From NCBI GenBank assembly GCA_907165135.1, contig OU015569.1, forward strand, positions 2,170,001-2,234,000: DNA of 64,000 nt, written 5' to 3'. The notes beneath the pieces are model-generated. The model saw only the letters and a program-made list of their open reading frames with translations. It did no database searches and had not been told where the DNA came from. Shown here piece after piece: positions 1 through 64,000 of the stretch (positions are counted from its first letter, which is position 1; every line of letters starts with the position of its first letter). Origin of the DNA: Oikopleura dioica (Eukaryota > Animalia > Chordata). The translations under genes were made by a program, and so were the position numbers.

Positions 1-899
1 ATCTAGAACATTCCCGTTCTATGAGTCCGACTTGCTTGTGGATGAGGTGTGCATGGAAAATGATTTTTTTTTCATAACTGAACGTGTTCAGTTTGAGCCG
101 GCCAAGATAAAATTATGATCGCCAATTACCTTTTGAAGCAAAAATTAAAGAGTTCAGAACTTTTCTTATAATGAAACATATCAGTGGACTTATTCTAGTT
201 TATATGATTATAGAGAAAGCATTATTTATTAGACTTAAAAGCCTACAGAAAGAATTAAATAGTGGAGAATATATTAAATACTTACTGAAACAAATAAATG
301 CTTTATTTCAAAATTTAATGTTTAAAATTTGTTAAGATGGAAGGAAACAACAGCGACCGATTTATTGTGAAGACGACAAGCCTGGAACTGTAAGTATTTG
401 TCATTGTGTGGAAAAATGATTAGGAAAAAATAACTTGGGATTATTCTGTAGTTTCGAGAAGGACGGGTCGATCGCACTGAGTGACCATAATTGCATTCTT
501 GCGGATTTCTTAATTTATCCAAAAATCTATAATCACTTGTTTTATCTGACGGTCGCCGAGTAATCATTTATCCTCATTTTCCAGCTCGATGGATTTAAAA
601 GCATTCTGAAAAAAGGTGCAGTAGCAAAGCCGCTCGCAAGAGTGAAAATTAAAGTCAAATTAAAAACAGAACAGCGTCGCAGTCTGTGGCAGACAGAACT
701 TTCAAGGCATAAACATTGGTTAAGTAATAGATTAGGCAGAAACTTCGGCTGCCTGAATAAGCAATTCAAGCAGAGCCGATACGTTAGTGCCGCAAGAGTA
801 CTCCAATGTCAGAACTGGGCCTAAACAGCCAAGTAGGCATCGCATTGAATTTTTGTACAATAAGCAAAAACGACAATGAAGATTGTAAAGTTCTTTCAG

Positions 900-3800
900 A
901 AATGGAGATGAGGAGTCCCTACTACGGCAGAATTCGCAGCCGACAGTCACAGAATCAACTTACTGGACAAAGGACAAGAATATCCCCGATCTGCTGGCGA
1001 ATTTGGATAGCGAGAAAAAGGTAAACATGTCTCAATCTGTCGATGCTGTCTGATCAGCATCTTAAGTTTTTTAATTATTCATTTCAAACTTTTATTTAGC
1101 CCGTTGGAAATCGACTCTCCACGCTAATGGGTGTGTTTTTCCCCACTATGCAGAATATTTTCGGGGTGATACTCTTCATTCGTATGAGTTGGGTGGTTGG
1201 CGTTTGCGGCTATCCTCAGGCTTTTCTTCTTGTCTCCACGTGTTGCCTCACTACCATGCTGACGGCAATCTCGATGTCAGCCGTCGCCACTAATGGCAAA
1301 ATATCGGCCGGTGGAAGTTACTACATGATCAGTCGCAACCTAGGCCCAAGTTTCGGCGGCTCAGGATAGAGTTCAAGTCAACATTCATTTTACGCCCGAG
1401 GAGTCGACTCAGCGACACAGCTACTCGCAATTAGCAGCTAAAGAACTCTATTAAAGTCGGCATACTGTTCTATTTGGGCACAACTTTTGCCTGCGCAATG
1501 TACATTCTCGGAGCAGTCGAGATCATCACCAAATACATCGCTCCAAGTTTATCGCTCGGCTGGGGATCGCCGGGAAGTGACGGCTTCTTCACTATATATT
1601 TTAACGATTGCAGAATATACGGCACAATCATCTTGCTATTAATGGTTACGATTGTTTATGTTGGAGTAAAGGCACGGGCTGAAAAACTCTTTCGAAAGAA
1701 CTTTCCAGAAGACGGATTAATTTTTCTCTTATTTGAGTGCCGTTTATCAATCAGAGCTTACCTCTACTAAATTAAAGTGACACTCGCTCCAGCCTGCGAA
1801 AGTATGTGAATTACTCCGCAAACATCTTCCTCGGAGTGACGCTGATTAGTATTGCCACTATTTTTGCTGGATTTGTTAAAAACGCTGCATTTCCTTCTAC
1901 TGCCCAAGATGATCTTCATGTCTGTCTGCTCGGGCCCAGATTACTCAGACAGCCAGAAGATGAATACTGCTCAGGTAATTATTCGCTCGAATCCTAATTG
2001 TATGCATTTTCTAAGCCATTCAATTTCGAACTTGAGCCTGAATTTGTCTCGTTTGTCAAAATAAATATTAAACTATCAATAGTGTACCGTAATGATAGTG
2101 GATCCTACAAGCCAACCTGGATCTACAACCAATTTTGTCCTCCTGTAAACGACTCAACCTTTGCTAAGCTGTTTGAAAATGATCAGCACTTGGCACCCTG
2201 TCATGATTATCTCAAAAAACTGGAGCTAGTATCTCGAGTACCAATTCCTGGTGCGGGAAACTCAGAGGAGTGGAAAATTAATATCAACTCTGGCTACATG
2301 GATCAAGGGCAATTCGTCTCTGCTGACCTAAACGCTTTCGACCAGAGCTCGCTCAATGTCTACAAGAATGAAACAGCTGAAAAGGAACTTGGTGACAAAA
2401 TCGATCAGATCTTCATTCGCGCTGATATGACGTCCTCTTTTGCTATCCTCATCGGTAATTTTTATCTGCAAGTACCGTAAATAACTTCGTTAGGAATCTT
2501 CTTTCCTTCTTGCACTGGAATCATGGCGGGAAGCAACCGTTCTGGAGATCTTGCGAATCCAGCAGCGTCTATTCCAAAAGGGACCATCTCTGCTATTCTT
2601 GTTACTTCTATATGCTATCTGTCAACGGTGATTCTTTTCGGTATCTCGGTCGACGGGGCTGTCCTTCGAGATAAGTTTGGTCAATCATTGTCAAGGTCGA
2701 ACAAGCTTCTAACAGCCAAAGTTGTCTGGCCGCACGAAATGGTCATGCTTATAGGTTGCTTACTCTCTACTCTCGGTGCTGGTAAGATTTATACCCAGCT
2801 ACTTGCGGTAACGAATATCATCAAGGTTTACAAAGTTTGACTGGTGCTCCTCGTTTGCTCCAAAGTATCGCCCGTGACGGGATCATACCTTTTCTACGCC
2901 CAGTAGCAGCTGGAAAACCGGGATCGGGAGAACCCACATGGGCAATTCTTGTCACTGCCGTTATCTGCGAGGTCGGAATCCTCATCGCTGCACTTGATGC
3001 CTACATAGCCCCGCTCGCTACTCTTTTCTTTCTCATGTGCTACATGTTCGTCAATGTAGCATGTGCGCTTCAGGGTTTCTTGAAATCTCCAAGTTGGCGT
3101 CCGACGTGGCGATATTATCACTGGGGCTTCTCCTGTCTTGGTGCCTTTCTTTGTTTTATGTTAATGTGGATGGTGGGCTGGAAACTGGTCCTTGTTGTCT
3201 TAGCGATTGCGCTCTTCCTTTACAAATACATTGGTAAGAATTAACCTCTCACTTTTTAGCAATAATTTTTTAGCCTACAAAGGTGCAGAAGCTGAATGGG
3301 GAGATGGTCTCAGAGGCTTGTACCTCTCCGTAGCGAGATATGCACTGTATCAAATGCCTCAAACCAAAGTAAGTGCTTCCTCTTCTATGTCTTCAATAAT
3401 GACTCTTTCACAGAGTCTACATACGAAAAACTATCGCCCACAAATACTCGCCTTTTGCAAATACGACCAAAAGTCCAAAACAATTTCAAATCCAGATATT
3501 GTCAAAGTTGCTCGCGATTTAAAGGCGGGCAAAGGATTGTCAATGTACGCCAGCGTGCTGGAAGGTGACATACTCGACTCGGAGTCGACCTCGGAAGTGG
3601 AAGAGTGCAAAATGCAACTCGGTAATCTGCTGAGACAACACGGTTGCAAGGCCTTCACGAATATTCTCCTCCAAAAGGACGTCCCACAGGTAATTTACTC
3701 GGATCTTTAATCAGTGAGAGCTTACGTGTCTTTGAGGGAATGTCAGCGCTAATGCAGACATCGGGCTTGGGCTCGCTAAAACACAATTCCGTACTGATCA

Positions 3801-4978
3801 GTTGGCCAAAAGACTTCGATAGAACATCGTCGACGACACGGTTCAACAAAACGCTTCGTGCTGCGAATTCGACCGGCCTTGCATGCATGGGTAAGATTTA
3901 CAAATGACAAATGCAACCAATTCTATATCGACGTTTAGTCACTAAATGCTCAAGCTCATGGCCCTCGGAGCCAATTCAGAAGGGAACCATCGATGTCTGG
4001 TGGATCATTCACGACGGCGGTCTAATAATGCTCGTCGCCTGGCTGCTCAAAAAGAGTCGAACTTGGAAGGGATGCAAGATTAGACTCTTTGCCGTCGCTC
4101 AGGATTCTGATAACTCTATTCTTCTGGAGCAGAGATTACAGGTAACTTACCGTTACAGTTTTCATTAATTATACAAATACTAACAGGAGCATATTGCTGG
4201 TCTTCGAATCGGAATCTCCCAAATAAAAGTTGTTGAACTTAACAAGCAGGACATAAGCGCGTACGCTTACCAGGTAAAAAATCAGTTCAAACTTAAAGTA
4301 AACATTTTTTTTAAAGAGAACGGTAAAAATGGACCAGCGAAACGAACTTCTGACAGAACTTGGCGTTGAGGACATTGGATTAGTGGCGGAAGAAGTCAGA
4401 GCAGGTAATTTGCTTGAGCCAGGGCTTTTTGAAACGGAGACAAATCAGCAAATAATTCTAAAGAGCGTAAAAACATTTTAGTGAGCGCAGAAAGTCAAAA
4501 TCATTTGGAGAAGATCGTCACCGACAATAATATGACATGGAGCCCGACTCACAACTCAAACCGCAACAATGCCGAAATCATCCATCAACTGAGGGTAAAT
4601 CATCTAATCAGAGCTCATTTAAAAAAAAAACGGTAGCAGATTCTTTATTAACCCAATTATTTAAAGCGGGTGAAATTCGACGAGTCGGACTATGCCAAGA
4701 CTTACGCAAGAATGCACAACGCTCGTGCACTCAACAACGTGATTTTGGATGATTCTGATAGTGCTTCGCTGGTCATTATCAACCTCCCAGCACCACCAAG
4801 CAATAACACAGAGCGGTAAGCATGTCCTTCAATCGCTGTTCAATACCCTCTTCTACCGTAAATAACAAACTCTAGTGAACGAACGTACATGATGTTTATC
4901 GAAGCGCTGACGATGAATTTGGAACGAGTTCTGTTAATAAGAGGCAGTGGGAAAGAAGTAATCACAGCATACGGCTAG
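900..4978 (+). CDS. SLC12 cation-chloride cotransporter, K-Cl (KCC) type; about 16+ exons, 5' end unresolved (may begin near 590)
   Basis: Spliced translation gives the KCC motifs [118 protein letters not shown] and the C-terminal [14 protein letters not shown] (TAG 4976-4978). Confidence 0.95.
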
Positions 4979-5928
4979 AAGCAAGAAGAAGCCTACTTTG
5001 ATCTCGTTTTACCTCTTCCGGACTCTATCACTCATTCACTTCCAGTTCTTCAGAACAAACAACTAGGCGCTTTTTTAAATTACTGAAAGGAACCCTATCA
5101 ACCAAGAATGCTTCAAATAATTGAGCCAAAACACACTTCACCGAACTGTTATTGAGCCTCAAGGTGTATTTAACTGTAACTAACTTAGTACTTCAAAATG
5201 CAGTAAATAATCTCTGAAATAAACCCAAAAAATCTTCTAAAAAAGCACGAGTGCGCACTCAAGAGGGGAATCTCACGAAGCATAATTATTAATTAATGCA
5301 TGCACCTTTGGATGAGTTATGAAAAGGTTATGTCACCGAGTGCTTCGTTCCGGTATTCGTCTTGTCTCTGCAGGGTTTTAAACGGATCCAGAGAATATCC
5401 ACTCCAGAAAAAGGGTGCAATGAAAGTCAAGAGTTCCGAATTTTGATGCGGTTGACGATTGAAAATGTTCCTCGGCTATCATATTTTCCTAACGGTGTCA
5501 TTATCAATTTCATTCCCTCAAAGATAGCATTGAAAGTTATCGCATCCGTCATTGGAGTTTTTTTTTATCGAAGATAGATTACGGTATTGGCAAAATAACA
5601 GTGTCTCCAGAAGATCGTATTTTTTTTCTTATAGCAGTTTATTCAGTGGATAATCTATCAGTCAGAATTCAAGCGTCAGATAGTTGTCGTTTTTACCGTT
5701 ATCGAAAAATAATTTATCTATCTCAAATGCTTTTAGTAGAGATTAGGAGCGTAAATTAACCGGATGTGTTTATTTTTTGGTGCTTTTTGGAGTCACAATG
5801 TGTTGAATTCGGGCTCGGCGAGGTTGTGTTGATACGAAATTGCGATTTTTCTATTCTCCGGTAAGTTGACTTTGTTTTCTGCAAAAGGGATCAAAATTCA
5901 AATTCCATGGATTTTTACCAAGTCAGCG

Positions 5929-7598
5929 TCAAAATTGACCCCGGCCTATTACATCGAGTAGATAGCAGGCAACGTCGGCGAATCTCATCGTATGATAGCG
6001 TGTTTTGTAAAAAGGATATTTATCTAAAATTGATCGTATTTTTTCTCGACGAAAAAGAAGCCTTGCCTATGATCGCTTGAACTCGATCAGATGCGTTCGA
6101 GATGATCGTCTTTTCAAGGCGGTCGCCTTTTCTGAGTCCAGGCGCGTGGATCGTATTCCAGTGCAAATTTTCACTTTTTTCGAGAACCTCGACAGCCGCA
6201 TTCATGTCCTCCAAAACATGGCCGATAAGGTGGCGGAGGAAAAATCGCGCTCCGCAACCAGAAAGCCCACCCTTTATCTCGCTTCCTTTATCGTCTGTAT
6301 ACCAAGACATGAGAGCTGAGGGTCAATGTTAACTGGAGGGACAATTCCGTTTAGGATTTACCGATGATGTTGAAGACGTCGCGTTCGGCCATCACCTCGA
6401 CAATCATTTTCATCCATTTCTGGTAGAGATCGATGTTCCATCCTTTGTTATTGCGTCGATGAAAATTTAGCGTACTTAGACACGGGCGAGAACGTTGCCT
6501 ACTTATTACTTGAGTAAACAGCTAAAGAAGTGGCGAGTCGTTACTTGGGACTTTTGTTTTGCAAATCTAACGAAATCTAAGCTACAAGGCTCCCCAGGTT
6601 AATGAAAACTTTATTACTTAGCCCTAATGAAGTGTAACCGGCAACATTCCCGCCCAAATTTCCTGAGGACAACGTTGATGCCTGAGAGACCTTTTGAGTT
6701 CAAAAAAGAAAATCATTCGAAGAAAAAAAACGATAAGAAGTGCATTTTGAACCTTTCCTTTGCCCACGGCAGCCGGGTCAAAAATATCGCACTCGATGAT
6801 GGTGAGATACTGTTTGGCACGCTCTTTTGCGAGATTTTCCACTTGACTCGACGGCCGATAGCGCGAGGAGCCAGGTCAGTCAGGGTCCGAGGGGAAGGGT
6901 GCGCTCGCTTGGAAAATCTCCCCCTGATTGCCTTTCACCTCTCGTTTGTATTTGGACACTTGTCGCTCTAATTTTTCCTTGCAAAGATTTGAAGAACTGG
7001 CAGCAGTTCAACTTCCTGTTTGCTCAGTTCACAATCGAACCAGAACTTTTACGAAAACTGAACGACTTCAACAGAAACTCTTGAATCTTTTCCTTGTTGC
7101 GCACGAAGCACGTGATCGTGTGATTGTTTCGCAGCGCCTGATCAGTGGGATACTTTTTTAAAATCATTTGCGTCATTTTTTCTGATATCGGCCAAGAAGC
7201 GAATCATTAATTTTTCCCAAGGTTAGAATTATCGAAAATGAATGGCCCGAAATCAATTGCATTATTGAAGCCACATTCAAAGCTATTTTCATTTTATTTA
7301 TCACAAGATTAAAGCTACTAAGTTGAGTAAATATTTTCAAGCGAATTTCGTCAGCACGTAGTGTGCTGTTTATTCTTCTAGTTCATTTTTACGCAAATAA
7401 TGACCTCGCGTGTGGCTTCTGGCAAGGTATTCTAATGGAATCGTATTCTTGACAATACGTGACAGTTACTGTTTGTCGATGATGGAGCTTGCTTTTGTTA
7501 AAGATATCCCGTTTTTCCTTTTCGAGAAAAAGGCTGCCCGTCTTTCCCGTCGCCCCGAAGAGAGCGATCTTGTAGATGTGCCTGGAAGTTGTTCTCCG
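5929..7598 (-). CDS. Atypical short-chain NAD(P)-binding reductase, flavin reductase/BLVRB-like; ends approximate
   Basis: The exons join into KIALFGATGKTGSLFLEK|ALRNNHTITCFVRNKEKIQ...IIECDIFDPAAVGK|GLSGINVVLS|TLNFHRR...HWNTIHAPGL...RFADVACYLL, with a Rossmann GxxGxxG motif. The model needs three GA-AG introns. Confidence 0.8.
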
Positions 7599-7666
7599 TC
7601 TAAAGTAATCGTGCGACGAACTGGTTCGCGAATTTTCGATTTTATTTACACTTTACGGGCGCGTAA

Positions 7667-8603
7667 AACATGAACTGCCGGAGCTCGGGAAAGAACTGCC
7701 GAACGCTAGGATGCTTACCGATGGAGAGCTTTCATCATTTCACTCATGTTTGCGGGAGAACTGATTACGTCAAATTTTATTCTTGTTTAGCGTTCCTTTG
7801 TCTCCTCAGCGCTCGAGCTGGAGCTCAAAGAAGTCGAAAAGCTCAACAATAATAACGAACGATCTTGCCTCTTCGTTGGCCTCTCTTTCTCTCCGTCTCT
7901 CTATTTTTCCCTCTGTCGAATTCCCCAAAAAGGAAGAAAAACGTGGAAGTAGTAGTGTGGAAGCGGGAGACTTTGAGTAATCTGGCGGTTCTCTCCGTTT
8001 TCGTTTGCGTTGCAGTAATGAGAATGAGCGCAACGCCGTGTGTAGCGCTCTGCGCCGCGAGTCAGCCAAGCACTTTCCCTGGGCAAGGCAAAAAAATAAT
8101 AACAGACCCGACAGTGCGATAACAAAAACGCAATATTTTATAATTATTATGAAAAATGAAAACTACGGTTCTGAAGAGTCGACTCTTTTTGCGTTAGGAA
8201 CGGAAATAATTTATTAATCGAGGCGTTTTGTATTTTTTACGAGTCTTGGATGAAGGATGAGCTGCTCTTTTTTCCAAATGCATCCGAAAGCAGGGCAAAG
8301 TAAGGATCCGTTAGACCCTGCGGCCATGAGAGGATATTATGCTTACTTTATGATTCAGAAGAGTATTTTTTAGTACTAGGTACACTCATGCTCCCGGTTA
8401 GAACAACTGCTCTTCAATCCATTAAAAGTAGACAAACTAGAAAAACAAATATTTGTTCAGACTGTATAGAAGACAACGGCTATGTTCATCACGAACAACA
8501 AATAATCTACAGTAGCCCTCTTCAGAAATTCTTGAAATCTCAGTGTCATCTGAGCAGTGAGCTTCTTATCAACCTGCATGTTATGAAACGCGTTCTATTC
8601 TAA
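7667..8603 (+). CDS. Probable small multi-exon gene of unknown function, divergent from the reductase
   Basis: There is a run of short protein-like open segments bounded by plausible splice sites (RSFVSSALELELKEVEK, SWMKDELLFF, PAAMRGYYAYF, DCIEDNGYV...KRVLF*). No family was recognised. Confidence 0.3.
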
Positions 8604-8739
8604 TTTGTCTAAAACCGAAAAGCGGCAAAGTTGCCCAGTCGCGTGGTTTTCGTGGTCGCCTTGAAAGGGCTTTTCCCCGATACAACGTACAGATAATAAA
8701 AATCTTGGACAATTTGATTGTTGGATTGAGTTTTGAATT

Positions 8740-8933
8740 TGTTGTGGTAACGATTTGCCTTGCAAAAGAATTGGAGAGCAATTATCCGCGGTTTTTTATA
8801 AAAGCGTATATTAGGCTAGTTTTCAAGTTAAAGAGTGAACAGAAAACGAGGCTTGCGCCGGCGAAGGTTATGAACAGCAGGTGCACGAGGCGAATCTCCA
8901 AATAAGGGAATCGGCAGATTCGCGATCACAACA
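8740..8933 (-). repeat. 3' LTR (194 bp)
   Basis: Direct repeat of 13965-14158. On the minus strand it is preceded by the polypurine tract GGGGGGA (8934-8940). Confidence 0.97.
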
Positions 8934-9059
8934 TCCCCCCAGATTCGACTGGCGTGAAGGTTGACCGACGCAGAGTCCAAGTTGGTGACGAGAGCGGGTT
9001 CGTCGACTTGAAGTATCCTCGTTGTCTTTTCTGATCAAATAGTGATAATAAATGATTTG

Positions 9060-12000
9060 TTATGATCTTCCTTGGAAAGGTACAGTCTTTTTCCGGACGC
9101 GCCGCGGATATCTTTCGGTGAACGATGAGGCCGGTTCAGCGTCGGGTCGGCTCTTAACAACGGGGTTCTCGGGTTGATTTTGGCCGCAATAATCCGGGTC
9201 CAGGTGCTGTGGACGGTCCTTGTAGAGAATACAGTGATGTCGGTGTACCCAACTGAGCTTTCCACTAATGTCCAGTCGAACTATAACGCCATTAGTGTCC
9301 ACCACTTCAAAGGGTCCATTCCAAGCGCCCTTGCTCTCCTTCGTTTCCGCGGACATGGGTCTTTTTAGCAGAACTCTGTCGCCTTTGGTTATCGTTATTG
9401 GTTCAATTATAGATTTTCCCTTATTTTTAGCGACGAGGTCTGCTTCCGATTGAGCTAAATCGACGAGCTTGTGGACGCGGCTTAGGGTCGCGGCTATTTC
9501 AGTGGCGTACGTTTTTGGAGAATCCGCGGATGGGTTTTCGGCCATTTGTATTCCGTCGAACGAAGGTTTTCTTCCGTAAATAATTTCGAATGGCGAGACG
9601 CGCGTTGCCACATTTTTGCATTTATTCATAGTACTCACCACTGATGGTAGAACTAATTCCCAACACAGATTTCGTTCCAAGGCGATTCCATATAACGCAT
9701 TTTTGAGAACACGGTGTGATCGTTCTAGGCATCCAGTACTTTCCGGGCGATAAGGAACATGTAAATTCTGCTTGACTCCAAGCAAATGACAAAGCTCACT
9801 CAGCATTTCATTTCGGAAATGTTTACCTTGGTCGCTGCTGATAATCTTCGGGAAATCGTACAATAGAATGTGACGCATAATTTGGCGAGCAGCGTCACTT
9901 GCTCGGCACCTCGCAGTCGGATAAACCGACAAGAAACGACTGTATCCATCCATAATGGTTAATGCGTATGATTTACCGGTTTTCGATCGCTCGAGTTGTA
10001 TAAAGTCGACATAAATGATTTCCCATGGCCGCTTGGCACGGTAAAGAGTCTGCATATCTGGTTTACCTTTCTGCATGTCCTGGCCTTTTCTTTTCAGGCA
10101 AATGTCGCAACTTGAGACAAATCCGCGGATATCGTCCAATTGGTCGGGCCACCACGACCATGATAGCAATTCCCTTGTTCGATCAACTCCGGTGTGCGCT
10201 TTGTGATGAGCAGCTTTTAAATAGTGAGGAATAAGGCTTTTGGGAAGCACAAGGCACTTCTTTTCCCCCCAGTTGATCGTCAAGGCTTTACTCTCCGGAT
10301 GGATTTCCAATTTTTTCGACCAGCGTTTGTATGATTCTATGCCGTAAAGACTATCTGGGACTTGCCATTTTTCCGCGGATATTTTGTTTTCTACAAAGTT
10401 TTTTACTGTACCTATGAGTTTATCTTCTGATTGAGCATTTTCAATTATCCGCAGCTCCAGGATAGGTACATTTTCGCTCAGAACTCCTGTGGCAGCTGAT
10501 TTTAAAGCATAAATTTCCGCGGCGACTTCTTTGTTTTCGAGGAGCATTTTCTGTGGTAAACTTCCTCCACCGCACCATGACGGGATATAAATTATGAGGT
10601 CGCTCTCTCCGGCCGGATTGTAGAATTTTCCTGCCAGTTCGTCGCTTGGTTTTTCGTTTTTCGCACAGACTTTGTGCCACGGTCGTGACAATATATCTGC
10701 CAGACAATTGTCTTGTCCTTTAATGTACTGAATTATAAATCGAAACTTACTGAGTCGATCTTGCCATCTTTGGAGCTTGTCGTTTGCCATTATTTTCTTG
10801 TCCAAGGCGCATAAAGCTTTGTGATCGGTGAGGCATAAGAATGGCTTTCCCTCCAAATAATATGAAAATTTCTCGATTGTCATCAATAGTGCGAAAGCTT
10901 CTCGTTCCGTCGTTGACCATTTCGATTCTGTTGACGACAGTGTTTTCGAATAAACGGCGATCAGTTTTTGTTTGTTGCCGAATTTTTGCATAATGGCTCC
11001 TCCAATAGCCACTTTGGATGCATCGCAAACGACCACAAATGGTCGAGAAAAATCAGGAGACTAAATACCTTATTACTTGCCAAGATCCTTTTTGCGTTAT
11101 CGAAGCTCGCTTGAGCGTCGTCATTCCACTGAAATGGTTTATTTTGCCTGTTCAGCACAGACATTTCTTTGACGATTGAGCTGAATGAGTTGATGGCCAC
11201 TCGGTCACCAACGTTGCATGAGATCCAGCTTTTCCACCAACCAAGGGTTCCGAGGACTGACATTAATTCCTTCCTGTTCCGCGGTGGCTGCAATTCCTTT
11301 ATTGCTTTCATGTTTTCTTCTGGGATGCTTATCCCTTCCGCGGAAATTTGTCGGCCCATGAATTTTGTTGATCGCCGGCCGAAATTGCACTTTTTTCCCC
11401 CCAGCTTGACGCCGAATTTTTCACAGGCATCCAAAACCTGCTCCAAGACCTGAAGATGCGTTTCTTCGTCACGGCTATGTAGCAATATATCATCCACATA
11501 GCTTTTGAAGTTGTTTTGTAGCTTCACCGTCCCTAGCATTTTTGCGACACATTTGCAAAATGCGTCGCCGCTGTGTTTCATTCCAAACGGCATTCTGATG
11601 TACTGATACAACTTGTCCTTATAATAAAAATTCGTTTTATGTCGGTCGTCTGGGTGGATTTCCATGTTCCAATATGCCGCGTTTATATCAATGTCAGAGA
11701 AGATGTGGTTTCCAGTCTCAATGTCCGCAAACAAACAATCTATATTTGGCACGTTCCAGATGTCCGTCTCCTCTGTGAGGCACTGGTTAAGCCCGGACTT
11801 GAAATCGGAGCATACTCTTATATCGTCGTCTTTTTAGGGACAATGACTAGTGGACTGTGAAAACCCTTTCCGTCGGGGCACTCCTCGATTATCTTCCCAT
11901 TGAGCATCGTTTCCATCTTACCATCTACTTTCGGTTGCAGATGTTTGGCTATTGGCCGCGGTCGAGCGCTTTTCGTTAATCCAGGGATTGTCGGGATCCT

Positions 12001-12666
12001 CACTTGCTCCGAAAACAGGCCTACTTTATCGTTTGGCCCTTTGAAAACTTTTTGCTTTCGGAAGAGGATATTGATGAATCGTTCGAAATTTTCACCTTTG
12101 AAAATTGTGTTGTCGAGTTTTAGTTCTTTCGTTTTCTCCAGTAGTTCCACCTTTTGCTGCGTCGTTAATTTGCTGGCTTCCATCCTAAACAGCGCGTTGA
12201 CTTCTGACCAAGGGAATAGGACCCTTCGGCCAGAGTGAATCATTATTTCCATTCCATAACCGGCAATTTTGAAGCTTCCGTGCTCGCTGCTTGAGTGCCC
12301 TATGATAAAATCTTTGCCGAGGATTGCCGGCAAACCTTCTCTCACGATGTAAAAGCATACACCGCGGAATTTGTAATTTGATTGGTGAGCTTTCACTATT
12401 GCGGATATCCTACCAATTGATTTTATTCTTCCACATCCGCGGAATTCCATTGAAGTTGGCTCGATAAACTTGTGAAGTGACGATGGAAGGAGATGCATTG
12501 GCAAAATACATTTGTCAGATCCGCTGTCGACCAATGCAGTGACTTTTAGTGTAAATCCATTCATCATAAGTGTAATTTTTGTGTTGAAGAAAGAATTAGT
12601 GATATTTGTGCTGCACGATAAGCATGCTGATAATTCGCACTCATTACCAGCATTTATAGAAAAACC
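9060..12666 (-). CDS. pol: Retrotransposon Pol (protease-RT-RNase H-integrase), -1 frame relative to gag, broken by two 1-nt deletions in this sequence
   Basis: Protease LVDSGSD; RT YIRMPFG and YVDD; RNase H CDAS, TEREA, TDHKAL; integrase HHKAH...CDIC, VDFI, SDQG, GCLER. Frame breaks occur at about 11831-11835 and 11056-11057. Confidence 0.95.
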
Positions 12667-13688
12667 GACGCTTCATTTTCCTCTGGTAGACGTTCTTCTT
12701 CATTTGCTTGAGCAACGAAAGTGTTGGTCTTCTTACCGCGGTCTTCTTGTCGTTTAGGTTTCTCGTGACGAAATCTGCAGTTTTTGACTCTGCAGTTCCC
12801 AGAGGCAAAATACTTGCATATTGGCATTTTTGACTTTGGTTTCTGGCTCTGGCGTGCGAAAAATACTGATCCGCCCTGATTGGTTGTTTGAGAAATCAGG
12901 AATTCGACTTTTGTCGCGATTGTTTGAGCGTCTGAGATTTGAGCCCATTCATTGGCCATGTGTGCGTGCACCGAAGGTTTCGTGACTTTCAATCGCCCCG
13001 CGATAATGCTCGCAGAAACGAAGTCGAATATGTCATCCGCGGTTGGAGCATTAGTATCGTCGTTTTCTTGTGTGCCCGGGTTCTTTTTCATTTTGGTTCG
13101 GCGGATTTGAGCGCAAATAGCGGCTTTAGCCGGCTCCATACGATCTTCTATGTCCTGCGCGTACTTTTTCCACGGTGAATTTTCGTCGAATTGCGTTTCC
13201 ATTACTCTTGTTAAGAGTTGCAGCGCTGATAATCCCGAATCGTATGTTAAATTTAACCACTCGCGCAGCTCAATCCAAGTTTTCGTCGATTTTGTTGCGT
13301 TTTTAAGCCGCGAGTAAATTGAAGGGCTGAAGCGCAGCTTAACCTTTGACGCGAAGATTTCGTGCAATTTTGGGTCATCGGCGATATAAATTTCGTAAAT
13401 TTGTGTTACTTTGGAAGTGAACACCGATGTTTCATCGAAATCTCGCCCGCTGTATGTTAATTCGTTCAGGGCATTTTCCGCGGATTTGACCGCACTTGCC
13501 TGCTCTCTGGTTAACTCGTTACCTTCCACTTTGATCCCGTCGATGGCGATGTCCAGCTTTGCCTTGAGTTTCTTCTGTAATTCTTTTTTCTCTTTTGTGG
13601 CTGCTGAATTTGGCGAATTGAGCGCCGTTATTTCTTCATCTAGCTCAGCGATCGTTTCTCGGATCCATTTGAGAGTTTCGAGCGACAT
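12654..13688 (-). CDS. gag: Retrotransposon Gag (344 aa) with a C-terminal CCCH zinc finger
   Basis: First ORF after the PBS. It has a coiled-coil N-terminus and CKYFASGNCRVKNCRFRH near the C-terminus. Confidence 0.85.
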   Translation of the reverse strand: MSLETLKWIRETIAELDEEITALNSPNSAATKEKKELQKKLKAKLDIAIDGIKVEGNELTREQASAVKSAENALNELTYSGRDFDETSVFTSKVTQIYEIYIADDPKLHEIFASKVKLRFSPSIYSRLKNATKSTKTWIELREWLNLTYDSGLSALQLLTRVMETQFDENSPWKKYAQDIEDRMEPAKAAICAQIRRTKMKKNPGTQENDDTNAPTADDIFDFVSASIIAGRLKVTKPSVHAHMANEWAQISDAQTIATKVEFLISQTTNQGGSVFFARQSQKPKSKMPICKYFASGNCRVKNCRFRHEKPKRQEDRGKKTNTFVAQANEEERLPEENEASVFL

Positions 13689-13950
13689 GGCGAAAAGCAG
13701 TTAGGTGACTCTTTTGAATGGCGTTACCTTATTGGTGCACTCAGATTTCAATTTCGATAGGTTTCGAAATTGCTGAGTGACCTCCGTGGAGGGTTTGATT
13801 CCCGCTCAGGATTAATCCACGTGATTGGCTGAAACCACAACTTGCGTTTGCTTCTCGGCGAATTGGTCCACCAAGATGATTTTCTTCCCAAATTAGCTTC
13901 TCTAGATGGCTGGCTGGGAATGGGTGTTGTAGGACCGTGGGGTCGATTTT

Positions 13951-13961
13951 TCCTGGTACCA
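13951..13961 (-). other. Primer-binding site TGGTACCAGGA, possibly for tRNA-Leu(UAA)
   Basis: It begins TGG 3 nt inside the 5' LTR. It is complementary to ...UCCUGGUACCA-3', which I recall as the 3' end of vertebrate tRNA-Leu(UAA); the tRNA identity is not verified. Confidence 0.7.
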
Positions 13962-13964
13962 GTA

Positions 13965-14158
13965 TGTTGTGGTAACGATTTGCCTTGCAAAAGAATTGGA
14001 GAGCAATTATCCGCGGTTTTTTATAAAAGCGTATATTAGGCTAGTTTTCAAGTTAAAGAGTGAACAGAAAACGAGGCTTGCGCCGGCGAAGGTTATGAAC
14101 AGCAGGTGCACGAGGCGAATCTCCAAATAAGGGAATCGGCAGATTCGCGATCACAACA
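13965..14158 (-). repeat. 5' LTR (194 bp)
   Basis: Direct repeat of 8740-8933, followed on the minus strand by the PBS. Confidence 0.97.
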
Positions 14159-14433
14159 AATTCGTCCACAATCTGGAATTCTCAGATGGCATTCCCGCGA
14201 GTTTTTGGTTTCTCATTTAGAATTCGTCTTTCTAAAAGAGTCATGGGCTGACAGCTTAGACTCGAGATTGGCTTAATAACGTTTAGGGTCGTATTTATTT
14301 CTATGATACAAAGTGTGTGTGTTATTCAATGAACAGTTTTTTTTGTCTGGGCCTATCGGTCATCTCGGCGTTTTTTGGCATCCATCGTCGAAGGGAAGGG
14401 GATTGAGGTGTTTTTTTTCAAAAGTGGGACAGC

Positions 14434-17400
14434 TTATTGTCCCGATTTTCTGCTTTCGCGGCGTTGTTGTTGGCGCTTAGCTCGCAACTCGGCGCGAACG
14501 AGATTTCTTTGGGCACGCTTCTCTTGGCGAAGTTTCATCCGCTCCAGGCGCCTCTGTGTGCGTTTAATGTTCGCTGAACTTCCGATGTTGATGCTGTCTA
14601 AAGTTGTTACCCGTAATGATGATTTTCGAACGAATGAAATCTGTTCTGATCTGATGGAAAAGAATTGTAGAAAAATGCATGTTTTTTATATAAAATACCG
14701 ATAAAAAATACCTGAGGCGCTTTTTAACGACGCAATTTCATTCAACTGTGCAGTGAGATGCGGGTCAGCGTTTACTTTCACTGGCAGGCAGGGATGTGGA
14801 TCAGCAAAAATTTTCCTTTGTTTTGCGCTGCGATAGCGGAAATTTTTCGAACTTATTTTGCGCTGTTTTGCGCTGCGGAATCCGAAAATCGCGCAATTTG
14901 CGGAATTTTGCGTTGTTTTGCGGAAAATCAAAATTTGTTGATTTTGCGAAAATTTTGCGGATTTTGCGCTTTTTGCGGAATTGCGGATTGCGCAGATGAC
15001 ACGCAATTTGCGTAATTTTGCGAAATTTGCGGGATTTTCGCGCATTTTCCGTAAATTTGCGGATTTTGCGGGATTTTCGCGCATTTTGCGAAAATCTGCG
15101 AATTTTGTGGTATTTTTGGCCCCATTTATTTCTACTTGAAATGGAGAAATTTTGGGGACATTATTCCGAGGTTATAAAAAGATATTTTCAAGGTTTTCAA
15201 AAAGATTTTTTAAATAACGGGTGTGGGTGGGGTTGGGGACAGAACTGAGATTGATCAACTCAGAGTTCCAAGCCTTTGTCAAGCCCCTTAAATTTAGAAA
15301 TCAAGGAACGGGGCTGAAACGGCCCGAAGGGCCGTCAAGCCCCTTAAATTTAGAAATCATGGAAAAATTAAATTATCACCCAGCAAAATTCCATCGAACC
15401 GTCCGGTTTTATTTTTGCCGGCAAAATGACCGGCCGGTTAACTTCGAGATCGGACGGTTTTATGTCGGGTGATTTTTCTGTTTTTCTTCCGCAAATTACC
15501 GTCGAAGTTGAGAATGCGATGATGAATGAGGATTTGATTCGGAAATCTTAACAATTAACATAAAAAAATATAGAAATTCTACGCCAAATCCCGCAAAATC
15601 GCATTTTGCGGACTGCAAATGTATTGAGATTTTGTGGAATTTTCGCGCAAAATGCGCTTTTGCGCGCAATTTTGCGGAAAAATTGCGGAAATTTTTGGGG
15701 CTGATTTTGCGCTGTTTTGCGCTGCAGAATGAAAAATCCCGCATTTTGCGCTGTTTTGCGGATTTTGCGCTGCGGATCCACATCCCTGCTGGCAGGGAAC
15801 AGTTCTCGCCGCAAACAGACTCAATCCAGCCCATATACGACGTCACTCTAAATATTTACACGTACACCCTATAAAGTCTTTAATTGCCTTCAATACCTGG
15901 TAAACACGCCGTAGTTGGTCGACTGACCGCAAGTTGTTCCGAAAGAAGTGATTCCTGAAATGAACCAAGTTTTCGTTCCGTCATCACCTTCCGCCGCAGC
16001 CAAGAGCGGCCCACCCGAGTCCCCTTCGCAGGTGTTTGCGTTCGACGTGCCCGAGCCCGCACACATTTGGTATTCGGCGCTTTTTCGGTTTCACGATTCA
16101 ATTTCGCTAAAAAATTTGATACAGTTCGTCTTCAAAGACGTGCATTTATTTTTTAGCTCGAGAACCAGTCCTGTAAATGAGATAAATGTCTTGGCAGATC
16201 TGATCGTCGACGACGTCCATGTCTACTTTTTGAAGGGTCTTAGCCAGGGAAGTTCCCTCGCCTGCTTTTCCCCAGCCGATAACGACGCGTTGTTGCTCCT
16301 CGAAGCTGACAGCTATCGAGGGAAGACAGACTGGCCTGATAAACTCGGAGAATCTCACCGATCGTGGAATGCCAATCAGCGCGATGTCGTGACTGTTCGT
16401 CGCATAGCTGAAGCGAGGATGCGGCTCAATTAGGTTTGGCACGATCATCTCAATTCCGTTATCTATCGAGCTTATCCCGGCTATCTACCTGGATGTCTTC
16501 CGTTGAAGTGAACAATCGTGAGGTTCCTCCGATCGCCAGCAAGTACTGAGCAGCTTTTGTGTTGACATTGTTGGACTGAAATTTAATAAAGCGTCAAAAA
16601 CCACTTATTTCGCAAAAAAAACTCACCTGGTCGAGAAAACAGTGCGCAGCTGAAAGTACCCAGTTAGAGCTTACTAATGTGGCGCCACAGATAAGATTTC
16701 TGAAAACGTTACTCTCTTTTCTAAAAGGTTAACTTGTGTTTGGCACCTGTTGCGGAGTAACTGCACTGCCCATGGCCACTCTCCGGTGTTGGCATTGCGT
16801 CCGCCGAGGATGCGCGTCACGGGGCGAGAAGAGAATCGCGACTGCTCAAGGAATGCGCCGCTTCGGCCACAGAATGGACTTGTAGATTTCTGTGGACATT
16901 GCTCGATCGTAATGCATCGTCCATCGTGTAGCAAATGCCGCTCAGGCGGACAAGCACACCCGGCCCGGCACGTTTGCTCGCTGCAGCCCGCTGGATATGG
17001 ATCCGCGCATGTCGCCACACTTTCGCAAACGCAAGGCTGCCAAGCTTACACAGGTTTAACATTTCACTAAGTTCATCACAAAATAACGAATATTTCTAAC
17101 CATCGCGCCCCAAGCCCAATTTTGCTTTTGGGCCGCAACAGAAACTCAACTATTTTTGTGAAAACATTGAATTGGACCGCATGGTTATGTTCTAAAAATG
17201 ATTAAACCCTTCATTTATCGCCCTCGCATCTTTCATCCAGCTTGGTTTTTTGTACAAAGGACCATCTTGCTGCAAAGCCCGCAAACTCGCTTCCTTTGTC
17301 CGAGTTGAACTGGAGTTGCATTCTGTTTGAAGAGGAGAATATCGGCCCTGGAACGCGCTTGCCGCAGAACGTTCGCTCCATTACTGAATCGACTACGACT

Positions 17401-17990
17401 AAATTGTCGAATAAGCATTGCTGGTGATCCTCAATGTGAAATGCGGTAAATTCGAGTCGTATTGTATATCCAACGGGCGCTTGAATCTCCCAGTTGCATT
17501 TGTGCTCTGAAGGATACGCCAAGGGATGGTTGAGCGTTGAAAGCGTTCCTGAAATTGGTTTGTTTAGCGATTTTTTTAATGTCAATTTTGGTACCTTTTC
17601 CAGCGGTTAGTTTTCGCAAGCCGCCGCATCCACTCGTTTCTTCACATCTAATGTCTTTTCCTGTAGCTTCGCCGACTTTCAGATATCCCGCACAGCAGGT
17701 GTAATCGTTTACTATACATTTGGCGAGCACAGTGAAGACTTTAGTGATCCAACATTCGCCAGCGAACATTAGCTCACAATAATGATACTCTTTGTGGCAG
17801 TCTTGTGTCTTTTTCAGGGATCAACATTGAGGGAGCAAAACTACTGTATTCGAATGAGGGGGCATCACGCGACGTGGTCGTCCAACTGATTACCCCGTCT
17901 GCGCCCGTGTCCGTGAAATCATTTGCGCAACGGAATCTCTTTCATTAGAAGCGGAAACCTCATCAAGAACAAGCAAGAGCGGAATTGCTA
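14434..17990 (-). CDS. Secreted modular serine protease (Cys-rich EMI-like, CUB, TIL, trypsin domain, basic C-terminal tail); a hAT element is inserted in its penultimate exon; 5' end approximate
   Basis: CUB (YPSEHKCNWEI...CLFDNL...FCG...FNSD), TIL (CEGDKSWQPC...TCADP...CRAGCACP), activation site R/ILGG, catalytic SAAHC, HDIAL and GDSGGPL, then VTSYMGWIE. Confidence 0.9.
14789..15788. mobile_element. Non-autonomous hAT-like (Ds-like) DNA transposon, 1000 bp
   Basis: Perfect 14-bp TIRs CAGGGATGTGGATC (14789-14802 and 15775-15788), an 8-bp TSD CTGGCAGG (14781-14788 and 15789-15796), dense subterminal TTTTGCG repeats, and no transposase. Confidence 0.93.
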
Positions 17991-19361
17991 TAGCAATTTG
18001 CGAAAGTTGCAAATTCAATTGCAGACGTTCCAAGCAGAACTAAGTATTCAATTAAGGAGGGGTTGACGCATGTTCGCCCTTTATTACTCTGAGCGAGGCT
18101 ACGTCGCCATAATTCCAGAGTGTCGGACAGAAGCGGCCCTTGTCGCTCGAAATGAAAGAAGAACCTTGTTCAGTGCAAAAGTGAAAACAACGGTATTGAC
18201 CCAACCACATCTCTTATAACATACATCAAACAGAACATGGTGCTAAAAACTCCAAATGAAGTGAAAGCCCAAAATAAACGTTAAATTCAAGGAAAACGTT
18301 CGAAAACAAGCGAACTGATTTCTTCATGTTTCTCCTCAAATAGCAATTCAACACTGCCCTTAATAAGGACCTTTCACACGAAAGACAAAGAATTTAGCTT
18401 TCTTAAAAAGTCTAAAAAAGTCGATCACCGGTCCTTTTGCTGTGTACATACGCCATTGCCGACGTAATTCTTTTCTGAAGCAGCAGATAACTTGGCACGG
18501 TTTTCCTAAGTTTGCCATTTTGAAATTTTCGCGATAGGCGTCTCGCCCAGCCGAATGTCAAAATAATTGTAATTAAATGGCGATAGGATTTACCCTATGC
18601 GCGTACGATACTAGTAACGTCAGCGTTTAAGATACACGCACCGGAACTTATCAGTCCGCTGCGTGCTCGACTTCATAGATGTTTTTTCCATAGAAAACGC
18701 ACAATCAGTGCTAATCGTCCAATTAGCCGTTCATGATTATTTACGTGTGCTACTGTTGTTTTTTGAGCAAACAAAAATCAATTACGCTAAATTCCCACTC
18801 CCGTTGATTAAATTCAACATGCTTTGAATAAATGACAAAAAGCTAGCTTCTAGGGGATGTTCTTAGGGGTTTAAACTTATGTGTACCAAACACAAGAAAA
18901 TATTTTCAACGTTTTGATTAAGCTATGTTACTCTCAAATATACCTTGATAAAATGTTGAAAAAATAAATTAACAAAAGTTTTCTTAAAAATTATCGGCAT
19001 TTTTAACCGTTGCCTGAGTGATTCCGGTCGCATACGCTAGAATGAATTTGGAAAGGAACATCCAACTTCGTAATTTATGCTTCTTCCTCTTTCCTTCCTG
19101 CTCTTGTCTTTCTCTCTTTCTTTTTTTTTCTACAAGGATCTCTCTCGAAATATGCTGTTTATTTTCCAACTCCTGGTTAAAAATTAGGGCTCATCATTTT
19201 ATTTTCTATATTCGAAAGGCGGCAACACGTCAGATCAAGGGTAGAACTTTGTATTTTGTTTCATTGAGCCACCTCAGCTCATCTTGTGGCGTAGTCGCTC
19301 GCTCTCCGGCGCCCTCGGAGGCATCTCGATCGCTTACAATCGTGTGGGATCTCCCCCTTAA

Positions 19362-19746
19362 GGGGGTAGATATCAAGAATCGGATTTGCTGTCAGTGTTT
19401 TCTCAAATTTTTAACATAGGGACCCCCTTATTTTTTCAGCTCGAAATCTATTTCAGGCAATTATCTTTTTCCTATGGAAGCCAAGAATTTTAATTTCTTG
19501 AGCTTTCGAGGTGCTATAATGTAAATCTGGCACTTCCGATTGTCGCCAAAATGACCATTTTAGGAAAGTTAGCGATTTTTGACGAAAAATTTTGTTAAAA
19601 TTTTTTTTGAAATTCGAAATTTCGGCTTCCATAGGAAATAGAGAAAGGTCTAAAGTTTTTGTTTACAAGGAAAAATAAGGGTGTCACTATTTTAACTTTG
19701 GGAGAAAAGTCTGACGGAAACTGGCGATTCTTGATATCTACCTCCT
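19362..19746. mobile_element. MITE with TTAA target duplication and GG...CC termini (Kolobok-like; TA-type not excluded)
   Basis: Inverted termini GG(G/A)GGTAGATATCAAGAATCG, inner inverted blocks CCTATGGAAGCC/GGCTTCCATAGG, and TTAA on both sides (19358-19361 and 19747-19750). Confidence 0.85.
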
Positions 19747-20759
19747 TAAGGCTCCAGATAATTTATCCCTCGATACTCTTGCATGTTATCAAATAAGCCG
19801 GAACAAGAAAGTTGTCCTGAAACCGAATTGATTAATGTACTCACTTAATATTCCGCACTGATCTCAATTTGAGCGATCAGATATTAAATCAATAGTTCAA
19901 AATTACTGAATCTTGAAGTCTTTGAAATTTGTCAAGCTAATTTTTTTCGTTGAAATCTCCAGTCCGAATATTGAAACACCTCAGATAGAAAAGCTGTAGC
20001 ATTGAATGTCAATTATATTGAGGTTATAATTTGATCAGCATGCATTTTGATAGAAAAAAACGCTGATGCTCGGATTGACTCGATGATATTTTGGATTTGG
20101 AGGTCATAAAGGGTTAACCTTGGCTTTTTCGTATCTCTCTCTCGGAAATGGCAGCTCACGTGCAAGTGTATTGAAGGGATAATTTGATTTTTAGAATCTT
20201 GGATTGCGGCGACGATTGGCCGTACTTCCTTCCCAAATTTTGGAGAAGTAGCAATTTAGAAGCGCTTTGCGTAAATATTCAAAGCTCCGCCGTGCATATA
20301 GGAAAGGTTATGCGCTGGCTAATATTTATGTGCATCAGACCTTACTTACGTAGAAGCTTATCACGTCTCCAGCCCGTTGCAACGGGGCGTAGTAGTACAG
20401 GAAACCACAGAGGATCGCTCGAGAGGCTTTTGAGAAGATGATGCGCCTCGCCAACAAGTACGTTAATTAGACCTCGGAGCGCTCTTTAGAAGCAAACTTA
20501 TGCAAGATAAGGGAATCACAACTGGCCTCTCTCACAATTGTCAGGCCTAATTGTGGCCTTACTTAACAATTCTCAGACTTTTTTTCTTTCAGTCGGAGTT
20601 GCCTGGTCGCCACGATTATAGCGACGATATGTGGCGTTGTTATTTTAGTGCCTAATTCCGAAAGATGGTGGAAAATTTTTGTTTCGTCTATAAATTGAAT
20701 TATCCTGGCAGCAACTCGTCACCTTTCCAAACGAAATTGATATCATAGATTATATCCAC

Positions 20760-22747
20760 CGATAAGTACGACAATCCAGTTGTGTCCGAAAGCGCCATTC
20801 TAGCTGGCGATCATCGTCTTCCGAATTTGGACTTGTCGATTTGCACGTCGGTTGCGCACTTTGGAAGGGATAATACATTATTTTCGAGTTCGGATTTGAC
20901 GTAGATGCCCGGGAACGATGTTTTCTTGCGGGTTAATAATCAGATTAGCGTGGGACGTTGTAGACTGGCGATTAAGACGGTCTCTGACGCTGATGGCTCC
21001 AAATATTACGGATTAGTACAAGCAGAACCACGCTCATCTGCAAAAATACGAATCACCAGCTCATTACGGTCGCCGCTGCGCAAAATTAGGGTTGATTCAA
21101 ATTTGAGAAAAAAATTATTATCCGACAAAAGACGGCTTCAATGAGGGCTCTTCCAGCATCGTCAGCGCTAGAAGAAGCGAAAATCACACTGTTGGAGGAA
21201 TAAGGTTCACAAAACGCGATCAAGCAACTCTCCGCCCCAAATTTTTCTGACCTTTGCTGACTAGGCACGTGTAAAATCACATAGAATCGTGAAGTCCTGC
21301 TTAGAGGACAACCGTTCCGGCCAGCGTCAGATCAACAAGCCTGCTCATTATTTCCAAATTATGAGGTTTTCTCCAAGAGCCATCTTTTTCCTCATTTCGG
21401 CTTCGCCCGGATTCTCGATCTTATACGTACATATGCAGCAAAGGTTTTGGTTTCGCTCTTGTCCAACAAACAATTGGAGATATAATCGTTGCTGTTTTGA
21501 ACTTTTGAAGGCTCATTGACAGCAGATAATGCGTTTGACGGTGACTTCCGGATTGTCAGTGTGGCAATTTTAGACTCGCACGATGCTACAATCAAAAATA
21601 TCAGGAGAACGATGACCAGTTAGGGTCATAATCCGGAAAATTCTTCAATTCAAGAATATATTAATTGAGTTATTTTAATCATCTGAATAATGAGCCTAGT
21701 GAAAAGTCTAACAAAGGTAAAAAAAGCTTAATATTTTTTCCCGAAAGGTCGACTTTAGTGCGTCAACTACACGGTATCAACTCAAGACGGGGAAATATTG
21801 CTGATGGACAATAAAGCTGATGCTAACTATGCATCGTACGTGTTCGTTCGATCCCAAAATGTCACACAGTTTTATAAGATGGAAGTTTTGGAGCGTCCAG
21901 GAACGGAATTGATGAGCTTAGGGGAATCGTTTTGAGCGTTAGATTCATCAGTTTTTCTCGAAGCAAAGTACTTTTTAAATCGACATTTCGACGTGCTCCA
22001 CAGTGGAGGGTCCTCGAGACTTGAGCCATCTTACCTCTCAGTTGAGAAAATCCCGAGGTCGTTATTGACAAGGCAAGCAATTCTTTGAACTTCTGATTCG
22101 ACAAAGATCGTTAAGAATCAACACAGACTACATTTCGCCGGGAAACTACTTCGCCTTCAAGGTTGATAGGGCGCTAGAAACAAGGTAATCTCAAGTGCCA
22201 TTCTCCTCGATTACATCCTAAACCAAGAGAGAAGAATTTGCTTCTGACGGAAGCTGTTTATCTTTTCGGGACGATAATGGGCTTCACTGTGATACTAACA
22301 ATAACTGGCAAATGCGTCTGTTCGACTTGGGCGGGACATGGAACAGATATTTTCAAATAAATAATCATCTTTCGATTGGCTTAATATTGATTCCATTAAA
22401 AGTACAATGAGCGGTACTCGCTACCTTCCCGTTCCAAGGTGACTCGATTCCGACTTGATTTCCGACTAATTCTAGATTTAGAGCGTTCTCTACGACTTCG
22501 AAGACCCAGATTCGTATTTTGAGAAGTCCGAAGGTATAATTTTGCATAAGTTATAATCGCGAATGAAACTTTCTATCCAGTCGCCACTCGGCCGATTTCT
22601 ACTTATGCAGAGGCCCTTACGCCGAAGGAGACGAACCTGCATCACATCTGAAATGAATTTTTTAATTTTACATTTTCTGAAAAACGCCACCTCACCTGCT
22701 GAAGAAATAAATGAAAGCAACACACTCTCGTTTACTCCTCCCTTCAT
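20760..22747 (-). CDS. Probable multi-exon gene of unknown function
   Basis: ATG at 22747 follows a TTTGCAG acceptor. There is a canonical first intron and several protein-like open segments (DVMQVRLLRRKGLCISRN, KFKELLALSITTSGF, KFGAESCLIAFCEPY). No family was recognised and the ends are approximate. Confidence 0.35.
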
Positions 22748-23043
22748 CCACCTGCAAAGGAGCGCGTGTTTGAATAATGTTTGACTCTCGACTTTTCGCT
22801 TCTAAATTTCAATAAGCGCTGACGCGTGGAGAGTCGTGGAGACAGCTGCAATTTTATGTCAATGCGAAACTCTCAATTGCAATTATCCCTGTTTTTAATG
22901 CAAATATGCCAGGCTGCCCTCTTCTTTTAACATAATTATTTTTCAAAACTCGTTCACTTAGGCAAATCAGAATAAATTCGCGTTTTTTTAGTTTAAAAAT
23001 ATTTATTTAATTTCTTGATTTTTTTTCTGCAGTAGAAAAGAGT

Positions 23044-23822
23044 TCAACTCCAAATGATTTTTTGGATCTGGTCGTTGGTGAATACTTCTCGGCAAACTGG
23101 ACAGTGCTTCGGATCGACTTGTTCCAAACAGCTAGCGCAGAAGACATGTCGGCAACGGAGAACGCTCATTGCGCGATCCCCATCGTTGAATCGCTCCAAG
23201 CATATCTTGCACTTCATCCGGGCGTCGATCGTTTCATCGTCCACTGAACGAAGTAAATAAGGCTCTAGCACATCATCTACTCACGTTCTTGATGTCCGAT
23301 GCCCAAAAGCTTCTTCTCTGCCTTGATAACTCCTTCGTACTTGACTTTCTTCTTTCTCGCGACTGCGATTGCCTCTTCATATTCTCTCTTAGCGCCGGTC
23401 TTGAGCTTAGCAAACTCATCTTTTAACAAAGTTTTTACTTGATTTTCGTGTTGAAATCATTTGATTGTGGAACTGTATTTAACTTCGATCCTAGAGCCGG
23501 CTTTTTGACGGCATCTTCGCAGCAGCTGTTCGTCCAGAAAAGATCGAAGTCCAATGAAGCGCAAGAAAAGGCTTCAATCACATGCATAAAAACGTAGCAA
23601 AATTTAATAATGGAGGAAATTGAAAAAAAGCATGCAGATGATTGAATCCTTTTGGCCGCATTTCTTCGCCGGGCAGCAAAAGACGTCTTCTTCTCCTTCA
23701 AATGCCTTGAAAGGACAGTTCTTGTAGGTTTTCTTGTAGCACCGGTCGCAGAGATACGCAACGGGGACATTTCGTATTGAACCCCATTCATCGGTGACCC
23801 TGTGATCGGCCACTTTCATCAA
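23044..23822 (-). CDS. RING (C3HC4) finger protein with N-terminal Cys clusters and a coiled coil
   Basis: C-terminal CKICLERF...CRHVFCASC...CPVCR, N-terminal CDRC...CCPAKKC, and a canonical intron near 23260-23295. Confidence 0.85.
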
Positions 23823-24939
23823 GGATCGCGGGCAACTTCATTATTTTTCAAATAAAATAAAATCAAAATTTATTACCGGTTACAATCGCTACAGTAGCGA
23901 TGAGCATAAGCTGGGCGAAGAAAGTCCTTTGAAATAAAGTTTCTCATCTTGTTGATTTAAAAAACGTTCGATTTGAAAAGTCTCGATATTTGTTGGATTT
24001 ATGGGTGAGAGTGGCTATTTATTAATTTCTTTCGAAACGAATGTCTCACGGCCAACCGGTGAATACAACAACACAAAAATAAGTTACGTAAGTCTTTCCG
24101 TCTAAATTTTGCCTTCATCATTTTTGCATAAAACTAACAAAAAGAAGGGTTTTAGAGGATCAAATGCGTCACACGTTGTTCAAGTGACAGTAATCGCACT
24201 ACAGTAGAATTCTTTTTACGATAGAACTTGTAGATATGAGTTGTTTATTCAGAAAAGGGCATTCTTCAACAAGACCTTACAGAATGAAAAAAATGTAGCG
24301 AATTCAGCTCACGTTTTACCAGTCATCGTTGTGTATAAGTCAACGATCAGTATAATCCTGAAGAACATGTGGAACTTTCGAAAAAAGGAACTTTGAGTTT
24401 ATCTTAATAAAAAAGAAACAAAAATGTTTAAGAAATAAATACATTTTATTAAAAAATAAAGAGATTGTACAGAGCAGAGGAAATTCTTGAAGTATTCAAT
24501 TTGGAGGTTCTTGGATTTGAAAGCTTATCGGCTCGACCGAATCGTCAAAAATGTTGTTTGAAAGGCCAATTACTAGTGCAGTTATCGTCAAGCCAACTAG
24601 TAAAACTGTGCCGGATTCATTGGGTATAGAATTTTTTGGCTTATAAATCGCATTTGAACCCAAAACTAGAACACAACTGAGAATCAGCGTGATACACTTT
24701 CGCCGCACTAGAATTTCGGGCTCACCAGGCACGCTTAAAAGTAATTAGGCCTATCGCAAAGTATTCTATTTACCCAACGTGTTTCCAAATGAATCTTGGT
24801 GCAACACACCAAGTAGATCCAAGTCCTCTTAGCACTGACTTTTCAGAATTCTAAGACAGGTTTTTAAAACAGGCTGTTTCCAAGATTTCAAACCTTCAAT
24901 CGAGCTGCTAAAAGCGATGGAACAGGGCCATCGCCATTG

Positions 24940-27900
24940 TGAATCGTTGAAATGTCGTTTGAATCAATCGAGAGTGGCCGCTGTCGTCTCTATGTTGATC
25001 GTTTCCAGTTTTTTTTTATTTTCAAGCAATTATATTTTAAACCTTTTTAGGAGCACCAGGTGCGTCATCAGATGTCAGGTCCATCTTGAGTCGCGTTGCT
25101 TGTCTTTCTTCCAAGATTTTACTATCAAATATTTAAGCCGAAGAAGGATGAGATATTACTTTAAAACTGAAATCTGATGCTGCAGTTTCTGAATCGTTTC
25201 TGACATCTCCTCTTTCTGGCGCGAACTGTGCAGTTTAATGCTCTCTTGCAGTCTAAATGCTTTGTTGATTTCTCCTCCTTGATTTCAAGAAGGCGCAAAC
25301 CTATCCTCCATTTGCTGTTTCAATTCGGACACCTTCTCTTGCAGCCTGGCATGGTCGCGGAGTTGTTGTTGGTGGAAAGCGGTCTTCAATGAAAAATTAT
25401 CAAAAGAGACAATATTTATGTGTACCTTGAAAAATTGCAATTCTTTGTTCAGCTCAACCTTTCTTGGCCGCTTTGAAAAATACTCTCTTTCTATGAAATA
25501 TTTTACGACGCCTTTAAATATCTTCGATACTCAACCTTGACCTCCGGAAGACGGATGCTCATGATGATAAGTCTCCACTAGGTCACCTGGCAAGTGGGGA
25601 GTAGACTCCCAGGAGTTGTACAGTCTCTCTTCTCCAGGAGTATCTCCTTCGGGATAAACCTTTTGATAGAAACTGGCATGTGGTGGCGCCGGTTTCGGCA
25701 CATTCTTCGGGTTTTTGCAGTTCCAAGTTCTAATTAATCCCATAAAAGCGATCTTCAACTCAGTTGTACTACCTTGTCAAATGCCTCTCATTTCTCTCCA
25801 TCCAATTTACTTCGTGAGTCTTTCCAGAGTTCGTCTCATATCTCCAAAATGGCTTTCCAACACTTGGTACTTATAGCATTGGCAAAATTTTCAAAAGAAG
25901 CCTTTCCTGTATGTTCCTTTGCTCTCGTCAATCTTCGAAAGGTTCGAATTGCCCCATTTGAATCTCAGCCCCATAATGAAAAAAAAAGAAAAGAAATACT
26001 TTGAAAGTGAGGATAATCTTTTTGGTCAACTCAGGCAGCTTCGAACCTTACTCGTGTTCTGAAGTGCGTCCTTCCTCTGTCCGCTCCGCCAACTTAAACA
26101 CTTTCAAGCTACTTTTTAAGATAAATGACTTTCGATGCAACCATTCTCAAGCTTGCTTTCAAATTCTGTTTTCAGTTGTTACCTTGGACTCATTTCGCTT
26201 CAGATCGTCGAAAGTATCATCTCTTGGCGGATGCGAAAGACCAGGCGGGATGTAATGCTCAGTACTTTCCAGAGTAAAAAAAATGTTGCCATTTGGCATG
26301 ATGTTTTTGGCGAATATTTTCAACTCATTATTCCTGTCTCGAACTAACTGGGAGAGATTGAGCGTTTCGAATGAGCTCTTTGAAAGCTGGCTTTCGTGAT
26401 GTTGATTTTCTTGGCTTCTATTCGAGTTAATCTCGTGATGCGACGCTTCTTCGTCCATTCTTCCGCAAAACTCTTGCTGAAAAAAACTCCAGAAAAAAAG
26501 AACTGGTTGATCTTATCTAGCAAGTTTTTCTTCACAACAAGTTTACTACTCAGTAACTCTATAATGTATCTCAAAAAGGCAACGCACCAAATTTGCCACT
26601 CAGCGCTGCTCAAGTAGCAAACGGACAAAGAGAACGAGCCGCTCTTTGAGCAAGGAACATTTTAACAGAATTTATCCCTCTAAGTAAACAGATAAAGACT
26701 TCTTAAGACGTCCCCTTCAATGCTTTCCCTGTCCGATTTCCAATGACTATGTCCTGCTTGATTCGATTCAAAGAGAAGGTGTAAAAAGAGATTTATTAAC
26801 CGTTTTTTATGAAAAGATTTACGAAAATATAAGGCTCTCAAGCTCGCTATCCGCATCGTCAATCTTTTAATGGTCGGAATAAGATTTCGAAACGTTCAAA
26901 AGATCAAAAATAGTGACCGTTTCCTGCATCCCGTCTATAATTATGTCCAATGCTTCTGTCAGTCGCTGCGCATCTCGATCCTTTGAAAAGTCTATATTCG
27001 CTTGCTGGTCTTTCATACTCTTCAAATTTTCAGTTTTTAAGTCTGATAAAAAGTGCGAATACCTGAACTTCTTCGTCCAATCTCTTTATGTTGTTTTGTA
27101 AAAAATCAAAAGTAGTCTTCAAGGGATTGCCAGATGCTTATGTCTTTTAAAATTAACGTTTCAATGGCAATGGAACCCTCCTTTAAAAGTTGTACGCTTC
27201 TTCCTTGATCCTCGTTGCTCGGATCATCCGCCTGAAAGATGTGATACAGCCTGTGATAGTTATAAAGTGTACTAATTACCTGCATCTGTGGAACTCGATA
27301 TCGCTCCGTCGACAGATCGGAGAGTTGATTCTTCAGCGTGTGAATTTCGCTCTCAAGAATATTGCACTCTGTTCTGATCTTCGCCAAAGTGCTTCGCATG
27401 ATCAAATTTGTTTCTTTTATGTCTCGAAGTTCAGCTTCCATCTGAGATCTTTTTCTCTGGTTAGAAAGTGTCTCTCTTTCAAGTGACGATATTTTCTCTA
27501 ACCAAGACTAGTAAAGCTCCTTCGCTCTCTGGATCGTTTGGACACGGCCAGTGGGAATATAAAGCTTGCTATTTTCATACTTCTTTATTATTTACTCTCT
27601 GTTATATGCTCAGACGTATTGCTGGCGTTTGATTTGACAACTTCCTGGCTGAACTATCTCGTCTCAGCAGCCTTAACCGTAAAAATAATTGCCAAACTTT
27701 CATAAATATCAGATAATGGGAAGCCTACATTGCCACCACTAGAGGCCATTAATTTGACGACCGCTGCTTCGTTTAGCTTATAAAAGCTTAAATTGAAAGT
27801 GACCTTTGCACACCTTTGGTCCCTTTTCGCTTTACCAGTATCGTTAAAAATAATTGAGCGATTAATAAATTTCTTGTCAAAGCCGAAACATCAAACGCTC

Positions 27901-28400
27901 TTTACGAAAACGAAACAATGCCACTTGTAATTAGTGAATTCCTAAGAGGTTAACTTTATTGCCGCGGAAATTTTAAAATAAAATTTCACTTTAATGATGT
28001 TTTACGAGGTTTCCTTTGAACGTCGAGTCAGCGACTTCTGTGGCGGTAAATATTTATTGGAGGAAAACAATATCTGCGTTCGTAGACAACAGATGGAGAT
28101 ACGGTGTCCTTGACACAGAAGGTCAGTTCTCAATGCTTTCGAACTCACGTCAAAAATTCTGATGCAGAAGTTTGAGTCAAAGTCCAAAAGATTTCATCAG
28201 AGGACAATAATTTGACTTTGACTGATTGGGAAAAGCAGTAAACTGTCCTTAGCCTCAAAGGCTTAGACAGCTCATAGGATCGAATTCCTACTATTTTGAT
28301 GGTCCTGATTAAGGATTCCTGTCTTAGCACTATTTCGATGTTTTGCTTGATCATGCGCCGGAAATAGTCTTTCAAAAAATGGAAGAGCGACCAAAAGAAG
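24940..28400 (-). CDS. One or more multi-exon coiled-coil protein genes, unassigned
   Basis: Many short, charged, heptad-like exons (e.g. 27106-27441, 26344-26628, 25531-25758) separated by GT-AG introns. The boundaries are not resolved. Confidence 0.4.
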
Positions 28401-28766
28401 TCCCAATTTTGAACCCTGTTCAGTAAAGAGCTTTCAATTACTGAGAGAAAAATTTATCCTCCGAAACTTTGAAAGCTTTTGCCAGACCTCGCAACCCGGT
28501 AGATTTTTAGTTGATAGGAGTGAAGTTAGAATTCAGAGAGCTTCAGGTAAAATGCCCACCTAAAATCTCTTTCTTTATTTCTAAGGATATTATGACACAT
28601 TTGATGCAGTACAGAAAAAATCAAACGAAGTAGCATTTGGCCACTGTGGTTGCTGCCTTTGAAGATGAACAAATTATTTGATAAAAACTGTATTAAAATC
28701 ATTTAAACGAGCACAGGTGAATTAAAGGTCTAATCGTGTGTAGATCCGAAAGAAGTACTGGTAGAT

Positions 28767-30638
28767 TTAATGCCTTGGTATACAAAGAATTCGATTCTCT
28801 GCCGGCATCAAGAAGTGATGATTCCATTCTTTGTGGGCTCCGTGGCTCCACAATGTATGCCAGCCTTTTTCCGTGAATGTTGTGTCGATCGGAGCATCAG
28901 GACTTACTTCGAATCGGAACTCTCTGAAAACAATCAGTTATTTCTACCACAAAAGAGTTGACATTACTTGATAAGATTTTTCATAAAATGGAACACCTCC
29001 AAGTTGGCTAAGATTTGACCGGGGCAAGATCGTTTGCCAATGAAAAAGGGCATCAAGTTTTCGTTCTTTTTGAACTCGCCATTTTCGTCGAGAAATCTTT
29101 CTGGCTTGAATTTGTAAGGATCCTACGATTTTAGGTACAAAAATAAACGAACAATCATGTCATACCGGAAAGTAACGCTCAGAGAAGCAGACACCCGTGT
29201 GACTGTAAGCCAGAAAATCATCTTTTGAGAATTTGTAATCTGAAAGAAAAGTTAGAAAAGATGAAAAATAGAGTAAAAACCTTCAATAGTCATATCCTCA
29301 GTAACAACATGGAACAAGCTACGCCAGACCATCGGGCACATTCTGTAGCTCTCGTACATGACCGCCATCAAGTAATGACAGTCAGTGAAGGAATCTGCAC
29401 GGAAGTCTTGAGCAGCGAGCAAGTCGTAAAGCTTTTGTTGCACGGGCGGATTCATGGCCAGTTGCCGCATGCAGCTAGCAGTCGACGTAGCGGTAGTATC
29501 AGCTCCTGCAAGAATCATCGCCTAAATAGCATATTTACGATCGCCTGTTAAACCATTTTTTAAATTGCAAATCATCAAAAAAGATTGGTTTAATAAATAA
29601 CCTGAAGCGTGTGAACAATGTCCCAATATGTACACAGGCCTTTTTGCCTGTCCGTCTCCAGTGGAGCAATAAGTGAAGAGCTATCGTCGCCAACTTGCCA
29701 GTTTTTATTGTGCGTCTCGATCAGCTCGATGATTTCGGTTGTAAATCCCTGTTGTACTTTAGTTAGAAAACGAGAATTCTAGATAGTTTCACCTGAAGCT
29801 CGCCTGTCCATTTGGGCCATAAAGAGATGGGGATAAGATTTCTGACCCATCTAGGGAGGAGAACAAGGAAGAGTTTGTGGCCATCCAGCCGTGTTAGAGT
29901 ATGAAGAGCTTTGCATGAATACTAGAAGAGTATTTTTACCGATTTTCAATCATTAAATCAAGTGCTTACGTTAATCATCGTTCTGATCCAAGACTCTTGG
30001 GTGGAGCAATCGATGTTGAACGAGACACCAAGGAGGACGGACATGGCAGCTGGCATCGTAACGTTATCAAATGGATAAAAAGGAACGGCGCCATTTTTTC
30101 CCTCTTCCTTAATTCGACGAACCATTCCTGGGATTTCGCGCTCAATGGCTTCCATCCAAACTGGCTCAAGCGACTTTTTGGCGAGAACTTCCATCACTCT
30201 CTTTCTGCAGAGCTTTCCGATTTTCGACCCTTCAGGATCAGAGCGTTTAAAATCTCGAAGCATTCCAGTTTCATCTGCATTACAGGTCTCCCATTTGATA
30301 TGTTTCTTCGTGCGATATCGGTACTCGGAGTTCAAGTCGAACCAGCCCTTCATGTCCAAGTGGCCGTATGCGGAATCGTTTTTGAGAAAAACTTCTCGCG
30401 CAGTTTTCGGGTCATTGATCCAGTGAATGTCGATTTTGACGAGGCCGAGCCAGTTGAGCATTGGATAGGCGTGCATTTTGACGTTATTCTTGATATTTTC
30501 CCTCATAGATAATATAGCATGATACGGACCCTCGCCTTGTGGTGGGTCCCAGTAGGGCATGTGAGCATTTTTTCTACCAGTAAGGTAGAATTTTAAAACC
30601 GCAAGGGCTGCTGTACACGCAGCTAGTTCCACGATCAT
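28767..30638 (-). CDS. Cytochrome P450, probably CYP2 clan; 7 exons
   Basis: N-terminal anchor and PPQG hinge, I-helix AGADTT, K-helix ESYR, and heme motif FFIGKRSCPG. All introns are GT-AG. Confidence 0.95.
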
Positions 30639-31539
30639 CGGAGCTCTCTTATTTGGGAAAAAGAACATTCTGTTCGTTTTTGTCCTGCTTTCTGTTTGCT
30701 AACCTTGAGCCGGGAAAAATTTCGCGTCACTTTTTCAAGGACGAAAGTTCACGACAGCAGAAGTCCAATTTGTCGAGACATTGAGTTGCAAGGTCTTTTG
30801 AACGGTCAACTTAGATCAAGTAAGCTTATTGGGCATCCTGGCGACCTTGTCCTTCGCCAAATAGAGAATGACCTCGACAAGCACAAATTGAATAACCTCG
30901 ACAGTGTCAGGGCTAGTTGACAACTAGTAGTTGTAACTAGTTAAAAACGTAATTGTGCTAGTACTTACTTCTCAGGTAAATAAATCGACTAAATCAGGAG
31001 GAGGGCTTGATTGAGTCTATAATGTGAATTGCTCTCTTGAGTATTGAAAATAATCGGATAACTATTAAAATCTGATGATAAAATCTAATCGATCTTGAAT
31101 CAAGCTCTTGGATAAAAAAAAATTTCACTCGCCCCAAAGCATGTTTAAGTAGTTAAAAAACGCTCGTAAAATTACCCAATCTACAGTTATTTTCATCCTC
31201 AAGTCAAACCATCTCGCTGGCGATTCCTCTACAAAATGTGCTTCTACAAATTTCAGTTTATATTCTTCAAGGGTGTGAAAGCAATTTATCTTGCATGTAA
31301 CATGCACGGTGCTTTAATCACTGGAGTTTACCATATTTACCCTGTAAGATGTTCCCGAATGTAGGCTACACGATGCCTGAATATTTCTGGGGAGCAAAAC
31401 AATACTCGTCCAGAGAATACTGTGTAGAATAAAACTCTTTTATTGGCAGTGTGATAAAGGAAAGAAATTGAAAATAGAACAATATCTCATAAATGATGAG
31501 GGTATAATTCGATTCTTGAAGTTTCGCCTAAGTTGATCA

Positions 31540-34500
31540 TCATTTCGGGCCTCCTCTTGCGGCGGAGTTTTGAATGACATCCTAGATTTAAGATTTAGTT
31601 CTATCGCCTCTGTATAAATAAATTACCTGTGAATTATACATTTCGAAAATTTGGTCTGCTGAAGTGGCCATTTCAGGAGACTTATCGTCTCTTTCTCGAA
31701 TGAACCGAGGGAAACGCAGGGAGATTCCCTAAATTTTAGCTTGAGGATGAAAATATGACTTCGAACGTTACCTTTGAAGGATCAGCAAGACCAGTAGCAG
31801 CAGTGTGCACTGGAGAAATTGAGAGATCTGCGCACTTGATCTCCCAAACCATTTCTGGCTCGAAGTAGACGTCTGCAGTGACACCACCGAGGCGATAGTA
31901 AGATTTCTTCTCGCTCTTTATCTTCTCTAGCCGCTCGGTAAACTAAAAATGGATAGGTTTAATGATATGTAGAAAGAAGTGCAAAGCGCACCAGCTTGAG
32001 ATTCTCGTCGGTCAATCCCGTGCCAAGCTTGCACACAGTCTGGTACTCCTCGTTGTCTGCATCGTAAACTCCAAGGAGAAAACCGCCATAATTGCCGCTG
32101 CGCTTTCCTTTTCCGTAATAGGCGCCCATCACAAGCACATCAACTGAGTCGGCAACGCCACTGCCAAGATAGTCCTTCTTCAATTTGAGCCAGCTATTTT
32201 AAAACTCATAATCTGATTCTATTGACATTTTTACCTGTGTGAGCGTTTTGAAATCTCGTACGAGTCTTCAAGGGCTTTGACCATCAGACCTAGGACATGT
32301 CCATAAGAATAAATCATTGATAATATTTTACCTTCAGTGGAGTCTTTCACGGCTTGATCCAAAAAGACCTGTAGCTCGTCGATCTCGCACATGTCCTTTG
32401 CGGTGGCAAAGACGAACTCCCCTTCAATGCTCTTGAAATGCTTGTGGAGCAGTTCCCTTCGTTCACGGAGCGACTTCTTCACCAGAGACTCGCCGTTGAG
32501 GTAGAGTAAATCGAAGGCGTGAATACACACTTGCACCTTGATGTCTTTCGCATCAACATCCTTTCGCTTACGAGTAGTGAGCACTTGAAAGGGGAGAATC
32601 TGTTTGGTCTCGGGGTCCCACGCGACGCTCTCCGAGTCGATAACAGCCGATGTTACATCTTGCAAGCAGTTGGGCATTCTCGTCATGACGTCTAAAAAAC
32701 ACAGTGAATCTCAATCATATAGAGAGTCTCATTACCTGGATATTTGGACGTGTTGTCTTCTTGGTTTCTGGAGTAGACTCGGAAAGAGCCATCTTCCAAC
32801 AAGTGGATTTGCGCTCGTTCTCCGTCATATTTGTATTCGGCAGTGAACTCGGCTCCAGCGCCAAAGCGAGTCAGAATTTCGGTGATTGCTTTCGTCGGAT
32901 GAGCCAACATTGGTTTTAGTGGCACTCCAGGTTGAAGAGAAACGTGGTCGGCGAGGTTATCCGACCCGTGCTCGAGCAAAGCGTCGACAATGATTTTGTA
33001 ATTTGGAAGCTCGCTAAGGATAACTTATTTACTTGAAAACGTAAATATCTTACCAGTAGGCTTCTTTTACGATCGCATCAACTCGATCGTAGCGTTCCTT
33101 GGAGAACTTGGAGTTTTTCGTCTCTCCAAGCTCGTGGAAGACGATTGCCCTGGCCAAAGCAGATAAGACTGTAGCTTCAGAGACACCGATACGAAGTTTT
33201 CCTGCGCAAGAGCGGATCAAGAATCTCGCCTCTGAACCAACGCAAGCAACGAGCAAGCCCTTGATAAGGTCGACTTTTGTGTTCATAGAACTCTGCCCAG
33301 AAACTTTCGCGATCTTTTGCAACTGACCGTAGACTTTTTGCATCTTGAGAGGGGGTGGCTTGAACATCAGTTTCTGAGACCCCTAAACTTTGTTATTTTT
33401 TCTTTAATCATATTATGATTGAACCTTTGAATTCTCAGCAACTTCACCAAGATCACCAAGGGATTGCATATCCGCCTTGATTTTCTGATTCGGGCGGCCT
33501 GTTGCTTGGGAAATCGCCTTGATGAGGACCATATCACCGATTCCTAGCTCGACGCCTTCGTAAGTAGCAGCAAGCAGATTAAGTGATAGATGGAGGGCAG
33601 TGACGACATCTTCGGCTGTGTTAAGTGCGATTACAGAGCGATAGAAATTTGCCAAGTACTCGGTCTTGTTCAGTCGCCCAGAGGTCTCTTCGCAGCATTT
33701 TAAAGTCTTCGAAATTTATTATTTTGCTACGAAGAGAATTGTCATTTACCTGGCATAAAGCTGCGTAAGGGACAGGTTGGCCTTCCTTCCAGCAGGCATT
33801 TTTGATAGCATGGTAATTTGACAAGGTGGGATTGTAGTCGCCTTCCTTCACTTCTGGCACTTTGGCTGGTGATTTTTTTGGAGAGGAGGAGGAGGGCGAA
33901 GTGTCGCGAGCTTTAGACGGTGATTTTGGTTCTTTCTTTACCTTTGATTCCTTCTTCGGGGAGACTTTTGCCTCTTTTTTCGCCTTTTTGGGAGAAGCTT
34001 TGGGCTCCTTTTTCACTTCCTTTTTTGTGGAATTCTGCTTCTTTGAGAAGAAGTCCGATGCCATCTTTGGAATGCCCATGGTCTCACTGGACTTGTCTTT
34101 TCCCAAGGAACTAGGCCCAGGCTTATCATTATTGTCCTCTACTGGACTGGCGGAAAACGGCTCAGTGTCTCCGTATTCTCGCTGAGGAAGATTGGATCCT
34201 TCATCTGAAGAGCCAGAATTCGGTCCGGTAACTTTCCGTGAGTTTTTCGAAGATTTTTCGTCGCGCAATTCTTTTTTGCTCTTTTTCACATGAATTCTTT
34301 TCTCGTCGTTGAACAAATCTTTCTGAAGCCAAGCAGCCTCATCACCGAGATCGTCGTCGTCGTTAGAATCGTACTCCAGATTATCAGATGAAGAATGAAC
34401 TGATCCTTCGTACTCTCCATCGTCCTCGTCTTCGGAATCCGAGTCATCAATAGCACGACGATTGAAGTTTGGCCGATGCAGTTCATCCTCACTTTCGCTG

Positions 34501-34900
34501 TCACTGACCACAAACCCCTTCATTTCATTTCGGATTTTAGATTTTTTCTTCTTCTTTTTCTCCGTTTCTTTATCTTTCTTGAGTTTTTTCTTCGGGGGCT
34601 TCTGCTCTTCCTTCTCCACAACTGAAACAGTTTATTAAATCGACAACTACGTTCACTCATTATCTACCTGGCGCATTGTCTTCCTCTTCCGTGCTTTCTA
34701 GGCCCTTGTTGCGGCTTCTTTTTCTTCTAATATCATCGTCATCTTCTGAATCAATGAGGATCTTCTTCGTCTTTTTGACGAGGTCTTTTTCGTTCTCTTT
34801 GTTACTCAAACCAAGCGGTTTCTTAGTTTGAGCTGCTTCTGATGTCTTGGCACTATTTTTCGGCTTTCAAAGTGGTTCGGTCAGATTTTTTCACGATAAG
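31540..34900 (-). CDS. LIG1: DNA ligase I with a long low-complexity N-terminus; start codon not resolved
   Basis: [21 protein letters not shown], adenylation motif [36 protein letters not shown] and SLRFPRF. Confidence 0.97.
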
Positions 34901-35749
34901 GAATTTTAGTTTTCGTTCCCTGCTGAGACGCGTGTTTGTGGCGCCCTCTTTAGCGCAAGAAACGATACATAAACGGGAAAATAAAGTAAGGGGTCGATTA
35001 TATAATGAAACACTTAACGTTTTAAGGTAATGGAACCAGCACCCAGTTAATTAGAAGTTTGAAACACGTTATTACTAAGAAGATGTAAGGATCTTCGAGG
35101 CACATTATTCTGTATTGCTTATTTCAATAAAAAACTGACAATTAAACCCTTTCCTTGAAGAAGGAGCTAATAGAAGTCTGTTGTTTCGACATTCTGCTAG
35201 CACAAGTCGCCGAAGACGTCAGAAAGCGCAAACGGCAAAAGCTTCTGGAAAGCGTGACGCCAACTTAAATTCATACAGTTAAAAGCCATTATAGAAAGTT
35301 GAAATATTGAAGCATAAATACAAAAAGTTGCAGACTCGCTGTTTGCAGCACAGTTTTGAACGAAGGAAGCAGTGAGGTTGAATATTTTTGGATTTTTTGT
35401 TCTTTTGGGCAGAGAATATAATTGAAAGAAATAATTTATTCTATCTAGGCTGATTGAAGCCGCCGAACTTTTCGTTGTGTTTTTGCTGAAATTTATCATT
35501 TTAGAATAGTCATTAGCAAGGCAGAGTTCAAAATCCGGTTGATGAAGGGTCTTTTGACGGATTTGGATCTCTGCAGAAGAAAAATGGGAAAATACCTCGA
35601 AATAAAGAAAAAGAACGATTCAATAATATATATTGAATAATATAAGAGAACCTAGAAAAAAACTCTTATATTATCTAATATATATCATTAGGGTCTTAAG
35701 TGCCGCGTGTGCTAGTAAAATTGTTAGTTTTATAAGGATGAAAGCCTCA

Positions 35750-37220
35750 TCATTGAGAGGTTCTGAAAGGGGATTGTTCGTACCTGGCGCACTTTGTCAT
35801 TTTGTTTCATTTCTTCATAAATACAAATTGGTAGTTCGCGATAAATTAGACTACTAATTGTGGGGCTCGGATGAGCGACGCCTGTATTTCTTCCGTCCAT
35901 GAAGTCCTGCAGTTTGATTTCGCGATGTTTTAAACACTTCCACCTTGGGCCTTCAGCCGTAGGACTATCGTTCTTATTTTAATATAAATTCCCATTCAAT
36001 TTGATTGAATTTCACCTGCTTCCATAATTTAACAATTCCACCAGAGTTCCCAGAGACGAGAAAATTGCCAGTGGAATCAAAACTCAGATCCCAAACCCAT
36101 TTCGTTTCGTCTCCTGCGACCAAATTGTCAAGGAGCCTTGGAACATGTGCTGATTCCATTTCAAAGAGTGAGATTATTCCTGAACTTTGGGAAACGGCGA
36201 ATCTCTGCGCATCGTGACACCAGCACACTCGCAATCCATAGACCTTCTCAACAGTTGTCGGCGCTAGAATACAGCTAATTTCAGCTGGCATAAGAATCAA
36301 TACCTTTGTACGGCCATCCAGGCTCAGTAAGCTCGATTAATTCCACAGTAGACGTGACTACATCATTATCAGTACTTTCATTGACGATTTTAATGCTGAA
36401 GAAGTAAATCAGGCCGTCCCAGTCAGTCGCCACAAGAAACTCTCCACACGGGTCGCAGGCGATGCTTTGTATCGGCCTCGTTCTTTCATTTCGATAAAGC
36501 AGTGTCAACCAGGATCTAGAAAATCGACAATAACAATTGGCCCTTGAATTAGAACTAACTCTTTGTCAGCTTTGGGAGACCAAAACCAAATTTGACCGTG
36601 TGTATCGGACACAAAGCATTCAATTCCGTTCCTGTAGACTGAGCAGCTGGTGGCAGCGTAATCGAGCGAGCCCATATTCTTGTCGCTTCGGGTGTGCCGT
36701 GGCGTGAGTTCGCAAGTCTCAACAGCAGCGATCTCGCGGCCAGTGTTGTGCATGAACTCTTGTTGCTGATCGGCTGAGAACTTTTGCTTTATCAAGCTGG
36801 TCATTACGAGGAAGACCTTAGCATCGTAGCTCGTTGCGAAGAGATGTTTGTGGTTGTCAGCTTCGTTCGAGAAGCGAACACAGGTGACATTCTGATTCGA
36901 TTTGTTCGAAGAGCGTTGGAGGGACAGATCGATGTGCAAGGACTGGGTGCCAAGGGTGTACGCTTAAAAGAAGGTCGCTAAATATTGTGGTTGCGTGTAG
37001 ACGCGCTTGCTCTCTTACCCGAAATCATTCCTCGTGCACCTGCCGTAACGATGAATGACCAAGGAATTCCCGCTCCATCGTGACCGACAAAAATGTCCAT
37101 GCTCGGCGCGTGGCCTGGTAGATCCTTGCAAGTCATGGATATCTGGTGCTGCTCCAGGTCGTACCAGAGACGAACTTTGGAGTCGTACGATGCCGTGAAT
37201 AGAATAGGAACAACAGTCAT
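35750..37220 (-). CDS. Divergent WD40 protein, mLST8/GbetaL-like; 3' end uncertain
   Basis: ILFTASYDSKVRLW at the N-terminus (mLST8 has ILATAGYDHTVRFW), plus NVTCVRF, CFVSDTHGQIWFW, IQSIACDP and KWVWDLSFDSTGNFLVSG. Confidence 0.65.
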
Positions 37221-37491
37221 TGCTCTAGTGATTTTTTCAGTATTGTTTTCGTTTATTTTCTTTTATTTGAAAGATTGCACAATAAAGTTTAATGAAAGTC
37301 AATGAAGAATCGTCACTTACGATGAACGGTTATATAGGTTGAAACTATATAGATAAGGAACATGTTCGATTATAGCCTTTTTAGGTACTCAAAGTGAAGA
37401 AATGGACGAGATTGTTTATAGTAGCAGATTTTGCATTTAGATAATGGAACAAATAGTTTGTAGTAACAAGTTTTCATTTACAAGAGTGGCT

Positions 37492-39165
37492 TCAGTTAAC
37501 CCCGATCTGGCGCCCCAGGATTTCCCAATTGTTCACCATCATCTTTTGGACGGCGATTAGGGCGTTGTATCGAACTGTTTGGTCCTTCAAGCAAAGGCTT
37601 AATCAAAGCAGATAAGTTAGTATACCTGATGCGCCATTAGCTGCATGACAGTTTGCTTAGCCGAGATTTCATCGATAACTTGTCTTCCTCTTGGATAATG
37701 CGTCACAAACTCCCCTAGATCATGGCATCCTACACTCAGGCACTGAAATAATAGAAATTAGTAAGTAAATTCCTTAGACGGTGTCAACCTCGGTGTTTTG
37801 ATCGGTTTCGAGAATGTGTGTCAGTCTCCGCAGGATCTTGTAGTCTTTTTCAACGAGTCTTTGGGCATTCTCCCTCCAGAATTTGTTGTTTGTGTGTACT
37901 GGACTCCAAGATAGGCGACCCGAGTTGACTTCAGAGCTGAAAAGACCTGTTAAACATAAATAGAGAAAGAAAACCTTACCAGAACTCCTCAAAGCTTGAG
38001 AGGTTTTGCTCGACTTCGGAAAGCTTGGCGACGACGATTTTCAGATCTTCTTCCATTTCTTCGTCTTCGAGTTGTTTCTCTGTCAAAACCTAGTAAGACG
38101 AAATAAATTCTTGAAGAAGAATGACAAAAGGCTAACCTGTATCGACTTTTGGACCTTGCAGCCGATCAATGCCGAGCAGATATCACGAGCTTTATCAGCG
38201 TTGCATTTTTCGATTAGATTTCGGAAGACTGCCAGGCAAATTCTAGAGACTTTCTGCTTTTCCGTTTGGCGAAGGACATCACAGACTGGGATCGTGATCT
38301 GTTTTTTGAAAAGATCATCTGCACACGAAAAACTGATCAGCCAAAAACAGCAAACAACCTGAAAAAATACTCATATAAATAATGAAGGACTTTTTCAATT
38401 ATCACCTGATATTGAAGCTGAAAGCCTTGGTTTCGAGTAGCAAGAACTTCCATCAGTTGATCAACAATGCCATGCTCGACGACTAGCTTTCGATAACATT
38501 CAGCGCGGAGTAAGATCATCAATGCGGAGCTAGTAGCAGTCAACCATTCGGCATTTAGAGGCGTCAGCTGTCCGCGAATCCAACCGAGGTAGCCGTCCGA
38601 CTCGGCGGACGAGAAACGAAGCTTTCCAAAAGTAGCTAGCTTTGCTGATATTCTAACCATGAGTTTGACGATAAGTTCTTCTATTTAAAAATAGTCGTCG
38701 TCATGACAAACTCCGTTCCTAGCGGCTTGATTACAAATAAACTTGTCCGGTCTTGAGAGAAGCGTAACGAAAGGAGTCCAAGCTTGCTGTCCAAGAGTAA
38801 CAGCATGCTCGTGGAAGATCATGATGTTCTCCTTGTTCATCGTAAGAATATCATCAACCATGGTCAACAAGTATCGCACAGTCTGATCGCGTGCAATCTG
38901 CCCGATCAAATTCGTGAGCGCTTTGGCTGCGTTTTTCCCGTAGCGATCGAGAATTTGCTGCTTATTGATGGCGTTCTTTTCAGCATCGAAAGCGTTGATG
39001 AATTCGAAGTCTTCTTCCGAAATCATTTGGCTGTGAGAAAAACATTAAATCGGCAAGATCGTACGATGAAAATCACCTTTGACGATAACTTTTCCAGTTG
39101 ACGATCAAAATTCTGGTATTTTTGATCTCATCTTGGAGCAAATCCGCAGCAGGCAAGTCAACCAT
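37492..39165 (-). CDS. ATP6V1H: V-type H+-ATPase subunit H
   Basis: [37 protein letters not shown]...[22 protein letters not shown] and [13 protein letters not shown]. Confidence 0.97.
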
Positions 39166-39338
39166 CTCTTTAAAAGCGCAAAATTAGCTTGGAAAATTTA
39201 GAAATGAATTAGTTAGAAATGAACTAATAAATGAACAAGGCGAATTTAAGTCGTAAAGAAAATTGAACTAGAAAGAAGAAAGTTTGAGACAGTTTGCTCT
39301 ATTTTGCAGCAAGCAAGTCTTGCGTCTTGCTCAAGACT

Positions 39339-42018
39339 TTACTCAATTGGCAGTTGATACTTCGCTTGTTGAAGTTGCTCGGAGGCTTTTATTCGCTAAA
39401 AACACTTAGTTTGCGAAGACGTTTTTTTCGTACCTTCAGAAGTTCTTTTCCTTTTTTGAAAAAGCCTTCTTCAGAGGATAATTTCGCGATAAAAGTGGCG
39501 AGAGGACGAAGCGGCCTCAGCGTCACATCGGTGAGATGCTTGAACCATGAGCTCGGAAGGAGTTCGACAATCCCCGCGCACCTATTCAAAGTATTTCCAT
39601 CCTAAAAAGAACGGCTCAGCAAGGATTTTCTAAGATATTGCGATAAAGCGATCGAGGAAAAATGGTTAGCGATAAATGAAGTAGAAACGGCTGGCAGACC
39701 TTTGGCAGTGATCTGAGCCTCATTAAGAGGTCTTTATTTATAAGTCCATCGATAACAAGGCTTTGCAGCGTGTGGGAAGCAAAGAATTCGTCAAACTCGA
39801 GAATATTTCGAACAAGTTTCAAGGATCGATTCCACTGACGCTGGAAATAAAGACCCTCGCCAACAGTGAAATCGGGTTTTCTATCAGAATCCAGAATAGG
39901 AATAAAAATATCTTCGTCGCGGCATCTTCTATTTCAAGAGTTATTCATTGCGCCATTAATTTAGCGAATTTGAGCAATCTAGCGTAAATTCTAGCATTAA
40001 AAACTCTTTCACTGAGACGGGCAAGAATGTTCGCGGCGAGTTTCTTCATTTTGTCGTCTTCTTGGTGCGCCCATGGCAGGTTCTTCATCAGAGGCGAGTA
40101 AAGAAACTCTGTTAGACATTTCGTCTGTCTTGAACTGATCGGGTCGTATATCTCCTTCACCCACCAATTGACAGTTTCTAGAGGATACTTTCCAAGGACA
40201 AATGGGAGCAACATTAGTTCTGGTTCTTCAGGGGCGATCGAATAACGTATCACGTTTTCTAGCGTTTTTGTCTTCTCGAGCGAGCAAGTTTGAGGCGTCC
40301 AACCTTTCATTTCCACCTTTAAAACGGGAATAATGATCGAGCCGGCGCATTCTTCAACGAAGCAGACTTTGTACCAGCGAGGAAAGCTCACACGCCACTT
40401 GTTGAAGCGATTGAGTAAAAGATGACTGTCCGTGTATTCTTCAACAACATCTGCGTAAATCTGTAGCCGCTCTTCTTCCAGCTTTCGAAATTTTTCTTCG
40501 AAAACAGCAGCGTTCTCCGGATCGAGCTCATCGTCTGTCGAGTCTCCTGGCTCGTGATGCTTAGACTTTGGACGCATTTCAGCTCGTCTTCGTCTTCGTC
40601 CATCTCGAGCACTAAATTTATTTTGAATGAGACGATTAGGAATAAGCTAGTCTCGTACCGAATTCTGCTTTGAACGTCGGGCGCCAGGGTCTCAATAGGA
40701 ATGCCGTTTTTCTTTCCGTGAAAGGGAAACTGCTGGCCACAGTCCTTCACGTCCAGTTGTCTTCTCCGCAGAACAACAGACGCTCTTTCCGCTTGAAGAT
40801 CTCGAAGTTGTCTGTGCCACTTTTCGACGTCTTCCCGCTTCGAGTTGATGAAATTCGTAAAGTCTTTAAGCCACGCTTTCATTTCGCTGAAGTAAGTGTA
40901 TCGTTCTTGCAGCTCAATTTCGCTTGCTTCTTCTCTAAACAAAAAATACACGTCCTCGTCCTAAATCAACGCTCTTACGGAAGTGGTTCTTCAGATCTTT
41001 CTTCCTCGGCCTTAATGTTCTTCAAATTCTGCTGGCATTCTTCTAGACGCTCTTTTACATCGCCAAGTTTGTTTTCCATTCGTGTCAGGACGTTCTCGAT
41101 ATTCTTCATATTCCTCGTCATTGTTTCCAACGGCGTACTCGACATATGCCCTGGCACATTCGAGCCTCGTATCAACTCGGATTCCCATCTTTAAAAAATG
41201 GTTAAAATAAAGCAGCAAGAGGGAGTGTTTACTTTTGGACGGATTCGTCATCACGCTCTCGGCCAACGTCGATGTCGTCTTGGGCGAATCCGTTTGTTCT
41301 AACACCTTCCATTTTAATTACATTTTCTTCGCCGTCAGAATCTTGCTGCGCCAGTCGACCGCCTTTTTTCGACGCTTTGGACTATAAAAATGTTTCTCTA
41401 TAGATCAAAAGTGGCAGTATCTCTTACCCTTGAGATGGGAATGTAGGACTCTTCTTTGTTTCGTCTAGCTTCTTCTCTTCTTTTTCTGGCTTCGTGGATG
41501 GCATTGGCGTCGGGAATGGCACCTCCTCCGCCCATTCTGTCCAAGATCTTTTCCCTGAAGGCGCTTTTGACGCCCGCCTGGGCATCAGCTCTGTCGAGTT
41601 CTTCTGAATTCATGATCACCGGCGCCGTGTCCATTGGAATGGATTTCTGGGTATTCTTCAGCCGAGAAAGGTCCGCAGCAGAGTAGCTATTCCCCGATCC
41701 CCAGTAAGAGCCGCGATTCTCCTTTGACTCTTTTTCCACTTCGCTTCTTAGCTTTTCTGCGAGTTTGCGACTTCTGTTCGACTTTTTGACCTTGAATTCT
41801 GCCGAGTCTCCTTCTGTATCGTCATCTCCGAAACTCAGTGCTGGCTTGGGCTTGTTCTTCTTCTCCTTTTTCGCCTTTTTTTCTTTTTTCGCTTTTGGCT
41901 GAATTGGAGGAGTCGGAATGGCGGATTCTTCCGCCTCTTCGATTTCCATGTCGTCGCCATCGTCAGTTTCAATTTTGCGAATGCTTCTTTGACCTCGCGG
42001 CTTTCGAGATCGAAACAT
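39339..42018 (-). CDS. PAXBP1: PAXBP1/GCFC2-family spliceosome-associated protein
   Basis: LSFGDDD, FKVKKS, IPDANAIHEARKRR, KWESELIR, RFNKWR, DIFIP and YFQRQW. Confidence 0.9.
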
Positions 42019-42598
42019 TCTGAATGACAACTTCCATTACTTTTAGTAAACTTTCTAAAAGTCACGCAATGAACCACAGTACGGCGATTTTCACCTCCAG
42101 CGTATTCAATTCTAACATAAGACTAATGTCAACAGTGATTTTCGAACAAATCGGCAAAGTTTCGAGAATTTCACGCAAGAATCAAGATATTCAAATGAGA
42201 GACTTTAATCTTGCCATTTTTGCTGACTTGACAATTTTTCCAAAAAAAAGATTCATTTTTTTGCATTTTCGCAACTTCTCTAGATTTCCCGCCTACGCAC
42301 GTCTATAAATTGCCCTTCTCCCCATCAAAATTTTCAAGCGAAGAGAAATTCAGCGTATTCGTCAAATAAACTGTCTTGCCTTTTATTTTTTTCTTTTCCT
42401 TTTTGAGGTCTGCTGATCTGTGGCGCTCAAAAAAACTCGCACGCGCTTGTGATTGGCCGCTCAACCTTCGGACTTTCTCCGTATTCCTATAAAGAAGTCA
42501 TTAAAATTTGATGGCTGCAATAATGCGCTTTTTGACAGTTTTTTGAAATTTCAGATTTCGGATTCTGAAAAGAAAATAGAGAATCACGATTGAAGAGG

Positions 42599-45500
42599 AT
42601 GGATTCTTCTTCACAAAAAGAGTCCCAGAAGAAGAGCGACTCTTCTCAGAAGAAAAAGAAGAAAAAACCAAAGAAGGAAAGAGTTATCAATCAATATTAG
42701 TACATATCAAAGTTCGAAAATTGAGCCGTTTATGAACAAGTTTGATAACTGAAGCCAGTTAAACAGAGGTCATTATGAGAAGTTCTTGAAATCGAAGGGT
42801 TGGGTCGATCCAAATCTTGCTTCAGTGGCAGAAACAACGACTTTGCTCAAGAATTTCTTCAAAAAGCTTTCCGAGCTCAGCAAACAGCATGACTTCGAGG
42901 AAAATGCGGAGAGAACTCAATCGTAAGTTCGCTGAAAATCTCAAATATCTATCATTTATTCAAAGAATTCTCCACAAAAAATATGAGCAGACTTCAAAAC
43001 GCTTCAAGAAGAGCATGGAATGCGTGAAGATCGTCAACAAAGCCCTGTGCGAGGTGACTGCTGAGAACTGGATTTCTCTCGCGAAAGAGATGGAGGAAAT
43101 GTTTAATGCGCGCAAAGAGCAGGTTTGCGAAGAAACGACCAAGTTGGCCGAGAAACACGAATCCTGGAAGATCGAGGATTTGTACGACCGACTCTATGAC
43201 CAGCTAGATGCTATACATAAGAAGATAAAAGATCTCGAGAAAAAAGGTGAGTCAAAAGTAGGGCGGGAGTAGAGGACCCCATTGTAGGTTCTCTTCTATG
43301 TCTTCAAATTGAATTGAAAAGAAATTCGATTTATCACTTCGTTTTTTAGAAGAGGCATTGAGTGACGAAGAAGCCTGGGGAAACAAATCCAACTACTTGC
43401 GACAGTGCGAGTACAAAAAGCAGGCTGTGAAGATTTACTCAAGGATTCAAAAACTGAATCACGAAACATGCAGTCTTAATCGCGCTCGAGGAAAGTTGAA
43501 AACTCTGTCTGTTCTCGTTCAAGCTCGTGAGCAATCAGTAAAGAGCTAAGATTTTCAACTGAATCAGACAAAAAGATCAAGCTAGAGAAGATTCAACTTT
43601 TGAACAACCCAGAGTTCAAAAATCTGCAACAAGTCCTCGAAGCCTTCATCAATTCCGAAGAGGATCTGCCGGACATTGACGACTACAAGGACTTGATTAA
43701 TAGATGGCGAGATAAACATTTGAAACGCGAACCAGAAAACAAGAGTATACAGAAGCTGACTGGGAAAGCCCTGATTGCAGTTGCTTCGCAGGTTCTACGG
43801 GAGGCGACAGAAAAGTGGAGCAAGAGGCGAAAAAAAGACTTTGCGGAAGATTTTCTTACGGAAGTTTCTCAGCCAAAGGATCAAGAACTGGAGAAGAAGT
43901 TGAACGAGAATAAAAAGCGCTGTAGATACATGGACAAGCCGGTCAAGAGTGTGAACGAGCTCCTCAATGAATTCATGGTGAAGCAAGAGGCTCAGGATAT
44001 CGGCTTTGATGAGATCGACCTTGAGGATAATGAAGAAGACGAAGAAGATCAAGAATCCAAGTCTTCAGTCTCTTCGAATGAATTCGGGTAAGTTCTTATT
44101 TTCCGTAAGTTTTGACTAAACAATCTCTGAATAGCTTTTAATAATTTTCTTAGACATTTGATTGCAGAATGTGAATCAGAGGTCGAATTCGACAAAGACG
44201 ATGAGTTGTTTGATGAAAACAAGCCATCGACTTCTGCTTTACCACCTGGAATCCCTAAGCCAGATACCCCAATGGAAGAGTCTTCCGATGAATGGTCTGG
44301 ACCAGAAGATGACGGGAAGGAAGCTGTTCCAGAAGAAGAGTCCTCTGATGAGTGGTCTTCGCCGGAAAACAACGAGAACTCTTCGAATAATGAGAAAAAC
44401 ACGAGCCTCCAGCTCCCAAGCACTTCTGCTTCAAACGGATTTCTGATAAAAGCGGAACCTGTTGCAAGAAACGAGCGCTCTTCCCAAGAAAACAACAAGA
44501 ACAACTCATCTGCTGGTCTACAACAAGGACCAAAGTCTGGAATCAAGGAAGAGTTCGGCTATCAAAAGCAACAGCTTGCATCGACTCCACACGAAAACCT
44601 CGTGGTGAAGGAAGAGCATGTACATGTAAAAAAGAAGCGTAGAGTTCAGCTTGTTTCTAGACCTTTGTCTGATTCTGAAAAATCGAGTGATGAAGAAATC
44701 AAAGAAGTTAAAAGTTCAACTGCTAAAAAGTCGAGGGATCCAAGTATCTTGGATGAACTTGAAGGGTCAAGTGATGACACGCCGCTAGACAGCCTTTTTG
44801 GGGAAGAAGAAAAGGAAAAAGTGATGTCTAAGGCAGAGAAGCTCACCGCTGAATATAAAGCACAGAAGGCAATACATGAAACTACCAAAGCAGAATACGA
44901 AGCACAGGTCGCTGCCTATGAGGCAAGGAAGAAGGAGAGGGAAGCAATGAAGAAGGAGAGGGAGGCAAAGAAGGCTAGGAAAGCAGCTAGATTAGCGAAT
45001 CCGAGTATTCTTGATTGCCTTGAGACCCAGTCTTCATCTGAGTGCCCTCCAAGCTCTTCCACTGCCGATGAAATGATGCCTTCAACATCGAGAGCACTGA
45101 AACCTTCAGAAGATATACCTAAAAATATTTCTAAGGAAATAATAAAACTGGTTCTACTCGGAGAAAAGTTTAAAGAAACTAAAAAGAAAAAACAACAGCC
45201 TATTGATCCTATCGTAATCGACTCGGACTCTGATGATGGCTACAAAGCTGAACCAGAAGCATCGCCTCAGAAGAAAAAAATAACAGCGAAGCCTTCGAAG
45301 GAGAAGAAGCAGAAGAAAGGAGACGATAACTGTCAAATTCTCATCACTTCTTCAGACGAAGACGAACCGCCACCCCTAGAAGCAAGCACCAACAAAGCAA
45401 AGAGAGCTCGCGCTCTTGATTCTCCGAAAACATTTGAAGCTAATATAGCTAAAAAGAAGAAAGTAGTCTCTCCGCCGAGACCTGTCATAACTCCGCCCCC

Positions 45501-46021
45501 AGAAGAAGTAATGGACCATCTACTTGGCAAGCCAGAATCCCAAGAACGGCCAACGGAGGAAGTGGAGGACGAGTTTTCACGAATGGCTGTGCAAAACGAG
45601 TCAATCCGAGTTATTCAGGGCAACGCACGTGAATCTAAAACCGACCGGTTCGTGCAACGCGAGCCACCACGGTTTTCTCCTGAGAATGCCTTTCGACAAC
45701 CACCACTTACTTCGAAGAATGTTTTCTCTAACAGTCCTCAAAAACTGAGGAACTCTGTGATTATGGTCAATTCGAGAGTTGCTAGACTGTCAATAAGTCC
45801 CACTGAAGGAACTGGTTTTATGAAATTTAATTCAAAAAATAATTCGCAATAAATAAAATATAGAATTCAAACAACCACGAAAAGCCAGGGTCACCTCGAA
45901 ACGTCCAGCCTCACCACCTCAACGAGAACCTCCTGCTCGTCGTCCTGTTGCCAAAAGTGAATCAAAGAAGCGAAACGAAAAGAAAGAGTATGAAGTCATT
46001 TCTCTATTGGACTCAGACTGA
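42599..46021 (+). CDS. DAXX: DAXX H3.3 chaperone orthologue
   Basis: N-terminal helical bundle, histone-binding domain (SNYLRQCEYKKQAVKIYSRI...DLPDIDD...RRKKDF...KKLNEN), a long acidic region, and a C-terminal SIM EVISLLDSD* (vertebrate IIVLSDSD*). Confidence 0.88.
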
Positions 46022-47131
46022 GTCTTCGTGTATTATTTTTACAGCCTCTCATTGAAAATAACCACATGTACATTCTTTTTCATTCACATATTTTACATAA
46101 TTCATAATTCATCCCTCACATTGAAACAAGATTTCATAAAGCACTATCAGTTGAATTATTGTTCTGTTGATTCCAATATATTTCTACAGTTCAGGTTAAA
46201 TTCCTTGCTCACGAAGATATTTTGACTTCCCCATATTTAAACATGTATTAAAGCTCATTTTCGGAAACTGCCACTATCTTCTGCAAAAATAAATAACCAC
46301 TTTTCTAACGGAAAGTATCCGAGTTTCATCAGTCTTTTTTTGCAGTCAAGGAAGATAACAGGAGTGTTTAAATAAGTTTATTTATTTCATAAAGAGTGGC
46401 GATTGCATCAAGATAAGGTCAGTTAGAGATTCGAGAAATGCGAACACCTAGAAAAGGCTCTTTTTTTCGGCTGCGTCAAAATATAGAAAAAAGATCTCAT
46501 CTAACTGATGTCTCATCACTCGGCTAATGTGAAAAAAAAATAGTAAAACCAGGAAAGCAACGGTGCTGATAAAATTGAAGCCAACAAGGATGAAGCTTGA
46601 GCTAGATGATGGACTTTCTGACTCCATAGCGTTTTTATTGTTTTTTTTTTTGGTTCGGGAGTCCTCGTCCAATTGAGCTCCCCAATCGTTGATTAGGTGA
46701 TTATTGAAGTCGAAATTTCAAATACATAAAAGTGGGGCGGCTCAACTGGGCTGAAGAGTGTGGGTTTGGAAGGCTGCTGCTTTCTTTAGCTAAACTTGTC
46801 CTTGGAAAATTCAGATCACAATTAAAAGGCATACAGCAGAAATATAGAACTGGCCCAACTAAAAGTAGCAGCAGCCGCGTGAAATTTGAACAAACGCTTC
46901 TAACGTTAGTGCCGCTAGAATCGGTTGACTAACACCTCATAAAATTTCTTTTTTCTCGTTTTCCAAATATCATGGACATCCCTAGCAGAGAATAACATGG
47001 TGAACAGGAACATATCGCAAAAAATCGATTTCAGTTAGAGAACCTTGAAAAGTATGAATTCCAGTAGGAGTAGGTTGAACGTGTAGATAAAGGGATGGAG
47101 TAAAATATACCAGCAACAAGGGTCGTCAAAG

Positions 47132-49860
47132 TTACATAAGCTGAACAAACTGCATTCCAGGGGGCAGGGCCATTCCCTGTACGTTTTGGACATTTTGCAT
47201 CGCTCCCAATTGCGTCTGCCCGAGTTGGCCCATCTGCATGTGCGTAAAGTTGGGCACGAGAATCGGTTGGTAAGCGGCGGCGTATGCAGATTGCAGTTTC
47301 TGAATTTATACGATTAACTCTCTGGTCTTGAGAGACGGGCACTTACGAGTTTGGCCTGGATTCGTTGTTGCTCCCGGAATCGCTCGTACGGAACCCATCT
47401 TGGTTTTGGCGGTTTACCCTCTAGCGTCGCTTTGTGTCTTTGGCTGCGCAAGTGCTGCAGAAGCTGCACTTCCGAATTAAGCGTGACGTGGCATAGCTCG
47501 CATTTGTACTGGTGGTTTGACCGGGGCTTGACAGGCTCGATCTTATCTGGACGAGGAGGAACTGGAATCCCCGCGATTGTGTTTTTATGGCGCAATGAGC
47601 CGAGATGCTGTTTCATTTGAGTATCAGAATTGACCCACACGTCGCAATCCTTGCAGTGAAGACTTTCGTCTGAAAAAATATGATCAAGGGGGCGTTGAAA
47701 GTTTCTCTACCCTAAGGCTAGTCTAACTATTCTATTGGAAAATCCACTTGAAAGAGACTTACCAAGAGGCTTGATAGTTCTGACAACTCGTTTGACGTAA
47801 GGAGGTAGGTTTTCCAGCATCTTTTTGACCTCTTCTTCCATGTCAAGTCGTGCTTTCTTCTCCTCCTCGGTTTCTTCTCGGATTTCTAACGGATCGAGGG
47901 GAAAGAGCGGCTGATTTGAGCTAGTTGAGCCATTCTCGTTCGCAGCACACATCATTTCTTTGTCCTCTTCGGCCATTCTAGCGGCATCGACTTCGCAGTT
48001 CTCGGCCTTGGCTTCTTCAAATTGCTCGACTTGCGCCTCCAGAGCCAAGTTTTCTGCGTTGAGGCTAGCGGCCTAGAAAACGGTTTAGATAGGTTCGCTC
48101 AGTATCCACTGCCTACCATTCATCCCGCTTTCAAAGTACCCCCCAGTAAGTATTTTCAAAGACCACTCTTCCTTAGTGGTACTTATGATATTCATTGCAT
48201 TTGTTTCATTTTGATTTTGATACATTTTGTGACTGGCCCGAGATATGTCAGTATCTGGCGGGTCCTGGTCAGTTTACCCTTGGAATAAAAAGTTGAATGC
48301 CAAACTTCAAGTCAATCTTTTCAAGTTTTTCTCTCACCGGACATTGATAATGAAAATGCCACATTATACACCTGTTTGTAACGATTTAGTTGAACGAACT
48401 CAACAGTATCATTATTCAATTATTCACCAGTAGTGTAAGAGTAACTCATGCACTGCTATGAGTTTCTATCGATCTTAGTCTGATTTTAATATTTCACGCC
48501 CCTGCTGCGTTGAAAAATTTCACCATGTCAAATGATAAGAAGATAATGTCGAGCTAAGCGACAGTCTGTCCGACACATGTATCATAATGGTACACCTCAT
48601 TACCTGCTCTTGTTTGAAGATCCCGTTCATCGTGCTTTGTTCGGCCGTGATACTGGCGCTTGCTTCAGGATTGGTTTCTGTTGGTGGAGCTGCTTCAACG
48701 GCCTCTTTTGAGTCCCTTTCTTTGAGCTCTCTCTTTCGCCGTCTGATCTCGGTGATTCTGGCGTGTCGCTTCCCTCGATAATGGGTGTCAGCTTGTCCCT
48801 AAACGTAATCTATGACGATCAACCGACTCTATAGATCCTCGGATGACTTTAAAAAGAATAATGATTTGGGCTCGGGGCGAATACTTGCTTTTATAGAAGT
48901 GATAGACCACCTCGCAAGGGTGGAGGAAGCGCTCTCTTTTGGCGAGTTTGAACTAGTTCCCAAGAGAGATAGATTCAAATAAATTGCCTCCAAGGCTTGG
49001 TGCTGGTGCACAGCACCAATCGAAAACGTTTTTCAATGTGCAAATGCCCGTGAATTGCGAAAACTGGACGCTGTTGCCGCCCTGGGGAAAGTCAGCAGCA
49101 CCACCAGTCGATTAATTTTCGCTTTAGGAGGTGGTACAGTAGGCACCAACAAATTCTTTACCTTATTCAAAATCGTCAATTTCCTCGATTTCTCTGGTTT
49201 GGCCAATCTAAGCTGCCCAAATAAACAAAAAAAAGCAGCGTTTTTGATCGGGCGGGTTTTCGGCCGAATTGTCTCTCGGACAATGTTATAACTAATAAGT
49301 GCACCAACTTTCTAATAATGAGAAGTTGATCATAAGCTGGCAATCAATACCGTGTCGGGCACAAAATTGGAATTCGGGCTAATCGCCACTGGCCAAATCA
49401 GTCACATCTTCAAAGGAAGGTAATCAAACCCTCATTTTTTTCATAAAAACTGATGACAATTTCGGATCTTTCAAAAACTATTTCCAATTTGTAATTCAGT
49501 AGCGATCCCTCCCTACTCGTGACCCTCCCTCTTTCTGGAGGCGTATTTTACCTGGCTGTTGAAATTGACGTTGCAGGTTTCGCAGCGAAGCGTTTCTCTC
49601 TTCGGACGGAAGCTTTTCTCCTTGTTCAAGACGCTGCTGACGAGGGCGCTTTCAACTGGGCCGAGCTGAAAAATTAAATCAAAAATGATAAAGTAATAAA
49701 AAGGCAAAAATAAAGCGAGCTTCGAAAACGTGCGCTCTTTGAAATTACTGTCGCTGAATTCTTTGGCGCCTCTGAAGCTCTTTCCCGTCTCTTGAAAATC
49801 GAGCAAGTACCTACTAGACGCGTTCCTTATTGGAGCAGTATGGCTGTCCATAACGGAATG
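47132..49860 (-). CDS. ZNF385/matrin-type (U1-like) C2H2 zinc-finger RNA-binding protein; the first exon is probably further upstream
   Basis: Three long-spaced fingers: CETCNVNFNSQ|GQADTHYRGKRH, CKDCDVWVNSDTQMKQHLGSLRH and CELCHVTLNSEVQLLQHLRSQRH. Q/M-rich C-terminus. Confidence 0.85.
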
Positions 49861-50290
49861 GCCTGTGCGAGTCCTAGGACCAGTTAAATATTTATGTCGT
49901 AGTTGCACTATGAAACCATTTATCGATATCCTACATATTCACTGCATCATATATCCGAGAACGAAGCGAGAAAGAAGCCCATAAAATGTGATATTTTATT
50001 GATCCCGATCACTTTGCGAAATTTCCGTCTCATTGAACCGGCAATACGCTTCTGGCAACAATTTCTTTACAATTAGCTCTGCCTCTCAAATCAATTCCAG
50101 TTACCTTATTTTGACGAATTCCAAAAACTCTTATTTATGATTTTGAAAAAATTATTTCTCTTCTACTGAAAACTTGGATGCATCCCGGACCGAAGAGCCG
50201 CGAAATTCTCGAAATAAAATCCTTGCGAAATCCGAAATCAAGAAAAAATCGAGATAAAATCCCGTCCTGGGAACACTTTGAAATCAAAAT

Positions 50291-50340
50291 CTGTGCTCAG
50301 CAACCTGAGTGGAAAACCTGAGTCAGGGTTTGAAAGGTTT
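50291..50340. repeat. Left-end fragment of the 51118 MITE family
   Basis: CTGTGCTCAGCAACCTGAGT...CCTGAGTCAGGGTT resembles the TIR. Confidence 0.75.
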
Positions 50341-51117
50341 AAAGTTATAAAAAAAATTTTTTAAAAGTAGTTATTTTAGAGAAAAATGGAGCTTCGTTTT
50401 TATGAACCATGACTTAGATTTCCGAGCCTAGTACTAACAAAATATTGTTATTAAAAATGTTGATTGTAATAAATAAAAAGTACCTAGAGGCGTTGGTGAT
50501 TTTTAGTTCTGGAAGAGTGAGGTGTTTCTCTATTGGCGTTTAGTTATGAAGATAGTAGACTTATAAAGGAGTAGATTGTGATTTGAGTGATCGAACTTTA
50601 CACAAGTCACTGTGCTCAAATATTTGTCGATTATTCTCTCAATAAGTAGTAGCCGCGGAGAGGAGAGACACATGCTGGTGCCGATCGCGGCCACATGGCA
50701 ACTAAGCCGCCCATAAAAGAGATTGATACTTTCTGCACAACATTAGTACTACGGTACCCAATAAATAACGTGCATTCACATTCTGACTCAGGAAAAAAGG
50801 AAACTAGGAGTAAAATTGATTGACAGCGAAAAGCACCACAAGCGTCTAGAAGCGACACACAGAGGGCGAATAGCCGCAAACGAGCTATCCCAGCTCTCTA
50901 GCACTCGAAAATCTTCATTTTTGTCTAGTACCAATTTATTGATTTCAGTAATTTAGGACTAAACATATCAAAAATTTATGAAGCGTTCGTTGCCTTTTTC
51001 CTTAAATTTAAGCTAGACTTGTCATTTGAAAGGATTCTAGCGCCCAAAGGTTACCGAGTCCAGACTTGAAGTCATTGATTCCACGAATAATACACGATTG
51101 AGTTGACCCAAGCAGTA

Positions 51118-51362
51118 CTGGGCTCGGCAACCTGAGTAAAAAACATGAGTCAGGGTTCATAAGATTACAAATGAAAAGCCGCGTAGCGGCTTTTTTAAAA
51201 ACGAAGCCGCGAAGCGGCTTCGCCAGAAGTTAAAAATAAGATTGAAGAATAATATTGCGAAGCCGCTTAGCGGCTTCGTTTTTAAAAAAGCCGCTACGCG
51301 GCTTTTCATTTGTAATCTTATGAACCCTGACTCAGGTTTTTTACTCAGGTTGCCGAGCCCAG
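51118..51362. mobile_element. 245-bp foldback MITE with 8-bp TSD (hAT/P-type)
   Basis: Near-perfect TIRs of about 110 bp beginning CTGGGCTCGGCAACCTGAG, and TSD AAGCAGTA (51110-51117 and 51363-51370). Confidence 0.93.
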
Positions 51363-53161
51363 AAGCAGTACCTTTTAGAAGTCAAAATAAGGGGATTCGT
51401 TAGAGTCTTCAAAATTGAAAAAAAAACTCTTAGCGAAAATCTCGATCTTCTCTATTTTTTCTGAAAGAGAAAGAGAGAGTGAGAGTGATTTAAATAAGAA
51501 GTAAGGAACAAAAGGCTTGAGTGGTCAAAAAACTTTTCTTTACATTTCTACTTCGGAGGTGCCATTTATCGACGGATTCTTTCTATTTGAAATCGCAGTT
51601 GCGTACTTTTCTACTTTCTAATGACGAAATACAACATTTCGCTGCTTTGAAATTCTAGCTGAAAGTCAAGTTGAACAAGTTGGCGAAAATGAGCAACACC
51701 AGAATCGGATATTCTTGAATGAGGCGTGTATCTCTCTGCCCGCTTCTCTGTGCTGGAAGAGGATCTCATTTTATTATTTCATTTTGACGATTGTTAATTC
51801 GATTAATCAAAATTCAGCCGTCGTGGAATTTTACGATCTATAGGCGCTCTTTCCTTTTCGATTTACATTTTTTCAGTTTGAAAAAAAAGAGAGAAAAAAG
51901 GCGAATTTATTGAAATGTTAATAGAAAACTGATGATGATCCTAACATTATCGCCTTCAAGAGAAGCTGAGAAACTGTTTTCAACGACTTATAAATTGTGC
52001 TATTATTCATTATGAAATGTTTACTTTATCTTTAATATTTATTAGTTCTAATAAAAATGCAATTCCCTACTTATTTTATATACGATCGAATATTTCTACC
52101 ATTAAAAATTTTCTACTGCAAATAAATAAATGAGCTATCAAAAACGAAGATGCGTCAATAATCTAATGTAAGAAAAAAAAAGAGAGGTGATAAATAGCTA
52201 ATTTAAGAGCTAGATGAAATAGTAGGCCAAAAGTCCCAGGGCTTAGCTTTTCATTTATGGCTCATAAATCTTGCCCTGGCTCGAAGTTTGGCCGGACGTA
52301 CTGGCAATTCTATGATGCTAGGTGTCGAGAATTAGATAGTTTTCTTCTTTAGATCGCCTTTCTCTCCCTTGTTTCGCCAAAGGTGATGAGTTATGTCTCT
52401 GTCAAATGCACACTTAATCGTGTTTTCTATTTTGTTCGAGTTAGGGCTGCCTGGGTCGGCTTACCTCGCGAGGGGGCTTTCTTTACAGTCACACCCGTAT
52501 ATCCGAGTAGCGTTCGAAATGAGCTCTTATCAGAATTTGTGAGCGCTCAAGCATTAACAGAGCAATTTTGAGCGCGAGTTAACACAGAACACACACTGTA
52601 AGCAAAAATAACAAAACTGCGATTTACAGATAGTTCTACATTAAATTAAACTCGACCCTTCATCGCGTCTATTAGCAGTAGTGGCGTCAAAGTAAATTCA
52701 AAAGAAGAAGGAAGCATTATTTTTTTCAAAATTACACGATGAATTTTCTGATTAACCAATTACATTGTATACGATTAGAGCAATTTTTGAATCAGTAATA
52801 AAAGAAGACTTTTTTTTTACAAGGATCTCCTTGTTGTTTGCACTCGGAAGGGAGCTTCCGCGCTGCGGGTCCAGAAGGATTTGAGAATTTATAGGCTCCT
52901 TTCGTCGCTATAAAACCTTCTCTAGTTGTGATAAGAGGACCATGTACCGTAATTTGTTCACACTTGGCGCGATCTGCGCACAAGCCAACATAATTTCGAT
53001 AGCGATAATAGCACGTGCAGCGAGAACAGATTGACAGCTTGTAGTAAGTAAAGACATACAGCTACCAAGTAGCTAGTTCTTGTTTTTTGCGTAACGCAAT
53101 AATTCACTCGCTTATTCTTGAAGCTCATGAACCTCCATGAACCGAAATATGTCCTTCTATT

Positions 53162-53446
53162 TGACTCGGATTGTTAATAATTATGAGAAACAAGACGAAC
53201 ATGGCGATCTATTTTTACTGTACTAGGGGGTTACTATTACTTCTAGAGGCGATTTTCTGGAAGTTAGATTTTATGGATGTTAGATTTTCTGGAAAAGGCG
53301 ATTTTCTGGAACTTCCAGAAAGTCTAATATTCCAGAAAATCTAACTTTCAGAAAATCGCCTCTCTCAGTAATAGTACCCCCATAGTACAGTAAAAATAGA
53401 TCGCCATGTTCGTCTTGTTTCTTATAATTATTAACAATCCGAGTCA
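53162..53446. repeat. 285-bp near-perfect palindrome (MITE-like, no TSD found)
   Basis: TGACTCGGATTGTTAATAATTAT... pairs with ...ATAATTATTAACAATCCGAGTCA, with inner GATTTTCTGGAA/TTCCAGAAAATC repeats. Confidence 0.88.
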
Positions 53447-54212
53447 CTTCGAGAGGCTTCAAACTCTTTAAAATTCTTCGACCAAAAGAGACTTTACTAT
53501 TTAAAATAAAATAACATTGAAATCAACAAGTTCAAATAAGTCTTAGAAACCAACCTTGCTGTTGATGAAATTTATCAATCGGCGTTTATCCCTTCTGCTT
53601 AAATTTCCTCTCATAGTTCGAATTATCAAAAGTAAGCCATCAAAAATTGTATTTTTAAAAAAAGATCAGCAGTTGCAAGTTGCAAGTTCTTGTCAGGACG
53701 AAAAAAGGCTCCTTTTGAAAGTTGCCGAGTTCACATTTCATCGCCTATTTGATCATTTATCAGGATCAATTATAATTTGCCAGGTCAACAATCAACGCAA
53801 AGACGATCAGAGCATTTTTCCAGTAATACTATTTTTGTAATTGCTGAACCTGGCGTGTTTGTCTGCTAGTCCCCGGCGACCATGAACGACTATTAGGGGG
53901 AATTCTCCTTTTACAACTGACAGGTTAATGTCCGGATATTCACGCATTTCCGCTGCCTCGTCCATCTCTATTATTTCTCCAAGTGAAAATCAGGCTCTAA
54001 TTTAGCGCTTGATTTTGATCCACTCTTGATTGTTTTATCGCTAGTAGTTGCTTCCATGCTATTCTTTCTAAGCGAAGCGTTGAAATCATGGAAGACACGC
54101 GCTACCTTTGAATTTGTAAACTAAACTTACTATCGCCGTTCATCTTATCTTTCATTTTCGGCCATTTTCGAAACTTCGCCAGAATTTTAAAATATTTTGG
54201 AATGGTTATTTT

Positions 54213-54319
54213 GCGAAGCCGCTTTGCGGCTTCGTTTCTAAAAGAAGCCGCTACGCGGCTTTTTCATTAAAGATCTTTCAAACCCTGACTCAGGTTTTTA
54301 CACAGGTTGCCGAGCTCAG
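54213..54319. repeat. Right-half fragment of the 51118 MITE family
   Basis: GCGAAGCCGC...CCCTGACTCAGG...GGTTGCCGAGCTCAG. Confidence 0.85.
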
Positions 54320-55350
54320 CTGTAGGTTCAATAAGCGAATCTACAGTCATCCAGAAGCTCCATCGGAAGATAGCTCTTTCAAGACTCGGACGCGTTGAAT
54401 TTTTCAATGCCAATAATTTAAAATTCATTCGCGCGTTGAATAAATCTTGCTGTGAAATAATTGATGGGCGCTGTTTTTAGACGGTGCTAGAAATTCTGAT
54501 TTGGAAGAGTACGGGGCTTCGCGCATAGTTAAAAATTGAAGACTGATATTTATCGGTTTAAATATGCGTCGGGAGTTCTTTACGAGATGATGGCAAGAAT
54601 GGTTAAATTTGGAAATATCTCACCTGTGTATTTCCAAGATGGGCCGACAGAGGGAGCGTCACGTGCTGCAGCCCTTGCATGGCCGGTTGTTGGACTAAAT
54701 AATACTTTTTAAGTTTATTTAATCAACCTATATTCACGTGACTTCAATCAGACCGGTTCAAGTGAATGTGAAGAGTAAATAAAACTCCAGATCGATTATC
54801 ATAACTTCATAATCGATCCATTATCGTAAAATAGGCTAACCAAAGTGGTCGAAAACTGATCTCGGTTTGGTAACTCATTTTCATTATCAAAAAGAACTTC
54901 AAATAACAAACTCTTGAAATGAAAATTTCAAACAGTAAATCGTCGTTTTTTGAAGCTTCTTTTAGGGAGTCTAAAAAGAACTTTGGCGCGAGGCAGAGAG
55001 CGGGTAGGATTGATGTGAGAACATTGTGCTAAAAGCACTTGATAAACGATCCTGTTCGAACCTGTGTCGAGTACCACTCGAGGCACTTTCGCCGAATTTT
55101 ACCCGCTGAAAGACGCAGGCGGCAGGAAAATCAGCTACTACCCGCGGCCCTCGGGGGCAACTTTCTCCTCGCCTTTCGACTTTCGAGTTTTGTTTTGTTT
55201 ATGTCAACAAAAGTCAACAGTAATGTTAATGCGTGCAAATAGTTACGTGTGCTTTACTTCTTATTTCTATTAAAATCTCGGAAAATTCTATTAAAAAATC
55301 ACGATTAATTTTATAATGAAAAAAAGGCGATTTATATATTCATGTTTGCT

Positions 55351-55515
55351 ACCTTTCATATATTGCATTGGAGCTTGAGCTCCGCCGAGCATCATAGGCG
55401 TGAGCATAGAAAACTGCAGGGCTTGATTCTGGAGTTGATTCGACGCCATCAAAGCGGCCGTCGACGCAGCAGGCTCCCTGGTTGGCGTCTGGGGACTTTT
55501 AAAGAGTCCGCTCAT
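55351..55515 (-). CDS. Probable first coding exon (MSGLFKSPQTPTREP...MQYMK|GT), likely of the ZNF385-like gene
   Basis: ATG, a Q/M/A-rich peptide resembling the ZNF385-like C-terminus, a GT donor, and no other minus-strand gene recognised between here and 49.9 kb. Confidence 0.45.
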
Positions 55516-56971
55516 CTCTTCTTTCTCTTTCTTATCTTCGTGTATCAGTTCTCTACTACTGTGCTTTAGAATCCTTTCCGGCTCTTCGAGGGAATCGTCT
55601 CTCGCCGCTGCCCGTGGCTCCGTCAGCTCGCGAATTGAGCAGCGCCTCTTTGGCGCCGCCGCGACTGAGCTTAGCCGAGCAAACTTGGCTCCACCAGAGT
55701 TTCAAGCTCAATCCGCCTATCATCTCTTCTCCTATCTTGTCAAGGTCAAAGAAGCCTCTCTCGCATCAGTGTTTCCTCAAAACAGGCAAATGAAAAGACG
55801 CTCGCTCAAAATTATGATGGATCACCGTCTGATAATTAGCCACAGTAGAAAATCGACAAACACAAACTTACTTCGACCATTTATCTGTTTAGCGCCAACT
55901 AGAAGCTTCCGAAACTTAAGACATCTCAATAAACTAAATAAAATTAATTAAAAGTATTCTCATTTTATTGAAAATCCATGGCAGATTTTGAACTATAGAA
56001 AGTTCTTGATAAAGATTATTTTAAAGAGATTTTAAAAGCAAAATTATTTTTTAAGAACAAGAAAAAATACAGCTTCGGAATCATGGAGGATAAATATTTC
56101 GCGAACTTAAATTTCGAAAGAATAACAATTTCGTCGTTCAAAGATACCAAGTGGCAGTTTATTAAGACTCGGGCAAACATCGTTTAGTGCGTAATTCGTT
56201 ATTTAGCTTAAATGGCAGGTGGATTAGCTGCATTTTGACAAACGGAAGGTTGAGCTCCATGTAAGTTGACGCGGCCCCCTGCTCGCATACGTAGCTTCAA
56301 CAAAAACATCGTTGATCTTAACGGGCGGTTAAATATTTTTCTTCTTTTCAACTGCTTAGCCAATGGCCACTGCGCTCCTAAGTAAACCGGTCGGTAGCAG
56401 TTACAAATTAAACTTGATTCCTTGCTTGAGGAGCTACTCGTCCCCTGGGCAGTAGTAATTACGGAGACGGGCACAGAAAATCAAGAAGCATGGCCCGAGA
56501 TGAATAGAATTATTGATACCCAAAACTGCGATTAATTTTTCAGTGCGCTAGAAACTCTTTTCTTCTTTCTTCACTTCGAGGTTTCGGTTTATTGGCTCAC
56601 ATGGCACCTAGGCGCAATGATAACACAAATCGTACAACACTCGGGCCACCTGTAGGGCGTCGCAAGTACTCGATATTTTTTCGAGTTCTCATTGATCTCA
56701 CTGTAACCCGCTAAAGCGTGAAATGAGCATATTTTTCGTCAGATTTCTTCATTTCTGTTTGCGTAATAATGTGTTTACATACTGTATGTAACATACAGTA
56801 AGTAGTAGTACATTATAACGGTTTTATTGAGAGTTATTTATCATAACCGAAGTCAACTGCAACTTTTTTCAAGAAGTCTCTTGAAGGATAAGAGACCTGC
56901 TCGGTGCAAACTTGGAAGTTTGAAAACTTTGATCTTGAAACTCTAACAAATTCCGCCGATGTTTTGCCCGT

Positions 56972-57004
56972 CTCTCTATCTCTTTCTCTCTCTCTCTCTC
57001 TCTC
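56972..57004. repeat. (CT)n microsatellite
   Basis: Direct reading. Confidence 0.8.
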
Positions 57005-57496
57005 TGTTTTAAATGTGCTCGGTCGTGTGTGCTCAACAATCGGATAGAAAGTTGCAGCTATGACCAGAGTGAGCTCGATGGTCCTAGCGGGAACTTTTTA
57101 GGCGCATGCTGGCTTGCATTGAAAAAAAAAGAGTTTATCGTGCTGCGTCAAAGCAGTGTTCTGGCTGATTAGAGAGAGCACTAGAGCCGAATTCATCGCT
57201 CGAAGATATCTTCAATCATTCTCACTAATGGCAGCTGGGCCGGGCCTGGGGCCCTTTAGCATACATTCCTCCCATCCGACACCACATCCGGACGCTCATG
57301 TTTGACACAAAGCTATCTACTATCAAGCTAATTTGAGATGATAACAGCTCCAGTTTTCAAACATTGTTTTTATGTCATTCCAATAGAACAAAATCCGCCT
57401 ATTGCTTCTAGTAAGGCTTTTTCCTGGCAGTTGCTGCAACCATGATCAATTTTAAATGGCCATGATCAACGTGGATAAGTCAGAAATTGTCTTGAG

Positions 57497-60029
57497 TTGG
57501 AGGATCTTTCTCGCTCCCCTCTGTCTCCCGGATATGGATTTACCAGCTCATTCGCGATTAACTTCACCATGATGACGATTGAGTTTTATAAAAAGCGATT
57601 TGCGGAGAGATTCAAGAGACGTTTTGGCCCCGGTGCTGTTGTAATTTGCACTTGCGGTAGTATGAGCTGCACAACTCCAACAATTCAGTTCAAAGTGGCG
57701 AAAGGGAAGGGTTTCCCACCTTGTAGATTTTCTTTCTCTTTCTACAGGCGGCAAACTTTTCAAGAAAATCTGATGCGAATCAACCGGGAGATTGACGTCC
57801 ACGAAGCCTACATGATTCAAGCTGTTCAGAAACAAGCATGTTCCTTGCGAAACTCTGCTGTATCCATTTTTGAGGCAGTCTGAAAGTCTCTTTCCAATCT
57901 TTATTATGATGCTTTTAGGAACTGAATTTTCGAATGAAATTTCCGGAAACGGCCAGAAGCATGTGGACTTTGTATGGCGGATATCATCGTGAGTTTATGC
58001 CAGGCTTCAGGCAAAACATCATCCATGAAATCAAAAAGACCACACTCCACCAGCATCGAGCAGCTCCCATCGGCTGCATCCACGGACCAATTTCCCCATT
58101 CAGATCCCAAATTGTCAGGAATCGTTTTATCAAAATTGAAAAAAATCGTCTATTCTATTGATAAATCGACGAAGGGATGACCAAGGGAAAGTATACAAGA
58201 TTGGAGATCAGGCTACTTTTATCATTGTTCCGAGAGATGCTAATGGACAGGAAAAGGTCATGAATATATAAATAATATATATAAATAATAAATAATATTC
58301 TTAAAGTTAAAGTTAGTTCATATTCATGACTTTTTCAAGTTCATTTTCCAGAAAAAAGTTCCCGAGAAGCAGCCATTCGTGGTAAAAATATATCCCGAAG
58401 TCCACAAGATCACAGTATATCCATGTTTGAATGCTGCTAAAAAGCTCTTTGTCAAGGTGAATTTTTTGATTTTTTATATAACACGGATGAAAATTAGGTC
58501 GATGTCGATCTGCTTGAAGAAGGAGAATTCAACGTCCAGGTGATCTTGAACTGGTATGGAATCATATCGAAGCCATTCCCAATCACCGTCGATGGCTTTG
58601 ATCGTTCCCTCATTTCTTTCATAGACGAAGATCGTGAACAGTAAGGTCATAATGGTAACTGTTATCATAATTTTCTGAAGAGAGGTTAAAAACCAGCCAG
58701 ACATCGTCAGTGGTCACGGACACGGCGACGACCAAGTCAATCGCGCTTGGGGGGTCTGTGCTCTTCCAGGCGGACTTTTCGCTGTTGGGGATCGAGGCAA
58801 CCATCAAGTAAAAGTCTTCACAACAAGAGGGGAAATAGTCGACATCTACCCTCCGAGAATGACTCCTGGCGAGCCTATGCCCCCAAGCACAGAACGAGGT
58901 AAATCTCAACACATGCTTATATTTTCGATTTTCAGGATTATTTGACAAACCCTGCGGACTTGCGTACACAAGAACTCCCGAATCAGCGATCGTAGTTGCA
59001 GACAAGGACAATCACAGGGTTGCAATTTTGCTGTGGGACAAGAAGAGGAATAAGCTCAAGTACGAGTGAGTAATAATTGAATGAAACCTGTTTTAATTCT
59101 ATAGTCGAGCTTTTGGAAAAGAGGGAACGAAGATCGGACAGTTCAAGTATCCATGGGACGTTTCAGTGAATTTAAGCGGAGAAATCGCCGTTTCGGACTC
59201 TCGAAATTGGCGTGTTCAGGTTTTGCCAGAATTACGAACTTGGACAATCATGCAATGTTTTTTAGCTCTTCACATTCCTTGGAGACTATATCGCATCGTT
59301 CGGATATGGGAACGAACCCGAGCATCTCAAAGCATCAGTCTTCACCAGTTCACGGCCGTTGAACTACCCACGAGGAATCGTCTTTGACAAGAAAGGAAAC
59401 TTGCTTGTCACTGATTTCAATGCGCACACTGTCACGATCATCGACCCCGAGTTCAAGAAGTCAATGCAATTCGGCTGCTCCCAAAAGGCAGCAAACGGAG
59501 CGCCCTCTCCGCCTTCTTTGTCACCGCCTTCGTTCTCTCCACCTCACCGAGATGACTTGGACTGGTCGACACTGGACATTTCCGATAACGATAGCAGCAG
59601 TGAAGAGGAGCAACAACAGACCAGCAGTGCATTTATGCATTATTTTGACTTGAATAAAGACGAAGAGATCGATCATGTGATCATGGAAAGGAATGGCTTC
59701 AGATCATGTGAGGAGATCAAAAATGAAATAGCAATCTCAAGCCAAATAAGACCAGCCGGTATTGCCATCGACAGAGACGGAAATTTCTATGTTGCTGTGT
59801 GCAAATTTCGTAAAATTTACGTACGTTTTCTTATCATTCAAAATGGAGACAAAAAAGGGTTTAGGTATTCAATCCTGATCGAACTCTCCGGGGCAAAATC
59901 ATCAACGAAAATCTGCGAAAACCAGCAGGAATCTGCATCACAACCGAAGGAAGACTGGTTGTGGTCGAAGAAGGCGAAAACGATCGAATTTCAACTGTTG
60001 AGGACCAACACCGAATTCTTATTTTCTAA
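57497..60029 (+). CDS. NHL-repeat beta-propeller protein (TRIM71/LIN-41/Brat-like C-terminus); 5' end unresolved
   Basis: Six NHL-type blades: VNRAWGVC...[18 protein letters not shown]...[16 protein letters not shown]...[18 protein letters not shown]...[14 protein letters not shown] and LRKPAGICI. No clear RING or B-box was seen upstream. Confidence 0.88.
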
Positions 60030-60161
60030 TTTCCGAAATGTACAGTACATTGGGTTCCTCTTCTCTCCGCCGAACTCTACTTTTTAAATTGAAATCGTAT
60101 CTTCTCAAAGTCTCCGTTTTAGCATGTTTGACAATTATAGATAATAAAAGAAACAGAGTCG

Positions 60162-60743
60162 AAATTTATGTGTTTTGCTAGTGTATTTGCAGGCAGGAAT
60201 GTGCCTCCGCAGTGCGGATTCCGCACTAAACTTCGCAGTGCGAGACTGCGGAAATTTCGCACTTCGCACTTTCCGCAGAATTTTTGAAAAGTGCGATTCT
60301 TTTCGCAGATTTTAATCAAGATAAAAAAACCGGAAGCTATGATAAAATCCTCAGATAACAGCCCGTGTTGATAGATAAGGGAAGCTATCTTGCAGCTGGA
60401 CCGCTAGAAGCGCCAAGCCCTCCATGGGTTTCTCCGATATAAATAGGAAAAAGAAAAATCAGATCTTCATCTATTCGTTGATAAAATGAAACTAAAATAA
60501 AAAACGTTTTTTGCTTCATAACTTAAAAATAAGTTATGAATCATACGACACTATTTATTTAAAACACATTTCAATTTAAGCAAGGGAAGAAAAAGAAGAA
60601 AAGAAAAAAGTTGAATTTGTCGCCCATGGTATATTTTTTCCTTCATAAAACTACTACATAAAACCTTCATAACCGGGCCCAATTCAGTGGTTTTCCAAAA
60701 TAAGAGGACCTAAATTTATGTGTTTTGCTAGTGTATTTGCAGG
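60162..60743. repeat. 32-bp direct repeat (60162-60193 and 60712-60743) flanking a hAT-like end fragment
   Basis: AAATTTATGTGTTTTGCTAGTGTATTTGCAGG occurs twice. The first copy is followed by CAGGAATGTG and TGCG/CGCA repeats. Confidence 0.75.
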
Positions 60744-60828
60744 TATAAAGGATAGTGTTGGAAGGAAAAAGAAAACTTTTTATCAATATAATATAACAGT
60801 GCGATTCTTGGGAAGGCAATTGCAGTCT

Positions 60829-62820
60829 TCACATAAAAACTCGAGTAATATTCTCCTCGTGAATCTCGTTCTGACAGAGATGGCAGTAGAACTTCGTTTG
60901 GTTTGCTAAAATAATCTTTCTTTGCGAGCTGTTTTTTGGTATCTCTTACGTTTTCGCTGCCGGGAGAATTCCATTTTTATGCAAGTCCAGCAGGCGCCGT
61001 GTCCACATGGATGGGGATTGATGTATTTGGCGTGTTTGTCGTCGTCGAACGGTCTTTAATCGGATTTGAAATGAGACAAATATATTTAATTTTGACTCAC
61101 TCGAAGCAGATCGGGCAAGTCTCGAGGCCTTCAATTTTCAATTTGAGCCTTCTGAGTTCTTCCTTGAGCGCAGCATTTTCATCCTTCAGAGCTTGTTCTG
61201 GCGAGACTACGACGGGAACGGCCTTGATTTTCTTCGCTTTATCATGTTTTCTGTTCGCATTTTCCGAGTCAGCCTGGCTTTTAGATTCTTTCGCGACAAG
61301 TTTTGCGGCCACTTGCTTATGACAGTTGGTTTTTACTTGCTTTGATCTTCCTATTGTGAGCCATTCTGCTTTATCAAAATTATCCAGCTCGAGCTGAAAT
61401 ACTTATTATCGAAAAAAGAATCAATCGCACCTGAGAAGCAGGAACACCAGATTCCCCAGAAAAGGGCTTCTCTTCACTATTTGCAAGCTGACTCGCTTTA
61501 GCGAGAAAATTTTCTTCCTTTCGCTGATTTGGCTTTTTGCATTTTTTGGCTGGCTTTTTCTTCTTTCCTTTTTTCGAGTTCTTTTTTTCTTGAGCTTTTT
61601 TATCTTCATCCTCGACCCAATCAGGAAGCTGGTACTCTTCCTTGTCGATGACGTTTATTTCGTAAATGAATCTTCCTTGGAGCCCTTGGACATTAGCTGG
61701 TTCCTTGGACTCCTTGAATTTAAGCTGCGGCGCTAAATTTTTATTAAGAAAAGGTTTCTCTTGAGAAGCTCAGCACTTTTACCATTCCCGACTGGAATCA
61801 ACAAGGTGTGGTCCTGCTCCAGATAGTTATTTTTTCTTTGAACGATGTTATGTTTGCTATGGCACTGTTCGGCAGACTCAGGATCGTACTCGCCAATAAG
61901 AAGATAAACTTGTGCTTCCTGATTTCTTTTCGCCAGCAATTCCTCGATTTCTTTCAATTTTGGTGTCTTATTTTGAATAATTCTCAGCGGTTCGTAATAT
62001 TCCATCGTCAAAGATCGCAAGTCGATATAGCATGGAGTTCCTGGCAAAAAATTATCCCGCGATGGTCGAAGTGTATATCGCCCGTTTCCGAGGTTGATCT
62101 TTCTTAGATCTCTCAACACGACGTCTTGGACAGCGTCCATCCAGCGCATCAGTGGAATCTTTTCTGAACAGTCACAGTCGTCTCCGAATCCCTCTGCGCA
62201 GACATCGGGTGAATTTTTGAAGTCAAACCATTTCTTCATGTGCTGTATTGCAAAATTCATCTGATGAATCACTCGGAAGCCGTCTTTTTCGATGTGTTCA
62301 GTAACATCATATTCTTTCTTGTCGACGACGCTTACTTGATAAAGAAATCTTCCGTGGTAGCCAGGAATGTGACATGGTTCAGTTGAACGATCGAATTTAA
62401 GTTTTGGATCTAAATTTTCAGCATTCGTAAAAAATGAGGATTTATTTTTTTACCATTTTCCTTGCCCATTGGAATCAGCAAGGTGGACTGGCCAAGACTC
62501 ACTTCTTTGTCCAAACTATCCGGTTTGACAAGTTCTTTACAAGCTCCGACGAGAATGTGTAATGGTAATCTCGTTCTTCTATTTCTTTTAGCAAGCAAAC
62601 CAGCCATTTCTTTCGACGTTTTGGTTCTGGTCAAAATAATTTTTTCGAAATTTTCTACCTCCAGCGATCGCAAGTCTATATAAGACGGAAAAGCCGAAGC
62701 GTGAAGTGAATATCGTCCTTTACTGATCTGTTCTAAGTCCCTCATTACGACTTTCCCGACATTTTCCACCATCGATTTTGCAATTAGTTTTTGTTGATTC
62801 AGTGATAATTCAGTGTTCAT
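60829..62820 (-). CDS. RING (C3HC4) finger protein with two tandem copies of an unrecognised domain of about 190 aa
   Basis: The spliced C-terminus reads CPICFE|PFDD...PCGHGACWTC...|YCHLCQ. ORFs 62410-62820 and 61733-62272 are paralogous. Confidence 0.85.
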
Positions 62821-63099
62821 TCTCTCGTAAAATACCTCAAGCTATTAGGTAAAAAGAAAACAATGCATATTCTGAAAACAAACATCGAAACTAAGAATGT
62901 ATTCTCGAGAAAAAATTTCGATCGTTCCCCTTATTTAACCAAGTCTCACAAAATCTTTATTTCGAACTGAGCAAGGACACCCTTAATCGGTAGAACTGTC
63001 AAATGCCTTATCAGTTCTTTGGTTAGCAGTGAATAATGAATGTAACGGGTGTTGAAAATGACCGAGTTAAACAATAATTTGTTTAAATCGAACGTTACG

Positions 63100-64000
63100 A
63101 CGTTCAGGAAGCTCCTGAGAAATCCATTCACTTCCGGAGTCTTTTCTTACAAACTTCGGACACAAAAAAACGACCAAATAGTCAGATCCGTAGTTAGTGA
63201 ACAAAGAACTTTTTCCACAGGGCCATATATAAGGACAGTTCACAAATACATTCCGACTTTAGTCAATCGTTCCAGCTAAGTTCTGATTTCATGAAGATTG
63301 CTGCGAGCTTGCTTATAGGAAAAGTTGCTTATAGATAAATTATTTGAGAATGAACAAAGAGATAGAGATAGCATTAAAGCTTAACTTTGATAAGCAAGCA
63401 GTACTGCCTATCAAGGAGACGGAGAATGTAGACCTGGAGGTTTATGGTGGGCTGCGGAACAATGTGCAAACGAAGATGCCTGCTGCAGTGATCAACAGCT
63501 TTGCACAAAATATTGCGCCGAAGAAGACTTCTACGCTCATTTTGCCGAACAGAATAGATTCCTTGATTGTTATCAGTAAGATTTTTTTCTTATTAGGGAA
63601 TTTCATTTCCTTATATTTAAGGCCTGCTTGGGTTGACTTTTTGCCAAAAGAATGTCGAGAAGATCAAAACTCAGAGGATTGCTGCAGTATGCGCGGAAAC
63701 ATTTGCACAATTTTTGCACTAGGTGTCGACCAGCCAAGCACCAGTGCTATCGATCTTAATCTGTCCTTGGACGCCAATATCGAAATTAATCTCGGCCTTG
63801 GCGACTTGCTCACCATCAGCGTAAGCACCATTGTTTCTTTGATTCTTCATAAGGATTTATCTTTAGGGAGAGAAACTCAAAGATATCCTTCTTGAATTGA
63901 GAAGCGAGTGTGCTTCATACACGACTACTACCACTACAACTACCACAACAACTACGACATCCACGACGACTACTACCACAACTCCCGAGAAGATCACCAC
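63100..64000 (+). CDS. Cys-containing protein with a mucin-like poly-Thr tract, running off the window
   Basis: After an intron ending TTTAG near 63865 it reads GEKLKDILLELRSECASYTTTTTTTTTTTTTSTTTTTTTPEK. The upstream exon contains CREDQNSEDCCSMRGNIC. Confidence 0.55.

Follow-up and report, generated by a model that had tools for sequence, protein, structure and literature searches.

The 64,000-nt window of Oikopleura dioica DNA analyzed here contains ten introns with a donor other than GT, in genes that include a KCC/SLC12 gene, a BLVRB-like NAD(P)-binding gene, a gene with CUB, TIL and trypsin domains, the V-ATPase subunit H gene, and a poorly conserved gene. In O. dioica, a chordate model without a minor spliceosome, about one in nine introns has a donor other than GT; published ideas on how these introns are recognized include a U1 variant and changes in snRNA m6A. 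Eight of the ten introns were listed in an initial annotation, and all eight are GA...AG in transcript orientation at the coordinates it gave, with 1365 and 43491 on the plus strand and the remaining six on the minus strand. Two more, a GA-AG intron at 6978-7092 and a GC-AG intron at 1672-1802, were identified without a stem criterion, the former from an RNA-seq junction and the latter from a transcript-guided model of the KCC gene. All ten begin with G and end with AG, and an exon-end AG precedes nine of them; among the listed introns this is seven of eight, as had been claimed, the exception being 17045 (AT). Each intron is closed by a helix near its ends, which we describe by a, the number of nucleotides preceding the 5' arm, and b, the number following the 3' arm.

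In the KCC/SLC12 gene, the 92-nt GA-AG intron at 1365-1456 (plus strand) has arms at 1366-1374 (ATAGAGTTC) and 1443-1451 (GAACTCTAT) that pair over 9 bp (a = 1, b = 5). It is the best-scoring G*-AG solution in a spliced alignment against a related larvacean transcript protein (L001), and the transcripts L001, L002, and L003 are continuous across the junction. The 131-nt GC-AG intron of this gene (1672-1802, plus strand) has arms at 1675-1681 (CGGGCTG) and 1790-1796 (CAGCCTG) that form 7 bp with one G-U pair (a = 3, b = 6). Its basis is spliced alignment, and a GT alternative 6 nt upstream would remove the conserved residues VK.

Four GA-AG introns lie close together on the minus strand. The first, in the BLVRB-like gene (6475-6662, 188 nt), has arms at 6640-6656 and 6483-6499 that form a helix of 16-17 bp in which the only non-Watson-Crick pairs are G-U (three in the 17-bp form; a = 6-7, b = 8-9); it has no in-frame GT-AG alternative. 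At 6691-6757 (67 nt), arms at 6745-6752 (GTTCAAAA) and 6698-6705 (TTTTGAAC) pair over 8 bp (a = 5, b = 7), and RNA-seq from a diverged lineage joins 6694 to 6769 with 7 replaced letters, for a net removal of 67 nt. RNA-seq from a diverged lineage also joins 6975 to 7091, skipping 115 nt with a 6-letter ambiguity, at the 115-nt intron 6978-7092, whose arms at 7084-7090 (AAAGATT) and 6983-6989 (AATCTTT) pair over 7 bp (a = 2, b = 5) and which has a 9-nt direct repeat, CAAGGAAAA, across both junctions. The longest intron (7138-7517, 380 nt) has arms at 7505-7510 (GGGATA) and 7147-7152 (TATCCC), 6 bp, with a = 7 and b = 9; reading frame and BLVRB-like continuity support it, and an in-frame GT-AG alternative is absent.

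Three further GA-AG introns on the minus strand interrupt recognizable domains. The 91-nt intron at 16080-16170 falls in a trypsin domain (the gene has a Pfam Trypsin match); its core arms at 16163-16166 (GGTT) and 16087-16090 (AACC) give only 4 contiguous bp (a = 3-4, b = 6-7), and in the minimum-energy fold (z = -3.35) the entire intron is a single hairpin with 9 terminal pairs and a bulge. The 168-nt intron at 17045-17212 lies between CUB and TIL domains, with arms at 17202-17208 (GGTTTAA) and 17053-17059 (TTAAACC) that pair over 7 bp (a = 4, b = 8); its flanking exons match Pfam CUB to profile position 109 of 110 and TIL from position 7 of 55, and its interior holds an in-frame stop. In the V-ATPase subunit H gene, the 66-nt intron at 38653-38718 has arms at 38707-38713 (GAGTTTG) and 38661-38667 (CAAACTC), 7 bp, with a = 5 and b = 8. 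It divides Pfam V-ATPase_H_N at 128|127 (profile positions 25-128 and 127-219 in the flanking exons), and it contains an in-frame stop, with the upstream ORF ending within the intron. The last listed intron (43491-43567, plus strand, 77 nt) belongs to the poorly conserved gene and has arms at 43494-43502 (AGTTGAAAA) and 43552-43560 (TTTTCAACT) that pair over 9 bp (a = 3, b = 7); only ORF continuity (59 and 174 codons) and the donor consensus AG|GAAAGT place it. A scan for the register combined with reading frame yields a candidate 82-nt GA-AG intron in the same gene (42677-42758, plus strand; arms 42682-42690 and 42742-42750, 9 bp; a = 5, b = 8), which would connect a short first exon to the next exon.

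In 10/10 non-GT introns the ends are closed by a helix with b-a = 2-4, both in an ungapped search and independently with RNAfold. For the eight listed introns, the register that had been claimed holds exactly in the ungapped search (a = 1-7, b = 5-9, b-a = 2-4). The claimed arm length of 7-16 bp describes most introns and is slightly generous for 7138 (6 bp) and 16080 (4 contiguous bp); among all ten, terminal inverted repeats form a helix of 6-17 bp in nine, and 16080 has its bulged 9-pair helix. That the stems are unrelated in sequence is true in part, since seven 5' arms have a common core resembling (A/G)GTT(C/T/G)A. Stem sequence varies freely, as do intron length (66-380 nt) and a+b (6-16, both parities), yet b-a keeps to 2-4. 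Complementary segments adjoin the 5' splice site and the branch/3' splice-site region, a feature of structure-bridged spliceosomal introns. Two points weigh against a role of the helix in splicing: in four introns it begins at +2 to +4 and would interfere with donor pairing by U1/U6, and if the branch site lies within the 3' arm, U2 would face the same competition.

Scoring 200,000 random genomic segments across the 15 registers of the initial annotation provides a null for the listed introns, with p = 2e-4 for 1365, 2e-5 for 6475 (G-U allowed), 4e-4 for 6691, 0.004 for 7138, 0.058 for 16080, 0.0013 for 17045, 0.0013 for 38653, and 2e-4 for 43491. Because the register was derived from these same eight introns, the fair test is the two independently found ones, and both obey it (6978-7092, p = 0.0013; 1672-1802, p = 0.013). 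RNAfold closes the ends of 10/10 non-GT introns versus 13.8% of random genomic segments. As controls, we scored 33 GT-AG introns from homology-guided or motif-guided gene models, 29 of which entered the Fisher test; the last four were scored later and were all negative. The median register helix among the 33 is 2 bp, and at least 7 bp occurs in 4274-4316 alone, an A/T run. With G-U allowed, a register helix of at least 7 bp occurs in 9/10 non-GT versus 1/29 GT-AG introns (Fisher p = 4.6e-7), and the stems are absent in the GT-AG introns of at least 60 nt (n = 7).

We consider it very unlikely that the pattern is an artifact, in the sense that the true junctions are canonical and lie elsewhere or that the introns were chosen for their stems. 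Such a concern would draw on the definition of the register from the listed introns, on the many (weak) in-frame GT alternatives at 43491, and on RNA support at two junctions only (6691-6757 and 6978-7092), from a diverged lineage. It has to contend with gene models made blind to stems for KCC, the CUB-TIL-trypsin gene, and the conserved stretch of DNA ligase, in which 1365, 1672, 16080, and 17045 emerge as the sole non-GT introns of their regions and 4/4 have stems, against 29 GT-AG introns without. Moreover, for 5/10 non-GT introns no in-frame pair of GT-AG sites lies within 30 nt, the KCC alternatives remove conserved residues, Pfam profile continuity backs 38653, and the register also fits both introns that were found independently. 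The stems exist, are confined to non-GT introns, and keep a fixed register. This is the common core of the two readings first proposed, a splice-site-joining RNA stem and a decayed MITE/introner insertion; it is borne out and now includes a GC-AG intron.

The non-GT introns also differ in length and acceptor. Their median length is 104 nt versus 45 nt for GT-AG introns, and A occupies acceptor position -3 in 7/10 versus 5/29. The T count at positions -15 to -4 is marginally lower in non-GT introns (p = 0.06), and the pyrimidine count does not differ between non-GT and GT-AG introns. By the A at -3, the acceptors appear weak, a trait seen together with the stems, their register, and their restriction to non-GT introns.

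Our best explanation, to which we give an even chance, is that these are weak-signal introns whose ends are held together by a pre-mRNA helix. GA-AG and GC-AG introns would be removed by the spliceosome although both of their ends carry weak signals: a donor that is not GU, an acceptor usually with A at -3, and little U-rich tract. These ends would be joined by a short helix in which a stretch immediately within the donor pairs with one 5-9 nt before the acceptor, over introns that exceed the normal 40-50 nt by a factor of two to eight. In the predicted register G+1 stands opposite position -3 to -5, and therefore only the acceptor (N)(N)AG would dangle. Such a clamp would help the single U2-type spliceosome to pair the correct weak sites, and it may also hold the branch region, since the 3' arm often bears a branch-site-like (T)NAAC. 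The inverted repeats may have arrived with DNA insertions, MITE-like or otherwise palindromic, of which those with ends that pair in register would have been retained as introns. We infer that the helix forms in vivo and that splicing needs it, and the origin of the repeats is likewise our inference from the sequence.

The same repeats could instead be relic transposon ends without an RNA function, the fixed register arising because splice sites were recruited out of a target-site duplication and element ends, rather than from structural need; we think this less likely than the clamp. Inverted-repeat insertion into larvacean genes does happen, as shown by the Fritillaria precedent and by a young hAT MITE in the window (14781-15796) that adjoins a coding exon and has an 8-bp duplication, CTGGCAGG, and an inverted repeat, CAGGGATGTGGATC. 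The non-GT introns are far longer than normal ones, as expected of inserts, and 6978-7092 is flanked by its 9-nt direct repeat. However, a target-site duplication is absent in 9/10 introns, these nine sharing AG (needed for splicing) plus 0-2 nt, and when the ten introns were each compared with the 64-kb window by blastn, none had a second copy there. The splice sites lie outside the repeats (by 1-7 nt on the 5' side and 5-9 nt on the 3' side), unlike in Fritillaria, and no single duplication length fits, because a+b spans 6-16 and b-a is both odd and even. Had the duplications decayed past recognition, equally old neutral repeats should not stay perfect over 7-9 bp. The cores are nonetheless perfect over 7-9 bp, or over 17 bp with G-U exceptions only, in introns that, with 9/10 lacking a flanking duplication and none having a second copy in the window, do not resemble young repeat copies; this favors the clamp. 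On the side of the relic, the register columns have no excess of G-U over A-C pairs (31 vs 28), and the sense strand folds no better than the antisense strand. A DNA-level palindrome fits the data equally well, and this window does not separate a clamp from a MITE relic.

Two bolder versions of the clamp are conceivable from the sequence. An end helix might present both sites to the U2-type spliceosome at a fixed 2-4 nt stagger, the one also seen in the Euglena nonconventional code, so that any G+N donor is accepted, perhaps without normal U1 pairing; we regard this as improbable. We also find it quite improbable that the helix itself is the ruler, so that cleavage would fall a nt before the stem base on the 5' side and a+2-4 nt past it on the 3' side, and donor recognition might be U1-independent. 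Constancy of b-a at 2-4 over unrelated stems and lengths would suit a ruler, as would the Euglena code N3-CDG...CHG-N5-6 with the same offset (PMC12501133) and the position of donor +2 to +6, the normal U1/U6 pairing region, within the helix in four introns. Against this, a varies from 1 to 7, hence no absolute distance is fixed, and the introns keep the exon-end AG, G+1, a GAAAG donor resembling GURAG, and the terminal AG, which argues for ordinary spliceosomal recognition with one degenerate position. The first of the two versions, if true, would imply that introns can be defined by structure in a general and convergent manner, and it would account for the ~12% of Oikopleura introns that evade the GT rule.

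A sequence rule equating a non-GT donor with a terminal helix in fixed register would offer a directly testable mechanism and may account for the splicing of the many rule-breaking introns. In practice it would help to annotate non-GT introns, and it would tie larvacean intron evolution to the transposon-derived introns of Fritillaria and, as far as geometry goes, to the splicing code of euglenids.

Nonconventional introns of euglenids follow the code 5'-N3-CDG ... CHG-N5-6|R (PMC12501133, PMC11282704). The initial annotation likened the Oikopleura introns to them, which is apt for geometry and fails for membership. In both, a short helix lies near the two ends with a 3' spacer longer by 2-3 nt (PMC12501133; 2-4 nt here), and a transposon origin has been suggested for euglenid introns too. 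Euglenid introns, however, have no fixed terminal dinucleotides and pair through a constant CAG/CTG motif whose absolute distances are fixed, and their removal is thought to be non-spliceosomal, by unknown machinery. The introns here keep G+1, a GAAAG-like donor, and the terminal AG, a consensus that would argue for the spliceosome; their stems differ from one another and lack the CAG/CTG motif, and the 5' spacer is 1-7 nt.

In Fritillaria borealis, AG-AC and AG-AT introns derive from introner MITEs (Henriet et al. 2019, cited in PMC11282704 and 10.1101/2025.08.15.670264). As those citing papers present it, Fritillaria is likewise a larvacean with a U2-type spliceosome only and abundant non-GT introns with terminal inverted repeats. 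By the same account, its splice sites are the inverted repeats themselves, with visible target-site duplications and element families, whereas the introns of this window have their splice sites beyond the repeats, lack duplications in 9/10, form no family within the window, and retain the 3' AG.

Besides the Euglena code, precedents for helices bridging the two ends of an intron, as the proposed clamp would, are fish (AC)m-(GT)n introns (PMC4691745) and the "zipper" stems between 5'ss and branchpoint in yeast (Goguel and Rosbash 1993, cited in PMC4691745). There too, on that paper's account, complementary segments beside the intron ends enforce site pairing and can replace a weak polypyrimidine/U2AF2 signal, and acceptors appear weak here as well. 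The fish and yeast helices it describes consist of simple repeats or sit deep within the splice-site regions, with no link to non-GT donors and no fixed nucleotide register. Within O. dioica, G*-AG introns make up ~11-12% of introns (PMC8008620); Denoeud 2010 and Henriet 2019 aside, the literature on them covers dinucleotides and 7-nt flanks only, suggests a U1 variant, and does not describe an end-pairing rule. The introns of this window belong to that same class, with an exon-end AG and an A after GA that match the published GA-AG flank logos (PMC7072748).

The window looks like DNA of the Oikopleura dioica complex: introns are typically 40-50 nt long, G*-AG introns (a G+N donor other than GT, with an AG acceptor) are frequent, and its closest match is a larvacean transcript. 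The initial annotation had proposed that eight GA-AG introns carry paired ends in a fixed register, and all eight intervals do begin with GA and end with AG in transcript orientation (two on the plus strand, six on the minus), with complementary segments close to both ends of each. With a as the number of nucleotides between the donor end and the 5' arm, and b as the number from the 3' arm to the intron's 3' end, we find helices of 9 bp in 1365-1456 (a = 1, b = 5), 16-17 bp with G-U pairs as the only exceptions in 6475-6662 (a = 6-7, b = 8-9), 8 bp in 6691-6757 (a = 5, b = 7), 6 bp in 7138-7517 (a = 7, b = 9), 7 bp in 17045-17212 (a = 4, b = 8), 7 bp in 38653-38718 (a = 5, b = 8), and 9 bp in 43491-43567 (a = 3, b = 7); intron 16080-16170 has a 4-bp core, or nine pairs with a bulge (a = 3-4, b = 6-7). 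The constant stagger claimed for these introns, b-a = 2-4, holds in every one of them. This register sets the first intron base opposite position -3 to -5, so that the acceptor's (N)(N)AG alone is unpaired. Two more non-GT introns, both found without recourse to stems, have the same arrangement: 6978-7092 (GA-AG, 115 nt), defined by an RNA joint, has a perfect 7-bp helix (a = 2, b = 5; p = 0.0013), and 1672-1802 (GC-AG, 131 nt), from the spliced alignment of a KCC/SLC12 gene, has a 7-bp helix including one G-U pair (a = 3, b = 6; p = 0.013), the null being 200,000 random genomic segments scored across the initial annotation's own 15 registers. The rule thus extends beyond GA donors.

The reading frame is continuous across the junction in all eight listed introns. 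The KCC/SLC12 gene was modeled with a purpose-written protein-to-genome spliced aligner, guided by L001 (metagenome contig Ga0115100_10177201), an intron-less 3.4-kb transcript with a single 1060-aa KCC/SLC12 ORF, which probably belongs to a different larvacean sampled by a marine metatranscriptome; its identity to the window's KCC is 70-81% in the best-conserved exons and ~34-50% in more divergent parts. In this alignment 1365-1456 scores highest among all G*-AG solutions, and the motif GP(S/E)FGG(S/A)VG(I/L) runs uninterrupted over its junction in L001 and in two further sequences, L002 and L003. Intron 38653-38718 divides Pfam V-ATPase_H_N at profile position 128/127, and the upstream ORF ends within it; 17045-17212 lies between CUB and TIL domains and contains an in-frame stop; and 16080-16170 falls inside a trypsin domain that was reconstructed exon by exon. 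The support for 43491-43567 consists solely of ORF logic and the near-consensus donor AG/GAAAGT. Protein homologue searches with the CUB exon and with a 564-aa exon returned no match. RNA-seq support is thin, with 17 and 39 partial reads aligned and two usable junctions: one joint has a net loss of 67 nt at 6691-6757, and the other removes 115 nt at 6976-7090, with a slide of up to 6 letters, corresponding to 6978-7092. Compared with 1601-7600, the RNA runs under the species label match at 90-95% in exon cores only, a divergence of 5-10% that points to a cryptic lineage other than the assembly's, while two DNA runs (X5 and X6) differ by ~1-2%.

For five of the ten non-GT introns, no GT-AG pair within 30 nt would keep the reading frame, and the alternatives available in KCC would remove conserved residues. 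A consensus-like GTAAAG lies exactly 6 nt upstream of the GC-AG donor at 1672 (1666-1677, plus strand); splicing there would lose the conserved residues VK. The arrangement is reminiscent of the "dead-end" GA donor of human FGFR, cited in PMC7072748, which needs a GT site 6 nt upstream.

The BLVRB-like gene on the minus strand has at least four GA-AG introns inside 1.1 kb and a 28-nt micro-exon (6663-6690) flanked by two stem-closed GA-AG introns. A candidate 36-nt GA-AG intron in the same gene (6842-6877, minus strand) is required to skip an in-frame stop; its ends pair over 6 bp in another register (a = 4, b = 2), and it would be an exception to the rule if real. A further GA-AG candidate lies on the plus strand at 42677-42758. 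Its stem is 9 bp long (a = 5, b = 8), and its removal would connect a first exon that is short and lysine-rich with the exon following it in the gene of 43491-43567.

The complementarity of the intron ends is real, highly non-random, and specific to the non-GT class. As controls we used 33 GT-AG introns from gene models: 13 from KCC, 10 from DNA ligase I (guided by four full-length homologues), four from the trypsin domain, and six others defined from their donor consensus together with ORF continuity. The register helix in these controls has a median of 2 bp. Helices of at least 7 bp, with G-U allowed, occur in 9/10 non-GT introns versus 1/29 GT-AG introns (Fisher p = 4.6e-7), and in none of the four GT-AG introns added after that count. 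The single positive, 4274-4316, is an A/T run. RNAfold, which is given no register, brings the two ends of each of the ten non-GT introns together through 6-10 terminal pairs, the outermost again at b-a = 2-4 in each, as against 13.8% closure in random genomic segments and 3/25 in GT-AG introns; mean folding z-scores are +0.05 in the GT-AG class and -1.9 in the non-GT class. The non-GT class is also the longer one (median length 104 versus 45 nt), but seven GT-AG introns of 60-108 nt lack stems, and length by itself therefore does not account for the pattern. Nor does the pattern stem from the way the introns were originally chosen, since in regions whose gene models were built blind to stems, a stem closes each of the four non-GT introns. 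Two other approaches were set aside: an unbiased inverted-repeat scan with a tally of flanking dinucleotides had no power, its signal being swamped by chance repeats, and an ab initio intron finder (ORF continuity, codon usage) with an ORF-filtered register scan was too noisy for controls, although it nevertheless flagged 6978-7092 and 42677-42758.

The two classes also differ at their splice sites. Non-GT donors are GURAG-like with the U substituted (GAAAG, GAAGG, GAACG), and their acceptors are mostly AAG, in contrast to the TAG and T-run usual in GT-AG introns; A occupies position -3 in 7/10 non-GT versus 5/29 GT-AG introns, and AT content is slightly lower in the non-GT class. Both splice sites therefore appear weak in non-GT introns. 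An (A/G)GTT(C/T/G)A core recurs in several of the 5' arms, and its 3'-arm complement, (T)NAAC around positions -9 to -12, resembles the TAAC/TAAAC motifs found 7-19 nt upstream of AG in GT-AG introns, suggesting that the 3' arm may overlap the branch region. AAC at -20 to -5 is similarly frequent in both classes (~7/11 non-GT versus 13/29 GT-AG, not significant), so we treat the branch-site idea as a lead only. An Rfam scan of the 64-kb window gave no match.

The explanation we favor is that the terminal helix acts as a clamp, bridging the intron ends and thereby making up for weak donor and acceptor signals, with stems that probably derive from palindromic insertions. We give this reading about an even chance of being correct. 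Two observations weigh against it. There is no RNA-level signature in the register columns, where G-U and A-C mismatches are equally common (31 versus 28), or in folding, where no difference separates the sense from the antisense strand; and helices beginning at +2 to +4 would need to open before U1/U6 pairing.

The main rival, that the stems are inert relics of transposon inverted repeats, strikes us as possible but distinctly less probable. Every non-GT intron is single-copy within the 64-kb window, and nine of ten lack a flanking duplication beyond the AG, the exception being 6978-7092, with a 9-nt direct repeat over both junctions (CAAGGAAAA). If the arms were element termini, a+b should equal the duplication length, but it ranges from 6 to 16 and is both odd and even. 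The introns thus do not look like recent MITE copies, and a strict hAT model (a+b = 8, 8-bp flanking duplication) is rejected for them by the same spread and duplication survey. By comparison, a young hAT MITE at 14781-15796 is flanked by a clean 8-bp target-site duplication, CTGGCAGG, and has CAGGGATGTGGATC as its inverted repeat. Were the introns old MITE copies, the loss of the duplications would contrast notably with arms that remain perfect. The hAT MITE itself is non-autonomous, contains a TTTTGCG-like repeat array, and adjoins the final trypsin-domain exon, whose ORF runs into it. The window also holds a Ty3/gypsy-like LTR retroelement (9060-13688, minus strand), whose retroviral protease, reverse transcriptase, RNase H, and integrase domains are distributed over four ORFs that overlap and differ in frame; a "-1 frameshift cassette" proposed in the initial annotation (12612-12675) lies between its first two ORFs.

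The end-pairing rule gives work on non-canonical splicing in this chordate model a testable starting point. Among O. dioica G*-AG papers, PMC7072748, PMC8008620, and PMC13326754 do not mention it; Denoeud 2010 and Henriet 2019 lie outside this comparison, and an earlier description is possible. In its stagger, the geometry matches that of the nonconventional introns of Euglena, with their code N3-CDG...CHG-N5-6 (PMC12501133); unlike those introns, the ones described here retain spliceosomal ends. A clamp would follow the same logic as the (AC)m-(GT)n bridged introns of fish, for which U2AF2 is not needed (PMC4691745), and as the yeast zipper stems that the same paper cites. In Fritillaria, a phylogenetic neighbor, the inverted repeats of introner MITEs themselves serve as splice sites (PMC11282704; 10.1101/2025.08.15.670264), so the sites lie within the repeats there and outside them in the introns of this window. 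We regard the non-GT introns described here as a variant form of structure-bridged or inverted-repeat-bearing introns.
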